A stretch of DNA of 64,000 bases, taken from positions 49,350-113,349 of IMG/VR virus record IMGVR_UViG_3300025030_000050; one strand, given 5' to 3'. Under the pieces are notes generated by a model that worked only from the letters and a program-made list of their open reading frames with translations, did not search any database and was not told where the DNA came from. How positions within the stretch are numbered: position 1 is the stretch's first letter; each line of letters starts with the position of its first letter. Source of the DNA: a virus. The position numbers were made by a program, and so were the translations under genes. Shown here one piece after another: positions 1 through 64,000 of this stretch.

Positions 1-4
1 AGGC

Positions 5-265
5 ATGATCAGAGTCTGTATTGGTAAAAATCCGGAGTGGTATAGTAATTTATGTTCTTCATATATTAGAAAATCAAAAAAGATAAAGAAACAAAGAACG
101 ATTATTAAAAGAAAAAATGTAATTGAATTGTTAGAACATATGATAAGAAATGGCTACAGCAAAAGTAAATATTGTGATTATTTGGTTAAAATTGCTACAG
201 ATAAGAAACAAGTTGAAGACCAGTACACATTAAATCAATTTGAACCATGGAATGATCAATTTTGA
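5..265 (+). CDS. Hypothetical protein, probably 5'-truncated by the window edge
   Basis: ORF coupled to the next gene; no motif recognised. Confidence 0.5.
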   Translation: MIRVCIGKNPEWYSNLCSSYIRKSKKIKKQRTIIKRKNVIELLEHMIRNGYSKSKYCDYLVKIATDKKQVEDQYTLNQFEPWNDQF

Positions 266-621
266 GGACAATTATAGCTGGATCAAGATCAATTGAAAGT
301 TATATAGAATTATTAAAAGCTATCTCTAAAATTGATTTTAAAATAACAGTTGTAATAAGTGGTGGAGCACATGGTGCAGACAAATTAGGCGAAAAATATG
401 CAAAAAGACACGGAATTCCATTAGAAATATATGAAGCCAATTGGGATAGATATGGTAAAGGAGCGGGGCATATCAGGAATTCTTTAATGGCTGATAAAGC
501 AGAAGCGTTGATTTGTTTATGGGATGGAAAGAGCAATGGCAGTGCTAATATGATTAAAAAAGCAAGGGTGAATAATTTAATTACTAAAGTTTTTATTAAA
601 GGAATGGAAGGGGAAAAATAA
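262..621 (+). CDS. YspA/SLOG-family (DUF2493-like) nucleotide-binding protein
   Basis: IIAGSR, VISGGAHGAD, W-x3-GKGAGHIRN, WDGKSNGS motifs. Confidence 0.85.
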   Translation: MRTIIAGSRSIESYIELLKAISKIDFKITVVISGGAHGADKLGEKYAKRHGIPLEIYEANWDRYGKGAGHIRNSLMADKAEALICLWDGKSNGSANMIKKARVNNLITKVFIKGMEGEK

Positions 622-1062
622 ATGACAGTGTGGGTCAATGTTTTGAGAGAAGACAAGAGTTTGCCAATGCCAGAATTTAATTATGAAGGAGACGCAGGTT
701 TTGACTTAAGAAGCGCAGAAGATGTTGTTATTTATCCAAATATGCCGTTACCTGCTAAGATCTCTACTGGAATGAGATTTAGTATCCCTCTAGGATATTG
801 CATGGAAGTTCATTCAAGAAGTGGATTAGCGGCTAAAAATCACTTGTTTGTAACCAATGGCCCTGGCATAATTGATAGTGTCTATACAGGCATTGTTTAC
901 GTATTATTAACTAATTTGGGCGAAGATCCTGTTCATATCAAACACGGTCAAAGGATTGCACAAGGCATTATTAAGAAATTGCCAGAAGTTATTTTTAAAG
1001 AAGTTGATACTATTAAAGAAACTAAAAGGGGTGATAAAGGATTCGGAAGTAGCGGTATTTAA
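622..1062 (+). CDS. dut: Trimeric dUTPase
   Basis: Motifs AGFDL, RSGLA, GIIDSVYTG, RIAQ, RGDKGFGSSG. Confidence 0.97.
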   Translation: MTVWVNVLREDKSLPMPEFNYEGDAGFDLRSAEDVVIYPNMPLPAKISTGMRFSIPLGYCMEVHSRSGLAAKNHLFVTNGPGIIDSVYTGIVYVLLTNLGEDPVHIKHGQRIAQGIIKKLPEVIFKEVDTIKETKRGDKGFGSSGI

Positions 1063-1088
1063 AATCTGGTATTAACAATTATCTTAGA

Positions 1089-1118
1089 AAGGCAAGGTAT
1101 GTACCTTGCCTTGTTTTG
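1089..1118 (+). terminator. Hairpin between dut and nrdJ (terminator/attenuator-like)
   Basis: AAGGCAAGGT-ATGT-ACCTTGCCTT 10-bp stem followed by GTTTTG. Confidence 0.55.
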
Positions 1119-1139
1119 TCTTAGGAGGTTTTTTATAAA

Positions 1140-3056
1140 ATGAATGATTTCCAGAAATATATCCATATTTCTAAATACGCTAGATATTTAGATAAAGAAA
1201 AAAGAAGAGAGACATGGGAAGAGACAGTCAGTCGATATGTCCAATTCTGGGAAAGAAAATATCCAGAATTAATTATGGGCGATTTTAAAACAGAGATGTT
1301 TAATGTCATTTATAATTTAGAATCAATGCCTTCTATGCGAGCATTAATGACATCAGGAAAGGCTTTAGAAAGAGACAATGCCTCTGGATACAATTGTACT
1401 GGTTGTGCTATAACAAACCCAAGGGTTTTTGACGAATTGTTTTACTTGCTTATGTGCGGCTGTGGCTGCGGATTTTCAGTCGAAAGACAATATATTGTAA
1501 AACTACCTGAAGTGCCAGAAGAATTTTTTAAAAGTGATACTATTATATCAGTAGCAGATTCAAAAATAGGATGGGCATCAGCGTTAAGAGAATTAATAAG
1601 TTTGCTTTATGCCGGTAAAATTCCTAAATGGGATTTATCTAAAATAAGGCCCGCTGGAGCAAGATTGAAAACATTTGGTGGAAGAGCAAGTGGTCCTGAT
1701 CCATTAAATTCATTATTTAATTTTGTTGTAAAAACATTTAAAAATGCTACTGGTCAAAGACTTAACAGTTTAGAATGCCACGACATTATGTGTAAAATTG
1801 CAGATACAGTTATTGTCGGTTCAGTAAGAAGGGCGGCGATGATTAGTTTCTCTAATCTATCAGATGATAGAATGAGAAGAGCAAAGAAAGGGGAATTTTG
1901 GTTAACTGCTCCTCAAAGATCATTAGCTAATAATTCTACAGCATATACAGAAAAACCAGATCTCGACGCTTTCTCAAAAGAATGGAGAAATCAATACATT
2001 TCTAAATCTGGAGAGAGGGGAATCGTAAATAAAATAGCTTTAAAGAAAAAAGCAGAATCTTGTGGAAGGGAATATGAAGGAGATTATATTTTAAATCCTT
2101 GCGCTGAAGCTATTTTAAGAGATTCAGGACAAATGTGTAACTTATCAGAAGTTGTTATAAGACCAGAGGATTCATTAGAAGAATTAAAAAGAAAAGTAAA
2201 ATGGGCGGCAATTTTAGGAACACTCCAGTCAACCTTAACCGATTTCCGTTATTTGAGAAAAATATGGAAAGATAATATAAAAGAAGAAAGATTACTTGGA
2301 ATTTCATTGACTGGCATTATGGACCATCCAGTAATGAGCGGAGAATGGGATAAATTCGATGATACTGTATGGGATCATTCAAGCTTTTGCGGTACATTTT
2401 CACTAAAAGAAGTCTTAGAAATATTAAAACAAACGGCAAGAGAAACGAATGAAATATGGGCAAATAAATTAGAAATAAACAAATCAAAACAATTGTCTTT
2501 AATAAAACCTAGCGGAACAGTTTCACAACTCGTTAATTGTTCTTCTGGAATACACCCTCGAATGTTCCCTTATTACATTAGAAGAGTCAGACAAGATAAA
2601 AAAGATCCATTGTCTAATCTCATGATTGACCAAGGTGTTCCATTTATAGAAGAACAGGATAAATATATTTTCTCTTTTTATATAAAATCACCAGAAAATG
2701 CTATAACTTCTGATAATGTAAATGCTTTAGATCAATTAGTATTATGGAAAATATATCGTAATTATTGGTGTGATGGGAATCCAAGTCAAACAATCTACTA
2801 TACAGATGACGAATATTTTGCTATAGCTGATTGGATATGGAAAAATTGGGATGAAATAGGAGGTCTTTCATTTTTTCCTAAAAATGATCATTGTTATGAA
2901 AATGCACCATACCAACAAATTACACAAAAAGAATATGAAAAGGCTATCTCAACCTTCCCAAAAATTGACTGGACTCAATTAATAAATTATGAAAAGGAAG
3001 ATTTAACAACCTCTAATCAAGAGTTCGCATGTAGTGGAGGAAGTTGCGAAATTTAG
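1140..3056 (+). CDS. nrdJ: Class II (adenosylcobalamin-dependent) ribonucleotide reductase, monomeric type
   Basis: RETWEETV, PSMRAL, YNC, GCGFSV, NPCAE active site, CNLSEV, KPSGTVSQL, C-terminal CSGGSCEI; no small subunit alongside. Confidence 0.93.
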   Translation: MNDFQKYIHISKYARYLDKEKRRETWEETVSRYVQFWERKYPELIMGDFKTEMFNVIYNLESMPSMRALMTSGKALERDNASGYNCTGCAITNPRVFDELFYLLMCGCGCGFSVERQYIVKLPEVPEEFFKSDTIISVADSKIGWASALRELISLLYAGKIPKWDLSKIRPAGARLKTFGGRASGPDPLNSLFNFVVKTFKNATGQRLNSLECHDIMCKIADTVIVGSVRRAAMISFSNLSDDRMRRAKKGEFWLTAPQRSLANNSTAYTEKPDLDAFSKEWRNQYISKSGERGIVNKIALKKKAESCGREYEGDYILNPCAEAILRDSGQMCNLSEVVIRPEDSLEELKRKVKWAAILGTLQSTLTDFRYLRKIWKDNIKEERLLGISLTGIMDHPVMSGEWDKFDDTVWDHSSFCGTFSLKEVLEILKQTARETNEIWANKLEINKSKQLSLIKPSGTVSQLVNCSSGIHPRMFPYYIRRVRQDKKDPLSNLMIDQGVPFIEEQDKYIFSFYIKSPENAITSDNVNALDQLVLWKIYRNYWCDGNPSQTIYYTDDEYFAIADWIWKNWDEIGGLSFFPKNDHCYENAPYQQITQKEYEKAISTFPKIDWTQLINYEKEDLTTSNQEFACSGGSCEI

Positions 3057-3059
3057 TCC

Positions 3060-3088
3060 TTGCATTTATTTTGAAAACGTGGTATAAA
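3060..3088 (+). promoter_or_regulatory. sigma70-type promoter
   Basis: TTGCAT-17 bp-TATAAA with TG extension, intergenic. Confidence 0.55.
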
Positions 3089-3159
3089 GATAGTTATGGA
3101 AACAAAAGTTAAAGAGTTGGTATAGAAATTAGACATCTATTAACAGCAAGAGGACAGAA

Positions 3160-3348
3160 ATGGCTGAGATTAAAATTGTTATTGATGAGAAAAAACTAAA
3201 GGAGCTTATTTCAGATCATCTTTACGATCTGTTTGGAAGCCTTACTTTTACTGAAGAAGAAATTAGTATAATGGTAAAATCTAAACAGAATTATAAAAGT
3301 GAGTGGGAGAAAGCAGATTTTAAAGCAGAAATAAATAAAAGTTTTTAA
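3160..3348 (+). CDS. Hypothetical phage protein
   Basis: ORF with GAGG RBS. Confidence 0.7.
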   Translation: MAEIKIVIDEKKLKELISDHLYDLFGSLTFTEEEISIMVKSKQNYKSEWEKADFKAEINKSF

Positions 3349-3350
3349 CC

Positions 3351-4013
3351 ATGACAAATCAAGAAATAACAATTTTAACCTCAGTTAAAACAATCTTAGA
3401 ATACTTGGATTCAAAATATGGTTTTAAACTAAACTCAGTAAGGTTTCACAAACTCATTAAATCACAAGGATTCCCCGTAACTAAAATTGGAATCAAGTAT
3501 GCGGCAAGAACTGATTTTATTGACAAGTGGATTGACGATTTATTTAACAATAAAATTATTGAAAATATTAGAAATAGATATGATTTAGTTAGAAAACCTG
3601 AAAGAAAAGGACCAAGTAAATTTATTGATAAGGTAAAATACAGATACCCTAAAAAGAGAGGTAGAAAAAAAACCTGGAAAGAAGAAATAGATACTAAAAG
3701 TTGGGAATTTTTTCTTAAGAAAATAGATTTGGTATTGCCATGGTATGATAATAAAAACCGAAACATGATTTATTCAAGTGCTAAGAAGCTGATCTTAAAT
3801 AAATGTTCAGTTACACTTATTGTGAATGTTATAGAGCAATGTATGTGGGCTTCGTATCGTGAAGCCCTTCATGCATATCAAAAAGAAGGCACACCTTTTC
3901 TTAATTTTAGAGAAAGAAAGAAATTTGGGAGCTGGAAAGAAAAAGTAAGGGGGAAATTAACAATTGGAGATAACGTCTCAATTAATAAAGAAGATAAACC
4001 AATTAAAGAATGA
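3351..4013 (+). CDS. Basic protein with possible N-terminal excisionase-like HTH
   Basis: GFPVTKIG-x2-YAAR-x3-IDKWI resembles HTH_17/Xis-type domains; Lys/Arg-rich. Confidence 0.5.
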   Translation: MTNQEITILTSVKTILEYLDSKYGFKLNSVRFHKLIKSQGFPVTKIGIKYAARTDFIDKWIDDLFNNKIIENIRNRYDLVRKPERKGPSKFIDKVKYRYPKKRGRKKTWKEEIDTKSWEFFLKKIDLVLPWYDNKNRNMIYSSAKKLILNKCSVTLIVNVIEQCMWASYREALHAYQKEGTPFLNFRERKKFGSWKEKVRGKLTIGDNVSINKEDKPIKE

Positions 4014-4242
4014 CAATTACGTTCCTTTAAAATTACAGTTTAATGAAAGTACGTATATTAAAATTTTAGAGGAATGTAATTTTATAAAGAAAGAAAACGG
4101 AGAATATATTTGGTATTCTCCTAAATTAGTAGAAACGAGTTCTAACACACCTGGGGTCAATACATTTTTTGGCCTGCCATTTGTCATTGAAGACGAAGGT
4201 TTCGATTGGGCTATAGTTTCAGAGGAGAAAAGTAATGGATGA
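3964..4242 (+). CDS. Hypothetical protein
   Basis: ORF in a coupled run of genes. Confidence 0.65.
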   Translation: MEITSQLIKKINQLKNDNYVPLKLQFNESTYIKILEECNFIKKENGEYIWYSPKLVETSSNTPGVNTFFGLPFVIEDEGFDWAIVSEEKSNG

Positions 4243-4585
4243 AATAGATAAGTTGGGTATGAAAGCAAATCTAGTTAATGAAATTTGCGGATTAAATCAC
4301 GGCCATTGGGATTGTCCAGATCCACAAGCAGTTGATTATATTGTAGCACCATTTGGATATAAAGTCGGAGACATAGAATACATGCAAACACAAGAATTTG
4401 CTATTCCTGTTTGTAAGTGCTGTGCAGAAACATTATATAGCAATGACAAGGAGTGGATTCTGTACTATTGTATAAATTGTAATAGCTCGCAATGGATAAT
4501 TAGACAATTGATGGGCATTAACAGCCAAAGACCAATGGTTGAATGGCTTGACGAATGCCCCAAATGTAAGGCTCAGACTTTATAA
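4235..4585 (+). CDS. Cys-rich putative Zn-binding protein
   Basis: CKCC, CINC and CPKC motifs; GAGGAG RBS. Confidence 0.7.
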   Translation: MDEIDKLGMKANLVNEICGLNHGHWDCPDPQAVDYIVAPFGYKVGDIEYMQTQEFAIPVCKCCAETLYSNDKEWILYYCINCNSSQWIIRQLMGINSQRPMVEWLDECPKCKAQTL

Positions 4586-4833
4586 AATCTTACATTATCA
4601 ATCTGTTTGACGAAACTTGTTTTGGTCGCCCATTTAGGTGCGCTAATGCTAATATCGTAATAACTATTAGCATTAGCGACTTCGGTTATATCTTTTCCAA
4701 ACCAAGCCTTAGCTTTTACTCTATTCAAAATAACAGCAGCAATTCCTGTCTTAACTTCTTTACTTGCGCCTCTAGCTTCTCTCCAAATCATTAAAGCTAA
4801 AAATACAGTATCGGCTATTTTTAATAATTCCAT
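4573..4833 (-). CDS. SleB/Hydrolase_2-type cell-wall hydrolase (endolysin), internally shortened
   Basis: LALMIWREARG, VILNR and SYY...PKWA...IDNVRFY motifs present; central QFS-containing segment absent. Confidence 0.75.
   Translation of the reverse strand: MELLKIADTVFLALMIWREARGASKEVKTGIAAVILNRVKAKAWFGKDITEVANANSYYDISISAPKWATKTSFVKQIDNVRFYKV
4641..4678. repeat. Perfect 14-bp inverted repeat inside the hydrolase gene
   Basis: CGCTAATGCTAATA-10 nt-TATTAGCATTAGCG. Confidence 0.9.
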
Positions 4834-4836
4834 TTC

Positions 4837-4947
4837 TCACATTTGGCAATTTATACAAACGCAACCACAATAAATACATTTTTCTTTATTGCTGCCATTC
4901 TCAATTTCAAAAACCATACCACAATTTTTGCAAATATAAATTATCAT
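4837..4947 (-). CDS. 36-aa Zn-ribbon microprotein (not in ORF track)
   Basis: MIIYICKNCG...KCIYCGCVCINCQM; GGGAG RBS; fills the gap between lysis-region genes. Confidence 0.6.
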   Translation of the reverse strand: MIIYICKNCGMVFEIENGSNKEKCIYCGCVCINCQM

Positions 4948-5225
4948 TTTCTCCCATTTTCTCTCAATATAGAATCCATCATATCTGTTTCTAAACTTTT
5001 AATTCTAGCCGCATTATTTTTTATATCTGCTTCTGCCTTAACAATCGTCAAGTTTTCCATTGATATTGAATTACTCAAAACACCAAAACCAGTTTCCATT
5101 TTGTCAACTCTTTTAATTATATATCCCTGCATACCTACCATTATCACTACTGCGATTCCAATTACCCATTGAGTCACAGTAAAGCGTGTACAGGTTTCGA
5201 CATTACAGCTTTTCACCATAGTCAT
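4944..5225 (-). CDS. Single-TM coiled-coil protein, holin-like position
   Basis: Hydrophobic WVIGIAVVIMVGM followed by coiled coil; upstream of the endolysin. Confidence 0.55.
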   Translation of the reverse strand: MTMVKSCNVETCTRFTVTQWVIGIAVVIMVGMQGYIIKRVDKMETGFGVLSNSISMENLTIVKAEADIKNNAARIKSLETDMMDSILRENGRK

Positions 5226-5446
5226 TCTCCTTATATTCTATAAGAGACAAAGCTTCATATAAATAACATCTTTCCAAAACAAGATTTATCTCTTTTTTAT
5301 TTTCAACTATAAAATCATTATCCATAATTAATTCATATATTATCTGTTTTTAAATACCCTCTGCCATAAATTGTACAATTACCACAACTGACACATCTTT
5401 TTTTGTCTTTTGTGAATTTATACATTTACAATCCTTGGTTAAATTA

Positions 5447-7447
5447 TCACCACTCAGCAGCATAAATTGGGACATAGCCAAGTAAAACTCCACTTGAGTT
5501 ATAAATAGGCCAGGCTTTAGATGTTGCTCCTGATGGTGTGTTGGCATTACTAGTGGTATTCCCTACTCCCAATCCATCACCAGCTCCAAGAGACAAAACA
5601 TTAGCCGCTGTACGACTCAGAGTTACATCTACTGCTGTCGCTCCACCAGCACCAAAAGACATAACTCCATCGCCAGTTAAATTAAATGTAGGTTGAGCAT
5701 CTAAAGTTCCACCAGTAGATTGATGAACTCGAAGAACAATATTTGCCCCACCTCGGACTACTTGGATATAATCATTGTCCACAATTCTAATATAATTATC
5801 TTCATCAGCCATCCAGCCATTGTAATTATCAAAAAATTCAAAGATTGTAGTTGTTGAGTTATTAGTAATATTAGATGCTGTAACTGGACGAAAATCATTT
5901 GACATTTGACCACTTGTTATATATGTATAATAAGCAGTCGCGGCTATTGTTCCACCTTTAAGACCTCCGTCTTTACATCTTAAAAACTCCACATTGATAC
6001 AATTAGAAAGATCAAACGCTGGGATGCCTGCTTCAGTAGCAAATGAACTACGATCAAATAGAATACCTCTAGGAATTTCCCCACCTTCATTAGAAATTTT
6101 TAAACCTACTGCTCCGGCATCAGGAGATGGGTAGCCTATGCTTTCAATATGATGACGGACAAAGCTATAACGTCCACCTGCAGCAACATGAATCCCATGT
6201 AAACTATTAGCTTCGGTCACAACATCTATAAGCGTAACACCAAACGGACCACTGTTAACATCAGCTAAAGCTTCAGTTAAATTACCATCGAAATGGATGC
6301 CTACCTTCCCACCCCAATAAGCACCACCTTTAAAATTCATAGTAGTGCCATCAGCAACGTATGCCTGGTACTCTGTGTTGTCCCAACTATTCACGTTGTC
6401 TATTGAAGTTTCAAGACATCTTATCAGATAAAGGCCTGCATTAGTAAATCCAGTAACTTTAAGCTCTTTAATGGTCATACTCTGTGCAACACCGTAAAGA
6501 GCCAGCCCATTAGTCCCTGTCCCACCTCCATCAAGATACAAATTAGTAAACTCAAGTCCCCTGGTCCAGTTAGCAGGATGCTGAACCTGAGAGTAGGTAT
6601 TAAATATCGGAACAGCCGCAGTTGATACTAATTTCCCATTTCTGAAGATCCAATCTAGTCTAGGAGTAGAACCTGCTCCTGGGTCTGGTAAAGTGAGAAC
6701 TGTCCCTATTCCATATCCCAACACACCACTTGCAGAAAAATCAAATATCCGATTAGTTGAAGTTCCAACTGAATCAATCATAGACTGAAGTTCTGTACTA
6801 ACATCTGTGCCATCACCAATACCAACCCACCATCCAGCATATAAAACAGTATCGGGATAACCAGAAAAATCAGTCACTAAATTTGCCCCAATCCAATACT
6901 GCCCAGGAGAAGCAACAACCCCACCAGTTATAACTAATGTCTCGGTTCCGCCTCCAGCAGTACCATCAAAATAACCGCCTTCAGAAAGATTTAATATCCC
7001 ATTAACTGTTAATGTAACCCCATCTGCTAAAGTAGTTATACAACCCTTAACACCTCGTAAAGTCAGTGTTGTAGGGGAAGCCAGATCAGCACTAACTGTA
7101 TTATCTACATCAAGGGCTAAAATAGTTTCTGTTGCGCCGATATCGGTTAAAGCAGCGCTTAAACTGCCTGCATAATCAGCATATAAATATTTTATCCCTT
7201 CTTCTCCAACATTATGCAAATCCCACCATAAATTTCCGGGATTAGAATCGGGAATAATAACCCATGGGGAATTTTCAACAGCTCCAACACTCTCTTTCAA
7301 CAAATATTGTCTAGCTCTACCAGCAACATATGTTAAAGCGACATCGCCTGCCGCTAAACTAGCGCCGTCAATAGCGTCTAAATTACCTGTTCCCCCAGAC
7401 CAGGCACCTCCACCAATTAACCCCGTTGTTTTATAAAAAGTAGCCAT
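5447..7447 (-). CDS. Tailspike / receptor-binding protein with right-handed beta-helix
   Basis: Last large tail gene; GDGTDVSTELQSMID pectate-lyase-3-like entry motif; G/N-rich beta-helix repeats; C-terminal GYVPIY. Confidence 0.8.
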   Translation of the reverse strand: MATFYKTTGLIGGGAWSGGTGNLDAIDGASLAAGDVALTYVAGRARQYLLKESVGAVENSPWVIIPDSNPGNLWWDLHNVGEEGIKYLYADYAGSLSAALTDIGATETILALDVDNTVSADLASPTTLTLRGVKGCITTLADGVTLTVNGILNLSEGGYFDGTAGGGTETLVITGGVVASPGQYWIGANLVTDFSGYPDTVLYAGWWVGIGDGTDVSTELQSMIDSVGTSTNRIFDFSASGVLGYGIGTVLTLPDPGAGSTPRLDWIFRNGKLVSTAAVPIFNTYSQVQHPANWTRGLEFTNLYLDGGGTGTNGLALYGVAQSMTIKELKVTGFTNAGLYLIRCLETSIDNVNSWDNTEYQAYVADGTTMNFKGGAYWGGKVGIHFDGNLTEALADVNSGPFGVTLIDVVTEANSLHGIHVAAGGRYSFVRHHIESIGYPSPDAGAVGLKISNEGGEIPRGILFDRSSFATEAGIPAFDLSNCINVEFLRCKDGGLKGGTIAATAYYTYITSGQMSNDFRPVTASNITNNSTTTIFEFFDNYNGWMADEDNYIRIVDNDYIQVVRGGANIVLRVHQSTGGTLDAQPTFNLTGDGVMSFGAGGATAVDVTLSRTAANVLSLGAGDGLGVGNTTSNANTPSGATSKAWPIYNSSGVLLGYVPIYAAEW

Positions 7448-7605
7448 TAATTACCCCCTAAGTCATTTTGAACGTTAGTTATGACCTTATTTTTCATTTC
7501 ATTAATTTGTGTTTTTAAAACCTGAATTTCTTCATTGGCAAGTCTTAAATTTATTGTCAATTCCCCTACGATTTGAAGAATTTTATTTAATTTATCTTGG
7601 TCCAT
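7447..7605 (-). CDS. 52-aa coiled-coil protein, possible fibre assembly factor (not in ORF track)
   Basis: MDQDKLNKILQIVGELTINLRLANEEIQVLK...; GGGGAG RBS; TAATG overlap with the tailspike gene. Confidence 0.7.
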   Translation of the reverse strand: MDQDKLNKILQIVGELTINLRLANEEIQVLKTQINEMKNKVITNVQNDLGGN

Positions 7606-7617
7606 ATCTTCTCCCCA

Positions 7618-10398
7618 TTAAGCTGTTGCTGCAACTAAAACATAAATTGTTGAACCACCAAAATCAACTTCAACTGTCCCTACCGGAGTCGTATTAGATC
7701 CTGTAGTTCCGGCACTATGCATAACGTCTTGAGTTAAAACCTGAAGAGTTGTTAGCCCAGAAATAGAACCACCTGTTATACTAACATTGTCAGAAGCTTG
7801 TGTAGAAATACTACCAATACCTAAAGTTGATCTTGCCGCAATATTATTCGCATCATCTAATAAAGTTCGCGCAAAGGGAGTTATATCTGTTTCTGCCGCT
7901 GTATTTGCAGCAGTTGTATATACCATCTTATCGGCAGCAGTCCCCAACCCTGCAATACTTGTTAAAAACACATCGTAAGCTTGAATATCGACTCCAATTT
8001 CTAAATCAATAGAAGCTAGAAAAGTAGCTGTATCTTCAATCGTTAATACCTCACCTGTTGGGACAGTAATACTCCCTTCAAAATATGGAGCTGTCCCATC
8101 AGTATAAATTTGGAAGACAACGCCGAGTACAGAGTCATAACCTATTAACCCACTTGGGCTAATTTGAACATAATTACTTCCAGTATATGATTTTATTCTT
8201 TGATTTGCAGAATCTATTTCAACTCCATCAACAGATAACATTGTTGATGTCAGAGTGAAGCCACCAATAGTTCCACCACTAGCATAAATAGACTCACAAT
8301 AATTATTTCCACTCTCATCAATTCTAAAAGGAGCTGTTGAAGGCGTAGCTCCACCCGCCCAAATTCTCCAATCCGTAGCCCCAGTTACTTCACTATTTAA
8401 ACCAACTAAACCATTACTAGCGGTAAGACTATATTGATTTGCAGTAAACCCACATAATTTATTCACTCCTGATCCGTCTAATCTTAATATAGAAACAGCA
8501 TTTGAATCTAAAATTTCAAGGCCATAGTCATTTGTCCCCAAATCTCCTATTTTTAATCTAGTTGTCCCATTTTCAACAAATTTTTGAATAGGCTCATTAG
8601 GATCAAAATAAATATAATTTACCCCTGCTCCAATTCTAAAAACACCCTTAACTGTATTTTGAGTATTGCCAGTACTAGTTGTTGAATCTGGCCCAGAGAT
8701 CATAGGTGAATAAACTTGAGCAGAACTGGTATCATCTAAAACTGTTAAAGTAGTAACAGATAGGTCTGCAAAATCATCTAAAGCTTCTTTAAACTGAATA
8801 CAATTTATACTTATTCCACTAGCTCTGGTAAAAGAAATAGAATCAATCAAAGCCGTATATGTTCCACCATATTTAGCAGAACTAATTGTTATAGCATCAT
8901 CAGGATTTAAACCAAGTAATTTATATTTCCCAGAAAAAGAAATATTAGCTTTTTGTAATAAACGGCGTTGATAATACAAAATTCCAATTTTTTGCGCTAC
9001 ATCTGAATTTTGTATAAATGGGATATTTAGGTTTGATGTAGATATATCATCAGTGCTTGTTTTTGCAGGAACCAAAACTTTAATAAATTTGTCTTGAGCT
9101 TCATTGGTTTGTTGAAATGAAATATATCCAGAATCAGATTGAGTTTGTGTGACAAGGTTATAATTAAAGGAACCCATTCCAACAGTATTGGGGTTAATTA
9201 CAATAGCTTCATCAATTGTTTTTTGGCTAGCTTTAATTAAAGGTTGTAGTTCTATTTTATCATTAACAATTAAAGTAGAATGACAACAATTTAACAATTC
9301 GCCCAAAACTTCTGCTTTTGGCCTTTTATAATAATAGGCATAATTAAATAAAATGCCTTGACTGTCATATGTTGCTTTTGATGTAATAAAACTATCACCT
9401 ATATCAATACTAGGTACGCCCATATCAAGCAAAACGAACTTAATTGCATCTGCTGGATTATGAATATTAGTTGTATTGGACTTATCAAATTGACATGGGA
9501 TATCAAGGAAAGTATCTCCCTGCATCCACAATCCATTAGCATCAGCGTCTCCATCTCCATTGCTATCTGCAATTATGGCTTGAAAAACAGAATAATTTGT
9601 TGAATTCAGGGTTTTAGAAGTTTTGCCAAATGTATAAGAACTAGCATCCCATTCAGACTTAGCATTCCCCCATGCTCGTGGAGATCTGACTTTATGGATA
9701 TTATAGTCATATCCTGCCTCTCCGAGCAAATAATACCTTTGGTTCGTTATATAAATTGAACGCAAAGGTATATAAGCTTTCCCAATAGGTACTGGTACAC
9801 AAATATTATCATCGTTCACATCAGAACTAATACTTAATTCTTTAACTAATTTAGTATTTGGGTAATCACCACGTAAATATTTTTGTAACCAATCCTCGCA
9901 GGTAAACTTTATTTGATTATATACTTCTTCAGATCTTCTAATATTAAATTTAAAAAAACGAATAATTGCATCATCAGTACCGTTGCCAACGATTAACCTT
10001 ATCAAAAGTGTGGCATCAATAAAATCAGCAGCAGTTAAAGACGCACTTGCATTGCCAACAGAAAAAGACATTTCACTAGGCGCAATTATACCATATTCTG
10101 ACCTAGACCGATTTAAAGTTACGCCACTAAATGTTTCTGGTACAATTTTAAACGCATAAACGTCTGTATTAGCCCAAAAGTCAATGCCAGCAGCCCATGA
10201 TATGCCAGAAGCCCAAACACCGCTTAGAGAAGCGTTTAGGGTCGTTAAATCACTATCTGCTTTGGTACTCCACAAATACTTAACATTTGCAGCAGTAGTT
10301 ATTTCAAACAACCAGTCAATGGTTTTATAATTTGAATCAACTAAAGCTTGTTTTGTTGTATTAAAAGTTATTGACATTTTAATCAGCGATCCTACCAA
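7618..10398 (-). CDS. Tail tip / central tail protein (likely start 10377)
   Basis: Position after TMP and Dit-like gene; GGTIGGFT and TPFARTLLDD...ARSTLG fibre motifs. Confidence 0.8.
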   Translation of the reverse strand: MVGSLIKMSITFNTTKQALVDSNYKTIDWLFEITTAANVKYLWSTKADSDLTTLNASLSGVWASGISWAAGIDFWANTDVYAFKIVPETFSGVTLNRSRSEYGIIAPSEMSFSVGNASASLTAADFIDATLLIRLIVGNGTDDAIIRFFKFNIRRSEEVYNQIKFTCEDWLQKYLRGDYPNTKLVKELSISSDVNDDNICVPVPIGKAYIPLRSIYITNQRYYLLGEAGYDYNIHKVRSPRAWGNAKSEWDASSYTFGKTSKTLNSTNYSVFQAIIADSNGDGDADANGLWMQGDTFLDIPCQFDKSNTTNIHNPADAIKFVLLDMGVPSIDIGDSFITSKATYDSQGILFNYAYYYKRPKAEVLGELLNCCHSTLIVNDKIELQPLIKASQKTIDEAIVINPNTVGMGSFNYNLVTQTQSDSGYISFQQTNEAQDKFIKVLVPAKTSTDDISTSNLNIPFIQNSDVAQKIGILYYQRRLLQKANISFSGKYKLLGLNPDDAITISSAKYGGTYTALIDSISFTRASGISINCIQFKEALDDFADLSVTTLTVLDDTSSAQVYSPMISGPDSTTSTGNTQNTVKGVFRIGAGVNYIYFDPNEPIQKFVENGTTRLKIGDLGTNDYGLEILDSNAVSILRLDGSGVNKLCGFTANQYSLTASNGLVGLNSEVTGATDWRIWAGGATPSTAPFRIDESGNNYCESIYASGGTIGGFTLTSTMLSVDGVEIDSANQRIKSYTGSNYVQISPSGLIGYDSVLGVVFQIYTDGTAPYFEGSITVPTGEVLTIEDTATFLASIDLEIGVDIQAYDVFLTSIAGLGTAADKMVYTTAANTAAETDITPFARTLLDDANNIAARSTLGIGSISTQASDNVSITGGSISGLTTLQVLTQDVMHSAGTTGSNTTPVGTVEVDFGGSTIYVLVAATA

Positions 10399-10798
10399 CT
10401 ACTTTTAGTCTTACATCAGGAATTGTATGAAGTCCAGGAACAGAAATGCTCCTATTAAGCTTGCCCGCAAACCTTACAACATATGTATGACCTCCAGCAT
10501 CGGCAGGGGCAGTCCATTTAAATGTCCTTGACATACCATTTCCTTTAGCTGCGTCATGATAAAAATCAATTATTGTACCGGCATCACTAGAATCTTTATT
10601 GTTCCATCTCAGAGTAATAAAAAATATTGACGTATTGGATAAAGCTATTCTTTCTTCACTTCCGTCATCACCTGTTAATATCACCGCCGATTTTTCCCCT
10701 TCTTCAACAATGACATCGCTTGGGCTAACACTTAGTGTTGTAGTTGAGTAATCTGGGGTAACAGTACTTAAATAGTCATAAAGCTCTTGATTCGCCAT
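10379..10798 (-). CDS. Minor/distal tail protein
   Basis: Directly follows TMP; FYH...G...TFKW...YVVRF pattern like lambda gpM-type proteins. Confidence 0.7.
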   Translation of the reverse strand: MANQELYDYLSTVTPDYSTTTLSVSPSDVIVEEGEKSAVILTGDDGSEERIALSNTSIFFITLRWNNKDSSDAGTIIDFYHDAAKGNGMSRTFKWTAPADAGGHTYVVRFAGKLNRSISVPGLHTIPDVRLKVVGRIAD

Positions 10799-13700
10799 TA
10801 TACACTCCCAATAGCACTAATTAATTCTACATCTCCACTTCTAATAGCAGAAACAACAAGATCAGAAATAGTCTTATCCCCTATTTTAATAGTCAAGTTA
10901 ATTCCACCTTCTCCAGGGATTAAATATGGTTCAATAGCTTTTAAAATACCTGCTCCAATTTTTTCACCATCAACTAAAACATCGGAAGTGCTGACAACAA
11001 GATTTCTTAAAGTTCCACTTGGTCCAAATAATTCATTATACAAATCTTTATAATCGGTTTCATCACCAGTAAAATTCTTTAAAAATGGCAGATATTGTGA
11101 AGATACAAAATCCATCAATGAATTTGTTGCATCCGTATCCCCAGATCTTGATAAGCCCAATAATTCATTATACCTATTCTGATATTGTTCAACGCTTTGA
11201 ACAGGAGCGAGGTCACTAAATTGAATATTGTTCACAAAATCAAGATAATCCTTTACAAGCTGAATCATCGGATTTACATCAAGAGATTGAGACGTTGCTT
11301 TAATTTGATCTACTTGGACTTTATATGCTTGATTTAGAACTCCAAGATTCATGCCCAAACTATTAGCTAAAGCAGTTTGTTCTTCATACCACTTATTCAA
11401 TTGCTTGAGTTGGTATTCAGCATCAGTCATGGTATTTTTGTCAATTATGTCCTGCCAACTTGCTTGCAATTCTTTAATTTGTGTAATATAATCAAAAATC
11501 GCCTGAATTCCACTCATAGCTATATCAATATTTTCCAAAGCCTTTGTAAGACCTGCTTCGTCAGATATTTTCCCTATTTTCATTATATCCAATGCATCTG
11601 TCAAAGCGGCTTGAATTTTGTTTTTAGCAATATTAGAAAAAACAGAAAGATCTAATTCATTAAAATCACTTTGTAATGCTTTTCTCATAATGCCAACACT
11701 ACCAGAAATTAAGGGAGTGATAACACCAGAAGTAAATGCTTTTACAACATTAGCAACAGTTGCCTGTGCCTCACCAGCGTCTTCAGCCTGATAATATTGA
11801 CCAATGGTAATTGCGCTAGATTTTGGCTTGTTGCCAACAATAGTACTACCAGAAGTAAAAGAGCTTTCTCGACTTCCAACGGCAACGGCACTAAAATTCT
11901 TTAAAAATGTTTCATATTGATTAGAAGCGGCTTTGCCGAACATTGAAATCTGACTAGAAAACATTGATGTTAGCTGATTCAAAGCAGAAGATAAAGAGCC
12001 TGTCAATGCATCAGCCGCTGGCGCAAAACTAGCACTGCCTCCTTTTCTATCATATGGAGTATTTTTACCTGTTTGGACAAATCCTTGACCAGATTTATAA
12101 TCTAATGTATAATTACTATACATATAAGCGCGTTCTTTATTATTCCCAAATAAAGAGCCAACCCCCAAAGCACCTAACATTCCACCAAGAATTGCCCCGA
12201 TACCAGCACCCCATGGACCAAAATAAGCTCCAACTTGTGCGCCTGCATATGCACCAGCGCCAGCGCCAGCGCCCTCAGCAGCAGATTGTCCAAAATCTTT
12301 ACCATTTAATAAGCCCGCAATAAAAGTAGTGATACCAGCAGTCCAACCACCAAAGGCGGCACTTGACATGTTGGAAACACCAAATGCGGCAGAATCAAGG
12401 GCATTACCAAACATATTAGTTGAGGTAGTTAGGGAGTTTACAGACGATGCCATATTGGTAAGGCCCCAAGAAACACTACTTTGCAGTGCAGCCGACGATG
12501 CTGCATAAGAACCAGGATTTAAGACCTCATTCCCTAAAGACAATGCTCCAGGTAGATATGAACCATTAGAAGCCATAGCCGCAGAAGAAACGCCAGCCGC
12601 ACCACCTAATGAACTTAAAGAGCTGCTTAAACTGCCGCTACTCCCACTCACCTGCATTTGAGTCTGACCCCAAAGCCAAGCACTCACCATTTCAGCAACA
12701 GCTTTTTTAAACAAATCATTTAAAGAATCAATATCAAATTTCCAATCATATAACCACTGAGCAGTTAGATCTTGTAGATTGTCATACATGTTCTCCCAAA
12801 TTCTTTCTACCTTTTTTCTAAATTCATCATGTTCATATTCTAATTGCTTTATACCATTATTTTTAGCATCTAATAACGCTTCTTTATATTCTTTTGCCTT
12901 TTCAGTTGGGAAAACAGGTTGTTCTCCTTGTGCAATAAGTTTCTCATTTGCAGCTATTACGCCATTTAAAACCTCTATCATTTTCTCATATTCTATATTA
13001 AGAGAATGAAGGCCCTTTTGTAATGGAGTTAAATTCCCACTTTCATTATATTTATTAACAAATTCATCAAGCTTATCAGTTAATTTGCTAATATCTCCTT
13101 TAAGAATTTGAGCGTTTAAATCTTTAATTGTTTGCTCAAGTTTTTTGCCTTCGGGACTCGCTTTTTTTAAATATTCAGCCAGCAACTCCAAATTTTTATT
13201 ATATTTTTGTAAAGCGCTGTCTCCTTTATCAAAAGCAGATGCTTGTGATTCCAGTCTATTTTGTAAAGTTTCTAAAGAAGAGTCTGCCTTCATAGCAGCT
13301 TTATTTTTATCAAACTCTATAGATGCAGCCATAAGATCAGCAGATAAATTCTTAGCGGCATTACCAGCTTTCTCAATTCTTAATCTCCATTCATCAGTAA
13401 CTAATAAAGCCGCCATCTCAGAAGCTTTAGATTCATCCAAGGCCGAATCTTTTACTTTAATTTTATCAATTAATTGCTGAAGGTCGTTGATTGTTTTCTC
13501 ATTATCAATACCTTTAGACGTAGCCATAATCATATCTACATATTTTTGGCTATTTTCCCCCGCCATAGCAATCGTTGCTTGCCATTCTTTACTAGCTAAA
13601 GTCGCGGCCATTTCAGACTCTTTAGATTTGTCCAAAGCCGCAGTTTTAATATTTAACGAATCAGCTAATTGCTGAAGCTTTTTTTGAGCAGTTAGAGAAT

Positions 13701-15753
13701 CAATAGAACCGGCTGTTTTATTCACCTCTGCCGTAAGCTTCTCTAGTTCATTTCTTGCATTATATCCACCATCTTTTAAGCTATTTAAATCTTCTGCGAA
13801 CTGTCCGGTAATCATTTTTGCATTAGCTTCAGCAGCAGCAGAATTGTTAGTTGATTCTTTTAGTTCTTCAAGTTTTGTTTTTAAAGAGGATAAATATTCT
13901 TTTACTTTCGTAGTTTTTTCAGAAATATCCGATGGGGATAGTGTGCCCTCAATTGCGGGGATTATTTCAGAGCTTATGGTACTACTTGTTTCTGTTTTAC
14001 CATAGATAATTTGGTCTGACTTTTGTTTCCTCACTTCCATTTCAGCTTGCAATTGCAATGCTTTTTCAGCTTCTTTATTAGTCAATCCTAATTTATCAGC
14101 CAATTGGCTAAATTTATCTACTAAAGTACCTAAAAAACCCCAAGCCTGAAGGCCGGAAAAATAATAAACAAATTTCCCGCCTAATTCAACAAGGTATAGC
14201 ATCCCGCTTATTAATTTACTTATTCCCTTACTTGTCATTGTTAATGAGCCATCTGCATTCATTAACAATGCGTTCCACTTTTCAGCTAAAGAAATAAGAT
14301 TCTCATAAGTCCGCTTAAACCCGTCTCTTAAAATCCTATTGTGAATAGTCTCCATAGTAGAACCGATTACAGCCCAGTTGTGCTGTAAATCTTTACTTGC
14401 AGGGCCAAAACCAACAAGTAAAGCGCCTACCTTTTCTATTAACACACCTTGTTGTCGCCACGTAACAAGGTGAGATTTTATTTCAGGGTCAATTGACTGA
14501 AGGGTTTTGACTAAAATATTAGAATCTCTCAACTGGCCCTGAACCAAAGACCTGATCTCTTGTCTCATTTGGATTTCTTGGTTCTGGCCTTGGGTCAAGA
14601 GTTTTAAAGCATTTGCTATATTGGTGAATCCGTCCAATGTGCCTTGATTAGCAGTATCTATCTTTACAGAACCTTTAATAAATTGTTCTGCCATAATAGT
14701 TAAATCTCTGCCACTTGCAACAGTCCTAGCATCTAAAATTTCCATTGTTTGGACTAATTTTGTCGCTTCTTGCTTTGCCCCTGCATAAATTTCACCTACA
14801 TTGCTTAAATTAATATTTCTGTCAAATGTAGTTAAAAATGCTGCCATGCTAGCAATACTTACTTGGTAATCTTCGACAGCTTTTAGACCTTTAACAAACT
14901 CATCTCTAACAGCCCTCAGAATAGCGTACATTGCAGCAATAGCACCGGTAGCAATAGCAAAGCCGGGGGCTGCTAACAAAACTTGTTTTGAAATAGCAAC
15001 AGTATTTTGAAGATATGATTTTTGAGGCCCAAGACTGGCATTATATTCTTTTCTTGCCTGTTCAATCCCTCTGGTAAGTTGATTATATTGATTTTTATCT
15101 TGAGAAGCAGAGGCTTTTTGGGCGAACCTTTCCTGAGCATCATACATTTGCTGCCAGCTCTTCATTTGAGAAGTAGCTGCTCTTTGCACTGTTTGGGAAT
15201 ATTGATATTGAGCCTTAGCATCAGCCGCATAATAATCTTGAGACAATCTTTGTCTTTGCGTAAAAGCGGCCTTTTCTTCTTTTAATTGCTGTTGGTTTAA
15301 GGCTGTTTTTGATTTTAAAGAAGAAGAATCAAGCTGTTCCTGAAGTTTTAGCTGTTGCTGATTTAAAGCTGTTTTTGATTTTAGAATAGACGCATCGATT
15401 TGCTGAATTTCTTTTAACTGTTGTTGATTTAAAGCAGTCCTAGCTCTTAAAGTATCAGACATAGATTGTCTGATATATTTTTCATAATTCAAATTGCCTT
15501 GCATAATAGCAGCACTAGCTTTATCATTTGTTCTAATAGATTCAGCAACTGCTTTTTTTGTAGCCCTGTCTTTTTCAGCTATAAATTTATTATATTCTTC
15601 TAATTGACTGCTAGTAGATTTTTTAGCAGAAGCAATATTAATACTTTCAATTTCTCGGGCAGACCTCTCCACCTCTGCTTTTTGTTTTAACAAAGCGTCT
15701 TTAAATTGAGAAATATCAAGCTTTAATTGAATAAATATTTCGCCAAGTCGCAT
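10798..15753 (-). CDS. Tape measure protein
   Basis: 1651 aa, helical and Ala/Lys/Gln-rich; MRLGEIFIQLKLD start; Gly-rich hydrophobic segments; follows the tail chaperones. Confidence 0.93.
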   Translation of the reverse strand: MRLGEIFIQLKLDISQFKDALLKQKAEVERSAREIESINIASAKKSTSSQLEEYNKFIAEKDRATKKAVAESIRTNDKASAAIMQGNLNYEKYIRQSMSDTLRARTALNQQQLKEIQQIDASILKSKTALNQQQLKLQEQLDSSSLKSKTALNQQQLKEEKAAFTQRQRLSQDYYAADAKAQYQYSQTVQRAATSQMKSWQQMYDAQERFAQKASASQDKNQYNQLTRGIEQARKEYNASLGPQKSYLQNTVAISKQVLLAAPGFAIATGAIAAMYAILRAVRDEFVKGLKAVEDYQVSIASMAAFLTTFDRNINLSNVGEIYAGAKQEATKLVQTMEILDARTVASGRDLTIMAEQFIKGSVKIDTANQGTLDGFTNIANALKLLTQGQNQEIQMRQEIRSLVQGQLRDSNILVKTLQSIDPEIKSHLVTWRQQGVLIEKVGALLVGFGPASKDLQHNWAVIGSTMETIHNRILRDGFKRTYENLISLAEKWNALLMNADGSLTMTSKGISKLISGMLYLVELGGKFVYYFSGLQAWGFLGTLVDKFSQLADKLGLTNKEAEKALQLQAEMEVRKQKSDQIIYGKTETSSTISSEIIPAIEGTLSPSDISEKTTKVKEYLSSLKTKLEELKESTNNSAAAEANAKMITGQFAEDLNSLKDGGYNARNELEKLTAEVNKTAGSIDSLTAQKKLQQLADSLNIKTAALDKSKESEMAATLASKEWQATIAMAGENSQKYVDMIMATSKGIDNEKTINDLQQLIDKIKVKDSALDESKASEMAALLVTDEWRLRIEKAGNAAKNLSADLMAASIEFDKNKAAMKADSSLETLQNRLESQASAFDKGDSALQKYNKNLELLAEYLKKASPEGKKLEQTIKDLNAQILKGDISKLTDKLDEFVNKYNESGNLTPLQKGLHSLNIEYEKMIEVLNGVIAANEKLIAQGEQPVFPTEKAKEYKEALLDAKNNGIKQLEYEHDEFRKKVERIWENMYDNLQDLTAQWLYDWKFDIDSLNDLFKKAVAEMVSAWLWGQTQMQVSGSSGSLSSSLSSLGGAAGVSSAAMASNGSYLPGALSLGNEVLNPGSYAASSAALQSSVSWGLTNMASSVNSLTTSTNMFGNALDSAAFGVSNMSSAAFGGWTAGITTFIAGLLNGKDFGQSAAEGAGAGAGAYAGAQVGAYFGPWGAGIGAILGGMLGALGVGSLFGNNKERAYMYSNYTLDYKSGQGFVQTGKNTPYDRKGGSASFAPAADALTGSLSSALNQLTSMFSSQISMFGKAASNQYETFLKNFSAVAVGSRESSFTSGSTIVGNKPKSSAITIGQYYQAEDAGEAQATVANVVKAFTSGVITPLISGSVGIMRKALQSDFNELDLSVFSNIAKNKIQAALTDALDIMKIGKISDEAGLTKALENIDIAMSGIQAIFDYITQIKELQASWQDIIDKNTMTDAEYQLKQLNKWYEEQTALANSLGMNLGVLNQAYKVQVDQIKATSQSLDVNPMIQLVKDYLDFVNNIQFSDLAPVQSVEQYQNRYNELLGLSRSGDTDATNSLMDFVSSQYLPFLKNFTGDETDYKDLYNELFGPSGTLRNLVVSTSDVLVDGEKIGAGILKAIEPYLIPGEGGINLTIKIGDKTISDLVVSAIRSGDVELISAIGSV
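15280..15445 (-). repeat. Three 22-aa (66-bp) repeats in the TMP
   Basis: TALNQQQLK occurs three times at 22-aa spacing. Confidence 0.85.
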
Positions 15754-15802
15754 ATTATACCAAACAATTAAAAGAATTCATAAATAATACCCCTAAAATA
15801 GA

Positions 15803-15844
15803 AAATGGCTAGGAAATAACCATTAAATTATTTCCTAGCCATTT
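15803..15844 (-). terminator. Intrinsic terminator-like hairpin between tail chaperone and TMP
   Basis: 17-bp perfect stem AAATGGCTAGGAAATAA/TTATTTCCTAGCCATTT followed by TCTATTTT. Confidence 0.75.
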
Positions 15845-16173
15845 CTTGGATTTGCCTCTTCTATCTTTTTAATATGATTGAAAATTTTCAAAACTTTTTC
15901 AAACGTTTTGACTCTATCCCCAACCTTCAATTCATCAATTAATTTCCAAATAGGCTCATGTTTTAATGCGACCGATTTTATGCCACCAAACCCACCAACC
16001 CAAATCCTTTGATCGCTTACTAAATTCCAAATCCTTATTGCGTCACCGTTAGATAACCAAAGACTCGGCATACATTCAGCACACGGAGGGTCTTGAAATT
16101 GGTGTATTGCAAGTTTTTTACAAGTCTTGCAATCAAATTTCTTAGTGGCTAACCTCTCCGCATACTCAATTAG
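15835..16173 (-). CDS. Tail assembly chaperone, frameshifted extension (gpGT-like)
   Basis: The -1 frame is open from 16173 into track ORF 15835..16071 (LIEYAERLATKKFDCKTC...PPCAECMPSLW). Confidence 0.8.
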   Translation of the reverse strand, partial: LIEYAERLATKKFDCKTCKKLAIHQFQDPPCAECMPSLWLSNGDAIRIWNLVSDQRIWVGGFGGIKSVALKHEPIWKLIDELKVGDRVKTFEKVLKIFNHIKKIEEANPRNG

Positions 16174-16583
16174 TTTTTTACTTCTTCATCCTCAACCAAG
16201 TCCAGTTCCTTCTGTAGCTCGCCCAGACACTTATTAGCCCATTTAGCAAACACAGGACTGCCATAAAATAATTTGAGTTTATTTTCATCTGTACAAGGTA
16301 TTGACTCCCCATTTTTTTGCATCAATGTCCACGTCTCAATTTGATAGCAGATAATGGCATCATTAAACTTCATCATGATATCATCATTACCATCAACATC
16401 AATTACACTGTCCATTCTTCTTGTAAGAGTGTTGGGAATATATTTCTGTTTTGACTTAAGACCTAATTTTTTTCTAATTTCTTGCATTTTTTCATCAGGA
16501 ATAAGCCTGAAATTAACACTCTCAGTTTTATTTTCATCCCAATAAAATTCCCGTGATGGGTTCAAACATTCCAAATCCCACAT
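16170..16583 (-). CDS. Tail assembly chaperone (gpG-like)
   Basis: Between tail tube and TMP; ends EEVKN at slippery A AAA AAC. Confidence 0.85.
   Translation of the reverse strand: MWDLECLNPSREFYWDENKTESVNFRLIPDEKMQEIRKKLGLKSKQKYIPNTLTRRMDSVIDVDGNDDIMMKFNDAIICYQIETWTLMQKNGESIPCTDENKLKLFYGSPVFAKWANKCLGELQKELDLVEDEEVKN
16173..16179 (-). other. -1 programmed ribosomal frameshift heptamer A AAA AAC
   Basis: GTA AAA AAC TAA; X XXY YYZ pattern in the correct frame. Confidence 0.8.
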
Positions 16584-17328
16584 AAATTTTTCTCTCCCTT
16601 TTTATGTTTCTCTTTATGGCACTTCTTACAGAATGTTTGCCCATTGCCAACATTCCAAAGTTCACCACAATTTTCAGCTTCTTCTATTGTCTTAATCTCG
16701 TTTTCTTTTATTATCTTAGCAAATTCTTTAATATGATGAGCGTTTAGATCACCGTTACCTCTAATAAGACACTTTTCACATGTAAAATCATCTCTGATAA
16801 AAACAAGATTTCTCCATTCTTTATATTTATCGAGCTTTCTTATTCTTTTTACTAAACTAGTAATTCCACCTTTCCAATTAGGATTTTTATCTCCATTCTT
16901 TTGCTTCACTAATTTACTTATTTTTAATTTATGTTCTTCAGTAAATTTTTTACCTAAATGAGAATCACTTATTTTCTTTTTACTTTCTTCTGTATGAGTC
17001 TTACCTAATAAAGAATTGCTAATTTTATTTTTGTCTCTTCGGTATGATGTTTCCCATAAAAGGGATTTCCTTCACCTACAAGACTAATTTTCAAAGCAAC
17101 ACTTATCTTTTTATTATGGATCTCTGGCCTATTTTTATTATAGTGCCCAGAGATATATTTATTCCAAACTAATTTCCATCTATCAAAGGAAACATGTTCT
17201 CCACAACCACAAGAATATAATGGAGACATTTTATTTTTTAAATTATCCAAATGTCCTTTTATAAACTTATGCCTTTTATTTGTTACAATTTCACCACAAC
17301 CACACAAGCAAAATCTAATATCACCCAT
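16562..17328 (-). pseudogene. NUMOD3-repeat HNH homing endonuclease split by a 1-nt frameshift (pseudogene or sequencing error)
   Basis: CGCG motifs and GKHHTEETK repeats continue in another frame (GKTHTEESK, GKKFTEEHK) into NPNWKGG...RDDFTC...AHHIK...CKKCH. Confidence 0.8.
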
Positions 17329-17362
17329 TTTTAATATCTCTGTAATATCACTGATTATAAAA

Positions 17363-17416
17363 TAATAGGCAACAAGTTCAGAATACTTGCTTTCGGTTGG
17401 CCAACCTAGCCCATTA
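17363..17416 (-). ncRNA. Putative three-way-junction cis RNA element, copy A
   Basis: P1 TAATGGGC/GCCTATTA, TA, P2 GGTT/AACC, GAAA, P3 GCAAGT/ACTTGT. Confidence 0.55.
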
Positions 17417-17424
17417 CAATCAAA

Positions 17425-17841
17425 TTATACCAACGTCATAAAACCAGAAACTTTGCAAGAAAATGAAGCAGTAACTAACTGTGATTTATCAGCATCTACG
17501 TTCCATTCCGTAATCCAGACATAGGATAACGGGTTAGTAGTTGATGGAGTATAATAACTGTTATCGTCTATATAGAAACGGATATCACTTACACTCGTGT
17601 TACTAGCATTGTAATTTCGTAATGAGGTCTGACCGTTAGCATCAGTACCGTCAAACAATCCGTTAAAACTAATAGTCCCACCATCACGTAAACCCGGACG
17701 AAATTGTTTCCATTCATCTCCAAATGCTGAAGTTTCCAACAGATCTGTGGTGACGCCTGACATTGACCACGTTCCCATTAAAGAAATACTATTTGATCCT
17801 AAAGTTACTTTACCATCAGCACCTCTATAAGATGTCGCCAT
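17425..17841 (-). CDS. Major tail tube protein
   Basis: YRGADGKV...WS...ETSAFGDEWK...GLRDGGTISF...SFSCKVSG, typical tube pattern. Confidence 0.88.
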   Translation of the reverse strand: MATSYRGADGKVTLGSNSISLMGTWSMSGVTTDLLETSAFGDEWKQFRPGLRDGGTISFNGLFDGTDANGQTSLRNYNASNTSVSDIRFYIDDNSYYTPSTTNPLSYVWITEWNVDADKSQLVTASFSCKVSGFMTLV

Positions 17842-17844
17842 ATT

Positions 17845-18501
17845 TTAACCCTCCATATTTTGCAATTTCTTCACATGTTTATATAAAGCATATGTTGACC
17901 AATTTATTTCTAAAGTTGACAAATGCCCTATATCTATAGTCGTATCACAAAAAATACGATACCCATTCTGTTTCAATTTATAACAAAAACCAATATCTTC
18001 TCCAACAAGACTTCCTTTTTCATCTCTACCAAATTCAAACCAAGGAGGGTCTATCTTCAAAAAGACCTCAGTATTATACAATACGCAACCACATCCAGTA
18101 GCATCAATTTCGAGCAACTCTTTTCTTTCTCTCGAATCTAAAATATCCTCATCTGAAACATGGACATACATACTTGGAATCCCGCGATATAAAATACAAT
18201 CAAATCCCGGATACCTACGATGAACTATAGAAGAAGTTACATCTTTATTATGAGATAAAAGTTTTTCAATCGTATCTACAGGGAATACCTGATCACTGTC
18301 CATCATCAATAAATGAGTACAACCATTTTCTAAAGCTCTTTCAACTAGCTGATTTCTAACATCAGCAATATTCATTCCACTATATTGAGGCCTTAGATAT
18401 AAAAAACTCGGCTTTCGCATCATTACAAAACTATCAAGAAACGCTGCTGGGACCGTTGGGTCTACTAATGGAATTCCTATAGCAAGTTTAATTTTTTCCA
18501 T
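17845..18501 (-). CDS. GT-A fold (GT2-like) glycosyltransferase, paralogue 3
   Basis: RNQLV, THLLMMDSD (DxD), GCGC, GEDIGFC, IGHL. Confidence 0.88.
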   Translation of the reverse strand: MEKIKLAIGIPLVDPTVPAAFLDSFVMMRKPSFLYLRPQYSGMNIADVRNQLVERALENGCTHLLMMDSDQVFPVDTIEKLLSHNKDVTSSIVHRRYPGFDCILYRGIPSMYVHVSDEDILDSRERKELLEIDATGCGCVLYNTEVFLKIDPPWFEFGRDEKGSLVGEDIGFCYKLKQNGYRIFCDTTIDIGHLSTLEINWSTYALYKHVKKLQNMEG

Positions 18502-18514
18502 AATTTCTCCCGAA

Positions 18515-19306
18515 TTATAGGTTATTCAAAAACTCTTCAATTTCTTTATCTGTTTTATTTTGTTTCTTCAAAAGATAAAGACACTTATTTCTTTTTAATA
18601 GTTTATCAACATTTAAGCTTTTAACTGTTGATTCATGTGCTTGATGTAAAGTCAGTAGATCATCTCTTAAGATAAATCCTATCCCACTTTTTTCTACATC
18701 GTCCCTAAAGGCATCATCATCATAAGCATAGCCCTTACTAAATCTTTCATCAAATCCACCCATCTTTAAATAATTTTCTTTTGATAAACAACTACAAAAA
18801 TGATATCTCGCATTCCTAAATTTTGTATGTTGATACCAAGAATGATGTTCGTATTTAAAACTATCAAAGGAATCAGAGAATAATTTAAATTTGTGGATAT
18901 TCTCACAACCGCATACTATATAAGAATTTGGTTGATTGTCAAAGATCTTGTCAAACCCGGCCAGAATATTTTCTTTATGAAAAACTTCTGGATTTGTTAT
19001 GCAAATATATTCACCGCTCGCTTTAGAAACACCTAAATTAAATAATGGAGCGGGGTTATGATTATTGATAAAATTAGATTCTACCAACTTGATATCAATA
19101 TACTTATCGGCATTTTTAGTAAAAAACTTTAATATTTCTTTTAATTTATGGTGTTCTTTACCATCCTCTCTGTTTTTAACATCTTCAACAATTATTACTT
19201 CATAATCATCTCTATTTTTATAATGATGATAGTAAGACAACAATGTATTATGCAGCCATCCAGCCCTTTTTATATACGGGAATACTATTGAATATTTTTT
19301 ACTCAT
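18515..19306 (-). CDS. GT2/GT7C-like glycosyltransferase
   Basis: SIVFPY, EVIIVED, NLGV...GEYI, GGFDERF...YDDD, HQAH. Confidence 0.88.
   Translation of the reverse strand: MSKKYSIVFPYIKRAGWLHNTLLSYYHHYKNRDDYEVIIVEDVKNREDGKEHHKLKEILKFFTKNADKYIDIKLVESNFINNHNPAPLFNLGVSKASGEYICITNPEVFHKENILAGFDKIFDNQPNSYIVCGCENIHKFKLFSDSFDSFKYEHHSWYQHTKFRNARYHFCSCLSKENYLKMGGFDERFSKGYAYDDDAFRDDVEKSGIGFILRDDLLTLHQAHESTVKSLNVDKLLKRNKCLYLLKKQNKTDKEIEEFLNNL
19104..19131 (-). promoter_or_regulatory. sigma28/FliA-type promoter, intragenic
   Basis: TAAAGTTT-N12-GCCGATAA. Confidence 0.8.
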
Positions 19307-20123
19307 TAATACCAGCCATTAATTTTAGAAGAAAATTGTCAAAGGTTTCAATATTTTCTTGTGTTACAATATTTTCGTATTCACTAGTTTTTTCAGCACC
19401 AGCAAACCAATGAATACCAACCGTATTCTCAAATAAATTAGAGTGCTTGCCAAAAATTAATTCAATTTGTCTCCAGTCAAATGGATAGACAGTTGTAAAT
19501 GGAATATTATCAATTTTACATTCATGTTTTTCTGAAAAATCTTCAGTATTTTTTTTGTTATATTTAAAAAAAGAAGTAAATAAATCTCTCCCAATTGTTT
19601 GATATTGCAAATTATCTATTTTATTTATAGAGTTTACACACATATCAAACAATTGTTTAAAAAATTTATTATCCCCAGCACTTGCCAAAAATCCAATATT
19701 ATGACAATTATAGTGATAACAAATTAGAGTATCTTTATTTTCAAATTTATTAAAAATTTTATCTACAGAAGAAGTATAAAAAATATCAAAGTCTGACCAC
19801 AAGCCCCCAACAGATGAAAGCAAACTCAATCTTAATAAATCCGACTTATGAACTTCAGATATTTCTTTGGCTAATTTAAAATCAGTTTCAACCAAAGACA
19901 CATTTTTTATATTAGCCAAATCATCAAAATAGTCCTTCCCTACAGGGCAATATTTTTTTTGTTCAAACCCATCCCATTTAATTTCTTTATTAATATTTTT
20001 AGGATAGTAAACAAAAATTTGCCAATCCGGGTTTAATTTAGAAAAAGAAACAACTGTCAAATATTTCATATAAGACAATGGTTTATTTTTACCCCAATAT
20101 AGATGAATTTTCTTAGGTATCAT
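19299..20123 (-). CDS. GT32/OCH1-like DxD glycosyltransferase
   Basis: MIPKKIHLYW, KSDLLR, GGLWSDFD, YPFDW, GIHWF. Confidence 0.9.
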   Translation of the reverse strand: MIPKKIHLYWGKNKPLSYMKYLTVVSFSKLNPDWQIFVYYPKNINKEIKWDGFEQKKYCPVGKDYFDDLANIKNVSLVETDFKLAKEISEVHKSDLLRLSLLSSVGGLWSDFDIFYTSSVDKIFNKFENKDTLICYHYNCHNIGFLASAGDNKFFKQLFDMCVNSINKIDNLQYQTIGRDLFTSFFKYNKKNTEDFSEKHECKIDNIPFTTVYPFDWRQIELIFGKHSNLFENTVGIHWFAGAEKTSEYENIVTQENIETFDNFLLKLMAGINE

Positions 20124-20668
20124 TTATTCTCCCAAATCGCATACGTATTTTTGTCAATATTATCTGTAGATGTTTTAAACCCAAATTTTTTAAATACTCT
20201 ATCTGGTATAAAACATTTGTGCTCTTGATATTTGTTTATTCCAGTGCCTTTCCAATCTGAATCTGGAGAGTTCTCCATCCATTCAAATATATTATTTTTC
20301 TGACCCAACCAATTGATGTTAATATTGTCAAAGAAATGAGATGGTGTATAAATAATAACCTTTTTTCTAGCCATTCTTTTCATCTTTTTTATAAGATTAT
20401 AAGCTTCTTTAAAATCAAGATGCTCTAATATATCTAAGGCAATTACAACATCAATTGTGTTTATTCCAAATTCATATTTTGTTATATCGGCACAAATAGC
20501 ATTTACGCCCAGCAACTTAATTTTATTTATATAAGGCTCATATATATCAAATCCAACAAAAGATTTACACCTTAACCCCATAACCTCTTGCAATACCCCG
20601 CATCCAAGGCTTGAAACAGAATCGTTTCCAGTTATTTCTTTTTGAACTAAATCACCTAGCCAATTCAT
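20120..20668 (-). CDS. Class I SAM-dependent methyltransferase
   Basis: SLGCG, GFDI, DVVIALDILEHL, IIYTP. Confidence 0.88.
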   Translation of the reverse strand: MNWLGDLVQKEITGNDSVSSLGCGVLQEVMGLRCKSFVGFDIYEPYINKIKLLGVNAICADITKYEFGINTIDVVIALDILEHLDFKEAYNLIKKMKRMARKKVIIYTPSHFFDNININWLGQKNNIFEWMENSPDSDWKGTGINKYQEHKCFIPDRVFKKFGFKTSTDNIDKNTYAIWENK

Positions 20669-20676
20669 AGTAAGCC

Positions 20677-21738
20677 TTAAATAAAATTAATATGTTTTGG
20701 TTTATCTTTGATACAATAATTTATGAATTCATTTTTAGCTTTATAAAGACAAGGATTTTTACATCTCAGATCAGGATTATGAGATTTAAACATATTGATC
20801 TTGTCATCACTCATCCACAAATCTTTGAACGATTGATTTTTTATAGAACCAATCTTCCCTTTTTTATTATACGCAAGTGTACAGCAAGTATAGACATTAT
20901 AATCAGCCCCTACATAAGCAAGTAAATCTTTTGTAGGACAAAAATTATAGTCTTGAACTCCCTCAAACATGTCTTTCATTCTATCATTAAAAAGATTAAA
21001 AACAGTAAAATTATCATCAGATAGTTCTTGAGCTTTTTTAGCCAACTCAAAAGAATCTTCATATATGCCATCAAAATAAGAATAGCCATCTGGGGTAAAA
21101 GCAGCAGATATTCTAAAATTATCTACTCCAATTTCTTTAAATAATTTTGCTGCATCAAATATTTCTTTGTAATTATATTTGTTAACAACAAATCCTGCTC
21201 CTATAACACTATCTTTTTTGTATTTAACTAAATTTTTAATATTTTCAATAGTCCTGAAAAACATCTTTTTATTTACTTTTCTAAAAGATGAATATGTTTC
21301 TGGTGTAGCACAATCAACTGATATTCTAACCCAAGCTGAATCGCTTAAAATCTTACACAATTCATCATCTAACGCCATGCCATTTGAAACTAGAGCTAGT
21401 TCTAGTTTTCTATCTAATATATCTCTGAATATATTTTTAATTTTTGGGTGGACAAGAGGCTCTCCTCCTCCGGTTATTTGAATAGCTCTTACCCCCATAT
21501 CAACACAAGAATCTAACGTTTCAACAATTTTTTCATAAGAAAGTAAGTCTTTATCATTAAATATTTCATTTGATTTATTCCCCTTCAAGCGATACGCACA
21601 TGTTAAACAAGAATTGTTACACTTATTTGACGGAATAATCTGGACTTGCAATGGATTTGGTTGTTCTCCATCTTTAAACTGAATTAATTTGTCAAAGCTA
21701 TGAATAATTTTGTATGGTGAATATTCCTCTTTAATCAT
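20677..21738 (-). CDS. Radical SAM enzyme with SPASM/twitch domain
   Basis: CNNSCLTC, TGGGEPL, SNG, RISVD; C-terminal C...YTCC...IGS...W...C. Confidence 0.93.
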   Translation of the reverse strand: MIKEEYSPYKIIHSFDKLIQFKDGEQPNPLQVQIIPSNKCNNSCLTCAYRLKGNKSNEIFNDKDLLSYEKIVETLDSCVDMGVRAIQITGGGEPLVHPKIKNIFRDILDRKLELALVSNGMALDDELCKILSDSAWVRISVDCATPETYSSFRKVNKKMFFRTIENIKNLVKYKKDSVIGAGFVVNKYNYKEIFDAAKLFKEIGVDNFRISAAFTPDGYSYFDGIYEDSFELAKKAQELSDDNFTVFNLFNDRMKDMFEGVQDYNFCPTKDLLAYVGADYNVYTCCTLAYNKKGKIGSIKNQSFKDLWMSDDKINMFKSHNPDLRCKNPCLYKAKNEFINYCIKDKPKHINFI

Positions 21739-22364
21739 TTTTCTCCCCTATTCCAAATTGCCGAAAACTCTTTATCTACTTCAACTGTCCCCAAATGTTT
21801 ATTTGTACAACTCGTATCTATAAATATTTTATAGCCAGCTTGTTTAACTAAATTACAAAAATAAACGTCTTCACCAATATCGAATTGAATGTTAGGATCT
21901 GGATTTTTCATAAAAGAAAAATAAGGCTTTTTAATTTTGTTGAAAACATCCATATTAACTAATAAACATGCTGCGCCAACACTATCTACTTCAATTAACT
22001 CATTCTCTGGGACATTATCTATCGTTTTATAATTGTTTATCATACCATTAAAAGCACAGACTGAATATGGTGTAGTCCTCATAAAAGACAACCCAGATAC
22101 AATAGGTAAGTTGTGTGAAAGTAACTTAATTATTGTATCTGGGTTATGTCGATGGTCTACATCAAGAAAAAGTATGTGCGTACAGTTGTATTTTTGTGCG
22201 GCGTCAACTAATTGATTTCTCATTGATGCCAGTCCTTGATAACCACCAGCTCTAAAAAATACGTGATTATCAGGCTTGCGCATAGCCATGAACGATTCAA
22301 AAAATTCAACTGGTACTGTATTGTGTGTTAATGGCACTCCTATAGCTAATTTTACGTCTTTCAT
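21735..22364 (-). CDS. GT-A fold (GT2-like) glycosyltransferase, paralogue 2
   Basis: RNQLV, THILFLDVD, GAACLL, GEDVYFC, KHLG. Confidence 0.88.
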   Translation of the reverse strand: MKDVKLAIGVPLTHNTVPVEFFESFMAMRKPDNHVFFRAGGYQGLASMRNQLVDAAQKYNCTHILFLDVDHRHNPDTIIKLLSHNLPIVSGLSFMRTTPYSVCAFNGMINNYKTIDNVPENELIEVDSVGAACLLVNMDVFNKIKKPYFSFMKNPDPNIQFDIGEDVYFCNLVKQAGYKIFIDTSCTNKHLGTVEVDKEFSAIWNRGEK

Positions 22365-22395
22365 TTTTCTCCCGATAATGAATGTTTTATTTTTC

Positions 22396-22422
22396 TTATC
22401 GGAAAATTATAAAAAGACTTTA
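22396..22422 (-). promoter_or_regulatory. sigma28/FliA-type promoter heading the glycosyltransferase cassette
   Basis: TAAAGTCT-N11-TCCGATAA, 31 bp before the ATG. Confidence 0.75.
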
Positions 22423-22839
22423 ACTTTTTTGAATAACAACGTTAAATTCGATTGAGTAAACCCAAGATTCATCTTCTTCTATCCAAAACGGGCCAAATAT
22501 ATTCTTTAACCCCATTCTATGACTATTATATCCTGTTATAGATAATTTATAATTATTAAACTGAGTAATTAAATAGCCTAAAATCGTACCTGCTTCAGAA
22601 GAAGAATTTATTGTATTAGAATGAATATTAAATTGGCAAGTGATGTCATCAATCGCTTGTGTCTGATCAGAAACTGAATTAAAAAAACAGTCATAAGAAT
22701 GGTTAAATAAAAAATATCTAACAAATGGAAAGACTGGAACTTGTGGGGCCTTTACAAAATATAACCTGCTACCTATAGATGTATTAAAATTACTAGAAGC
22801 CGTTCCCCTTGAATAAATTGCAGTAGAAATAGAATTCAT
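22420..22839 (-). CDS. Tail terminator / tail completion protein (DUF3168-like)
   Basis: AIY...RLY...APQ...FPFV...QFNI pattern and position. Confidence 0.8.
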   Translation of the reverse strand: MNSISTAIYSRGTASSNFNTSIGSRLYFVKAPQVPVFPFVRYFLFNHSYDCFFNSVSDQTQAIDDITCQFNIHSNTINSSSEAGTILGYLITQFNNYKLSITGYNSHRMGLKNIFGPFWIEEDESWVYSIEFNVVIQKS

Positions 22840-23306
22840 TATTTTCCTAAATATTTTTTAAATATATTTAAAATTTCAGATGTATTTTGCTTTAACTGTG
22901 GTCTCAAAAATGGCCTTTTAGCAGAATACCATGTCAGGCCCAACTCATGTCTGACACCGTTATCATTTGTAGTTCCAACTCTCCCAAAAATTGCTTGGAT
23001 ATTGTTACCATAAATAATTGGGCTTATTTTGCTATCTCCACTTTCTGCCCCACCACTTTCTCCCCCAGATGTCACCCAAGAAATAGACCCGTTCAAATCA
23101 CCAGTATCTGGAGCAGGAGGAACACCAGGGACAGAAGCTTGATGCAAACCTTGTCCTGGGACTTTAGATGGCCACATTCTGCCCGTACCTTCAATCATAG
23201 AATCTCTAACATTAGCTGTCACGGCGACACAGCTTTCTTTAATTGCTTCTTCGCCAATAGTTTTAACAGCAGCCAAAACCTTGTCGTCAAACCAAACAGC
23301 TTTCAT
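22839..23306 (-). CDS. HK97 gp10-like neck protein
   Basis: HQAS.PG.PPAPDTGDL..SI, ELG, RPFLRP. Confidence 0.88.
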   Translation of the reverse strand: MKAVWFDDKVLAAVKTIGEEAIKESCVAVTANVRDSMIEGTGRMWPSKVPGQGLHQASVPGVPPAPDTGDLNGSISWVTSGGESGGAESGDSKISPIIYGNNIQAIFGRVGTTNDNGVRHELGLTWYSAKRPFLRPQLKQNTSEILNIFKKYLGK

Positions 23307-23620
23307 TCTACTTTCTTCAATTCTAATGATAGCGTAATATTCTTATTGGCGAGATTATCTACAAAATTTATTTGATATAATATACCATCACAAAATGCCC
23401 TATCTTTCTCTGTTACAACAATATCTTTTGGAAAATCACAGTTAAAATAATGCGTAGAAATAGTTTTTGTCGAATCGTTGACAAATCTTTCCCTGGCTTT
23501 AAAAGCAATAAGAGTCCCTTTTAAAGTCTTAATGCCATACCAAGACGTTGTGTAACCACCCATTCCATCAGAAACAGATGTCTGTCTATGTATTTCTAAT
23601 TTGACTTTATGGCCAACCAT
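23303..23620 (-). CDS. Head closure protein (SPP1 gp16-like)
   Basis: SDGMGG...W, STH, DR...YQI..VDN. Confidence 0.88.
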   Translation of the reverse strand: MVGHKVKLEIHRQTSVSDGMGGYTTSWYGIKTLKGTLIAFKARERFVNDSTKTISTHYFNCDFPKDIVVTEKDRAFCDGILYQINFVDNLANKNITLSLELKKVE

Positions 23621-23622
23621 TA

Positions 23623-24780
23623 CTATACCTTGCGTTTTTTATATCTTTCAAGAATCATTTTAGCTTCTTTTGGAAAATCTCCAGCTTCAAAAACAGATAA
23701 AACAGAATTATTACCAACCCTATATTGAGTTAGGCCAAACCCATCTTCATTCCTTCTATTGTAAAAATACTTCACCAATATTTTTACCGCCAGTTGCAAA
23801 TTTTTCGGCATATTGTCAGCAGAATACCCAGCAGTATAATCAACATAGATATTTCTAAAACCTTCTGGCCATCCACCAAATTTCCGAATTTGAGCTTTAT
23901 CTAAATCAACATAAAAACTATCTTCATGATCGTCTGTTTTATATAAATCAACCCAATTACTGTCTATCACATTTAGCCCATACACAGGAATCAATTCTGT
24001 GGACTTAACGCTACCGTAGACAGACGAAAGAATTTCTGCTTCCCATCCATTGCCTAAGGCGTTAATCGCGGCTACAACAGCCGTTACAGTAGTATTAGAG
24101 GCAAATGTAACAGAAGTATCGGCAGTACCATCTAAAACAAGTCTTAACCCAGTTGTAGTAACAGAGACAGTTGCTGTTGATGTTGAGTTAGTGTTTCTGA
24201 CTTTCATTACTCCAATTATCCATACCGCAACTCTATCTACTGCTGTTATGGGATAATTGTTTAAATTAATTATAGAACCGCCGCTACTATCGTACCTTTC
24301 CAATCTATAACTTGTTTCTTCAAATACGCGTCTACAATAATCAGAAACAAGTCCTTCAACATCTTCTCTGATTATATCAACTATCAGAGTTGGATCTCCG
24401 GCTTCAATATCTGAGACTATAGTTTGAGCCGCACTTTTATTGCTATCAAGTCCAAGTGTAAGTCCGGCGTCAGAACTTGTATGAGTATAAGCAATTGTCT
24501 TGCCCGTTCCAGCATTTATAGTAAAAAGTCTTGTTGTAGAAGAATATGATACAGCAAATGTTATTACACCTGTGCCGGTCAAAGTAGTGTTTGCGTTCAT
24601 TTGAGTCTGAAGATGAGAGGCTAGCCCAGATCCATCATATGTACCATCACTCAAATCTATATTTACTGGACCACCACTAGAACTAGTAAGATTAAGAGTG
24701 TTATTCGCTTTAGTTATTGTAAAATATCCTTTATCAATATCTAAAAATGTAAGACAATCATCTAAACTTACAATGGCCAT
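23623..24780 (-). CDS. Head-tail connector (gp6/gp15-like) with two inserted beta-rich domains
   Basis: IVSLDD..FL, YCRR.F, YPITAV, VDYTAGY, P..LQLAV...YNRR core split by Thr/Ser/Gly-rich inserts. Confidence 0.8.
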   Translation of the reverse strand: MAIVSLDDCLTFLDIDKGYFTITKANNTLNLTSSSGGPVNIDLSDGTYDGSGLASHLQTQMNANTTLTGTGVITFAVSYSSTTRLFTINAGTGKTIAYTHTSSDAGLTLGLDSNKSAAQTIVSDIEAGDPTLIVDIIREDVEGLVSDYCRRVFEETSYRLERYDSSGGSIINLNNYPITAVDRVAVWIIGVMKVRNTNSTSTATVSVTTTGLRLVLDGTADTSVTFASNTTVTAVVAAINALGNGWEAEILSSVYGSVKSTELIPVYGLNVIDSNWVDLYKTDDHEDSFYVDLDKAQIRKFGGWPEGFRNIYVDYTAGYSADNMPKNLQLAVKILVKYFYNRRNEDGFGLTQYRVGNNSVLSVFEAGDFPKEAKMILERYKKRKV

Positions 24781-24792
24781 AATTTTACCTAA

Positions 24793-25107
24793 TTATTCTT
24801 GATCTACAAATTTATTATAAAGACTCATGTGCTCTTCAGTCAAAAAATCTTTTTCTTTACAAACTTTTAATCTGCCTTTAATTATATTTAAAACATTTTT
24901 AGGAATATAAAATTCTTTTTCAGAATCATTAGTCCATTTAACTTCTCCATCTTCTTGATGGGTTATTGAGTACAAGTCATGCTCATCTTCAGTAAAAGAC
25001 AAATATCTTAGACAATCTTGATACATACCATAAATAGTCATGTCCACTTCTTGAGGCAATAAATTTAAAAGCAAGATCCTATCAAAAACACTCAACTTAA
25101 TCAACAT
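24793..25107 (-). CDS. Hypothetical phage protein
   Basis: ORF with GGGAG RBS. Confidence 0.75.
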   Translation of the reverse strand: MLIKLSVFDRILLLNLLPQEVDMTIYGMYQDCLRYLSFTEDEHDLYSITHQEDGEVKWTNDSEKEFYIPKNVLNIIKGRLKVCKEKDFLTEEHMSLYNKFVDQE

Positions 25108-25128
25108 TTAAATCTCTCCCGTCTAAAG

Positions 25129-25521
25129 TTATGGCGAAACTGAAATCGTGACTTTCTTTTCAGGGTTAACGTAGAAATTGATTGGCTTAATGATACGGTC
25201 ATGAGCCACCCATTTTACCTCAGTTGAATAATCACTTTCGTAACCATAGACATCATAAGCTGTGGCGGCGAAATAATAGGTTGTTCCAACAACAAGATCC
25301 CCTACTGAGCCCTCAACATGACCATCCACCATTGTGCCCATTTTCTGGTCAACATCTAAAGTGTATTTTTTTGACGCTGTGCCATAGTAGATCTTATACC
25401 CGGCAAGGCTGGTCTCTGCATTTGGAGACCAAGAGAACCTTGCCTCGGCAGCAAAAGCATAACTGGATAAGAATAAAACAAAAATAGTCGCAAAACAAAT
25501 TTTCTTTAACATAATTTTCAC
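25129..25521 (-). CDS. Secreted fibronectin type III domain protein
   Basis: Signal peptide ending AFA; W.PN.E..LAGYKIYYG, GTTYYFAATAYD..G.ES.YS. Confidence 0.88.
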   Translation of the reverse strand: MKIMLKKICFATIFVLFLSSYAFAAEARFSWSPNAETSLAGYKIYYGTASKKYTLDVDQKMGTMVDGHVEGSVGDLVVGTTYYFAATAYDVYGYESDYSTEVKWVAHDRIIKPINFYVNPEKKVTISVSP

Positions 25522-26138
25522 CTTGGATTAAATCTCTCCCAATATGTTTGATCTATTTCAATTGTACCTAAATGTTTGTTATCACAACCGGTATCACAAT
25601 ATATTTTATATCCAGCCTGTTTAGCCTTTAAACAAAATGCAAAATCTTCACTTACAACACCGTCGCCAAACCTATAATTCATTTCGAACCAAGGATAATT
25701 AATTTCTTTAAAAACACTGACATCAACCAATAATGAAGCAGCTCCAATAGCATCTACTTCAATTAATTCATTTTTATTCCATTGTATTATATTCTTGAAT
25801 TTATCACCATCTTGTTCGAATATAATTGGGTCATATGGATAAGAACGCCTAAAAGATAAACCAGATACAATATCTTTATCATGTGACAATAATTTAAGGA
25901 TGGTATCGGAATGATGTCTATGATCTGTATCAAGGAACAATATATGGCTAAATGTCCCATCTTTAAGAACGGCATGAATTATTGAATTTCGTTGATCGTC
26001 TACTCTTCCCCTATTCCCAATTATTACACTATGTTGGGGTTTCTTCAACTCTATCCATGATTCAAAAAATTTGGTCGATAAAAAATCCCAGTTGCAAGGA
26101 AGACCAATGGCGATGTTAATATTACCCATTACAAACAC
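25518..26138 (-). CDS. GT-A fold (GT2-like) glycosyltransferase, paralogue 1 (likely start 26129)
   Basis: SHILFLDTD, GAASLL, SEDFAFC, KHLG. Confidence 0.88.
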   Translation of the reverse strand: MFVMGNINIAIGLPCNWDFLSTKFFESWIELKKPQHSVIIGNRGRVDDQRNSIIHAVLKDGTFSHILFLDTDHRHHSDTILKLLSHDKDIVSGLSFRRSYPYDPIIFEQDGDKFKNIIQWNKNELIEVDAIGAASLLVDVSVFKEINYPWFEMNYRFGDGVVSEDFAFCLKAKQAGYKIYCDTGCDNKHLGTIEIDQTYWERFNPR

Positions 26139-26875
26139 CAGCTAATTGCTAGTTCCGGGAAGTTTAATTTATGAGGCAATCCTTCTCTTATAATAAATTT
26201 ATCTCTTGCTAATGCTGCATCTTTAGCAGTTTTAAATGTTGTTTTGTTAAATACTGTCTTCCCATCATTTCTTACAATTGCAGAAAAAGATTTTCTCTCC
26301 GGTTTATAAGACACCCCACAATATCCAGAAGTGTTATTCGACTGTAATAATCTTTTATTAAATCCATTCTCTCTTATAGTTATAAATCTACAATTCCAAG
26401 GAGCATAAGGACCATCATTATCGATTCGATCTAATTGAAGACCTTCTTCCCATCCATTATTTAAACACCAATCATTAAACACGGGGAATTCAAACACCCA
26501 TTCACTACATACATAAATTCCACGCCCACCATAACTGTCATACGATCCATTATTCACATTTGAACATCTACTATTGATATGTTTCCAAAGTGAATAAATT
26601 TTATTCCTTGATTTTCTTCCACCCATCCCATGAATTGTGGATCTCTCTACTAATTTCTCTATTTTAAGACAGCCGCAAGATTGTGATTTCCCACTCCTCA
26701 AAACTTGTAAATTAACTAATTTAATTGTCTCTTTATCACATAAACATTTTACAACGACTAGCCTACCTTGCCTCTGACTATATGGCAAATCAGCATAAAT
26801 TACAACCCATCTTCCATAAACGCATCCCAAAACATATTCTTTTACATTATTACTCATAGTATTCCTCCTATACAA
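26129..26875 (-). CDS. HNH homing endonuclease with AP2-like C-terminus (likely start 26857)
   Basis: SQSCGC, YGGRGI.VC.EW, LDRIDNDGPY.P.NCR, NTSGY.GV, AA.ARD. Confidence 0.92.
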   Translation of the reverse strand: MYRRNTMSNNVKEYVLGCVYGRWVVIYADLPYSQRQGRLVVVKCLCDKETIKLVNLQVLRSGKSQSCGCLKIEKLVERSTIHGMGGRKSRNKIYSLWKHINSRCSNVNNGSYDSYGGRGIYVCSEWVFEFPVFNDWCLNNGWEEGLQLDRIDNDGPYAPWNCRFITIRENGFNKRLLQSNNTSGYCGVSYKPERKSFSAIVRNDGKTVFNKTTFKTAKDAALARDKFIIREGLPHKLNFPELAISWCL

Positions 26876-26882
26876 TCCATAA

Positions 26883-26943
26883 TATATTGAGAGAAGAGGT
26901 GGATTAAATCTCTTGTCGGGTGCGCTCCCTATCCCTCAATATA
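26883..26943 (-). ncRNA. Putative three-way-junction cis RNA element, copy B
   Basis: P1 TATATTGAGGGA/TCTCTCAATATA, TA, P2 GGG/CCC, GACA, P3 AGAG/CTCT. Confidence 0.55.
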
Positions 26944-26951
26944 ACTATATT

Positions 26952-27269
26952 CTAACTTGCGTAAACCACTAATCCTTTGATTACATGGAGATTTGTTACG
27001 GCACCACTGGCAAAATCAGCACCAGCAGTTGAACCGACTGTATAGGCTGCTACATTTAAACTTGTCCCCATATCGGCTGAACCCACCACGATCAGTTTAT
27101 CAGCGGACTGATCCCAAAGCATGTATTTGCCAGTAGTATCGCCATAACATTTAAAATCCAAACCAGTAGCGTCTTCCCCTAAAACAATACCAGTTGTTGC
27201 ACCAGTACCTACTTTCTTAAAAATTAGGCTTCCACTTGACCATTCTGATTTAACTAAAGTAACGGGCAT
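26952..27269 (-). CDS. Probable virion head-associated protein
   Basis: Gly/Thr-rich, strong AGGAGG RBS, located in the head module. Confidence 0.65.
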   Translation of the reverse strand: MPVTLVKSEWSSGSLIFKKVGTGATTGIVLGEDATGLDFKCYGDTTGKYMLWDQSADKLIVVGSADMGTSLNVAAYTVGSTAGADFASGAVTNLHVIKGLVVYAS

Positions 27270-27320
27270 AATTATATCCTCCTAATCCATACAAATGTTT
27301 ATCAGCGGTGGTTCCGCATT

Positions 27321-27542
27321 CTACTTCTTATTCTTGCCTTTCTTAACTTTTGGGTCTTTTACCATCTTATCTTTTATCGGAAAGTCTAACGACTTATTCT
27401 CTATTTTAGAATCGAGAATAACAACGATACCTTTACTTTCCAAATCCAATGCTTTCTGTTTTAATATAGTCATTTTCATTGGGGCTTTATTCCCCATCCA
27501 CTCCCCAATGAATTCTACTTTTACATATTCTAATTTATTCAT
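27321..27542 (-). CDS. Small basic protein in the head module
   Basis: Lys-rich, ends KDKMVK; GGGAG RBS. Confidence 0.7.
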   Translation of the reverse strand: MNKLEYVKVEFIGEWMGNKAPMKMTILKQKALDLESKGIVVILDSKIENKSLDFPIKDKMVKDPKVKKGKNKK

Positions 27543-27559
27543 TTTCTCCCTGCTTTAAA

Positions 27560-27592
27560 GACAAAGCTTGAGTGAAATATCTCAAGCTTTGT
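27560..27592 (-). terminator. Terminator-like hairpin after the capsid-decoration gene
   Basis: ACAAAGCTTGAG-8 nt-CTCAAGCTTTGT followed by CTTT. Confidence 0.7.
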
Positions 27593-27605
27593 TTAAATCA
27601 ATAAA

Positions 27606-28091
27606 TTAAACAATGGCTGTTGGTTTTACTTCTTGGATAATCTTACCACCACCAAGAATACATACAATTGTCCCATCTACTGGGTCATCAGTAGTTTCAT
27701 CAGTGGCGAGCCTTGCATATTTATCAGTACCAGAAAGTCTAGAACTATCGATCTCAATCGCATAAATTTGGTCGCTACCAGCAGTAGTTGTGAACCCATA
27801 CGCAGTAGCTGTCTGCATATCAGACCAAGTATCACCACTAGTACAAGTCCAATAATTAAATGCTACAGTTGTCGCAGTTGAAGGCGTAACATCATCACAA
27901 CTTTCAACACTGATACGTGCAACACCAGTAGAACCAGCCGCTTTTTGAATTACCCAAAGACACTGTTCGTATTTGCCAAGATTAACAATATCCGTATTAG
28001 GACTACCATTAAACAAATCCTCATAAGCTGCTTGACTAGCACTAGGCATGGCGTTTACAACATGAACATTCTGAAAAAGTCTTCCACCCAT
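27606..28091 (-). CDS. Capsid decoration/cement protein
   Basis: Directly after MCP; beta-rich; GGAGG RBS. Confidence 0.65.
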   Translation of the reverse strand: MGGRLFQNVHVVNAMPSASQAAYEDLFNGSPNTDIVNLGKYEQCLWVIQKAAGSTGVARISVESCDDVTPSTATTVAFNYWTCTSGDTWSDMQTATAYGFTTTAGSDQIYAIEIDSSRLSGTDKYARLATDETTDDPVDGTIVCILGGGKIIQEVKPTAIV

Positions 28092-28146
28092 AATTTATAC
28101 CTCCATATTTATATTATAAAATTATACCCCCTACGATATTAATAAA

Positions 28147-28214
28147 ATGTGGAAGCTAAGACGGGAGATTTCTTAGCTTATCAACTTTAGTTTAAAACCA
28201 AAGCCTATCCACAC
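28147..28214 (-). ncRNA. Putative three-way-junction cis RNA element, copy C
   Basis: P1 GTGTGGA/TCCACAT, TA, P2 GGCTTTGGTT/AACTAAAGTT, GATA, P3 AGCTAAGA/TCTTAGCT. Confidence 0.55.
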
Positions 28215-28222
28215 TAATATTA

Positions 28223-29503
28223 TTAACTTCTTGAAGTAATTACAATAAACGGAGAAATTGTGTCAGAACTGGCCTCTGGAGGCACCAATGCCTGCGGCAT
28301 CCAGCTTTGACCAGCAACGTAAAAGCGCCACCGATATGCCATCTGATCAACGTCGAATTTTAGGTGCATAGAAGTGTCAAAACCAATACCACCATCACCA
28401 CTAAGCATACCGAGTAGATACTGTTTCATGTCAGCAAGAATCAAATCGCCAGCAGTGCCTAAAGCTTTTGCATGGTGGCTAAAAACAACAGGGAGCCCAA
28501 ACAACGTATTATACGGTTTCCCACTAGCCCCACCCGCTGGCATAAATACAGGGACACCAGCGGTGCCTACAGTTAGAGACATGCTTGCAAGCTGAGGAAG
28601 AGTATTGGGGTTGGCAATCCAAACAGCATTAGATGGATTAATGCAACGCGCATACATTTTAATAACATTTTCCCAAACAATGGTCGTAGCTGGTTGACCA
28701 GTCTCAGCAGTGATAGAGACAAGACAAGGGGCAGAGAGTAACCCCTGTGGCTGGCCAGCGCCAGTACCTTTAAGGATAACCCTGTTCATTTCATAATTAA
28801 AACCATCAGTAAACCCTTCACGCAATATATTCTCCATACTCATAGGAGAAAAGCGAAGAATTTCATCACTAGCATAGGCAAGAGCTGTTACTTTATGAAG
28901 ATTTAGATTAATATAACCAAACTTGATATTCTTTTCAGTAAGAGACCCTTCCTCTTCAGTCCATTGCCAAGCAACGTTACCATATACCAAGTTCCCAGAT
29001 TTATCGAAACCATTGACATAAGGAATTTTTACAGAATTTGACTGCATAGGAATTTGAGTACACCGACCCATCAACTCATTCTGTTCTTTAGCCGCAACAA
29101 GAAGGTTTTGCCGAAATTCTTCAGGAACCAGATAACCACCGGCTTCGCCGTCACCAACATTCTGAGAAGGAGAACCAGCAGCTTTAATGGTTGCACAATT
29201 ATCTTCCCATTTAGAAAGTTCTGGAGAGAGTTTACGATATCCAGACTGAGCAGCTTTAGCAACATCAGTTGCAAAGTGGGCAAGTGTTTTAAACCCAGCC
29301 TTCTTATCTTTTTCTGCTTCACTCTGACCAACCACAATACGTTTTTCAATCGGCTCTACTGCGGCTTTAATTTTTGCATCAATTTCAAGAGCAAGCGATT
29401 CTTTAAACTTAAGAACAGCGCCTTCAACTACGGAAGCAGCACCCTTGCTGATAACTTCATTAAGTTCATCAATAGTCATCTTACTTTTAGTTTCTTCAGC
29501 CAT
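28223..29503 (-). CDS. Major capsid protein, HK97 fold
   Basis: GGYLVPEEF, W..E, GTGAGQPQG, W..N, TLFGLPV, GD...D...Y. Confidence 0.97.
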   Translation of the reverse strand: MAEETKSKMTIDELNEVISKGAASVVEGAVLKFKESLALEIDAKIKAAVEPIEKRIVVGQSEAEKDKKAGFKTLAHFATDVAKAAQSGYRKLSPELSKWEDNCATIKAAGSPSQNVGDGEAGGYLVPEEFRQNLLVAAKEQNELMGRCTQIPMQSNSVKIPYVNGFDKSGNLVYGNVAWQWTEEEGSLTEKNIKFGYINLNLHKVTALAYASDEILRFSPMSMENILREGFTDGFNYEMNRVILKGTGAGQPQGLLSAPCLVSITAETGQPATTIVWENVIKMYARCINPSNAVWIANPNTLPQLASMSLTVGTAGVPVFMPAGGASGKPYNTLFGLPVVFSHHAKALGTAGDLILADMKQYLLGMLSGDGGIGFDTSMHLKFDVDQMAYRWRFYVAGQSWMPQALVPPEASSDTISPFIVITSRS

Positions 29504-29576
29504 TTTATTTTATCCTCCAAATTTTATTTTATGTTTAATAATCGCCTAATATCTCTTGTATGATATCTCTAGCAAT

Positions 29577-32042
29577 TTAATCCTCAAATTCAATTATACC
29601 CTTAGCTTTTTTAATTCTATCTTCCACTAAATCAGAAAGATCGATCTCATCAAATGTCTTTTTAACTTTATCAACAAATATATCTTTTATTTGAATAGCA
29701 TCAAAGTCAAATTCGACTTCTGATTTTTTAACCGGGATTTCTATTTCTATAAAATCAATGCTTTTTGTCTCTATATTATTGCCAATATCTTTTTTCTTAT
29801 CTACGTTCTTTAAATCTTGAATTAAGCATCTTTGCTCTTTCATTTGTTCTAAAGACTGAATTAGAGCTTCTTCAATACTAATTCCATCATCTTCAGCAAT
29901 CATTTTAGCAAATTCTACTAATTCTTTTAAATGAGCGCCAGAATATCCATCTGTTAATTTAGCAAACTCAGTTATAATATCCTTATCGGCATCTTTTATA
30001 AAAAACTTTAATAGTTTTATTCTGTTATCTTCATCTGGAAGTGAAAAATTTATAATATGATGAAACCTACCAGGCCTATCAATCAATGCGTCTGGAATAT
30101 CTTCTGGGAAATTTGAAGTTAAAATAGTTAGAACACCTTTATTTTCCCTTATCCCATCCATTTCAGTTTTTAACAAATCAACAGTATAGCCACTAAGCCA
30201 TGTATCAATATCTTCTAAAAAGAAAACACTAGGCGCAAGAGTTCTAGCCATTTCAAAGCCAATGCCTAAAGCACTAGCAGCTCCCCAGCCAAAATCTTTA
30301 GATGAAGCCCAGATAAAAGTCGTATCTGCTTTATTCATCAAAATCTTCCCAGTTAATGTTTTGCCCGTACCTGGGGAACCAATAAACATCATTCCACGAC
30401 TAGGAGACTTTGTAGATAATTTTTCAATATTCTTCTTAATTTTATCCTTTGCTTCATCATTTGGGAAAATGACATCATCCCATCCTATTTCCTTAACCTC
30501 AAGAAATTCTCCACCAATAGAAAATTTTTCACCTTTAAGATAATTATTCTCATCAACCCATTTTATAGCATCTCTGACAAACGATTTATTTAATTCAATA
30601 TTTTTATTAGAAGTAAAAATATCAATACTTAAACCACCCCAATTTTTATAAATTTGAAAAACAAACCTATCACCATCATTTGATTTATAAAATTGAGTTC
30701 CAGTTACTAAAAACTCTTCTTCTAATTTTGAATTCAATTTCACAACAGAATGCTGCAATGGGATTTCAGATCCATTACCATAAAAATTTCTTTGATCAAG
30801 GAGTTCATGCTTAGACAAAACATTCTTAAATGCAGAAAGAAAATTGCCTTTCATAGCATTCGGGATAAAAAAATCTGTAGTGAAAATATCTTTTATTTTA
30901 CACCCCAAATATTTCGTAAAAATTTTATATTCAAATCCTGCCGGTTCTGTCCTTACTTGAGTAATATCAAAATCATTGACATATTCTTTTTTTATTTTTT
31001 CTAAATCAACATTTTTTACTTTTAAAGAATTGAAAAATTTAATTCTTGCATCTATTACATCTGTTTCCTTTTTAATCTCTACTTCCTGTTTCTCTTTATT
31101 AAAATCATCCAATTCTTTTTCAATGATTATGTCTATGTCTATCTCTGATTCTGATTCTTTAACATCCTCTAATTCCTGATCTTTCTCAATTAAAGTTTCA
31201 TCAATATCCACATTATCGGAAATTAACTCCCCTTCCGGTTCATTAATAACGACAGTTTTTTCAATTATTTCTTTATCGGAATCTTTAGTTACGTCTTCAT
31301 TATTTTCTTTACTGCTAATAAATTCTATATCAACATACCAATTGCCCATTTTTTTGATATCTTCTTTTTCCTTACTTATGAAGTCATCACCAGCCAATAA
31401 TCCAAAAACTTCATCAGGGATATTTATTTCTTTAACTATTTCTTCTTTTTTCTTTTCTAAATCAACAAACCCAACAATTTTTGCTTTCTCATTATCTTGG
31501 TCAATTTCATTTACAAAATCAACAATAGATTTTGTAGTAATCTCTCCATTAGCCACTCTTTCTACTAATGCTGAGTAATGGTCCGGCACTACAACAGCTG
31601 ATATTTCCAAAAGTTCAACTTTTTTAAAAACCCTATCAGGGATTTTGCCGCCTCTAGTATATTTTTTTATTTCAACTTCATTCATATCATCTTTATATAA
31701 AATTTCTTTAGGAATAAAGCCTACAGAAAATGCATTCATAACTCCGCTAGAGTATAACTTGTAAAAAGTTTCTCCTTCTTCAGTTTCAGCAAACTTAACC
31801 TTGAATTTTAATCCCTGACCAGGATAGACTTTAGTCCAAGCTGCCCTACCAATAGGAGGTCTATCATATTTATGGAAAGCGGGGATGACAGGATTTTCTA
31901 TAAAATTTTCTAATTCCCAAGCATTATCATCAATTAAATCTCCACTTCTATCTATAGAATCTGATTTATTCGCATAAGCAACTACAGATTTTTCTACCTC
32001 ATTCACTTCTTTTTGAAAAATATTTTTAAATAACTTTTCCAT
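29577..32042 (-). CDS. HK97-type prohead protease fused to an AAA+ ATPase
   Basis: DRSGD, NPV..FH...PIG, AFSVGF, ELLEIS.V.VP; later GSPGTGKT, FFLEDID, TSN.P..I..ALIDRPGRF. Confidence 0.9.
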   Translation of the reverse strand: MEKLFKNIFQKEVNEVEKSVVAYANKSDSIDRSGDLIDDNAWELENFIENPVIPAFHKYDRPPIGRAAWTKVYPGQGLKFKVKFAETEEGETFYKLYSSGVMNAFSVGFIPKEILYKDDMNEVEIKKYTRGGKIPDRVFKKVELLEISAVVVPDHYSALVERVANGEITTKSIVDFVNEIDQDNEKAKIVGFVDLEKKKEEIVKEINIPDEVFGLLAGDDFISKEKEDIKKMGNWYVDIEFISSKENNEDVTKDSDKEIIEKTVVINEPEGELISDNVDIDETLIEKDQELEDVKESESEIDIDIIIEKELDDFNKEKQEVEIKKETDVIDARIKFFNSLKVKNVDLEKIKKEYVNDFDITQVRTEPAGFEYKIFTKYLGCKIKDIFTTDFFIPNAMKGNFLSAFKNVLSKHELLDQRNFYGNGSEIPLQHSVVKLNSKLEEEFLVTGTQFYKSNDGDRFVFQIYKNWGGLSIDIFTSNKNIELNKSFVRDAIKWVDENNYLKGEKFSIGGEFLEVKEIGWDDVIFPNDEAKDKIKKNIEKLSTKSPSRGMMFIGSPGTGKTLTGKILMNKADTTFIWASSKDFGWGAASALGIGFEMARTLAPSVFFLEDIDTWLSGYTVDLLKTEMDGIRENKGVLTILTSNFPEDIPDALIDRPGRFHHIINFSLPDEDNRIKLLKFFIKDADKDIITEFAKLTDGYSGAHLKELVEFAKMIAEDDGISIEEALIQSLEQMKEQRCLIQDLKNVDKKKDIGNNIETKSIDFIEIEIPVKKSEVEFDFDAIQIKDIFVDKVKKTFDEIDLSDLVEDRIKKAKGIIEFED
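29983..30010 (-). promoter_or_regulatory. sigma28/FliA-type promoter, intragenic, about 480 bp upstream of MCP
   Basis: TAAAGTTT-N12-GCCGATAA. Confidence 0.8.
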
Positions 32043-32880
32043 TATATAATCCCTCTAAAAAATCTTTTTTAAATTTATAAAATTGTTCCGGCGTAGTTAT
32101 TTTACCATATATTTTATGGAATAATTTATGTTCATCATTGTTTAATGTCACAACATTATTAATATCAAATAAAATATTTTTAAATTTTATCCAATTGTCT
32201 TTATTAATATTATTTTCTCTAATTATTGTTGACAAAGATTTTAAATGATGATGGATTAATTTGCTCCTATTATTTTTATTCAATATAATTGATTTATATT
32301 CATCTCTTTTAAAACACCTTTCTCTATTTTTAATATAACCAGAAGACTTCCTTATTAAATCTTGCAAAGATGTTAACCCGCCCTTCCATTGTGGACTATT
32401 TTCTTTAATATACTTACCAACCCTAGCACAATCTGTACATTTTTTAGAACAATATTTTCTTTTACTTCCACGCCTGTATAAATTCAGCATCCGTTTATTA
32501 AAAATTTTATATTCTTTGCCACAATATTCACAAATTAAAAATATTGTTGAGACATCTTTTTTATTATTATCATAACATATACGAGAACAATACTTTTGAT
32601 TAGATTTATTACTTTTGGGTTTATACGTCTTACCACAATATTCACAAATTTTATTTTCTATAAATATTTTATCGAAGGCATAACAATAATGAGAACAATA
32701 TTTCCTTCCATCTTTTATTTCAGAATTCCTTGCTTTATAGGCTATACCGCAATATCCACAAATAAGGCAAACACTATTATTTTTAATAGATTTTTTATTT
32801 TTACAAATAGAAGAACAATATTTTTTTCTTTTGATACTAGTTTCAAATTCTATAGAACAAAATTCACATTTTTTAATCAT
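32026..32880 (-). CDS. Zn-finger-repeat HNH endonuclease (HNH domain partly degenerate)
   Basis: Four CxxC...KYCSxxC repeats, NSPQWKGG, IHHH...N.VTL...H..FH. Confidence 0.82.
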   Translation of the reverse strand: MIKKCEFCSIEFETSIKRKKYCSSICKNKKSIKNNSVCLICGYCGIAYKARNSEIKDGRKYCSHYCYAFDKIFIENKICEYCGKTYKPKSNKSNQKYCSRICYDNNKKDVSTIFLICEYCGKEYKIFNKRMLNLYRRGSKRKYCSKKCTDCARVGKYIKENSPQWKGGLTSLQDLIRKSSGYIKNRERCFKRDEYKSIILNKNNRSKLIHHHLKSLSTIIRENNINKDNWIKFKNILFDINNVVTLNNDEHKLFHKIYGKITTPEQFYKFKKDFLEGLYNGKVI

Positions 32881-32896
32881 AATAAATTCTTCTCAT

Positions 32897-33106
32897 TCAA
32901 TCACACCAATAATTACATTGGATAAGAAATTTATTATCGCCAATTTTTTTTATTACAGAACCGTCATCAATCCCCATACATTTACATTCTTTGTTCGCTA
33001 TACATTTCAATTTAGTTTTATCATGATTATATCTTGGACAAAATTCATAATTTTCTGGGATTAGCTGATTTTTATTGTTTTGTACTGCACGAACAAGATT
33101 AATCAT
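32897..33106 (-). CDS. Small Cys-rich hypothetical protein
   Basis: Coupled ORF. Confidence 0.6.
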   Translation of the reverse strand: MINLVRAVQNNKNQLIPENYEFCPRYNHDKTKLKCIANKECKCMGIDDGSVIKKIGDNKFLIQCNYWCD

Positions 33107-33875
33107 GATATTCCTTTTTTAATTTTTCCAATGAATAGGTTTGGGTGTCAAATCTCCCTTCTTTAAATGAATCGAGTAAAACCAAGCCTTTCCAATATTC
33201 AGTAATTCTGCCGTGTACATAATCTTCATGTTTTTCAAAAAAACAACCTACACTTAATATTTGTTGTAAATCATCTTGCCCATGCCTTTTAAAACCTTCA
33301 TACTCCATACTGTGAACATGAGCAAAGACACAACTCGTAAACATTAATTGGCTAACTTTTTTTGTAATATTCACCCCACAAACTTCTTTTGTTTTATTAA
33401 ATGGAATATGTGTAAAATTTATTTTATTTATATTTAAATATTCTCTGTAAGGAATAAATTTTATATTCCTTTCTTTTAATTTTAGATCTTTTTCTATACT
33501 TACTAGACCTTCAAAAGTTGGATCATATTCTAAATATCTGTTGAGACGATTTCCATGATTACCGTTAAGATAATAAACATTTGGTCTATATATTTTTAAT
33601 TTTTGCAATCTTTGCTTTTCTTGTAATTCTAAAAGTTCATAAAATATAATATCTAAAGCTTCGTTCCCTTTATCTATTTCTTTTTTATATCTTTTACCTT
33701 CCATTCTTTGTCGTTTATCTTTATCAAAAAATGACAAACAACTCATTGTTAAAAAATCACCCATAAAAATAATAACATCTGGTTTTTTATCTATAATAAA
33801 TTTACTTAACAACTTAAACCTACTTAAATCATCAAGTTCATCTATATGACAATCACCTATTGGCAATATTAACAA
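33099..33875 (-). CDS. Calcineurin-like metallophosphoesterase
   Basis: GDCH, MGDF, GNH, TH, HVH motifs. Confidence 0.92.
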   Translation of the reverse strand: MLILPIGDCHIDELDDLSRFKLLSKFIIDKKPDVIIFMGDFLTMSCLSFFDKDKRQRMEGKRYKKEIDKGNEALDIIFYELLELQEKQRLQKLKIYRPNVYYLNGNHGNRLNRYLEYDPTFEGLVSIEKDLKLKERNIKFIPYREYLNINKINFTHIPFNKTKEVCGVNITKKVSQLMFTSCVFAHVHSMEYEGFKRHGQDDLQQILSVGCFFEKHEDYVHGRITEYWKGLVLLDSFKEGRFDTQTYSLEKLKKEYHD

Positions 33876-33946
33876 TTATTATCCTCTAATTAAATTATTA
33901 AAATAAAATCAGTTGCAAAAATGCGAATGCTATTGTTGCTGTCACC

Positions 33947-35803
33947 TTATTTAAACCTTACCGAACCTGCGCCTTCTTTAGACCTTACCGAACCAACAGA
34001 CTCAGTTGATGCCACAATGCTGAAACTCGCTTCCGTGCTTGTTGCGTTTGCGTTGCCAGAACCATCAATACACCTGATGTAATAAGTGTATGCCGCGTTG
34101 CAATCCAGGTTTACGAGGCTTGTGGTGTGTGTAGTTCCCCCGCCACCTGAGAAAGTAAAATCCATATCGGCGTAGGCTTCATCGGTAAGGCTTCCTTTGC
34201 AGGTGGCAGACTCATCTGTTGTCGCGCCAAGCACTTTGGTTGTTGGGTCCGAGGGGCAGGATAGTTCTCCGGTAAGCGTAACGCCAGAGATAACCGGCGG
34301 GTCAAGGTGTGTGATGGTGATAACCGGGCTCGCAACGATGGCTGCAGATCCGGTGAGGATTGAGGCCGGGATTGTTGCTGTTATCGTCTCATCTGCTGAG
34401 ACGTCATAAGCATCTACTTTTACAATTAGAGTTATCTGCGTATCACTGTTACGGATGCAGTCAGCGTACGTCCAGTTTGCTTCATCATCCCAACTGCCTG
34501 CCCCAGACAATGAGCCGTTGAAACCAGCCAGTAATGCGGTAGTGGCTGCGTTATCAGCACAAGCCGTCGCAATAAAGGTGTCGCCATCCAACGTGATGAT
34601 TATTGTCTGGTCATCTCCGGCAAGCTCTGTTTCAGTTACTCCGCCTGTTACGGCTGTGCCTGTGAGTGTTGCGTTTACCCCTAACATGGCAAAATATGTA
34701 GGCCCTATACGACTGCCATCAATAATAAAATCATCGACATAGTAGGCCATATCCAAGGCTTCCGAAATTTCTCTGATAAGAAACGAATGGTTGCCACCAA
34801 AGAAAAACTTATTATAATTGTAGTCCTGGCCTGCCTCAACTACAACTCCGTCTGTTTTTGTAAATATTTTTGTAACATTCCCTTCAGCATCGTACAACCA
34901 CATTTCAGAGACAGCATCGGCATTCCCTGCCGTTCCTGTGGTTTGATGGAATTCTATCCCAAACCACTGCTCATTGCCGATAGCTGTCCCCAAAAACGGC
35001 TTAATGCTATACGCAGTGCCTCCACCGTCTACGGCATCATATGCCTCGTACAGCAGGTCATTATTCCAGTCTGCATCATAAGCCGAATCGAGACGGAGGC
35101 CTGGTTTGAAAAATAACTCATACCCGTAGGTTGCTCCTGTTTTTATGTCCGGCAAATAATGTGATTGCCCATAAACCTGGCCTTGCCCATCTGCCTGAGC
35201 GTATTCGTCATATATTGAACTGGCTGAGTATGCCCCAGCCACAAGAGTGTTAAATTTGTAATAACTCCAATACCCGGTGAAATTTCCGCTTTCATCCCTG
35301 TAAGGGAAATGGTTGTAGGGCATCTTCACCATATAGAAAATATAAATGTCATCATAACCAGAATCTATGGTCCCTGATGTTGCATACCCATCACCAAGCG
35401 TGAAGTACAAGCCGAACCTGGAAGGTCCTTTGTGGTCAACCGTGCCTTGTTGGGATAGATCAAGCCGTAACGACTTACCTGTGCCCTGCCAAACATTTGC
35501 TGCCCCATGATTTGCAATCCAATCATAGGTGCTATCGGTGCTTGACTGGTAATAATACATGTTCCAGATTGAAGCTGAATTATCTGCTGATTTAGTTGGC
35601 AAATTATTAAAATAATACCCAACTCCTGTTGATGTTCCACTCCAGTCATTAAGCTGGTCGAAAGTCTCTACAATATCAAAACCGGCACCTTCAAGATCTG
35701 ACTGCCAATCAGCCACAGCCTGGACCGGCAAGGCCAATATGATGAAAAGCAAAAACTTAATAGCCACTTGCATTATACACCTTCCCGTTGTCAATATATC
35801 CAT
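33947..35803 (-). CDS. Secreted acidic multi-domain protein: lectin/lyase-like beta-sandwich plus Ig/FN3-like C-terminus (likely start 35773)
   Basis: Signal peptide MQVAIKFLLFIILALPVQAVA; W..IE.H...G..D....W and Y.DDFII pattern; YTYYIRCID..GN. Confidence 0.7.
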   Translation of the reverse strand: MDILTTGRCIMQVAIKFLLFIILALPVQAVADWQSDLEGAGFDIVETFDQLNDWSGTSTGVGYYFNNLPTKSADNSASIWNMYYYQSSTDSTYDWIANHGAANVWQGTGKSLRLDLSQQGTVDHKGPSRFGLYFTLGDGYATSGTIDSGYDDIYIFYMVKMPYNHFPYRDESGNFTGYWSYYKFNTLVAGAYSASSIYDEYAQADGQGQVYGQSHYLPDIKTGATYGYELFFKPGLRLDSAYDADWNNDLLYEAYDAVDGGGTAYSIKPFLGTAIGNEQWFGIEFHQTTGTAGNADAVSEMWLYDAEGNVTKIFTKTDGVVVEAGQDYNYNKFFFGGNHSFLIREISEALDMAYYVDDFIIDGSRIGPTYFAMLGVNATLTGTAVTGGVTETELAGDDQTIIITLDGDTFIATACADNAATTALLAGFNGSLSGAGSWDDEANWTYADCIRNSDTQITLIVKVDAYDVSADETITATIPASILTGSAAIVASPVITITHLDPPVISGVTLTGELSCPSDPTTKVLGATTDESATCKGSLTDEAYADMDFTFSGGGGTTHTTSLVNLDCNAAYTYYIRCIDGSGNANATSTEASFSIVASTESVGSVRSKEGAGSVRFK

Positions 35804-36527
35804 CAGAGGTTAAAACTGTAGCGCTAGCCCCGCCCCATGCAAACACGGTGTTAGAACCAGTAGACGCGGCAGGGTCGTTGTCTGCTTCCGCAGTAACACA
35901 GTTGGTTGTGCCGTCAGCGTCACAAGTTTTTACATACATGTCATTTCCTGCCGCCGTCTCTTCTATCCACCCAGCTTCAAAATAAAACCACTCGCCTTCC
36001 GCACGGCCACTGCTGGCAGGGATGTTTACTGTATCCGCTGTACCGCCCCCGGTATGTGTGAGCAAAAGAAGGATATCAGCGGCATCACCTAGCGATGCAA
36101 AAGACAAAAATACCCGGTTTGATGTATCCAAAACGTTGTACCATATGTACTGCGCATCAGCATACATCCCAGTGCCAACATAACACCTGCCAGAAATTTT
36201 CCCGTCTGAAACAAGATCAGTTGCAGTTGTAAACTCGGCCCTGGAGCTTGCCCCATCACCATGGATTGCTGATGCGCCGTCATAGAATTGATCGGTCGTT
36301 CTTGCTGCGCCACTCTGATAAGTGGGAGATGTATCTTCCGTCGAGCACCCGGCAGGAGTTCCGGTTGTTACGTCATCCGTCTCCATGTGCCAGGAGTGGA
36401 TCAGTGTCCCGGTACAGGAGTCTCCGGCAGTGGCAGTCTCATTTACATTGTTTTCCCCGCCCGGACCCCAGGCAAAGGCCTGAAACGGTGCGAGAAGAAG
36501 TGCAAGAAATAAAAACCGCTTTATCAT
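35757..36527 (-). CDS. Secreted LamG/concanavalin-like protein
   Basis: Signal peptide ending AFA; GEWFYFEAGW, GYIDN.KVY. Confidence 0.7.
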   Translation of the reverse strand: MIKRFLFLALLLAPFQAFAWGPGGENNVNETATAGDSCTGTLIHSWHMETDDVTTGTPAGCSTEDTSPTYQSGAARTTDQFYDGASAIHGDGASSRAEFTTATDLVSDGKISGRCYVGTGMYADAQYIWYNVLDTSNRVFLSFASLGDAADILLLLTHTGGGTADTVNIPASSGRAEGEWFYFEAGWIEETAAGNDMYVKTCDADGTTNCVTAEADNDPAASTGSNTVFAWGGASATVLTSDGYIDNGKVYNASGY

Positions 36528-37543
36528 GAAGCACCCCCATCAACCCAGGTTCCGCTGCGGCCATTGGTATTGGCCTTCGTGGTTGACCGGTTGTGGATGC
36601 AGATAAAATTCCCAGCTGCTCCGGGGCTGTCAAGTTCGTACCCAGCTCCGGCAAGAGCGGCACCATCCAGGTAAATTGTCATGCCGTCAGATTGAGGGTC
36701 AATCTTCACAACATTGGCACCGTCAGAATAGACACACCCTGAATAGTCAGCGATCGCCGGCCAGAGTATTGTTGTGGCCGCATTGATGTACCACCACGAT
36801 CCAGACTGAAGAGGACCGGGGGCAAGCTTCCATACGTCCCCATCGTCCCAGTTATTATCGGTTCCACCTGTCAAAGTACCGACCAAAGTCGTGCCTGCAT
36901 TATCTATAACCGGCGCGACTGACCCATCGGTTACGTTGTAAACCGTCATGCCTATGCAGCCGTCAACCGGCAGTGACTCGCTGGAATCGGTCATAAAAGC
37001 AGCATCGGCACCACCATCATGCACGCCCTCGGTGGTGGTCAAAGAAAAGCTTTTCGTATGGCCGTTGATTGTTCCGCTGCTTTCGACGACCATGTCATTA
37101 GAAAAAGAGACTGCGACATTTGAAAGATCCAGTGTTGCAAGTGCCTCAATCCAGCCCTGCACCTTCGTCGCCATGTAAGTTGCAAAGTCAGTCAGGGCAA
37201 CCTGCACCATCGTGCCGTTGTCGTTTACTACGGCCCGGTCAGCATCGACAAGCGTGGTGGCTGTTGCGGCTGTATCGCCATCAGATGTGGCTGTAAGCTC
37301 GGTTGCGGACGGTGTCATGTTGGTTATCCCAGACACGGTTAATGCAAACGGCGCATATACATCCTCGCCGATCAATGCCTGAATCTCTGCCGAGGTGTCC
37401 ACGGTTGGATCTTGCTCTGTTGCCGCGTTCGTGCCGCCCTTATTGGCGTCCTGATAGCCGTTGTTGTCAGCGTCAAGCTCAACCGCTAAGGCTTTCCAGG
37501 GAATCAGCAGAACAAGTGCCGCTATCAATAGAATTTTATTCAT
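36524..37543 (-). CDS. Secreted fibre-like acidic protein
   Basis: Signal peptide ending ALA; DGDT.AT.TTL.DADR.VVNDNGTMVQVA.TD segment resembling phage fibre proteins. Confidence 0.7.
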   Translation of the reverse strand: MNKILLIAALVLLIPWKALAVELDADNNGYQDANKGGTNAATEQDPTVDTSAEIQALIGEDVYAPFALTVSGITNMTPSATELTATSDGDTAATATTLVDADRAVVNDNGTMVQVALTDFATYMATKVQGWIEALATLDLSNVAVSFSNDMVVESSGTINGHTKSFSLTTTEGVHDGGADAAFMTDSSESLPVDGCIGMTVYNVTDGSVAPVIDNAGTTLVGTLTGGTDNNWDDGDVWKLAPGPLQSGSWWYINAATTILWPAIADYSGCVYSDGANVVKIDPQSDGMTIYLDGAALAGAGYELDSPGAAGNFICIHNRSTTKANTNGRSGTWVDGGAS

Positions 37544-37554
37544 TTGTCATCTCC

Positions 37555-39192
37555 TTACCATGTAGCGGTTTCACCGCCGAAAGTTGCTGATTCACCACCA
37601 AAAGTTACTAGCTCGATATGCAATCTACCCCCACCCAACGAATAACTGTCAGGTGTCCCCAGAAACCACAGGGGCGGCGGCATTGTCATGCCTTTGCACA
37701 ACTCGTATGCGCCGATTGGCTCGCCAGACCCGCAATAGATATTGTCGTGGGCGGTGCCGGCGTCAAAGAGCGATTTGAGGCGGGGACGGCCTTGAGTGTC
37801 GAGGAGGGGATTGTCGGTTAAGTCGGTGGCGTCGAGCGTTATGTCATTGTCAGGTGCATTGTAAACAAGGTTGTCGTGCTCCACAGCGACAGATCCCGCG
37901 CTTGTTTCAAACCCTTTGCTTGTCGGGCTGTCACAGAGGTTATTAATCCACGTAGTGGTATTGCCTATGTTGTCACCGTCAGCTTGACTAAAGCAAACAT
38001 TTGGGGAAATAACAGTGTTGCCAATCCATCGATTCCCACTACTCTCGTTGCTAGCGTTCCTCAACCCCATGCCGCTTGAACCACTTACGAGATTATGCTC
38101 TACAAGGTTTCCAGTTCCTTTGAAAATGCTTATGCCCCGCCCCCCGCAAGCCGCGTTGGTGTTTTTAATAATATTTCTGGCGACATAATTGCCTGTTGAC
38201 AACAGTGTGTCATCGGTGTTCGACCAATCCAAGATAATGCCACATCCGTCGCAACTTGCCGTGTCAACACTATCAATCCTGTTATCGATTACGTCAACCT
38301 CGTTAATCCAATGGAGCTGAAGGCAATTTACCATTGGGTAGTCCGAGTCACCACATTGTCCTACATGATTATCCTCTATTGTGCTGGCTAAAGTTGCACC
38401 GTTGATGCCACCAGGAAGACCCATAAACGGTCCCCGTGTGTGGTCAACATCATTCCTCGCAACAGTCAATCCTTCGACTCTATGCCCTCCGCTCCAGACA
38501 TCTGCGTCAGCGGTGCCGAATATGAAATTTTTGAGGTAGTCGCCAATGTTATCGGTAATGGAGATATTATACGGGTGTTTCGCATTTGCTCCCGCCTGCG
38601 CCATCCTGATCCCTTCCATTGTCCCATTGCTGCGAAAATCATTGTGGTGAAAATTTATGTTGTAGGAATCAGCGGTTGACGTGTAGATATCAAGGCATGT
38701 CTGGGATGTGTCCGAATCGCAAATAATATTCTTCACTTCAACATCATGTTGCCCGAAAAAGTACACTATGCGCCCGAGAGCGGCGCCGCCCGCAAACGTC
38801 AGAGTGCCGAGGCCGTCAATTTGATAGCACCCTCTACCAGCTACCCCAAAAAGAAATCCTTGCGTTGCGGAGTAAGACAAAACCGGTGCATCCCCAAAAG
38901 CTGGCGCAAAATAATACAGCGCATCCGATGTGCCGGTGGCCCTGACGATAAGCTGCCCGTCAATGGGGCCAGCATCGTCGCAAAAGTAAATTGTATCACC
39001 CGGGGTCATATCCGCGGCGTCTGTTCCCCAGTTATCTTGCGCGGAAAACCAAGACTCATCATGGGCAGTAGCACAACTTGTACCTGAATCATCGCCTTGA
39101 GTTGCCCCAGCAATGTAGACGCCCTTCGCCCCCGCCACGGACGGCATGGCCAACATGAGGGACAGAAGCAGGGCTAGAATTTTCTTGATCAT
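37555..39192 (-). CDS. Secreted right-handed beta-helix (pectate-lyase-like) protein
   Basis: Signal peptide ending AGA; G.SCATA, PGDTIY, Asn-ladder repeats, D.G...C......IGAYE. Confidence 0.8.
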   Translation of the reverse strand: MIKKILALLLSLMLAMPSVAGAKGVYIAGATQGDDSGTSCATAHDESWFSAQDNWGTDAADMTPGDTIYFCDDAGPIDGQLIVRATGTSDALYYFAPAFGDAPVLSYSATQGFLFGVAGRGCYQIDGLGTLTFAGGAALGRIVYFFGQHDVEVKNIICDSDTSQTCLDIYTSTADSYNINFHHNDFRSNGTMEGIRMAQAGANAKHPYNISITDNIGDYLKNFIFGTADADVWSGGHRVEGLTVARNDVDHTRGPFMGLPGGINGATLASTIEDNHVGQCGDSDYPMVNCLQLHWINEVDVIDNRIDSVDTASCDGCGIILDWSNTDDTLLSTGNYVARNIIKNTNAACGGRGISIFKGTGNLVEHNLVSGSSGMGLRNASNESSGNRWIGNTVISPNVCFSQADGDNIGNTTTWINNLCDSPTSKGFETSAGSVAVEHDNLVYNAPDNDITLDATDLTDNPLLDTQGRPRLKSLFDAGTAHDNIYCGSGEPIGAYELCKGMTMPPPLWFLGTPDSYSLGGGRLHIELVTFGGESATFGGETATW

Positions 39193-39518
39193 TTTACCCT
39201 CGTTAACGTGAACTCAAATCTTTCAATCCCGCCTTTGTACAAAATACCCCTGAATGTGCCGTCATCCTGCTCTTCAACAACATCGATAATGTCACAGAAA
39301 AATTCATGGTTTTTCGGGTGGTTATAGTCAAGGCAGTATTTTTCCCCGTTCGTGCTCACGTAGAAATGCGCCCCCTCAATCCCCACGGCCCGGTTGAATC
39401 CCTCGCCGTCCTTGATGATCTTGTGGTCGCCAAGCGGGTTGAAAATGCTTGCCCAGCCGTGACAGGTCACTGCCCATTCGCCGTCAAGATTCATAATATT
39501 ATCAACCCAAAAGTTCAT
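39189..39518 (-). CDS. Hypothetical beta-barrel-like protein
   Basis: Coupled ORF within the GC-rich block; no signal peptide. Confidence 0.7.
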   Translation of the reverse strand: MNFWVDNIMNLDGEWAVTCHGWASIFNPLGDHKIIKDGEGFNRAVGIEGAHFYVSTNGEKYCLDYNHPKNHEFFCDIIDVVEEQDDGTFRGILYKGGIERFEFTLTRVK

Positions 39519-39521
39519 ATA

Positions 39522-39989
39522 TTAAAGCAAAGTAATAATAATTGTCCCAGTAGCACTAACACCACTATTTGACGCAATATCAAGTTGTAATGTAGTTGGG
39601 CTTCCAATTGGATAATTAGCGTTATTACTGTCAATCATTGAATATTTTTCAATAGTATCACTCGTATCTATATTAGATAAAGCAGTCCCAAATACATCTA
39701 CTCCAGCATCATCTTTTAATGTTATATCAGCAACACCAGTCGTTACAGGAGTAGAGCCGGGTATATGCCTTATCTTTAAAATAAATCCATAATATCTACT
39801 TACAGAAATCCGTGTCGCAGTAGATAAAGACCCATCAGCAGCAGTTTCATACTCTATTGTTAGTGTTCTTAACCCAGACATTGTACTTTTTGATACAGAA
39901 AATGTTACAAGTTCTGCACAATAAACATTAATTGGGACAAATAAAAACAAAAACAAAAAAACCAATCTTTTAACCATCTTATCCTCCAA
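39522..39989 (-). CDS. Secreted beta-rich protein (likely start 39977)
   Basis: MVKRLVFLFLFLFVPINVYC signal peptide; GGAGG RBS. Confidence 0.72.
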   Translation of the reverse strand: MEDKMVKRLVFLFLFLFVPINVYCAELVTFSVSKSTMSGLRTLTIEYETAADGSLSTATRISVSRYYGFILKIRHIPGSTPVTTGVADITLKDDAGVDVFGTALSNIDTSDTIEKYSMIDSNNANYPIGSPTTLQLDIASNSGVSATGTIIITLL

Positions 39990-39995
39990 CTATTG

Positions 39996-41372
39996 TTAAT
40001 TTTGCAGAACAGCTAATTTTTTAGGATTATCAATTATATTTCCAGCGCCAGTACCTTGAGCTATATTAGATAAAACGCCATCCATAGTTGTCATGTTGAC
40101 CGCAATTAATGGTTCATCAAATCTTTTATCAAATTTTTCCTTACCCAATCCTGTTCTAACTTCATTAATTGATTCAATTCCTGTTTGAACATGTTTAATT
40201 CTTTCATTTAACAATTCTTCTCTTGAGTCAGGAACGCAATTATCATATGCTAGAAACAATTTTTCATCATATCGCCAAATCAATTTTTCATTTAACTTTT
40301 CTTCAATTCTTCTCAATCTCGGTTGGATTGTAAAACTCATATATTGATATATAGCAGCGTCTACATTCGCTCTGTTCGCTTCTTTACTATACATACCTAG
40401 TGCTTGTCCAAAAGCGTTTAAAATCAACTCTCTTATCTTTTCTCTGCCACCAAGATAAGACATTTCTTTAGGCGAAGTTCCAACTGGTTTAAATTTTAAA
40501 CCACTATCAAGTAATGGCATTTTCCCCGCATTTTTAGGGCCAGTAAACGCTTGTTTAATTTCAGCCTTTAATCTTTCAAATTCATGATCTCCTAGTTCAC
40601 TATCTGTTTCAAATGTCCCTGACAATGTTCCTTGATTTTTGAACATTGCTTCTTCATATTCATTTATAGAATGGTTTAATGAATATTCTTCAGTAATAGA
40701 AGAAAAAGGAGGGAACCCATAATAAACAGATTTTGGATTTGGCATTTTAAAATGAATCACAGCTTTTTCTTTTAAATCTATAGACTGTGTTCCTTTTTGA
40801 TATTGATAACCAGAAATAAAACTTTTACTATCTGGAACAACTTTACAATTTTGTGGCGGAATAATCCAAATTTCTTTTGGGATACCCATTCTGTCTTCAA
40901 GAATATGCCAGAATGTATTTCCAGTAAGTTCCTGATACAACTGCGTCATTTGCATCAGGTCAAAATTATTCATGAAATTGTTTACATTTTTTTTCAAATC
41001 AAGAAATGGATGATCAAGAACTTCTTCAAATTCGCTAGCTTTTCTAACAGAAGTTATATTTGATAGAAATGGATTTTCCCTAATAAAAGCGTCTTGAGAT
41101 TTTGAAATATTTCTCGTAGGAAAATTTTTTATTTTTTGGCCTTTCTTATTTTTTGCCACATAAAGTCTAAGAGGAATATTTGCTACACTATCAGCATTTT
41201 TAGAACTTGCAATATATACCCAAGACTTATAAGAATTCACCATCGCATTAAAATCATCTTCTGGGTACAACTCTCTGCCATATTGCCATGGGTAAAGCCA
41301 TGGCAATGACGTTCTTTTTCTTCCAACTCTAGCAGCTCTCATTTCAATTTCATATTTAAAAGGGTCTATCAT
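39996..41372 (-). CDS. Portal protein, HK97 family
   Basis: WVY...A..P, HP, GN.FW, IHFK.PNP...YG, G..NAGK..L..G, INEVR..LG. Confidence 0.96.
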   Translation of the reverse strand: MIDPFKYEIEMRAARVGRKRTSLPWLYPWQYGRELYPEDDFNAMVNSYKSWVYIASSKNADSVANIPLRLYVAKNKKGQKIKNFPTRNISKSQDAFIRENPFLSNITSVRKASEFEEVLDHPFLDLKKNVNNFMNNFDLMQMTQLYQELTGNTFWHILEDRMGIPKEIWIIPPQNCKVVPDSKSFISGYQYQKGTQSIDLKEKAVIHFKMPNPKSVYYGFPPFSSITEEYSLNHSINEYEEAMFKNQGTLSGTFETDSELGDHEFERLKAEIKQAFTGPKNAGKMPLLDSGLKFKPVGTSPKEMSYLGGREKIRELILNAFGQALGMYSKEANRANVDAAIYQYMSFTIQPRLRRIEEKLNEKLIWRYDEKLFLAYDNCVPDSREELLNERIKHVQTGIESINEVRTGLGKEKFDKRFDEPLIAVNMTTMDGVLSNIAQGTGAGNIIDNPKKLAVLQN

Positions 41373-41707
41373 TATTTATTTCCTTGAGAAGCTTCAAGAT
41401 AAACTTTATACCTATTTTTAAAAAAGTCTTCATGAAAATATTTTTCAATAAACTCTTTTTTTTCTGTATCAAAATATTCTGTAATAATATACAATTTATT
41501 TTCTTCTGGTTCTAATTCTCTTAAAATAAAATCTGGTGATGAGGAATAGTCTTTAATATAAAATTCTATCCCATCATGAATTAATAAAAGACCTTTTGGA
41601 AATATTTCTTCTAATTTTGCAGAAAAAAAATAATAATTTTGAGCCAAATTTTTTGTTGCAAATATATAAAAAATATTGTAAAGTAGTTTAAAAATATTTT
41701 TTATCAT
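41372..41707 (-). CDS. Hypothetical protein
   Basis: Coupled between terL and portal. Confidence 0.6.
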   Translation of the reverse strand: MIKNIFKLLYNIFYIFATKNLAQNYYFFSAKLEEIFPKGLLLIHDGIEFYIKDYSSSPDFILRELEPEENKLYIITEYFDTEKKEFIEKYFHEDFFKNRYKVYLEASQGNK

Positions 41708-43452
41708 ATTACTCTTATATGAGGAATCGCAGGCTCAAAGAAACATTGCATTAAAGAAGCAAACTTGTCTGGGCTTCTCCCAATCTTCTTTTTAATTGTT
41801 TTCTTATCACTTACTTTAATTTTACCACTACTTTGGTCTTCGTAATATTCAAACGCGAGCATCTCTTCCCTTAAATCATTATCATCCGGAATCATAGCTG
41901 AAGGATCTTTCTTAAGCCAGTCAGCTATGGTCCAGGCCAACTCATCTCTTATTAAATGAAACTTACCCAATTCACATTTTTTTTGACTTGGTGAACTTAC
42001 ATAAACTTTTCTGGCATTAATATGGCATCTTGCCATTTCTTTATGACAAACAGGGCACTTATAAATACTTTCATCAAGATAAGTTGTTTTATAATGAGAG
42101 CATTCATTATTTTCACACCTCCAATACCACATTCTACCAACTCTCGGAGGTATTGCAGCCCCAATCCCGTCAGCTTCTACATTAGCCTGATCTGCATCCA
42201 AACTTACATAAATTTTACTAAGTCTATCTGATGATTTATCTAAATCAACACCCTTCCAACTTTCAAATCCATCTATATAATTACCATATCTTTTAGCAAC
42301 ACAACAATTATCTCCACCCTCATCAGCAACGTCCATTCCTAGTAATGGCTTAATCCCTTTTATTACATCCTTCCCGTATGTTGCCCGATAAAGTTTCCAT
42401 CTACTTACAGCATTATCTATATCCACCATACTTATTAGAGAACTTTCTGTACAAGATGGGTACTCCCCTAAAACCTTATAGGAAAAAGCAGGATTTGTTA
42501 CAACCCTCCATCCACCCTTTAAAGGTGGATAGAATTCATTATTTCCTGAAGGTTTTTCACCAGTAACCCCAATTAAAAATTCAGGAACTTCAAAACAAGA
42601 TTTATCAACCTCTTCATCATCCCTTAACTCTCTTGACCAGCTATTAATCCTTTCAACAACTTTATCTCTACTTACTGCTCCTGGAATTAAATTTTTGCCA
42701 CTCACTACATTTGGGTGATTAAATGCAGACATTGTGATTACATTTGCTTTGCCTTTAGTCAATTCATAGACATACCCAGATTGACGTTTTGGGTTATACA
42801 TATTTAATTGCCTACTGCCATCACCTGAAAGACACCCATCCTCGCCTTTAAAAACCTCATCTGGGATAGCATCACTTTCATCATTTTCATAAAAAAGATA
42901 ATCTGCATGCTGCCCACTAAATTTAGCTTCTCTTTCCTCAGCAGAACCAGTGGATGGAATTGTTTTTCCAGTTATAAAATGTTTTCCACTACTTTCTCCG
43001 TAATCATCTTCTTTGCTATTTAAATTAATGTCATCTGTTATTTTTAAATTTAAAATTCTATCACTTTTAAATAATTTTCTATTTTTAACAACAATCTCTA
43101 CTATCTCACTCCAAAGTTTTTCCTTTAAATTATTTTCAGGAGGAGCAGCAACGGCAATTGTTTGTGATTTTGGGAAACAGCGATAATGCCAAATAGCAAG
43201 AGCTGCGGCACAAAAGGTTTTTCCAGTTCCGGTCGCTGATTTAACAACTGTGACTTTATTGTCTCTAACAGATTCAGCAATTTTAATTAAATCATCAGGA
43301 ATTATTTTTATTTTTAAAATTTCTCTAAAAAAAACAACTGGATCTTTTTGATATTTCGTATAATCTATATCATCCAGCAAGACCGATTTTATTTCATCTT
43401 CATTAAAAAGATTAGCAAGCAAATCTAAAGCTTTTTCATCTATGCCCATCAT
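41704..43452 (-). CDS. terL: Terminase large subunit
   Basis: SATGTGKT, SGQH, DESDAI, NP, GMDVA..G.D, D..GIGA, K..IKKKIGRSPD. Confidence 0.95.
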   Translation of the reverse strand: MMGIDEKALDLLANLFNEDEIKSVLLDDIDYTKYQKDPVVFFREILKIKIIPDDLIKIAESVRDNKVTVVKSATGTGKTFCAAALAIWHYRCFPKSQTIAVAAPPENNLKEKLWSEIVEIVVKNRKLFKSDRILNLKITDDINLNSKEDDYGESSGKHFITGKTIPSTGSAEEREAKFSGQHADYLFYENDESDAIPDEVFKGEDGCLSGDGSRQLNMYNPKRQSGYVYELTKGKANVITMSAFNHPNVVSGKNLIPGAVSRDKVVERINSWSRELRDDEEVDKSCFEVPEFLIGVTGEKPSGNNEFYPPLKGGWRVVTNPAFSYKVLGEYPSCTESSLISMVDIDNAVSRWKLYRATYGKDVIKGIKPLLGMDVADEGGDNCCVAKRYGNYIDGFESWKGVDLDKSSDRLSKIYVSLDADQANVEADGIGAAIPPRVGRMWYWRCENNECSHYKTTYLDESIYKCPVCHKEMARCHINARKVYVSSPSQKKCELGKFHLIRDELAWTIADWLKKDPSAMIPDDNDLREEMLAFEYYEDQSSGKIKVSDKKTIKKKIGRSPDKFASLMQCFFEPAIPHIRVI

Positions 43453-44147
43453 TTATTCCCAATACGACGAGCCAAACCTACTTTAATCGAATCTTGAACT
43501 TCTTTAGGAAACATCGAAATCAAAGTTTTTAAATCAACAGGGATTTTTCTATCATTGTCTTGTTCAAACATCCCCAAGTGTTTTGCCAAGGCATCGAGCG
43601 CACTTTTTTTATCAACTGTTTTTAGTTCTTTGATATACGATTCTAATTTCTCATTGCCGTCTTTATCTTTAACAGTTTTAACACCAATACTTAGTCCGGA
43701 TATAACAGCAGCGGTATCTCTATCCATTTCAGATAAATTTTTTAAACTATTGTCTTCGTTATATAAATCCTTTACATTGGAGTAAGCAAGTTTGGCATAT
43801 TCTGTTAAAACACGTTCTTGAGTTATTTGCAGTTTTACACTAATCTGTTTTTGAAGTCTTTCAATTTCTCTTCTTACTTTTGGATTTGAAAGGAGTCTTG
43901 AACCAGCAGCTCCAGCATTCCATAATGAATAACCCGCTTTTTGAGCGGCTTTTTCTTCGTTATACCAAATTACATATTCTTGACAAAATCTTGAAACACG
44001 AAAAGGAAGGTCTTCACCTTCCTCAATTGTTTCTAACGAATGAACTTCATTGACTAATTCATTATAATCGTCGACAGAGTAATCTTCGGTTTTAATTCTC
44101 TCCATTTGTTGATTTAAATTATCTTGTTTTAATATTTTTTTATCCAT
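43449..44147 (-). CDS. terS: Terminase small subunit
   Basis: FCQEY...N...AA.KAGYS...A...GSRLL, IT.ERVL.E...A, DK..ALDALAKHLGMF. Confidence 0.95.
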   Translation of the reverse strand: MDKKILKQDNLNQQMERIKTEDYSVDDYNELVNEVHSLETIEEGEDLPFRVSRFCQEYVIWYNEEKAAQKAGYSLWNAGAAGSRLLSNPKVRREIERLQKQISVKLQITQERVLTEYAKLAYSNVKDLYNEDNSLKNLSEMDRDTAAVISGLSIGVKTVKDKDGNEKLESYIKELKTVDKKSALDALAKHLGMFEQDNDRKIPVDLKTLISMFPKEVQDSIKVGLARRIGNK

Positions 44148-44153
44148 AATTAT

Positions 44154-44230
44154 TGGGGTGAAGTGTGAGAATCGAACTCACTAGAACCTGATTCACAGTC
44201 AGGAGGATCAACCGTTTTCCTTACTCCACC
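44154..44230 (-). tRNA. trnH: tRNA-His (GUG) with G-1:C73 pair and encoded CCA
   Basis: Acceptor GGTGGAGT/ACTTCACC, anticodon arm CCTGA-CTGTGAA-TCAGG, T arm GTGAG-TTCGATT-CTCAC. Confidence 0.92.
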
Positions 44231-44238
44231 ATAAAATT

Positions 44239-44427
44239 TTATTCAATAACTACAAATTCGTTTATGATAGAATCTACTTTTCTAATAACTTCTTCAAGTG
44301 TTTCTTTTTTTATCATGCACTCAAGTTCAAGCTCTGGACAAGACTGGGTTAGGGAATCTAATTGATCTAATTCATCTCTCCACTCATCAGTCATCTCTTC
44401 TAACAATTCAATAATTTCATCATCCAT
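44239..44427 (-). CDS. Small acidic protein
   Basis: ORF just downstream of a sigma28-type promoter. Confidence 0.65.
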   Translation of the reverse strand: MDDEIIELLEEMTDEWRDELDQLDSLTQSCPELELECMIKKETLEEVIRKVDSIINEFVVIE

Positions 44428-44458
44428 ATCAATTCCAATTCATTCTAAGTTTATTTAC

Positions 44459-44486
44459 TTATCGGCATAAGTTAGCAAAAACTTTA
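44459..44486 (-). promoter_or_regulatory. sigma28/FliA-type promoter upstream of tRNA-His and terminases
   Basis: TAAAGTTT-N12-GCCGATAA, intergenic. Confidence 0.82.
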
Positions 44487-44492
44487 ATATTT

Positions 44493-44663
44493 TTATTCTT
44501 CTAATTCAAGATACTCTTCATTGAATCTTTCAATCGATTCTCTTTCTAAATTTTTATTTTTTAAAGCCTTCCCAAATCTATCTCTCATCTTTATTTTTGG
44601 CTTTATTTTTTTATTAAATTTTTTACTTTTGTGCTTTGTTTTAAAATCATCTTCTTGAAACAC
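44493..44663 (-). CDS. 56-aa basic protein (not in ORF track)
   Basis: GTG start with GAGGG RBS; MFQEDDFKTKHKSKK... Confidence 0.55.
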   Translation of the reverse strand: MFQEDDFKTKHKSKKFNKKIKPKIKMRDRFGKALKNKNLERESIERFNEEYLELEE

Positions 44664-44678
44664 TTTTATCCCTCTTTT

Positions 44679-44915
44679 TTATTTTCTATCTCCAAATAAA
44701 ATCCAAACATCGCCTTTTAAAATTTTATGTGGTATTTCTGGTATATCATATTTTCTTAATTTTTTAAATTCTTCTAAATCTAAAACAATCGCAATCCCGT
44801 TTTTGTCATCTGCGTAAATACAATTATTTATTTTTAATCCATTGAATCTAATTTGAATGTTTGAAATTAAATTAGATTCAATGGCTTTCTTAAGATCTAT
44901 TTTCATTTCAAACAA
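44679..44915 (-). CDS. Hypothetical protein
   Basis: AGGAG RBS. Confidence 0.65.
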   Translation of the reverse strand: MFEMKIDLKKAIESNLISNIQIRFNGLKINNCIYADDKNGIAIVLDLEEFKKLRKYDIPEIPHKILKGDVWILFGDRK

Positions 44916-45117
44916 CTCCTAAATTAATCTGGCATTCTTTTATGTCAAGGATTTCTATATTGTCAAGAAATCTACATTTTTTAATATTATTCTCTTTGTC
45001 CAAAACAATGTATGGACAAATTTTAACAACTGCTGTTTTATTTTCAAACTGGCATTTTATAATTTGGTAACAATAAAATCCCTCAGGTATTAATTCAACT
45101 GGCATTTGTTGGTTCAT
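44908..45117 (-). CDS. Small Cys-containing phage protein
   Basis: IPEGFYCY...CPY...C.FL...IKEC.IN. Confidence 0.7.
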   Translation of the reverse strand: MNQQMPVELIPEGFYCYQIIKCQFENKTAVVKICPYIVLDKENNIKKCRFLDNIEILDIKECQINLGVV

Positions 45118-45131
45118 ATATAACTCCCATA

Positions 45132-45160
45132 AATATAATCATTGCAAATAACGTTGTCAA
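45132..45160 (-). promoter_or_regulatory. sigma70-type leftward promoter
   Basis: TTGACA-17 bp-TATATT. Confidence 0.6.
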
Positions 45161-45187
45161 GTACTAGATCCAATTTGCTATAACAAC

Positions 45188-45214
45188 TTATCGGAATATT
45201 TTTATCAAACTTTA
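45188..45214 (-). promoter_or_regulatory. sigma28/FliA-type promoter at the start of the leftward region
   Basis: TAAAGTTT-N11-TCCGATAA, intergenic. Confidence 0.78.
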
Positions 45215-45328
45215 ATAACATTATTTTTCAATCATAACATTCAAAATGTTAGCATTAAATTTTATGTTATTAATTTGAGTTTTAGTAAACAGATTGTAAA
45301 AGCAAAGTTTTTAAAAAAAATAATAATA

Positions 45329-45605
45329 AGCCACAACGTGGCTTGAGTGTTTGCGCAAGCAAACACATTTTCATAATTTTTTATTAATATTTTTATGAAA
45401 ATAAAAATATATTCGTAGAATAATCTTGTAAAGATTTATTCCTTAATATCTTGTAGAATATATTAGTCAATTTTGTCTATGACCAAGAAACCTATTTTTG
45501 TCTATGATTCATCGCCATTTTTGACTATGAACAGTCATTAAATTTGCCAAAAATGACTATAGTTTCTATACCAAATTTTAGTCAGTACTTGACAAAATTG
45601 ACTAA
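45329..45605. other. Putative replication origin
   Basis: Three TTTTGWCTATGA direct repeats, two short palindromes and an AT-rich tract next to an initiator-like HTH gene. Confidence 0.5.
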
Positions 45606-45617
45606 AGATGTTACCTT
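45589..45617 (+). promoter_or_regulatory. sigma70-type rightward promoter
   Basis: TTGACA-17 bp-TACCTT with TG extension. Confidence 0.5.
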
Positions 45618-45646
45618 CTATGTCTATAGTTAAAAATTAAAAAGAG

Positions 45647-46075
45647 GTGGAAATGGAAACAGAAATTAATCCAAGTATAAGGCCGGGTTTGCTAACAATT
45701 CCAATTGAATTAGTTATGAACCCGAACATTCCAGAGAGTTCAAAAACTTTGTTTGGTGTTTTTAATTTATACAAAAATAAAACAGGAGGATGTTGGGCAA
45801 GCAATTCTTTTTTATTTTCAATACTTAGGCATAATGAAAGAACAATTACTAGAAATATTAAAATATTATCGGATTGGCATTATATAAAAATTGAAAATAA
45901 AAACAGGTCAAATAAAAGGAGAATTTTTATTTGTGGCTATCAAGAAATATATGGCGATATTTGTGATAAAATTTATGACACAAGAAGAAATCCAGAAAAA
46001 TTAGATAATGAATTTGTTAAAAGCGAATTTTTAAGATTAAAAAATGAATTTATTAAGAAAAATGATTGCATATAA
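45647..46075 (+). CDS. Winged-HTH protein resembling the N-terminus of phage replication initiators
   Basis: IP..L.....SK.LFG...GGCWASN..L......RTI.R.I..L....YI. Confidence 0.78.
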   Translation: MEMETEINPSIRPGLLTIPIELVMNPNIPESSKTLFGVFNLYKNKTGGCWASNSFLFSILRHNERTITRNIKILSDWHYIKIENKNRSNKRRIFICGYQEIYGDICDKIYDTRRNPEKLDNEFVKSEFLRLKNEFIKKNDCI

Positions 46076-46376
46076 ATTGTTTAGAAAAAGAAAAGATCAG
46101 ACACTTGCGCCATTATTTATTAATAAAAGACAGGTCATAGTTTTAAATCAATGGCTAGAAGCAGAAGAACATCAAACCAATGGCTATGCTTTTAGACCGG
46201 GTTGGCATTGTTGTGTAAAACCATTTGCCCCACATTTATCAGAAAAAGACAGAGCCTGGTATAAAGTTGAAATTGAAAATTATGAATTTTTTACCAGACC
46301 AGAAAGTCAAGGTGGGGTCTGGGTTTTGGCACAAAGAATGAAAGCTTTAGAAGAAATTAATAAAGAAGTGAATTAA
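46044..46376 (+). CDS. Phage hypothetical protein (likely start 46062)
   Basis: AYKLFR.RKD...PLFIN...W..AE.H.T.G.AFRPGWH...RPESQGG.W. Confidence 0.8.
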   Translation: MNLLRKMIAYKLFRKRKDQTLAPLFINKRQVIVLNQWLEAEEHQTNGYAFRPGWHCCVKPFAPHLSEKDRAWYKVEIENYEFFTRPESQGGVWVLAQRMKALEEINKEVN

Positions 46377-46409
46377 ATAATTATAAAATTAAGATATGGC
46401 TTAATTAAA

Positions 46410-46625
46410 ATGAATCGTAAATTCCCAATAAAAGAAGAAATTTGCAATATTTGTTATAGTGTGGGTAAAATTCACCTTAATAAATTTACAGATACTTTTT
46501 CTGATATGTCAATAAAAGATGGTGTTTGTTATAAATGTAGAGGAACGGGATTTGTTATTAAAGAAATGAGCATTGATGAAAAACTAGAATATTTATTAAA
46601 TGCAGTAATGGATAATTTAAAATGA
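46410..46625 (+). CDS. Small DnaJ-like Zn-finger protein
   Basis: CNICYSVG and CYKCRGTG. Confidence 0.7.
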   Translation: MNRKFPIKEEICNICYSVGKIHLNKFTDTFSDMSIKDGVCYKCRGTGFVIKEMSIDEKLEYLLNAVMDNLK

Positions 46626-46673
46626 AAAATTATTATTTTCTGTAACAAGAAAAGATTTTGATGTCCAAACATT

Positions 46674-47180
46674 TTGTTCTGGTACAGGAGTTTTATGACA
46701 ATTAAACATGGCATGTGTAAAACTAAAGAATATTACACATGGAGGAATATAATAAATAGATGCCTTTATAAAGATGGGATAAATTATCCAGATTATGGTG
46801 GGAAAGGAATAACCATTTGTGATGAATGGAAAAATAGTTTTATGAAATTTGTCAATGATGTCGGTTTATGCCCAGATGATAAATCTTCATTAGATAGAAT
46901 AGAGAATACAAAAGGTTACTATAAAGAAAATTGTAGATGGGCAACTTGCTCGGAACAAGCTATGAATAGAGGACCAAAGAAAGATGGGATAGTAAAATTC
47001 AAAGGAGTTGTTTACGAACCAAAGAAAAAATTATATAGAGCTAGAATAATGTCAAACGGGAAAACAAAATCTCTTGGTAGGAGGAAGACTGCTGAAGAGG
47101 CAGCGAAACTTTATGATAAAGCAGCAGAAGAATTGTTTGGTGAATTTGTTTTAACCAATAAAAAGCTCGGCCTGCTATAA
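46674..47180 (+). CDS. HNH endonuclease with AP2 domain
   Basis: HG...Y..W.....RC, YGG.GI.IC.EW, SLDRI.N..GY..ENCRWAT, FKGV, AA..YD.AA..LFGEF. Confidence 0.92.
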   Translation: MFWYRSFMTIKHGMCKTKEYYTWRNIINRCLYKDGINYPDYGGKGITICDEWKNSFMKFVNDVGLCPDDKSSLDRIENTKGYYKENCRWATCSEQAMNRGPKKDGIVKFKGVVYEPKKKLYRARIMSNGKTKSLGRRKTAEEAAKLYDKAAEELFGEFVLTNKKLGLL

Positions 47181-47267
47181 TTTACAAAACTGATAAAAAT
47201 TATATATAATATTTTGACTTTGACATAAGCAAATACAAATATTTTCGTAAAAACGAACCCATACCCA

Positions 47268-47296
47268 TTGACAAAAGCTTATAATTGTGGTATGGT
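47268..47296 (+). promoter_or_regulatory. sigma70-type promoter
   Basis: TTGACA-17 bp-TATGGT with TG extension. Confidence 0.6.
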
Positions 47297-47313
47297 ATTT
47301 TTAAGAGGACAAG

Positions 47314-47478
47314 ATGTGGACAGACAATGATATCCCAAGTTGTATTTACGATACCATGGCTTGCGAGGATTGTGGAGCTTGCAGGCCTTCGCCACTGCAA
47401 AAATATTTAGAACAAAAAGAAATTGGTGAAGACGAAGACGAAGACGAAGAATTAGACGTTGAAAATTTAAAGGATTGA
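47314..47478 (+). CDS. 54-aa Cys-cluster protein with acidic tail (not in ORF track)
   Basis: GAGGA RBS; C-x6-CEDCGAC...EDEDEDEE. Confidence 0.7.
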   Translation: MWTDNDIPSCIYDTMACEDCGACRPSPLQKYLEQKEIGEDEDEDEELDVENLKD

Positions 47479-47550
47479 TATTAAATTAAAATGTTACCTA
47501 AGAATTGGCACACATACAAGCGTTTATACTATCATGCGAGGAGGTATAAA

Positions 47551-47661
47551 ATGCCTAAATATAGCATGTATAAAAGAACAATTCATCCCGTACCTAAAAT
47601 GCCGACTTGGTATGTTGTGGCTTTGGCAATATTATTTATAATTGGATTGATGATTTTATGA
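47551..47661 (+). CDS. 36-aa membrane microprotein (not in ORF track)
   Basis: GAGGAGGT RBS; C-terminal WYVVALAILFIIGLMIL. Confidence 0.6.
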   Translation: MPKYSMYKRTIHPVPKMPTWYVVALAILFIIGLMIL

Positions 47662-48043
47662 AAAATATATTTTAACAGACGGATTCGATCAAAATAAAGT
47701 TATTGGTGAAAGCTGATTAAAATCTAGTTCTTCTAAAAATTTTATATATTTTTCTGTAATCTCAATTTCATCAATAAATTTATCCTATGGTGGAGTTTTA
47801 AAAGATGGAGAATTAACTATCACACAATTTGCAATTATACTAAATGATAATCGAAGAAAGTAAAGCTATATCTGAAAAACAATACAAGGCTTTAGATAAT
47901 TTTGTAAGTTTTGGGCCGATTAATAAAATTCAGACTTTTAAACATAAATGCTATTTATGGTGAATATGTAGGATGGGTTAAAATCTATCCACGTTGTGGG
48001 TTGTGGAAATAATAAGATTAATTGGACTTAATGGATTAAATAT

Positions 48044-48268
48044 ATGAGAACATTGATCAGACTTATTCGAATTGATTTCGATAACCTTGAGAATAGAGAT
48101 TGTATTTATACAAAATCTATTGGGACTTTTGTTGATGAAAATATTGGGGCATCTGCTTCAGAAAAAGTAGGAGATTTTATTAAAAACATGAAGCCCGAAA
48201 AACTATATTTAGGCTGGGATATGAATATTTATCCTAAATATAAATTAGAAATTGAATATTTCCAGTGA
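48044..48268 (+). CDS. Hypothetical protein
   Basis: ORF. Confidence 0.65.
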   Translation: MRTLIRLIRIDFDNLENRDCIYTKSIGTFVDENIGASASEKVGDFIKNMKPEKLYLGWDMNIYPKYKLEIEYFQ

Positions 48269-48269
48269 T

Positions 48270-49140
48270 TATAAATTTATGTAATACTTTTCAATTTTCT
48301 TAAAATATAAAATCAAGCGTAAAGTGCCCAACCTCGACCTATGGGGTGGGGTGCTTCGGGAAAAATGACCCCATACCCTATGACCTATCCTGCCTTAATC
48401 ACTTTCCTAACAATCCTAACAACATTTAGTTCTCCCTAACTATCTTTACCTACCCTAATCAGTTCAACCTAGCCCAACACAATACACAAGTCTTAATAAA
48501 GTTAGGTTAGCTTGACTTTGTTATATAACACCAAGTTTTTAAAACCCGTCTTTATATATTTAGGCCGTCCTAATTAGTTAAACCCTGCCTAATCATCTAT
48601 TACCAGCATTACAATCTAAAGCAAGCCTGCCATAAGCAATGTCTGTGCCTGATAAATATTTATTTTCTTTTTATTCATCTATTATAGTATTACTAATGTT
48701 GTTAGGCGTGTTATGGCCTTAAATAATCGTTTGCTTAACCGTAGTGAGGCGATTACAGGCTTGCATGTGCTAGTATTAGAAAATATATTTCGCTTAACCT
48801 TGCGATTTTGATGTATTAAGTGCGTGTTTTGATTATGTTTATTTCCTAACAATAGCAGTATTGATGTGCTTTAGTTATGGTATAAGTCTTGCTTTGTTAT
48901 GCTACTTCTATGCCCATATGCTGTTAATTGTGCGTTTTTGGGGTAAATAGTCTGACATTATAAACGCTATTAATGATATGTATTTATTCGTCTTTATTTT
49001 AAATTATTATTTCTTTTAATATCAAACACTTATGCGCAAGTATGTGTAATGATTGATAAAGAAATATTTGACTTATATAAATTAACTTATTATCTTGTAA
49101 TTAACATCAGCCATTAAGAACAATTACAAAGTGAGGTATA
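48270..49140. other. Long non-coding region, candidate genome terminus/packaging site
   Basis: About 870 bp without an ORF; G/C tracts; repeated CCTAA; precedes the early genes. Confidence 0.45.
49068..49096 (+). promoter_or_regulatory. sigma70-type early promoter
   Basis: TTGACT-17 bp-TATCTT. Confidence 0.6.
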
Positions 49141-49143
49141 GTT

Positions 49144-49467
49144 ATGAAAGCATCTACAAAGGTATACAGAGTGCTTAGAGCAATGACCGTACATGTACCA
49201 TACAATGACATCGAAATAGATATAGAAGCACTGCAAAACGTTAAAGGCGGGGATTTTATTATAGGTATACGCAAGCTTGGCACAACTAGCTTTATTTATC
49301 GAAAACCGTGTACTAATTGGCTTGATGAATACAAGGAAGTGACAGATACATGGCCTAATATTGAATGGTATTGCGGCAGTGTTAATGAAGGTTGGATTGT
49401 GTCATTAAGTGATAAAGACGTACCAAAAATGCTCAATAATTGGCTTTATATGCATTTTGCTAAGTGA
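49144..49467 (+). CDS. Early hypothetical protein
   Basis: GAGGT RBS. Confidence 0.75.
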   Translation: MKASTKVYRVLRAMTVHVPYNDIEIDIEALQNVKGGDFIIGIRKLGTTSFIYRKPCTNWLDEYKEVTDTWPNIEWYCGSVNEGWIVSLSDKDVPKMLNNWLYMHFAK

Positions 49468-49475
49468 GGCTAATT

Positions 49476-49637
49476 ATGAATACCAATAAAAGAGATGCAC
49501 TCAAGATTAAGATGGCCTCAAGTCTTTATTTTCTCATGCCTGTTAAAGTCAGACTCCAGGCAGTCAAAGAGCTTGAAGGCTTGCTTGAGACAGGTTCATT
49601 GCCTGATATTAAATACGTTAGAGTATATGCGTTTTAG
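49476..49637 (+). CDS. 53-aa early protein (not in ORF track)
   Basis: GTGAGG RBS; MNTNKRDALKIK... Confidence 0.6.
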   Translation: MNTNKRDALKIKMASSLYFLMPVKVRLQAVKELEGLLETGSLPDIKYVRVYAF

Positions 49638-49732
49638 ACTAGCTGGCATAGTCAGGTATGGCTTGAGTTTAAAAACGTCTATACCATGCCTTTACGGTAC
49701 CTTAAAATTGAAATTAGGGAGCAAGTGAGATT

Positions 49733-49930
49733 ATGAAAACAGATAGAGACGTTGACGCTATGACATACGAAATTTTAACTGATGAAACATTGGCAGTTAA
49801 AGACAAATATTATATCCGCACTAAATACCCGTTTTGTTATTGTACTGATAGAATGACAAAAAAGCAGGTTGAAAATGTGGCAAAGTCTATGCGGAACCTT
49901 GGTTTTACTGTAATAGGTAAGACAAAATAA
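49733..49930 (+). CDS. Early hypothetical protein
   Basis: ORF with RBS. Confidence 0.65.
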   Translation: MKTDRDVDAMTYEILTDETLAVKDKYYIRTKYPFCYCTDRMTKKQVENVAKSMRNLGFTVIGKTK

Positions 49931-50033
49931 GGTAAGACAATGAAAACAATGCTAATAACGGCTTGGATTATGTTTTTAGTTGTGATGGCGGTTCAGACAG
50001 TTTTGACAATCTTTACTTTTTGAGGACAAGATT

Positions 50034-50201
50034 ATGAAAGATCTGACAAAGAAAGAATCTAAAGACATGCCTGAAGAAAGAAGGATATTTATTGTTATGC
50101 TTGTAACGGGATCTGATTTTAAAACGGCAAAACAATATTTGATTGCAGAAGAATGGAATATTGACAATGCCGTTATTTCTCTTAAAGGCGATAGAAGATA
50201 A
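50034..50201 (+). CDS. 55-aa UBA-like three-helix protein (not in ORF track)
   Basis: GAGGA RBS; VMLVTGSDFKTAKQYLIAEEWNIDNAV. Confidence 0.65.
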   Translation: MKDLTKKESKDMPEERRIFIVMLVTGSDFKTAKQYLIAEEWNIDNAVISLKGDRR

Positions 50202-50389
50202 ATTGCTTTAAACTAGTTCAAACAGTCTTAAACCATGATTGACACAATTTCAATAAAATCAACAACTTATTTTTTAAGAAAAGAAAAAACTCCATATATA
50301 ACTTATTAAAAACAGCTATTATAACTCATTGATATTAAAAGATAAGTGAGGAAATAAGAGCTATTAAGAGCAAATGAGAGGATAAGACC

Positions 50390-50533
50390 ATGAAAAAGTA
50401 TGAAGTGATTCTTAAAAGTGGCGAGATCGGCATTTACTTTGGCCGGAAAAAACCTAAGGAAGGAGACAGGGTTAAAATACACATTGGCAATGGCGTTTTT
50501 GTCCACGGCTTTGTCTATGACGTTATGGATTGA
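50390..50533 (+). CDS. 47-aa early protein (not in ORF track)
   Basis: GAGGA RBS; MKKYEVILKSGE... Confidence 0.6.
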   Translation: MKKYEVILKSGEIGIYFGRKKPKEGDRVKIHIGNGVFVHGFVYDVMD

Positions 50534-50642
50534 TTTAAGCCATTTTTAAAACCTGGCATACCTGACTATGGTTTTAATCTAAAAACAGTTCTACGGGCCT
50601 AATAGGTGCCTTTAAGACATATCTAAATCATGAGGTGAGGTT

Positions 50643-51158
50643 ATGAGAACAATTACAGTGAGAATTTACACGTTTGATGAATTGAATGATAAGAGCAAAG
50701 AAAAGGCCATTGGAAATTTAAGCGATATAAACATTAGTCATGAATGGTGGGATTATACTTTTGAAGATGCTGAAAACATTGGATTGAAAATCAGTGCTTT
50801 TGATATCGGTAGAGGATCTTACGTTAAAGGTAAATTTATTTATTCCGCCGCCGAAGTTGCAGCAAATATTTTACGCGACCATGGTGAAAAGTGTGATACA
50901 TACCGAACTGCGGAAGACTTTCTGACAACCTGGCAACCGGTTTTTAACGATTACATGGATGAAGAGCATGAAAATTATGAAAGCAGGGAAAGTGAGGACA
51001 AATTGCAAGAGATTGAAGAAGAATTTTTACGCTCATTGTGTGAGGACTATCGTATTATGTTGCAAAAAAATTATGAATATTTAACCAGTGGAGAAGCGAT
51101 AATTGAAACAATTCAGGCAAACGAATATGAATTTACAGAAAACGGAGAATTGTATTAG
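50643..51158 (+). CDS. Acidic early phage protein
   Basis: YTFDEL...KEKAI, WWD...ED, YEYLTS.EAI.E.I.ANEYEF..NG; strongly acidic. Confidence 0.8.
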   Translation: MRTITVRIYTFDELNDKSKEKAIGNLSDINISHEWWDYTFEDAENIGLKISAFDIGRGSYVKGKFIYSAAEVAANILRDHGEKCDTYRTAEDFLTTWQPVFNDYMDEEHENYESRESEDKLQEIEEEFLRSLCEDYRIMLQKNYEYLTSGEAIIETIQANEYEFTENGELY

Positions 51159-51273
51159 GTATGATTTAAGACGTTTTCAAACTTCAATGCCTGTACATAC
51201 CAGGATATTTTAAATCAAGCTGTATGGTGGGTTTAAAGGCCTGCAATCAACTAATAACTAGTGAGGTGAGGTT

Positions 51274-51542
51274 ATGACTAGTTCAGAATTAAAATATAGG
51301 CATGAAACAAATAACCCCGGTTCATGTTTTTCACCCGAAATAATATGAAATTTGCTGGTGATACCATGAAAAATTATGGTGTTCGTGAATCAGCGGTAAT
51401 TACGAACTATGACAATAACGGCGATTATACCGAATCAGGGATTGTTATTGAATGCTGGGAATTATATCGCCGCAAGCCTGTAAAACATGGATTGTCAAAG
51501 AGTGCGTTTTTCAACAAAATTACTTTCAAAGTTGTTAAATAA
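51274..51542 (+). CDS. Early protein interrupted by a 1-nt frameshift near 51328
   Basis: RBS-preceded MTSSELKY... joins FFTRNNMKFAGDTMKNYGV if one T is added to a T5 run. Confidence 0.6.
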
Positions 51543-51688
51543 CAAATTGAAACGGTTTCATGTTCAAGGTTTGTAAGGTATTGATATTATTAGCGCGTGT
51601 TTGCATCATTTGCATGTTTTAATTATAAGAGTTAATGAATTTTCAATCTTCTTGACTCTGATTAAAACCAAACCTTAAAGGAGAGATT

Positions 51689-51856
51689 ATGAAGATCAAT
51701 GAAATTATGGCAATGACACACAAAGAATTTGCAGTTAAGATCAAGACTTTTAAAGCGAGCTGTGAAAAGGCTGGTGTTGAACCTACAAAGCGACAGGCCA
51801 GCAAATACAGGCTCAAGAAGGGCAAAGCATATATGGCTAAAGAGGCGAGCAAATGA
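51689..51856 (+). CDS. 55-aa basic protein (not in ORF track)
   Basis: AAGGAG RBS; FKASCEKAGVEPTKRQASKYR. Confidence 0.75.
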   Translation: MKINEIMAMTHKEFAVKIKTFKASCEKAGVEPTKRQASKYRLKKGKAYMAKEASK

Positions 51857-52344
51857 GGCCATGGCAGCTTGCTCTTGTCTTTGCCATGGTTTATGCCCTT
51901 GCAAGCTATGTCGAGTTCTGTTTGTAATAGTTGTGTATACACAATTGAAAAGGAGAATGCTATGAAGCTAAGTCTTGCGGGCTGGTTCTGGTTGTCTTAC
52001 TTTGCTCTGATTTTATTTTTGTTAAAATTTTGCTATAACTGAATTTGTATGAATTTTTTGTATTGCATAAAACGCAATAATAATTGTTTCGTGTTGCGTG
52101 AAGTGAAATACCATATAACGGGAATTGTATGACGGGCCTATACAGGATATTTTCTTGTTATAAAACTTTGAAATAAACTCTAAAAGGGGCGGATATGAAG
52201 TATTACATTATTTTTTGCACTTCTTCTAACAACTTAATTTGTTTCACTTCTTCATACTCTAGCCATATTGAAGAAATTTTTGACGTTATCCAAGCTGAAA
52301 ATATCTATGAATTCAACTGTTAAAAATAAAATAAAGGCAATATC

Positions 52345-52716
52345 ATGACCACTTACATTGATATAACGGGTTCTAATATCAAAACCGGGCCTTGGATTCA
52401 CAAGGTAAGTACTAAAGCCTTTACATTCAAAACCGTTAATGGCATTAGGTTTGCCATAACTGAAAACAACTACTACCTTGATACTAAAGCCGATAAGATC
52501 AGATATCAGTTTATGTCTTGTGCTGGTTGTTCATGGAAACATAGTTATGTCATTTATATGGAAGTAAGACCTAATGTTTTTGTTTATTTTATTCAATGCA
52601 CTGAATACGATCTTGATATGAGGATAAAGCAATGCTCTGATGTTTATCACAATTATGATTATCCAAACAATTTTGAAGTAGATGCATATATAAATCAATT
52701 GCAGAGAAAGGTATGA
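52345..52716 (+). CDS. Hypothetical protein
   Basis: ORF. Confidence 0.7.
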   Translation: MTTYIDITGSNIKTGPWIHKVSTKAFTFKTVNGIRFAITENNYYLDTKADKIRYQFMSCAGCSWKHSYVIYMEVRPNVFVYFIQCTEYDLDMRIKQCSDVYHNYDYPNNFEVDAYINQLQRKV

Positions 52717-52922
52717 TTATGAAAATTATTGCCATTGCTTGTAATGACAGATTTTTTACTATAGGCAAAACTAGGAGAAAAATTATTACAAGCAATGGTT
52801 GCAATGAACCTTGTAAGAACAGATTTTATTGCCCGAAACGAAATTGGCTTATGTTAGAAAAATGTCCGTTCCTGAATTTGAACGAATGCAATAATTTTGT
52901 CAAAATGTGTGGGAAAATTTAG
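52713..52922 (+). CDS. Small Cys-rich protein
   Basis: Coupled ORF with several Cys. Confidence 0.65.
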   Translation: MIMKIIAIACNDRFFTIGKTRRKIITSNGCNEPCKNRFYCPKRNWLMLEKCPFLNLNECNNFVKMCGKI

Positions 52923-53124
52923 CTATAACCGAAAAGACGTGAATTTTATTTTATCAGTTTTTATAACAATTTGTGGAAAACTGGCTATAACTGAAAGGAC
53001 GTGAATTCATGGCTTATTTATAACCGGTTTTAATTATTTTGTTATAACCTTGTTTTTATCTTGATTTTATTTGTTTTTGGTGTATAATTTTAAATAAGAT
53101 AAACAAAAATTAAAGGAGAAAGTT

Positions 53125-53392
53125 ATGAAGAATGAAAGATATATTGTAGTAAACAGAAGTTATTGGCAAAAAGTGATCCTTCTATTAAAGCAAGCATTTA
53201 TGGTGCTGTACCTTATTTGTCAGAAGAAGACCAGCTGGATTGGGAAATAAAAGAAAACGGATATAATATCATAAACACAAAAAATAATTGTGTTTATGGT
53301 AATTCATATTTCCCTTATTACTGGACAAAAAGGAAGCTCAGGATATCTGCGATAAGAGAAATCAATTAAAATTTAAAAGGAGAAAATTATGA
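53125..53392 (+). CDS. Hypothetical protein, apparently with two homopolymer frameshifts
   Basis: RBS at ATG 53125; adding one A to each of two A5 runs gives a continuous ORF ending in an ATGA overlap. Confidence 0.5.
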
Positions 53393-54267
53393 AAACTGAT
53401 TATTCAGAACTTAAAGGCGAGGAAGTAATTTTTATTAATGACGCAGGGGAAGATGAACCTCAAGAGGTGTTAGATTCGTATTTCATCGACATTGAAGAGT
53501 TCGATGAATTTTACAATGAAAGCACATCATTGTGCGTAGTTAGTGCTCGTAAGGGTATGGGGAAATCTGCTCTCTTGTCTCGCTTAGAATATAAACTTCG
53601 TAATTCAAGCGATTATGAGAACCCAATTATTGTCAGATCCACAGGAAATGCACTGCTTGGGTTGGGTGATTTTCAAGGTAAAGATCAAGCATATTTAGAA
53701 AATTATTGGAAGCAAATTGTCTGTAAGAAAATCAATATTGAGATTGGTAAGCTCATTGGATTTGCTTTGGCAGATAACGAAATATCAATGGTTGAGGCAG
53801 CAGAGCTTGAAGGAATTAAGAGCAAAAACCTTGTTGGTGCTCTTGTGTCTAGAATTAAAGGAAAAATTCCGTATTTAAATTTAGAACTGAAAAAAAGCAT
53901 ACCTGATAACTGGGAACAGTTACTTAAGACGTACCAGGAAAGTCACAGTAAATCAGCGGTTTGGGTTTTAATAGACGACATTGATGCGAAATATTTAGAT
54001 ACTGAAGAGTATCAAATTAGGATTGGTTCTTTTTTTAGTGCTATAAGAGGACTTGTCCATGATGTTAAAAATTTAAATATTCGTGTAACAGTGAGAACGG
54101 ATGTTTGGCACAATCTAAGATATCTTGAGGATTTGGATAAATTGGAACAGTATTTGATTGAAATAAACTGGACCAAAAATAGAACGAAAGAAATGCTTGC
54201 AAAGCGCATATCATCAAATGCATTCAAAGCGGCAAATATGATGTTGGGGAAAGGAAAAAATTTGTAG
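53389..54267 (+). CDS. Truncated FunZ/Sll1717-like P-loop ATPase, probably chimeric
   Basis: NDAGEDE...L.SYF, ARKGMGKSAL (Walker A), VLIDDID (Walker B), VRTDVW, EI.W....EMLAKRI. Confidence 0.72.
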   Translation: MKTDYSELKGEEVIFINDAGEDEPQEVLDSYFIDIEEFDEFYNESTSLCVVSARKGMGKSALLSRLEYKLRNSSDYENPIIVRSTGNALLGLGDFQGKDQAYLENYWKQIVCKKINIEIGKLIGFALADNEISMVEAAELEGIKSKNLVGALVSRIKGKIPYLNLELKKSIPDNWEQLLKTYQESHSKSAVWVLIDDIDAKYLDTEEYQIRIGSFFSAIRGLVHDVKNLNIRVTVRTDVWHNLRYLEDLDKLEQYLIEINWTKNRTKEMLAKRISSNAFKAANMMLGKGKNL

Positions 54268-54316
54268 ATCAAAGTAATTGCAAGGGCAATCTCCAGTGCT
54301 CATTTAAATAACGGCA

Positions 54317-54526
54317 ATGGGTGAAGTCATGAATATAAAATTGTATTGTAAAAGTATGGGGAAAATTTTTAGAGTAACCAAAGTCGCTTTAAATGATCAA
54401 GAAGCAAATGATTATTGCTCAAAACATAAAGATCAAGGAGTAATAGCAGTAGACAATAAAAATGGCCTGGTTTATATCGCTGAGTTCTATTCTTCTAAAG
54501 TTCCATCAAGCGTATTGCCTGACTAA
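54317..54526 (+). CDS. Hypothetical protein
   Basis: ORF. Confidence 0.7.
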   Translation: MGEVMNIKLYCKSMGKIFRVTKVALNDQEANDYCSKHKDQGVIAVDNKNGLVYIAEFYSSKVPSSVLPD

Positions 54527-54591
54527 AACAAAAGATATACTTTGAAAATAAATCTATAACTGAAATAACGTGAATTTTTTGGAGGTGATAA

Positions 54592-56202
54592 ATGAGCATT
54601 AACGGCCTTATCAAAGAAATAAAAGCAAGCAATCAAGACTTTGAATTCTATCCCACGACCAATGAGATTATTGATTTGATCAGAACAGATTTAAAAGAAC
54701 CTTATAAGGAAGGAATTTTTAAATCTGTTCTAGATTGTGGAGCAGGAAACGGGCAGACTTTAGATAAATTGACAGATGGCGACAAATACGCCATTGAAAA
54801 ATCAGAAATACTTATTAGCGCAATGCCTGCTAATATTTTCATAGTAGGTACTGAATTTTTTGAAAACTCGCTAATTGATAAAAAAGTCGATGTAGTTTTC
54901 TGCAATCCGCCATACAGTCAGTACCGGGAATGGGCGGTAAAGATTATTAATGAAGCAAATTGCAATTGTATTTACTTGGTATTGCCTGAAAGATGGAAAA
55001 ACCAACCAGAAATAAAAACATGCATTGAAGACAGAAAAGCAAGTTTTAAAGTATTAGGTAATTTTGATTTTCTTGAAGCTGATAGAAAAGCAAGAGCAAA
55101 AGCAGATGTTATTAAAATTAGTTTAAATACGATTTCAAGGTATAGTAATTCTGCTAGCCCGGACATAGATCCTTTCAGTTTATGGGTAGAAAAAACGTTT
55201 CCTATTAACAGTCAAAAAACAAATTTAAAAGAACAAGAACAGAAATTTAGAGAAAAAATAAATGAATTAGTACCAGGCCGTGGACTTGCAAACACTTTAG
55301 TCAGTTTGTATCAAAATGAACTCAATGTTTTGCAGACTAATTTTGCTAACATATCGGGCCTTGATTTTACAATTTTTTCTGAGTTGAAAATTGATTTTGC
55401 CTCAATTGTTCATTTGCTAAAATCAAGGATTGTAAATTTGAAAACTAAATACTGGCGTGAACTTTTTGACCATTTTGAGCCAGTAACAAATAGGCTTACA
55501 TCTGCAAGCAGAAAAGCTTTACTTGACACATTGACTAAAAATATCGGCGTTGATTTTAATGAAAACAATATTTATGCCGTAACTTTGTGGGCGATTAAAA
55601 ACGCTAATCATTATTTTGATCAGCAATTAATTGACGTTTATGTAGGCTTGTCTAAAAAAGCGAATTGCATTAAATACAAGTCAAATCTGAATACGTGGGA
55701 AAATGATCATTGGCGATTTAACGAAATATATAGAGACGGCAAAGCAGGCTCTTATTGCCTTGATTATCGTTGTGTGCTTGAGTTCTACAACACATTTGAT
55801 ACTAGCAGCTATGGGCAATATGATTACCCCAAAGGGCTTAAAAACAGTGTTCACGACGCTATTAATGATATTATCGCCATAGCTAAAAATTTAGGCTTTG
55901 CTTGTAATAGTTCTGAAAATAGTTTAAACAAAGACTGGAAACCAGGGCAAAGCAATGATTTTTATATGAATGATGGCAAGATCTTGATGAATGTCAGGGC
56001 ATATAAAAACGGAAACATTCATTTTAAATTTGATCAAAAGTTTTTGAAAAGCTTGAATATAGAATTCGGTAGACTAAAGGGATGGCTTAGGAATGCGAAA
56101 CAAGCCAGTCAAGAAATGGATATAACAGAGACAGAGGCTAAAAAATATTTCAAAACCAATTTTAGCCTTGAATATTCAGCGGTTAAAAGTATTACTAATT
56201 AA
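54592..56202 (+). CDS. Amino-methyltransferase with DUF4942-like C-terminal domain
   Basis: DFEFYPTT, VLDCGAG.G, FCNPPYS, YKNGNIHFKF...LN.E.GRLKGWL. Confidence 0.85.
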   Translation: MSINGLIKEIKASNQDFEFYPTTNEIIDLIRTDLKEPYKEGIFKSVLDCGAGNGQTLDKLTDGDKYAIEKSEILISAMPANIFIVGTEFFENSLIDKKVDVVFCNPPYSQYREWAVKIINEANCNCIYLVLPERWKNQPEIKTCIEDRKASFKVLGNFDFLEADRKARAKADVIKISLNTISRYSNSASPDIDPFSLWVEKTFPINSQKTNLKEQEQKFREKINELVPGRGLANTLVSLYQNELNVLQTNFANISGLDFTIFSELKIDFASIVHLLKSRIVNLKTKYWRELFDHFEPVTNRLTSASRKALLDTLTKNIGVDFNENNIYAVTLWAIKNANHYFDQQLIDVYVGLSKKANCIKYKSNLNTWENDHWRFNEIYRDGKAGSYCLDYRCVLEFYNTFDTSSYGQYDYPKGLKNSVHDAINDIIAIAKNLGFACNSSENSLNKDWKPGQSNDFYMNDGKILMNVRAYKNGNIHFKFDQKFLKSLNIEFGRLKGWLRNAKQASQEMDITETEAKKYFKTNFSLEYSAVKSITN

Positions 56203-56211
56203 GGAGAGATT

Positions 56212-56553
56212 ATGAAAGTTAAATGCATTAATAACATTGATATGAAAGGTATTTTAGAAATTGGCAAAATATATACAGTCGAGAAGGAAGAAGGTAGATA
56301 TTATCATCTTAAAGAAACGTTAAACATAGGCGGCTGTTATTGGAAAACTAGATTTGAAAAGGTAAGGGATGATAAAACAAACAGCAATTCAATTACCAAG
56401 AAAGATATTCGATACCTGAATTTATTCACCAGACAAGAACTACGTAATTATGCTAAAAAACTAGGGGTTAGAATAGGAAGAGACAAAAGAGATACAATTA
56501 GGAACCTAATTTCTTCCGGTCTTGCCTATGTCACAATCAAACTAGGTGATTAA
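56212..56553 (+). CDS. DUF6501-like SH3-type domain protein
   Basis: MKVKCINN...L..GKIY.V...Y...RFE. Confidence 0.72.
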   Translation: MKVKCINNIDMKGILEIGKIYTVEKEEGRYYHLKETLNIGGCYWKTRFEKVRDDKTNSNSITKKDIRYLNLFTRQELRNYAKKLGVRIGRDKRDTIRNLISSGLAYVTIKLGD

Positions 56554-56688
56554 AGTGAATGCACTGATATTGCTTATATCTCTTATTTGTTTAATTAATT
56601 CTGTTTTTGCCAATAATATCAATTGTTGTCTTAGTTATGGCATAGCTTTTATATTCTCAATGCTTTATTTTATGGAAAGGGCGAAGAA

Positions 56689-57141
56689 ATGAAAACGATT
56701 ATTGTTATTACTATGTGTTTGTTATCCGGTTGTAGTGTTATAGATAAAAAATCTTTATTCACTGACTTGAATTCAGTACAAGATGAGAAAACAGCAAATG
56801 CTTTGATTTGTGAAGGGAATTTCTTTGAAGTTGGTTTTGATTGTGCTGAATTAACCGGACATTATAAATGGCTACACCCTATGATAGCTATATATTTAGG
56901 ATGCACTGTTAATTGGTATCAGCAAGATAAGATTACAAAATCAGTTGTTATTACTTCAAACGATTTAACCACTAATCATGAAATCGGACATATTAGAGGC
57001 AGAAAGGACAATTTTAAAACAGGAATCGAAAGTCAAGATCCTGAGGTTATTAAGAAATATACAGAACTGGCAAGAAATATAGAGGCTAAGTATATTAGTG
57101 AAGGTAAATGCATGGGAATAAATGAATATTTATTAAAATAA
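56689..57141 (+). CDS. Lipoprotein with HExxH motif
   Basis: Lipobox LSGC at Cys15; HEIGH. Confidence 0.72.
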   Translation: MKTIIVITMCLLSGCSVIDKKSLFTDLNSVQDEKTANALICEGNFFEVGFDCAELTGHYKWLHPMIAIYLGCTVNWYQQDKITKSVVITSNDLTTNHEIGHIRGRKDNFKTGIESQDPEVIKKYTELARNIEAKYISEGKCMGINEYLLK

Positions 57142-57144
57142 ATC

Positions 57145-57173
57145 TTGCAAAATAAGTTAAAATAGATTAAGAT
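57145..57173 (+). promoter_or_regulatory. sigma70-type promoter
   Basis: TTGCAA-17 bp-TAAGAT. Confidence 0.5.
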
Positions 57174-57217
57174 AAATCAACATTGAAACAAAATAAATTT
57201 TAACAAAGGAGAAAGCT

Positions 57218-57760
57218 ATGATATTTGAAATTAAACACAAATTTTCTTTTAAAATTTTATTTTCTGGTGAATTTAAATCAATTAAAGATTGTCTGGTTAC
57301 TGCAAACCTGCAAGGTGCAAACCTGCAATATGCAAACCTGCAAGGTGCAAACCTGCAATATGCAAACCTGCAAGATGCAGACCTGCAAGATGCAAACCTG
57401 CAAGGTGCAAACCTGCGATATGCAAACCTGCGATATGCAAACCTGCAATATGCAAACCTGCGATATGCAAACCTGCGATATGCAAACCTGCAAGATGCAG
57501 ACCTGCAATATGCAGACCTGCAATATGCAGACCTGCAATATGCAGACCTGCAATATGCAAACCTTGATTTTTCCTGTCTGCATCTTGCCTGCAAAACATT
57601 TAATGTAAAATGGAGTGATAAGCATATATTTCAATTTATCGCCCATATAACTAGGAGTAATGTTGAAAATTTATCTGATAATGCTAGGGAAGCAATTTTA
57701 GCATTAGACAAATGGAAAAATGATTTTTGCAATTATAGAACAGATATTAAAAAAATTTAA
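57218..57760 (+). CDS. Pentapeptide repeat protein
   Basis: 17 A(N/D)L(Q/R)x repeats; AAGGAG RBS. Confidence 0.95.
   Translation: MIFEIKHKFSFKILFSGEFKSIKDCLVTANLQGANLQYANLQGANLQYANLQDADLQDANLQGANLRYANLRYANLQYANLRYANLRYANLQDADLQYADLQYADLQYADLQYANLDFSCLHLACKTFNVKWSDKHIFQFIAHITRSNVENLSDNAREAILALDKWKNDFCNYRTDIKKI
57301..57564 (+). repeat. 15-bp coding tandem repeat
   Basis: TGCA(A/G)ACCTGC(A/G)Axx about 17.5 times. Confidence 0.95.
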
Positions 57761-57774
57761 TAAAGGAGAAAATT

Positions 57775-58743
57775 ATGTCTGCTAATATGAAAAGAAAAAT
57801 GTTTGCGTCTAAAACGAAAAATCCTTGGTGGTCTTTGGGGTCAGAATCTTTCGTTTTTGAAGATGTAAGTAATGAAGAGTTGTTTCATTTATCCAAGGCC
57901 GATTTTCCAGTTAAACTCGTTAACCTTGATCAGTATAATGAAAAGTTCAAGGATTATTATTTGCTGGTTAATGAAGTTACCGGAGATGTGCTTAGGCAAT
58001 GCAAGGGCAGACTCCAGCCCATGCAGGCGCTGACATTTTTCAATAAAATAACTCAGCTCGGGAATATAACTGATATTGGCGCAATCGGAAACGGGGAAAA
58101 AGTTTTCTTCAGCCTTGATGCAGGAGAGTTTAGCATAGGCGAGGGCAATACACATAAAACCTTCATTAATGCCGTCTTGCCGCATGACGGCACGATGAAA
58201 GTAACGCTTGGGACGGGTGATTTTAGAATTGAATGTCAAAACACCTTCAATGCCTGGAAGAAAAGTTTGAAAGAAGGTGAATTTTTAGCAGCAAAGCAAA
58301 CTGCTACGGCAGAGGGAAAGGTTGACAAATGGGTAAAAACTTTCCTTGAAATGCAGGAAGAAAGTAAAAATTTGCGCCTGAATTTTCTCAAGCTGGCAAA
58401 AATGAAATTTAGTCCCGATAGCCAGGCCCAGATCATTCAAAAGCTTTTTGACGAAAAAGATAACACCAGATCGTTGAATCAGCAAAAAATGCTTGCTCAA
58501 ATAATCGGAGATAATGCAAGTAAAATTCCCAGCTCTCAAAGAGGAACAGGTTATGACATTTTCAACGGCGTGACTTATCTCACAAGCCATGAAAGCGTGA
58601 TTAAGAAAAATACGGATAGACTTGAAGCTGTTTTGTTTGGTACAGCCCAAAAGTTTGCCGAAAAAGCTTTCAATATAATTCTTGGATCTGTTCCCGATGA
58701 AGTTATTGAAGAGCGTGAATTTGCAAGAACAATCACAGTTTAA
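57775..58743 (+). CDS. DUF932 (phage/plasmid TIGR03299-like) protein
   Basis: PWW.LG, G.I..GEKVF, HDG, RIECQNT, GT.Y..FN.VT...H, LFG. Confidence 0.85.
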   Translation: MSANMKRKMFASKTKNPWWSLGSESFVFEDVSNEELFHLSKADFPVKLVNLDQYNEKFKDYYLLVNEVTGDVLRQCKGRLQPMQALTFFNKITQLGNITDIGAIGNGEKVFFSLDAGEFSIGEGNTHKTFINAVLPHDGTMKVTLGTGDFRIECQNTFNAWKKSLKEGEFLAAKQTATAEGKVDKWVKTFLEMQEESKNLRLNFLKLAKMKFSPDSQAQIIQKLFDEKDNTRSLNQQKMLAQIIGDNASKIPSSQRGTGYDIFNGVTYLTSHESVIKKNTDRLEAVLFGTAQKFAEKAFNIILGSVPDEVIEEREFARTITV

Positions 58744-58754
58744 AGGAGAAAGCT

Positions 58755-58937
58755 ATGAAAGATTTTACGCCAGGGGTAAAGATTGAATATTGTCCAAATG
58801 AAAATTATATTAGCTTGCATTTAAGATATAAGATGGTAGATAACAAAGTTTTTGTTAGTTCTGATTTGTCAGATAGTATTAAAATAGAAACTCTTCCTAA
58901 TTTGCCTAAAGCTATTTTATCTCAATTCTTGATATAA
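58755..58937 (+). CDS. Hypothetical protein
   Basis: AAGGAG RBS. Confidence 0.65.
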   Translation: MKDFTPGVKIEYCPNENYISLHLRYKMVDNKVFVSSDLSDSIKIETLPNLPKAILSQFLI

Positions 58938-59071
58938 ATGGAGTTAAAAGTATATCAATTCAGTCTTATGAGATAACAATTGTAAAAGCTCAGGCTTACA
59001 GTTGGGAAGAATTGTCATCTAAAATTAAACTTATTCTTTCAACCTATTTACCGGTCGAAAAGTGAGGCATT

Positions 59072-59845
59072 ATGAAAGTAAAATGTATTGATAACCAATG
59101 TTATCAGCATCAATTAACAAGTGGTAAAGTTTACGATGTTGAGCCATATAATGAAGATGGAGTTAACTACTTCAAATTTACTGGAGATAATGGTAGAGAA
59201 AATTTACTCGCTTATCAAACCAGATTTGAAGTAGTTGAAAATGAAACTAAAATTAAGAAGGTTAAAACTATGAAAGTAAAATGTGTCGATAATAACGGCT
59301 GTAGTTTGTTGACAATAGGTAAAATTTATGAAGCATATCGATATGGAGATTTTTATCGTATAACTGATGATGAAGGTAAAGAAAATATGGGATATAATAT
59401 AAGCAGATTTGAAGTCGTTAAAGAAAAGGAGAAAGCCGTGAAAAAAGACAGAATTTATTTTAGAGACAATAAAGGCAATTTCTGTACTGCAAGGCAATTC
59501 TTTGCCGAAAGCAAGCAAATCAGCTCATTCATTACAACAAACGATTTCATCATTGCTGAAAGAACCTATAAAGAACTGTCAAAGAAATATGAAGACAATA
59601 AAGATAAGATCGCATTGCTTGTTATTGGGGCCAGCAGTATTAGAGAAATTAGTTGCAGTGACAACAATTATCTTAATATTAGTTTCTATAAAAACGGTGA
59701 AGTTACCATACAGTACAATGTAGATGCTAGTGGCGGATCAAGACTGGATATTCTTAATAGGGTGTATCAAAAGATAGAGTCTATTCTAAGCATTCAAAAA
59801 AGTTATATGACACAATCAATTCAGACTTTTGTTTGCCTTGATTGA
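59072..59845 (+). CDS. Tandem DUF6501-like domain protein
   Basis: Two MKVKC.DN...LT.GK.Y...RFEVV units plus a unique C-terminus. Confidence 0.75.
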   Translation: MKVKCIDNQCYQHQLTSGKVYDVEPYNEDGVNYFKFTGDNGRENLLAYQTRFEVVENETKIKKVKTMKVKCVDNNGCSLLTIGKIYEAYRYGDFYRITDDEGKENMGYNISRFEVVKEKEKAVKKDRIYFRDNKGNFCTARQFFAESKQISSFITTNDFIIAERTYKELSKKYEDNKDKIALLVIGASSIREISCSDNNYLNISFYKNGEVTIQYNVDASGGSRLDILNRVYQKIESILSIQKSYMTQSIQTFVCLD

Positions 59846-59890
59846 TTATTGTTAGGGCATGTTATTAGCAGCATGCCCGATAGAGTAATC
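59843..59890 (+). other. Imperfect intergenic hairpin upstream of the AAA gene
   Basis: GGGCATG/CATGCCC core with GATTA/TAATC outer arms. Confidence 0.45.
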
Positions 59891-59915
59891 AAAAACCTAA
59901 ACAAAGGATATTGCC

Positions 59916-61304
59916 ATGGATTTAACTAATTATGTAAAAGCCGGATTCCCTTTAATTTCTATTCAGACCGAAGAAATTAAAAGATGTATTAAATCTGTTT
60001 TTGTTAGCGAGCCTTTTAAAAAATATGCCTGGAATGCTTTGGAAGGGATAAAAGGGGAATATACAGGTGTTGAAGATGTTTTGAATTTTACAAAAAAGCT
60101 GAATAAATCAATTATTTGCCTTGAAAATTTTAATTGGTTTTTAGGTAAAGAAGGAATTCAGCAAGCTATTTTAAACAATCTGGAAATGTATAAAAATAAT
60201 CAAGTTTGTTTGATTATTATCGATAAGAACAAAATCAATCCGTTTTTTGATAAAATTAGCCACAAGCTTGATTTTGCCTTGCCTAAAGCCGATGAATTCA
60301 AACCTATTATTGAAAACTTTGCCAAGCAAATCAATCAGATTCTTAGTAATAATGAAATAGATGTGATTGCCAAAAATCTTCTGGGCTTGAGCTTTGAAGA
60401 GGCCGAAAATGCCATTGCTTTTGATACGGTTAGCAATGGCAGGATTGATGTTAAATCAGTTGGAAAAGCAAAGCAACAAATTATAAATAGTTCTGGTTTT
60501 ATGACGATTCAAGAACCTGAAAAAATAGAAAACATAGGCGGATTAGTGCCTTTAAAGCGTTATATAAAGGCAAGACTTAAAGCCTATGAACAAGGTAACA
60601 AACACATGCCTAAGCTTAAAGAACTGCTATTGGTAGGCATTCCAGGTGCGGGCAAAAGTTTGGTTGCTAAAGCACTTGCCAATATTTTTCAATTTCCTTT
60701 GATTTCTGCAAATATAGGGCAACTGAAAAATAGTCTTGTGGGTGAAACTGAAAAGAATACAAAAAGGTTCACAGATACGGTTGACAGTATAGGCAATGCC
60801 GTTATTTTACTTGATGAAGTTGAAAAAATGTTTGGCAATGCCAATGATTCAGGAGTTAGTCAGGGACAAATGGGCCACTTCTTGACGTGGTTAAACGATA
60901 GGCAAAGTGAAGCTATTATTGTAGCTACAGCTAATAATCTGTCATCTTTGCCGCCCGAATTTTTAAGGGCTGGTAGGTGGGATTGTATCTTTTTTGTTGA
61001 CTATCCTAATCTTGAAGAAAGAAAGGAAATAATCAAGATTATGAACAAGAAACACAAAACTGGTTTAGATGAAAGTCTTGCCGAAAGACTTGAATTCTTT
61101 TCCGGAGCTGAGATTGAACAGCTCGCTAAAGACAGTCACTTTGATGATGTGGCCGAACTTATTAACAACATGCCAACACTATACAGAACACAAAAGGATA
61201 AAATAGACGACATTAAAGCCAAGGGGAAAAACTATCGGAAAGCAAACAGCAATGTTATTTTTTGTAGTAGTGAAAATCAAAATTTTTCAAGAGTAATTAA
61301 TTAA
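59916..61304 (+). CDS. Ycf46-like AAA+ ATPase
   Basis: AGFPLI.I.T.E, IGGL..LK, GIPGAGKS, LLDEVEK, ATANN...LPPEFLRAGRWD. Confidence 0.9.
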   Translation: MDLTNYVKAGFPLISIQTEEIKRCIKSVFVSEPFKKYAWNALEGIKGEYTGVEDVLNFTKKLNKSIICLENFNWFLGKEGIQQAILNNLEMYKNNQVCLIIIDKNKINPFFDKISHKLDFALPKADEFKPIIENFAKQINQILSNNEIDVIAKNLLGLSFEEAENAIAFDTVSNGRIDVKSVGKAKQQIINSSGFMTIQEPEKIENIGGLVPLKRYIKARLKAYEQGNKHMPKLKELLLVGIPGAGKSLVAKALANIFQFPLISANIGQLKNSLVGETEKNTKRFTDTVDSIGNAVILLDEVEKMFGNANDSGVSQGQMGHFLTWLNDRQSEAIIVATANNLSSLPPEFLRAGRWDCIFFVDYPNLEERKEIIKIMNKKHKTGLDESLAERLEFFSGAEIEQLAKDSHFDDVAELINNMPTLYRTQKDKIDDIKAKGKNYRKANSNVIFCSSENQNFSRVIN

Positions 61305-61315
61305 AAGGAGAAACT

Positions 61316-61612
61316 ATGACTGTAACGAAAGATCAGGTATTGAATAATTTAATTGATAATCAATTGCCAGGCGTTATCAAAATCATTGATAACGAATTGT
61401 CAAAGGTGCGAAGTAAAGTTTTCCCAGATAGAATTGTAGTAGGGTTGCAAGGAGAACTTGACATTGAGACAAGAAATAAAGTTGCTGATGAATACGTGAA
61501 TAATGGCGGTTGGTGTGCGGTCAAACACAAGACTTCTTCAGAGTTAAAGGAAAAAGGAAACCTAACCGTCTTTGAATTCTATCTTTGTGCACTAGAGGAG
61601 ATAAAGTTATGA
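61316..61612 (+). CDS. Hypothetical protein
   Basis: AAGGAG RBS. Confidence 0.7.
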   Translation: MTVTKDQVLNNLIDNQLPGVIKIIDNELSKVRSKVFPDRIVVGLQGELDIETRNKVADEYVNNGGWCAVKHKTSSELKEKGNLTVFEFYLCALEEIKL

Positions 61613-62268
61613 AAGTAAGATGTACTGACAATAGAAAATTTGAAATAGAGTTGACTGTAGGCAAAATTTATGAAGCGCGTGATGACGGAATGTATTATTC
61701 AATGGCTGATAATAACGGAAATAAAATTATTGTTAGTCAAGCAAGGTTTCAGGTCATTAAAAACAAAGAAAAAGAAGAGGAAAAGACTATAAAAGTAAGA
61801 TGTATTAATAACATAAACTTTCAATCAAGCCTTACTTTTGGCAAAATTTATAATGTATGGGAAAATCATAGCAATAGTTATCGTTTTATTAATGATAAAG
61901 GTGAAGAGGGAAGTTGTTATAAATCAAGATTTGAAGTCGTTGAAAACGAAAAACAAGAGGAGAACGCCATGGATAAGAAGAGAGAATTTAATTTTGTGCT
62001 GCCTAGCGTTTGCGCATTTTCAAGGCAAGAATGGACTAACGATTTAAGTAAAGAAAATCCGCTTATTGTCTTTAGAGTTAATGGCTATACTGATTTTATG
62101 ATCCATGAAAGTGTGGTTAAGAAAATCAATTATCTTAAACTCAGAATGCCCGAACTTACAAATACAGATCATGACATTTCGGTCCTAGCAGAATTTGTTA
62201 AGTCCGTTAAGGCTAAGAACTGGAATGATGAAAAAGCATGTGTCAAAATCGTTATTCCTAAAATCTGA
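61585..62268 (+). CDS. Tandem DUF6501-like domain protein (likely start 61609)
   Basis: Two KVRC..N...LT.GKIY...RF.V units. Confidence 0.75.
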   Translation: MCTRGDKVMKVRCTDNRKFEIELTVGKIYEARDDGMYYSMADNNGNKIIVSQARFQVIKNKEKEEEKTIKVRCINNINFQSSLTFGKIYNVWENHSNSYRFINDKGEEGSCYKSRFEVVENEKQEENAMDKKREFNFVLPSVCAFSRQEWTNDLSKENPLIVFRVNGYTDFMIHESVVKKINYLKLRMPELTNTDHDISVLAEFVKSVKAKNWNDEKACVKIVIPKI

Positions 62269-62307
62269 CAATAACTGTAATGGCGTGAATTTTTTGGAGG
62301 CTAGTTT

Positions 62308-62517
62308 ATGAGAATTACTGAAACAGATGTTAAACTGGGTGCGGTAAAATTCTACCGTTTTGAATGCTTTATGTGTAATGGCTATAATCATGAAGAGGCT
62401 GAAACAATTGAGGAACTCACCGCAAATCTGAATAGCAGCGGGTGGGAAGATACTCAAATAGGCGACAGTGTCGGCATATTTTGTCCAGAATGCATTGAGG
62501 ATAGTTATGGGTTATAA
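62308..62517 (+). CDS. Small Zn-finger protein
   Basis: CFMC...GW...CPEC; GGAGG RBS. Confidence 0.72.
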   Translation: MRITETDVKLGAVKFYRFECFMCNGYNHEEAETIEELTANLNSSGWEDTQIGDSVGIFCPECIEDSYGL

Positions 62518-62845
62518 TTCTACAGTTATCATTATGAATGATTGTTTAAGTGAAATCAGAAAAGATCAAAGGTTTGGTGAAAAAATTAGTGACGCTATTT
62601 TAGAATTAAATACATTTGACAAAGAGGTTGATATCAGTTCTGGTTGTTGCTGTAATGCCGCAACAGTGGTTGACTGTCATCATGCAGATAGTACGTCTTT
62701 GATCGCTGTGGGTGGAAATTGTGCAAGTGTTGTTCAATATGTTGGTGGATCTGCTCATCATACCATAGAATCGCAGGAAAGAATTTTACGAGAATGGGCG
62801 GATAGAATGGGGTTTAAACTAGTTAAGAAAACAATTAAAAGGTGA
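62468..62845 (+). CDS. Hypothetical phage protein (likely start 62507)
   Basis: MGYNSTV...D.L..I..D..FG, HHAD...VGGN. Confidence 0.75.
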   Translation: MSAYFVQNALRIVMGYNSTVIIMNDCLSEIRKDQRFGEKISDAILELNTFDKEVDISSGCCCNAATVVDCHHADSTSLIAVGGNCASVVQYVGGSAHHTIESQERILREWADRMGFKLVKKTIKR

Positions 62846-62849
62846 AGTT

Positions 62850-63263
62850 ATGAACACAAAAGAATTGTTTGTAGCCGTGAATAATGGATTTCGCCCAATT
62901 GTAGAATTTATAAATGATGAAATATCAGAATTTACTTTCCTAGATGTGGGAATGAGAGCAAGATTAGTTAAAATGAATGAAGAAGATAATTTTACTTGGC
63001 AATGTTATTTTGATCAGACAGAATTTGAAGAATATAACGAACCATTTATGCAAGCAAATTATTATGATAAAGGTGGTCAACCATTATTAAATGCAAAAGA
63101 AAAAGGCGTATGGGAAATGGAGGAAAACTTTTTCATTTCTGACTATAAAGAATTTTTCAAGATTATCGAAAATAATGAAATATTTAAAATGTTTATTGCA
63201 GATAATGGGTGTAATATGAATTATATTCAATGGCTTGAAGCGAAAGTCAAAAGTTGCATATAG
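62850..63263 (+). CDS. Hypothetical phage protein
   Basis: ORF with ANYYDK.G.P.L.A.E.G. Confidence 0.75.
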   Translation: MNTKELFVAVNNGFRPIVEFINDEISEFTFLDVGMRARLVKMNEEDNFTWQCYFDQTEFEEYNEPFMQANYYDKGGQPLLNAKEKGVWEMEENFFISDYKEFFKIIENNEIFKMFIADNGCNMNYIQWLEAKVKSCI

Positions 63264-63499
63264 GTAAAGTTATGTTAAGAGAGTGTTCGTTCTGCGGTTT
63301 TGCAAATAGTTGCAGCAAGGTTAAAAAGAATGGTTGTTGCCCCGGATTATTCTTTTTTAAAAATAAAATACAATATCCACCAAATATCTCAATAAAATTA
63401 GTAACTGATGATGGTATGGGAAGCCAATACATTTACCCAGAGAAAGTTGAAATTGAAGATAATGGAGATATAACTGTTGTGGTTAAAGCATGGCGTTAA
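63254..63499 (+). CDS. Hypothetical Cys-containing protein
   Basis: Coupled ORF. Confidence 0.55.
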   Translation: MHIGKVMLRECSFCGFANSCSKVKKNGCCPGLFFFKNKIQYPPNISIKLVTDDGMGSQYIYPEKVEIEDNGDITVVVKAWR

Positions 63500-64000
63500 A
63501 AGTCAATATTAAAATTTTAGACCCTACAACAATCCAGATCTTAGAAGGTCATGATATTGTCAAGAAATGCTTGTCATATCCTTCTGAGATCTGGATTCAA
63601 ACGCAGTTTAAGAAACAAAAAAAGGAGATAATTAAAGACTTTGTATGGGGGAGAAAAGAAAAATATACCTATGCCGGTTTTTTACCAAGAATTGAAAAAT
63701 ATTGCCAGAAAAGAGAAATCGAATACGTTGTTTCTGGTAATATCCAGCCCTTACCATATCATGAAGTAAATTTGCCTGATTTTGAAATAAGAGAAATTCA
63801 AAATCAGGCAATAACTAAAATTCATGAACGGCAACGAGGAGTTATTAATTTTGCAACAGGAATAGGCAAGACCAAAACAGTTGCGGCTTTAATTAGTACG
63901 TATAACGATCCTTATGTGCTTTTTTTATGTAGATCTAATGACTTAGTAAACCAAGCATATGATGTATTCACTGGTTTTGGATTCAGATGCTGCAAACTTG
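63490..64000 (+). CDS. SF2 (UvsW/ResIII-like) helicase, truncated by the window edge (not in ORF track)
   Basis: Open from ATG 63490 to the end; IREIQ Q-motif, RG.I..ATGIGKT, VLFL....L..Q. Confidence 0.9.
   Translation, partial: MALKVNIKILDPTTIQILEGHDIVKKCLSYPSEIWIQTQFKKQKKEIIKDFVWGRKEKYTYAGFLPRIEKYCQKREIEYVVSGNIQPLPYHEVNLPDFEIREIQNQAITKIHERQRGVINFATGIGKTKTVAALISTYNDPYVLFLCRSNDLVNQAYDVFTGFGFRCCKL

Follow-up and report, generated by a model that had tools for sequence, protein, structure and literature searches.

Three intergenic elements of a phage late operon, here termed copies A, B, and C, are best read as instances of a single structured mRNA leader, of the type that Rfam lists as int-alpA: a portable cis-acting element that controls, and probably holds down, the translation of an accessory gene lying behind a highly translated one. 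We give this joint reading a probability of roughly 0.55, and we infer its limiting direction from sequence. The leader appears as a discrete, exchangeable module ahead of accessory genes, in phages mostly free-standing homing endonucleases, and the copies in this one phage form a decay series: intact (B), frameshifted (A), and relic (C). Positions refer to the window, the whole 64-kb stretch of DNA analyzed, and the minus strand is the coding strand of all genes around the three copies. R1 denotes a covariance model trained on copy B and on relatives from other phages; copies A and C were left out.

17362..17417, minus strand: copy A, three-way junction (P1-UA-P2-GAAA-P3-UU-P1'); RF02996 40.6 bits, R1 28.4 bits, MFE fold
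26884..26942, minus strand: copy B, three-way junction; R1 50.9 bits, MFE fold
28146..28215, minus strand: copy C, three-way junction with a long P2; R1 26.6 bits, MFE fold

The three-way junction is the MFE fold of each element folded alone (z = −2.05 for A, −2.29 for B, and −4.20 for C). Read directly, the junction bases are GGGC/UA/GG..CC/GAAAG/P3/UU/GCC in copy A, GGGA/UA/GGG..CCC/GACAAG/P3/-/UCUC in copy B, and UGGA/UA/GGC../UGAUAAG/P3/CU/UCCA in copy C. MFE folds, direct reading, and R1 matches thus agree with an earlier note on this DNA, which had described one topology and one set of junction bases in three intergenic elements, each starting near the stop codon of a virion gene. P1 begins 7–8 nt downstream of the stop codons at 17425 (A, tail tube), 26952 (B, head module), and 28223 (C, capsid). 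A self-cleaving ribozyme that splits virion mRNA from nuclease mRNA might also be suspected, since the element is a compact phage three-way junction whose junction bases are conserved, and one related locus (L120) additionally contains RAGATH-18, one of a class of motifs identified through their association with genes linked to ribozymes. Such cleavage is nevertheless highly improbable: the hammerhead core (CUGANGA ... GAAA / UH) is missing, the junction strands being UA / GAYAA / U, and no Rfam ribozyme family was matched.

The earlier note could not assign the element to a named Rfam family. Copy A, however, passes the threshold of RF02996 (int-alpA), at 40.6 bits (E = 1.6e-7) against a gathering score of 35.8 bits; that note had itself held that a match to a characterized family would end the claim to novelty, and family-level novelty is therefore gone. 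Copies B and C matched nothing in Rfam even at E ≤ 10. Related phage copies of the R1 family scored 38.5 (L103), 36.5 (L030), and 30.3 bits (L039) against RF02996, above and below 35.8 bits, so the phage class straddles the Rfam threshold. Run with filters off on the 64 kb, R1 recovered copy B (50.9 bits), copy A (28.4 bits, E = 1e-5), and copy C (26.6 bits, E = 4e-5), with the next-best match at 11.3 bits; on the full 113-kb record it found A, B, and C only.

With int-alpA the three copies share the three-way junction, the junction bases, the pairing of the P3 loop (L3) with a 3' site, and a position a few nucleotides after the stop codon of a co-directional gene; the layout with the Shine–Dalgarno (SD) sequence in a hairpin is common to int-alpA and phage leaders. 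Nevertheless, B and C score below the int-alpA model, as do most of the phage copies in which P1 closes with GGA/UCC and J23 reads GAYAA. Upstream of the canonical int-alpA RNAs of Proteobacteria lies an integrase or HTH gene (an integrase in 26 of 60 loci), whereas the phage copies stand in a late operon ahead of homing endonucleases, and the 113-kb record gave no Phage_integrase or Phage_AlpA match; the integrase/alpA context gave int-alpA its name and lies outside the RF02996 model definition.

We take int-alpA to come from the 224-motif survey of Weinberg et al. 2017. The main text of that survey (PMC5737381) does not mention it, and our literature search found no paper giving it a function. 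Rfam types RF02996 as "Gene; sRNA," under which the junction would be freed as a stable RNA with the P3 loop as seed for distant targets. A pyrimidine- or U-rich tract does follow P1' in many copies, but each loop fits the sites next to it better than it fits the sites of other copies, high-GC phage copies lack a U tract, and a terminator scan flags none of A, B, and C; a trans-acting role is accordingly very unlikely.

The stems of the fold covary. Across 36 distinct phage copies, 88.7% of stem cells are paired, against 64.8% in shuffled alignments (0 of 500 shuffles as high) and 35–54% in slid controls; double-sided changes number 152 against 50 shuffled, and 12 of 17 pairs have changed on both sides. 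This excess over shuffles upholds the earlier proposal of a covarying cis RNA on the sense strand, and the frequency of G-U pairs argues for RNA rather than a DNA cruciform. The junction nucleotides (UA, G, GAYAA, U) are nearly invariant while all stems vary, with phage element GC spanning 43–82%. Against the leading reading, the strongly conserved junction purines exceed what a simple SD mask would need; they hint that the junction binds a ligand or a protein, or takes up an unusual three-dimensional fold.

The P3 loops also pair downstream. All three pairings listed in the earlier note (CUGA/UCAG, UAAUCCA/UGGAUUG, and CUCCC/GGGGG) were found in the window; the RF02996 model likewise pairs its P3 loop (CCuU) with a conserved 3' site (AgGG), and A, B, and C each have this pairing. 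In 34 phage copies, L3 pairs with its own proximal site (site 1) at a mean of −9.13 kcal/mol, against −5.36 kcal/mol with the sites of other copies (permutation test, P ≤ 5e-5); the preference for the own site repeats in 47 canonical bacterial copies (P ≤ 5e-5). A second site (site 2), at the SD, often repeats site 1 and is likewise complementary to L3. The match of L3 to its own SD region is weaker than to site 1 in the phage copies, averaging −7.50 kcal/mol against −5.33 for others' (P ≤ 5e-5), and in canonical copies it is −7.77 against −6.35 kcal/mol, a site-2 signal partly confounded by general SD sequence similarity and by relatedness of the copies. In predicted folds, about 15 of 21 phage leaders carry a P4 hairpin with the SD in its loop.

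This distal pairing bears on two further alternatives. The element could be an intrinsic terminator, or an attenuator, of branched form that follows strongly expressed virion genes, its link to nucleases incidental because both favor the same intergenic sites. One relative (L004) does have a plain hairpin with a T-run after the capsid gene, and AT-rich copies have U-rich tails; yet the combination of GC-rich stem and U tract is missing (A, B, and C are unflagged in the scan, and the tract is wanting at high GC), the L3 partner lies beyond the would-be termination point but covaries, and the leader moves between sites together with nuclease genes. We regard termination as quite improbable. A riboswitch-like or protein-binding sensor, in which the junction (UA, G, GAYAA, U) binds a small molecule or a conserved cellular protein and so sets the L3 partner, would account for near-invariant junction nucleotides amid variable stems over the 43–82% GC range, and the choice of L3 between two partners that exclude each other resembles an expression platform. 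It is still unlikely, as the downstream genes (nucleases, a chaperone, and unassigned genes) have no common metabolic theme and no known riboswitch class in Rfam was matched.

The three loci differ in the state of the gene behind the leader. Copy B reads as an intact leader-plus-HNH cassette:

26952..27269, minus strand: upstream gene, a 105-aa head-module gene with no assigned function; adjoins the capsid gene in relatives, 77% identity
26859..26880, minus strand: site 1 AUGGAUUGU (26872-26880), then the P4 hairpin (26859-26873)
26129..26857, minus strand: HNH homing endonuclease, 242 aa from ATG 26857; phrog_374 HNH endonuclease, E 8e-53

The SD AGGAGG (26864-26869) is displayed in the P4 loop, and the P3 loop forms a −6.9 kcal/mol duplex with site 1. 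The upstream gene matched nothing in Pfam or PHROG, and the HNH protein has a weak AP2 domain match. The leader is ~90% identical to one in the related genome G002 that heads a different endonuclease family at a different site between unrelated flanks.

By the same reading, the copy A cassette is in decay, its endonuclease gene frameshifted and its pseudoknot interrupted by a bulge:

17425..17841, minus strand: upstream gene, major tail (tail tube) protein, 138 aa; PHROG major tail protein families, E 5e-7
17346..17356, minus strand: site 1 AAUCAGUGAUA, partner of P3 loop UAUUCUGA; read directly
17335..17343, minus strand: site 2 ACAGAGAUA, overlapping a weak SD before ATG 17328; read directly
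16562..17328, minus strand: homing endonuclease gene split by a frameshift; Zn-ribbon/NUMOD3 ORF 17005-17328 and HNH ORF 16562-16909

Pfam tail-tube matches of the upstream gene are weak. The loop–site 1 pairing consists of 4 bp, a 1-nt bulge, and 4 bp, while the homologous G002 leader (L044) has a perfect 8-bp partner, UCAGAAUA. An intact 288-aa NUMOD3+HNH_2 protein of the relative G001 aligns with both ORF pieces (E = 2e-24 and 3e-22), and NUMOD3 repeats run on in another frame between them (16910-17004). The HNH genes that the earlier note placed after A and B are therefore present, B preceding the phrog_374 gene and A a Zn/NUMOD3 ORF with a separate HNH ORF.

Copy C appears to be a relic leader, because no nuclease ORF follows it; one was sought behind it in the window and none was found:

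28223..29503, minus strand: upstream gene, major capsid protein; PF05065 Phage_capsid, E 1.4e-42
28126..28132, minus strand: site 1 AGGGGGU, partner of P3 loop CUCCC; duplex −8.2 kcal/mol
27606..28091, minus strand: next virion gene, 161 aa, no assigned function; SD GGAGG at 28100-28104

AGGGGGU, earlier taken for an orphan SD, is instead site 1, the pairing partner of the P3 loop. The accompanying proposal that copy C had lost its endonuclease fits the relatives: HNH-type ORFs stand behind the orthologous leader in L035/G001 and L001 (in G001 a 365-aa HNH gene; phrog_1271, E = 3.5e-30), and the leader stands alone, without an HNH ORF, at this position in the window and in G002. Orthologues of copy C (L001, L002, and L003) carry compensatory stem changes.

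Across the family the geometry is regular. The leader runs from the end of a co-directional gene through P1-UA-P2-GA(Y)AA-P3-(C)U-P1', site 1, and P4 with the SD to the start codon. P1 begins 5–13 nt after the stop codon in 54 of 76 canonical copies with an upstream ORF and 5–27 nt after it in most phage copies, a minority of copies exceeding 30 nt. Site 1 follows P1' by 5–10 nt in the overall layout and by 5–9 nt in the measured spacings, the start codon lies 5–10 nt beyond P4/SD, and site 1 and the start are 15–22 nt apart in canonical copies followed by an ORF start. Downstream genes are more varied. About 20 of 34 phage copies precede a nuclease (HNH, GIY-YIG, EndoVII-like, or TnpB; at least five families), about 10 of 34 precede small non-nuclease genes such as a tail assembly chaperone, and canonical bacterial copies precede diverse ORFs without assigned function. 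The earlier view that the element travels with free-standing homing endonucleases thus holds as a strong association across unrelated families but not as an exclusive one.

A translation-control leader would act in cis on initiation. L3, a loop resembling an anti-SD, would divide its pairing between site 1, serving as a decoy, and site 2, the true ribosome-binding site. A ribosome that halts at the upstream stop codon could reach P1, so translation of the upstream gene would probably disturb the fold. Overall, the nuclease would be made in small amounts compared with the plentiful virion protein, whatever the context. The dampening of translation proposed in the earlier note is thus plausible; nothing found speaks for its other proposal, processing of the late mRNA. 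One consideration counts against limiting: site 1 is transcribed first and, in phages, is on average the stronger L3 partner, so the SD would stay free and translation would be ON by default. Also against the reading are the copies whose P1 lies more than 30 nt from the stop codon, and a −10-like hexamer found immediately before P1, rather than within it, in about half of the phage copies. Some leaders may thus form the start of a transcript instead of trailing a translated ORF on one RNA.

Those hexamers, lying a few nucleotides before P1, would put P1 at the 5' end of some transcripts, which suits a stability or processing element whose junction and pseudoknot block exonucleases and yield unequal levels of the two genes. 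The RNA so shielded could be the virion mRNA upstream, against decay in the 3'-5' direction, or the mRNA downstream, against decay that depends on the 5' end, and the element always sits at the junction between a high-expression and a low-expression gene. Flavivirus exonuclease-resistant RNAs (xrRNAs) have this topology, a three-helix junction in which the 3' tail pairs with the P3 loop. The likeness is one of topology only: no sequence or covariance-model match links the leaders to them, Rfam xrRNA families included, and Xrn1, the nuclease they target, is not known from bacteria. Stability control also leaves unexplained the L3 match to the SD region and the constant spacing to the start codon, and the hosts span lineages with different RNases; we consider it improbable.

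Translation control by leader RNA has precedents. The T-even homing endonuclease genes I-TevI, I-TevII, I-TevIII, segB, and Aeh1 mobE are limited by structures that sequester the ribosome-binding site (PMC2988022). As in the phage leaders, a cis RNA lies directly upstream of a phage homing endonuclease gene within a long late message that carries several genes; in the T-even case it restrains nuclease synthesis by being complementary to the SD, and here L3 is complementary to the SD region. The T-even structures, however, are plain hairpins whose stem holds the SD until a late promoter within the structure relieves it, and they form no conserved family, whereas the phage leaders have a conserved three-way junction, a pairing loop, a putative decoy site, and an SD displayed in the loop of a hairpin. 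In IncI1 and IncB plasmids (repZ/repA), as summarized in PMC8053102 (citing Asano & Mizobuchi 1998 and Praszkier & Pittard 2002), a pseudoknot beside the ribosome-binding site is essential for RepZ translation, which is coupled to a leader ORF. There, too, a distant hairpin loop pairs next to the downstream site and an upstream ORF terminates nearby; the plasmid pseudoknot decides downstream translation, as that of the leaders would. In the plasmids it activates translation and is opposed by an antisense RNA, none being known for the phage leaders; it has no three-way junction, no second (SD) copy of the site, and no sequence relation to them.

More tentatively, the int-alpA fold could be a portable device for ribosome hand-over, serving mobile genes of phages and integrative islands alike as their general cassette leader. 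P1 would close a few nucleotides past any upstream stop, and the L3–site 1 pseudoknot would fold the 3' tail back, bringing the terminating ribosome beside the hairpin-loop SD, with anti-SD-like L3 metering access. Selfish or accessory genes without promoters (homing endonucleases, TnpB, and island cargo) would then draw a fixed, small share of the ribosomes finishing any gene behind which they insert.

The int-alpA family, an orphan Rfam entry, now has testable features: a modular leader, a covarying pseudoknot, a second site at the SD, and a fixed distance from the stop. It heads homing endonucleases in phages of widely differing GC and variable cargo genes behind integrases in Proteobacteria, and the window adds a further set of copies with a useful decay series. 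The leader could serve as a natural insulator part for gene expression. If the cis translation-control reading is true, toxic selfish nucleases would be held low, independently of context, inside essential late operons, and the swapping of leaders between unrelated nuclease genes would be explained.

Every gene at 14–32 kb of the window lies on the minus strand, and within this array three copies of a small RNA element (A, B, and C) occupy intergenic positions behind virion genes. Folded alone, each copy gives the same three-way junction of helices P1, P2, and P3 as its minimum-free-energy structure, with P1 beginning 7–8 nt past the upstream stop codon. The junction strands agree with those in the earlier note: P1 is followed by UA, P2 opens with G, GA(N)AA(G) leads into P3, and 0–2 nt precede P1'.

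Three-way-junction copies (minimum-free-energy fold of each isolated element) and their upstream genes
17417–17362, minus strand: copy A; upstream gene, major tail protein (PHROG match)
26942–26884, minus strand: copy B; upstream gene, a conserved 105-aa head-module gene
28215–28146, minus strand: copy C; upstream gene, major capsid protein (PF05065)

The surrounding modules hold other features. Directly upstream of the capsid gene, an 821-aa ORF (29577–32042, minus strand) joins a Peptidase_S78 prohead serine protease to AAA+ ATPase and lid domains, a fusion that is unusual in head-maturation proteases. A 218-aa ORF adjoining the tail-tube gene (17845–18501, minus strand) has a borderline match to Pfam Anp1, a glycosyltransferase-type family (29.3 bits vs. 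a cut-off of 28.8). The sole tRNA gene of the window (48.3 bits) lies at 44157–44229 on the minus strand, and the related phage genome G001 carries three tRNA genes just upstream of a head-module gene (L040, 552–1096).

Seven copies from other phages, together with copy B, served to build a covariance model, R1. Run with filters off across the entire window, R1 scored copies B, A, and C at 50.9, 28.4, and 26.6 bits, the next best match reaching 11.3 bits; on the full 113-kb virus record it recovered these three copies and no more, and related records contain one to four each. A megablast search of GenBank phages with window positions 16.9–29.6 kb gave no match. A loose descriptor scan was too permissive to serve as a statistic; its matches include a perfect 12-bp inverted repeat at 22090–22145, which forms a hairpin inside an ORF (21735–22364, minus strand) and also draws a spurious miRNA-like match.

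The earlier note could assign the element to no named Rfam family, but copy A passes the gathering score of one: In a permissive Rfam scan it aligned to the whole int-alpA model (RF02996) with 40.6 bits, above the gathering score of 35.8. Filters removed this match from the default whole-window scan and record search, whose silence is not evidence of absence. Copies B and C gave no match in the Rfam scan. Because the Rfam model also matches further members of the R1 set at 30.3–38.5 bits (L103, 38.5; L030, 36.5; L039, 30.3), the phage copies form a continuum straddling the curated threshold. Copies A, B, and C are an additional set of members within an already known RNA family. The main text of Weinberg 2017 nowhere mentions int-alpA; in literature searches the string "int-alpA" referred to gene order and never to the RNA, and "RF02996" occurred in no paper.

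An IMG/VR pattern scan followed by R1 contributed 22 more phage copies (element GC 43–82%), and for comparison of anatomy, a pattern drawn from the Rfam consensus yielded 83 canonical copies in proteobacterial genomes. Covariation establishes the three-way-junction fold. Across 36 distinct sequences, 88.7% of cells in the three helices are paired vs. 64.8% after shuffling (none of 500 shuffles as high), double-sided changes number 152 vs. 50, and sliding the partners leaves 35–54% of cells paired. G–U pairs are common in the stems, as at the first P3 pair, which points to a sense-strand RNA and speaks against a DNA cruciform or recombination site. The near invariance of the junction bases suggests that a factor binds there or that the three-dimensional fold is specific. 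As a reading, a ligand or protein sensor is less well supported than control of translation in cis. The same holds for a ribozyme, the junction strands failing to match a hammerhead-like identity, and for a terminator, since high-GC copies lack a U tract and a terminator scan flagged none of A, B, and C.

The P3 loop (L3) has two covarying partners. Its sequence varies between copies, each matching its own short site 1 located 5–10 nt past P1' (UCCCG/CGGGA, ACCUAG/CUAGGU, AAUCCAU/AUGGAUU, AUUCCGA/UCGGAAU, UAUUCUGA/UCAGAAUA, GAUCCGG/CCGGAUC). Mean duplex energy between L3 and site 1 is −9.13 kcal/mol for own partners vs. −5.36 for those of other copies among 34 phage copies, and −7.55 vs. −5.41 among 47 canonical loops. 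The second partner, site 2, lies in the Shine–Dalgarno (SD) region, with own and others' means of −7.50 and −5.33 kcal/mol in 23 phage copies and −7.77 and −6.35 in 41 canonical copies (P ≤ 5e-5 for each of the four comparisons). Site 2 is frequently a direct repeat of site 1; about 15 of 21 cases place it in the loop of P4, a small hairpin with a stem that likewise varies. Site 1 is transcribed before site 2 and is on average the stronger L3 partner in phage copies. A trans-acting sRNA is a less well supported reading than control of translation in cis by a leader (the element plus the downstream stretch up to the next start codon).

The geometry between the upstream stop codon and the downstream start is fixed: of the 76 canonical copies with an upstream ORF, 54 have P1 beginning 5–13 nt past the stop codon; P1' and site 1 are 5–9 nt apart, and site 1 lies 15–22 nt before the start codon. 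About 17 of 33 phage copies have −10-like hexamers (TATAAT/TATAAA, often extended and AT-rich) ending 4–15 nt before P1, including copies A (17424–17429) and C (about 28218–28226). This promoter-like enrichment is limited to AT-rich phage copies; canonical high-GC copies have no promoter directly upstream of P1, so it is not a family feature. Transcripts may begin at some leaders as well, or the hexamers may simply reflect AT-rich composition.

Nuclease genes are enriched behind these leaders. About 20 of 34 distinct phage copies have a nuclease gene within about 30 nt downstream, drawn from unrelated families (HNH/AP2-type, NUMOD3+HNH_2, NUMOD4+HNH_3, GIY-YIG+NUMOD3, EndoVII-like, and one TnpB); about 10 precede small nonnuclease genes, a tail assembly chaperone among them, and four have no downstream gene of their own. 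In the TnpB case, the int-alpA-type leader has a long P2 and lies 34 nt before a 409-aa protein (L074 1383–1446, minus strand; L058 4206–4269, plus strand). This protein carries OrfB_IS605 and Cas12f1-like TNB domains, so an RNA-guided nuclease gene is headed by the leader too. At the G001 portal site (L046, about 1590–1660), the EndoVII-like gene behind the leader is apparently frameshifted at an A-run just past its start codon, its long ORF beginning 97 nt downstream. One phage fragment carries a strong RAGATH-18 RNA match (L120 2344–2415, plus strand; 69.5 bits vs. a gathering score of 44.9) together with a relic int-alpA-type leader some 2 kb away.

At canonical loci the upstream gene encodes an integrase (26 of 60 cases) or an HTH/antitoxin protein. 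The downstream ORFs (L165–L244) are 150–350 aa long, highly diverse, and unannotated; with almost no Pfam matches and no PADLOC matches, a role as defence genes is unsupported. Cargo genes lacking annotation form a reservoir here, directly downstream of P4-type integrases.

The leader is modular and has been exchanged between genes. From P1 to ATG, the copy B leader, at a head site before an AP2-type HNH gene, is ~90% identical to one in the relative G002 that follows the tail-tube gene and serves a NUMOD3-HNH gene, and both flanks are unrelated; the copy A leader resembles that of the G002 portal site. In more distant relatives the element is absent from the sites of A, B, and C. In the metagenome of a different groundwater sample (run X15), a contig departs from the window at exactly 26871, within the copy B leader, past site 1 and ahead of the SD, and beyond that point has a different P1' and site 1. 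This suggests that in some strain the same HNH gene follows a different leader variant.

Judged from sequence, the three copies would form a decay series, with B intact, A frameshifted, and C reduced to a leader. Copy B precedes an intact HNH gene (phrog_374, E = 8e-53). Behind copy A, a frameshift splits the endonuclease gene into NUMOD3 and HNH ORFs, each of which aligns with an intact relative of 288 aa, and the copy A pseudoknot is bulged where its G002 homologue has eight perfect pairs. Copy C consists of the leader and site 1 alone, an empty state shared with G002; its orthologous leaders precede a 365-aa HNH gene in G001 and, in L001, a 91-aa ORF sharing its N-terminal motif. Pfam searches of the 113-kb record for HNH, NUMOD3, HNH_3, and GIY-YIG found no further, leader-less endonuclease gene.

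We propose that the leader influences, in cis, how translation of the downstream gene is initiated, a reading better supported than an exonuclease block. L3 would divide between a decoy, site 1, and the SD at site 2, and ribosomes terminating 7–8 nt before P1 would affect the fold. The model gains plausibility from two precedents: RBS-sequestering structures limit T-even homing endonucleases (PMC2988022), and repZ/repA coupling is pseudoknot-dependent (PMC8053102).

Follow-up and report, generated by a model that had tools for sequence, protein, structure and literature searches.

Several means of timing gene expression are known in phages: the primary sigma factor of the host, a sigma factor or RNA polymerase encoded by the phage itself, activators, and antiterminators. 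Sigma factor genes are common in large phages; T4 gp55 and SPO1 gp28 and gp33/34 are phage-encoded sigma factors for middle or late promoters, and the AsiA and MotA proteins of T4 redirect the RNA polymerase of the host. Within bacteria, the class 3 promoters of flagellar and chemotaxis genes are recognized by sigma-28, called FliA in E. coli and Salmonella and SigD in Bacillus, for which the consensus is TAAAGTTT-N11-GCCGATAA (PMC2859248). In Bdellovibrio bacteriovorus, TTAAG-N16-CCGATA is found in 92 of 140 attack-phase promoters, a FliA-dependent regulon (PMC3627812). Could a lytic phage entrust its replication and virion genes to a flagellar-class alternative sigma factor of its host? Our full-text literature searches found no report of one that does.

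In this paper, we consider an uncultured phage of ~113 kb and 33% GC (IMG/VR record IMGVR_UViG_3300025030_000050; here, G000), through a window of 64,000 nucleotides that covers record positions 49,350-113,349; coordinates are window positions unless marked "record." It is compared here with a sister phage of 144.5 kb, IMGVR_UViG_3300014205_000181 (G001), and a further relative, G002, and the capsid proteins of the three are 72-79% identical to one another. We argue that six elements in this genome are sigma-28 (FliA/SigD)-class promoters read by the host's FliA on the host's core RNA polymerase, a reading to which, judging from the DNA, we would give a probability of about 0.6.

An earlier note on this DNA had described five copies of a bipartite motif on the minus strand, and that description holds, with coordinates that agree to 1-2 nt: the pattern TTAAAGTYT-N11/12-(K)CCGATAAG has exactly five matches in the window, all on the minus strand. 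Across 100 dinucleotide-preserving shuffles, the five-copy pattern gave no match (0 expected by chance), and CCGATAAG on its own was seen 7 times against 0.87 expected. A position weight matrix was then built on 28 sites pooled from four related phages. In the 113 kb of G000, it returned six sites at 30-41 bits, where the best of 30 random sequences reached 18.4 bits (mean 9.8), and no site scored between the random maximum and the range of the six. The distribution of scores is bimodal, all or none.

The first candidate promoter (45187-45216, minus strand; ATTAAAGTTT-N11-TCCGATAAG, with the canonical 26-nt span; 33.6 bits) is intergenic and heads the leftward block of genes, 72 nt ahead of the ATG of a 69-aa ORF, and it has an orthologous site in G001 and G002. 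Directly downstream, 27 nt away and in tandem, lies a sigma70-type candidate, TTGACA-N17-TATATT (45132-45160, minus strand), which matches 11 of 12 consensus positions and is followed after 15 nt by the first leftward ORF; its elements, CTTGACAA...GATTATAnT, are kept at the equivalent place in both relatives. The second candidate (44458-44488, minus strand; ATTAAAGTTT-N12-GCCGATAAG; 40.6 bits) is also intergenic, with orthologous sites in G001 and G002. A 62-aa ORF begins 33 nt downstream of it, followed on the same strand by tRNA-His (GTG; 44154-44229), which would lie within the operon that this promoter heads, and by the genes for small terminase (43449-44147), large terminase (41704-43452), and portal (39996-41372), each named by a PHROG match; the stretch from terminase to portal (39996-44147) also includes a 111-aa ORF.

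The third candidate (29982-30012, minus strand; ATTAAAGTTT-N12-GCCGATAAG; 39.4 bits) is intragenic. It falls in the 3' part of an 821-aa ORF that joins a prohead protease to an AAA+ ATPase (29577-32042, minus strand), where it encodes LKFFIKDADK, and the first complete gene after it is that of the HK97-type major capsid protein (28223-29503, minus strand; phrog_10, E = 5e-46), whose start codon is 481 nt downstream. The DNA motif stands at the equivalent place in G001, G002, and G003, although the protein context differs in the last two. The fourth (22395-22424, minus strand; GTTAAAGTCT-N11-TCCGATAAG; 30.0 bits) is intergenic and lies 33 nt ahead of an Anp1-like glycosyltransferase gene, after which come radical-SAM and methyltransferase genes; its orthologue in G001 and G002 has a start codon only 8-10 nt away, which is the spacing of a leaderless transcript. 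The fifth (19103-19133, minus strand; ATTAAAGTTT-N12-GCCGATAAG; 39.1 bits) is again intragenic: it encodes LKFFTKNADK within a GT2 gene (18515-19306), and both G001 and G002 have an orthologous intragenic site. The glycosyltransferase gene that comes next (17845-18501) starts 604 nt downstream of it, with the tail tube gene (17425-17841) beyond. Within the virion block, ORFs of 1651, 926, and 666 aa carry no annotation.

The sixth site is on the plus strand at record 7725-7751, beyond the window, and it precedes genes for an HTH (HTH_3) protein, an HTH_36 protein, a DnaB-like helicase, a primase, and DNA polymerase. The polymerase of G000 has 1098 aa, and its class II ribonucleotide reductase has 638 aa. 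The earlier note was right about where all five window copies sit relative to the genes, with the correction that the third and fifth lie within genes and not between them, and too narrow in assigning the motif to late genes only, since the sixth site heads a replication module. Its assignment of sigma70-type promoters to the early genes finds no statistical support: matches to that consensus are no commoner than in shuffled sequence, although a few good candidates exist.

What, then, is the motif? Across the 28 sites, TTAAAG is invariant, as is CCGATAAG; GTTT follows TTAAAG in most (GTCT at one G000 site), and the base before CCGATAAG is G in about two thirds. The spacer is variable in sequence and nearly fixed in length: 8 sites have N11, and the other 20 have N12. 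At the -35 element, TAAAGTTT (core TAAA) is matched, and at the -10 element, GCCGATAA (core CGATAA) is matched, so that both half-sites agree with the published sigma-28 consensus (PMC2859248), as the note had claimed. After CCGATAAG, the six G000 sites show no conserved TAnnnT; such a sigma70-type -10 hexamer, together with an activator box upstream, would mark middle promoters of the MotA/AsiA sigma-appropriation type.

The elements also behave as promoters might. At 26 of the 28 sites, the motif and the coding sequence downstream share one orientation (p = 3e-6); 20 of the 28 are intergenic, in DNA that is only ~24% non-coding, and the intergenic ones lie 8-130 nt ahead of start codons with ribosome-binding sites. 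It is the sole repeated upstream element that we detected, and the gene order at the five late-block sites is unchanged among G000, G001, and G002. The intragenic sites agree codon for codon (TTA AAG TTT ... GCC GAT AAG) and carry the peptide LKF-x4-ADK into three unrelated contexts: an AAA+ lid, the C-terminal part of a protease without an AAA+ domain, and a GT2 enzyme. Given the peptide, the chance of that codon set is 2.4e-3 per site. Because the same codons recur in three unrelated protein contexts, the intragenic copies are selected at the level of DNA.

One might still suppose that the matches arose by chance or as a by-product of coding sequence or base composition, the genome being AT-rich and two of the five window sites lying in coding DNA. 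The empty shuffles, the bimodal scores, the retention of sites in relatives while their spacers diverged, and the imposition of one peptide on three unrelated proteins, taken together, lead us to regard this explanation as ruled out for practical purposes.

If the elements are sigma-28-class promoters, which factor reads them? The note had found no sigma gene in the window, and this finding now extends to the rest of the record and to related phage DNA. A six-frame search of G000 with the Pfam profiles Sigma70_r2, r4, and r4_2 and with TIGR02937 gave nothing significant; Sigma70_r2 and r4 had no match in G001 or G002, and r2 had none in five further related fragments (in all, ~0.5 Mb of DNA of the clade). 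FliA and primary sigma queries, run with phmmer --max against all ORFs of at least 50 aa, likewise found no match, and a search for FlgM found no homologue in G000, G001, or G002. A T7-type RNA polymerase gave no match either, in a search whose sensitivity is not demonstrated, as the control genomes were without such a gene. Since no phage sigma factor or RNA polymerase was detected, host sigma-28 is the more likely reader.

It could be objected that the same promoters are read by a phage-encoded sigma factor, lying in unsampled DNA or too divergent for the profiles, and the note had itself raised the prospect of one outside the window. CheckV classes the records of the clade as linear and estimates their completeness at 81-86%; large phages, as we have said, commonly carry such genes; and the extra base in the spacer at most sites could reflect a dedicated reader. 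However, the G000 record has overlapping ends, which suggests that it is probably near-complete and that little is missing, and a protein that reads all 16 sigma-28 consensus positions should be recognizable as a FliA homologue, which neither the profiles nor phmmer found. The motif also travels beyond the clade: its strict 17-base form is present in many viral contigs without protein similarity to G000 (GC 27-59%), where 41 of 56 such sites are intergenic. A reader common to many bacteria fits this spread of the motif better than one that is confined to a single clade of phages. For these reasons, we consider a phage-encoded reader unlikely.

In the relatives, the motif also stands ahead of small HTH regulators (XRE-type or winged-helix), a dUTPase-like ORF (identified by eye), and a TnpB gene. 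G001 has 14-15 sites, against six in G000, and many of them precede small HTH regulators. One may then imagine that a phage DNA-binding protein, such as one of these small HTH proteins, binds the motif as an operator or activator site beside other promoters, or that the motif has some other DNA function; the HTH_3 gene after the sixth G000 site and the sigma70-type candidate that follows the motif by 27 nt at the first late-block site would both suit that idea. Yet an HTH gene follows only one of the six G000 sites, and a companion sigma70-type promoter, sought at the others as well, was seen at the first only. The half-sites form neither a palindrome nor a direct repeat, unlike the operator of a dimer, whereas both halves match the sigma-28 consensus, with a spacing that equals the canonical one or exceeds it by one base; the orientation of the motif tracks gene direction, and unrelated phages share it. 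An operator is, in our judgment, a good deal less probable even than a phage sigma factor.

Under host sigma-28, each of the five window sites would open an operon of the leftward virion block, which spans 40 kb: one of small leader genes; one of tRNA-His, terminase, and portal; one of capsid and head completion; one of the glycosyltransferase/radical-SAM cassette; and one of the last glycosyltransferase, tail tube, and tail. The sixth would head a rightward replication operon, and the remaining rightward genes, mostly small and without the motif, would presumably be started by the primary sigma factor. Transcription would be expected to begin ~7-8 nt after CCGATAA, and middle and late expression may thus be tied to cells in which sigma-28 is active. 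Two counterpoints belong here. The 480-600 nt between two of the sites and the next start codon would make an unusually long leader, and a host sigma-28 already active at infection leaves the delay of late genes unexplained by the motif alone.

To judge by these elements, the phage probably depends on the motility sigma factor of its host. More tentatively, and with a good deal more doubt than belief, one may picture a clade of large lytic phages without a sigma factor of its own, for which host sigma-28 is the middle and late sigma for replication and for all of virion morphogenesis; an early product made with the primary sigma factor would shift the core RNA polymerase to sigma-28 (it might, for example, release sigma-28 from FlgM or block the primary sigma factor), infection would be productive only in motile cells, and the strict motif in many unrelated viral contigs would then speak for a strategy that is widespread and unrecognized. 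If sigma-28 dependence is true, then phage productivity would be linked to the motility of the host and to its flagellar checkpoint, a host could become resistant by losing fliA or its motility, and sigma-28 motifs would be a cheap marker that predicts a flagellated host. As for who that host might be, binning offers one weak lead, a Melioribacteraceae MAG that has G001 as its contig 1; flagellin promoters of that family have TAAAC against the invariant TAAAG of the phages, nCGATAAT against CCGATAAG, and almost always the canonical spacing, where most phage sites are one base longer.

How does this arrangement compare with what is known? The sister phage G001 has the same motif, five late-block sites in the same gene order, and no sigma gene found. 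The middle and late promoters of T4 and SPO1 are alike in that a distinct class of promoter, not that of the primary sigma factor, marks replication and virion genes; they differ in that our clade has no detected sigma gene and in that its motif equals the consensus of a host alternative sigma rather than something phage-specific, and in contrast to the MotA type, the motif contains no conserved sigma70-type -10 hexamer. The attack-phase regulon of Bdellovibrio offers a precedent of another kind, as sigma-28 there is the global sigma for an entire state of the cell, with a reach far wider than flagella. The span of its printed consensus is compatible with the major spacing class of the phage, a lead only, as this depends on how the -35 element is aligned; it is a bacterial chromosomal regulon, and nothing links this phage, with its 33% GC, to bacterial predators. 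The class 3 flagellar promoters are alike in architecture, bipartite with a fixed-length spacer of free sequence, and most phage sites agree with both octamers at all consensus positions, with the canonical N11 kept in the minority class. In the phages, however, the longer N12 prevails, the core extends to TTAAAGTTT and AT-n-CCGATAAG, often then GTA, and while bacterial regulons are graded, the phage set has no degenerate members and its elements head not motility genes but virion and replication operons.

The pattern described in the earlier note, which had proposed that the late genes of this 33%-GC phage are driven by promoters of the flagellar sigma-28 (FliA/SigD) type, matches the window exactly five times, always on the minus strand, and not once in 100 dinucleotide-preserving shuffles; its CCGATAAG octamer alone is found 7 times in the window, against 0.87 expected. 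Site 1 (45187-45216) is intergenic, at the head of a leftward gene block; site 2 (44458-44488), also intergenic, precedes a 62-aa ORF, tRNA-His and the terminase genes; site 3 (29982-30012) lies inside the 3' part of an 821-aa protease/AAA+ ORF, upstream of the capsid gene; site 4 (22395-22424) is intergenic, before a glycosyltransferase/radical-SAM cassette; and site 5 (19103-19133) lies inside a GT2 gene, upstream of the genes for the last glycosyltransferase and the tail tube. Scanning the whole 113,349-bp IMG/VR virus record, of which the window is bases 49350-113349, adds a sixth full site outside the window, on the plus strand at record positions 7725-7751. Under a position-weight matrix built on 28 sites from four related phages, these six sites reach 30-41 bits, 30 random sequences of matching composition yield at most 18.4, and no site in the record falls in between; the element is therefore real, discrete and all-or-none. 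The 28-site consensus is nTA-TTAAAGTTTtt ... AT(g)CCGATAAGgta, with TTAAAG and CCGATAAG invariant and with a spacer that is fixed in length and free in sequence (N12 in 20/28, the canonical N11 in 8/28). A search upstream of genes found no second repeated motif.

What is this element? The published sigma-28 consensus is TAAAGTTT-n11-GCCGATAA (PMC2859248), and the likeness claimed in the earlier note is borne out: both octamers are complete in most phage sites, and the spacing is either canonical or one base longer. Because this match is joined by the orientation, position and conservation of the sites, a predicted sigma-28-class promoter is by far the best reading, and we consider the call well supported, with a probability of about 0.9. 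Full-text literature searches found no published precedent for such a phage. Promoters of the Bacteroidota type (TTG...TAnnTTTG) were also considered and were dropped, as they show no enrichment upstream of genes.

A search with the capsid protein brought in related contigs at 72-79% identity: the sister phage IMGVR_UViG_3300014205_000181 (G001, 144.5 kb), G002 (81 kb) and G003 (8 kb). A relaxed form of the motif, TAAAGT-N14/15-CCGATA, has 13, 7 and 1 matches in these contigs, respectively, and its reversal has none in any of the three; the motif is absent from a more distant complete relative (capsid identity 40%). Across the four phages, the direction of the site agrees with the downstream coding sequence in 26 of the 28 cases (p = 3e-6), and 20 of the 28 are intergenic where non-coding DNA, by crude gene calls, makes up only about a quarter. 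The five late-block sites keep their gene order in the phage studied here, G001 and G002. Ahead of the glycosyltransferase cassette, the site in G001 and G002 stands only 8-10 nt from the start codon, a distance that fits what would be expected if transcription starts a few bases past the -10 element. Extra sites in the relatives stand ahead of small regulators of the XRE and winged-helix types, a dUTPase-like ORF and a TnpB gene; this last, of the IS200/IS605 type (G001 112929-114086, L068), has a full site 43 nt upstream, and the G001 TnpB has no near-identical copy in any named genome.

The genes around the sites form a single leftward block (window 5447-45117) with rightward genes on both flanks. 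The block carries the head genes (small and large terminase, portal, a protease/AAA+ fusion, major capsid protein and head-tail adaptor) together with a GC-rich island, several glycosyltransferases, a radical-SAM enzyme, a methyltransferase, the tail tube and large tail genes; the rightward genes include those for replication (helicases, a DnaB-like helicase, primase, DNA polymerase, ligase and single-strand-binding protein), a UvsX-like recombinase, an exonuclease and a class II ribonucleotide reductase. The positions of all five window sites relative to these genes stand as first described, except that two of the sites proved to be intragenic. The three intergenic window sites have a start codon 33-72 nt downstream; site 3 lies 481 nt from the capsid ATG, and site 5 lies about 180 nt into the GT2 gene, with the next gene 604 nt downstream. 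Nineteen nucleotides past the sixth site begins a 60-aa HTH_3 gene, followed by a 493-aa HTH_36 protein and then the DnaB-like helicase, primase and DNA polymerase. The motif therefore stands at the head of both the replication module and the virion block, and restricting it to late genes was too narrow.

Some features of this layout merit record in their own right. The structural and replication modules are interspersed with at least four HNH endonuclease genes (window 26129-26875, 32026-32880 and 46674-47180; record 12421-13299). The GC-rich island (window 33947-39192, minus strand) reaches 47-53% GC where the genome has 33%; none of the four large ORFs in it matched a PHROG, and one 545-aa island protein has homologues with a beta-helix domain (PF13229) that exist only in metagenomes. 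Close upstream of site 1, in the intergenic region between divergent genes, two adjacent GC-rich hairpins (window 45328-45366, both strands), GTGTTTGC...GCAAACAC and AAGCCAC...GTGGCTT, are followed by a T-rich tail and could serve as a terminator or insulator that separates the rightward block from the leftward one.

How can a promoter reside inside a gene? In the N12 form of the motif, only one reading frame escapes a TAA stop, and that frame, read directly from the sequence, is L-K-F-x4-A-D-K. All seven intragenic occurrences use identical codons, TTA AAG TTT ... GCC GAT AAG, with four differing codons between, and they do so in three protein contexts: the AAA+ lid (this phage and G001), the C-terminal part of a protease without AAA+ (G002 and G003) and the GT2 glycosyltransferase. 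With the codon usage of the clade, in which AAG accounts for 27% of Lys codons and GCC for 16% of Ala codons, such a codon set would arise by chance with a probability of 2.4e-3 at each site. It is the DNA element that dictates the peptide, and not the reverse; selection acts on the DNA and not on the protein. The prohead protease-AAA+ ATPase fusion is present here (window 29577-32042, minus strand) and in G001 and is unfused in G002 (25127-26533) and G003 (3358-5010). A charged C-terminal protease segment downstream of the internal promoter is conserved in all four phages, in G003 a start codon equipped with a ribosome-binding site follows the motif at 29 nt, and the segment might be made separately as a scaffold-like product.

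The earlier note had also remarked that early genes carry sigma70-type promoters. A consensus scan for these gives counts equal to shuffles, which speaks neither for nor against the remark. One predicted sigma70-type promoter, CTTGACAA-N-GATTATAnT (TTGACA-N17-TATAnT), lies directly downstream of site 1 (window 45132-45160, minus strand) and is conserved in three genomes (G001 at about 23965-23995, G002 at about 35060-35090). These tandem promoters, sigma-28-type and sigma70-type, precede three small ORFs of 69, 78 and 56 aa, none of which matched a known family. The conserved promoter indicates that the phage makes use of primary-sigma promoters of canonical form, and expression of the first three small leftward genes may be early.

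Which factor, then, reads the motif? As first noted, no sigma gene is visible in the window: six-frame searches of the record with the Sigma70_r2, r4, r4_2 and TIGR02937 profiles returned nothing significant, and unfiltered phmmer searches of all ORFs of at least 50 aa with FliA and primary sigma queries from a bacterial MAG gave no match. The alternative then offered, a sigma-28-like factor encoded outside the window, looks unlikely, with none detected in the whole record or its relatives (Sigma70_r2 and r4 do not match in G001 or G002, nor Sigma70_r2 in five further related fragments). A T7-type RNA polymerase was searched for and not found, and no FlgM homologue was found in this phage, G001 or G002. 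A weak TIGR02937 match (E = 0.68) was rejected as a sigma factor; it is the winged-helix domain of the 493-aa HTH_36 protein, which, beside a helicase gene, is likely a replication initiator. Because the right end (window 63490-63999) duplicates the initial 1.2 kb of the left end (record 715-2064) at 89-92% nucleotide identity, a repeat that takes in the N-terminus of a helicase gene, the record probably wraps round with little missing; what is described as "linear, 81% complete" is probably a circularly permuted or terminally redundant genome in which two strain variants were assembled together.

The strict 17-base motif, TTAAAGTTT-N12/13-CCGATAAG, occurs in at least 100 IMG/VR viral stretches (including loci L110-L188). 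About 25 loci among the matches listed are of this clade, the 74.7-kb contig 3300025053_000003 being one; also among the matches listed, 56 sites (41 of them intergenic) fall in loci without protein similarity to our phage, at 27%-59% GC. A factor private to one phage clade explains this less well than a reader common to many bacterial lineages, such as the highly conserved sigma-28, and for this reason we favour host FliA as the likely, predicted reader.

With host FliA in that role, the primary-sigma holoenzyme would begin by transcribing the small rightward genes that lack the motif, and the replication operon and five virion operons would be read next by the sigma-28 holoenzyme. Additional transcripts for the highest-copy proteins would come from the internal promoters that precede the capsid gene and the genes for the last glycosyltransferase and tail tube. 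Any delay or boost of sigma-28 transcription could come from a phage early protein acting on FlgM or primary sigma, or possibly from nothing at all.

As for the host, megablast against a phage collection found no nearest cultured relative, and protein searches reached distant relatives only (for the capsid, phages with a variety of hosts at 30-36% identity; for the large terminase, Salinibacter ruber phages at 33%). The ribonucleotide reductase clusters solely with viral proteins. In 401 genomes of the candidate host class the capsid protein had distant matches only, and a 20-kb DNA query against 151 Melioribacteraceae genomes, as a CRISPR-spacer test, gave short AT-rich noise only. An NCBI MAG labelled Melioribacteraceae has G001 as its contig 1, binning being weak evidence for a host; that MAG carries an flhF-flhG-fliA cluster and a flagellin gene. 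Flagellin genes occur in 64 of 81 genomes of the family, of which Melioribacter roseus has flagellar motility (PMC3534657).

Among known systems, the attack-phase FliA consensus of Bdellovibrio, printed as TTAAG-N16-CCGATA (PMC3627812), could fit the phage's longer span, but nothing else ties this 33%-GC phage to predators. In Melioribacteraceae chromosomes, motif counts are only about 1.5-fold above a reversed-pattern control and are not discriminating. Of 31 flagellin genes in the family, 15 have a sigma-28-type promoter about 100 nt ahead of the start codon and 16 do not (loci L217-L246, L061); this promoter is strongly conserved as cTAAAC(T/A)TT ... nCGATAAT, almost always at canonical spacing. 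In the phage, by contrast, the fifth -35 position is always G, where the family has C, CCGATAAG stands in place of nCGATAAT and the spacer is mostly one base longer, and because of these three features the phage motif is nearer to the general sigma-28 consensus than to the flagellin promoters of the Melioribacteraceae.
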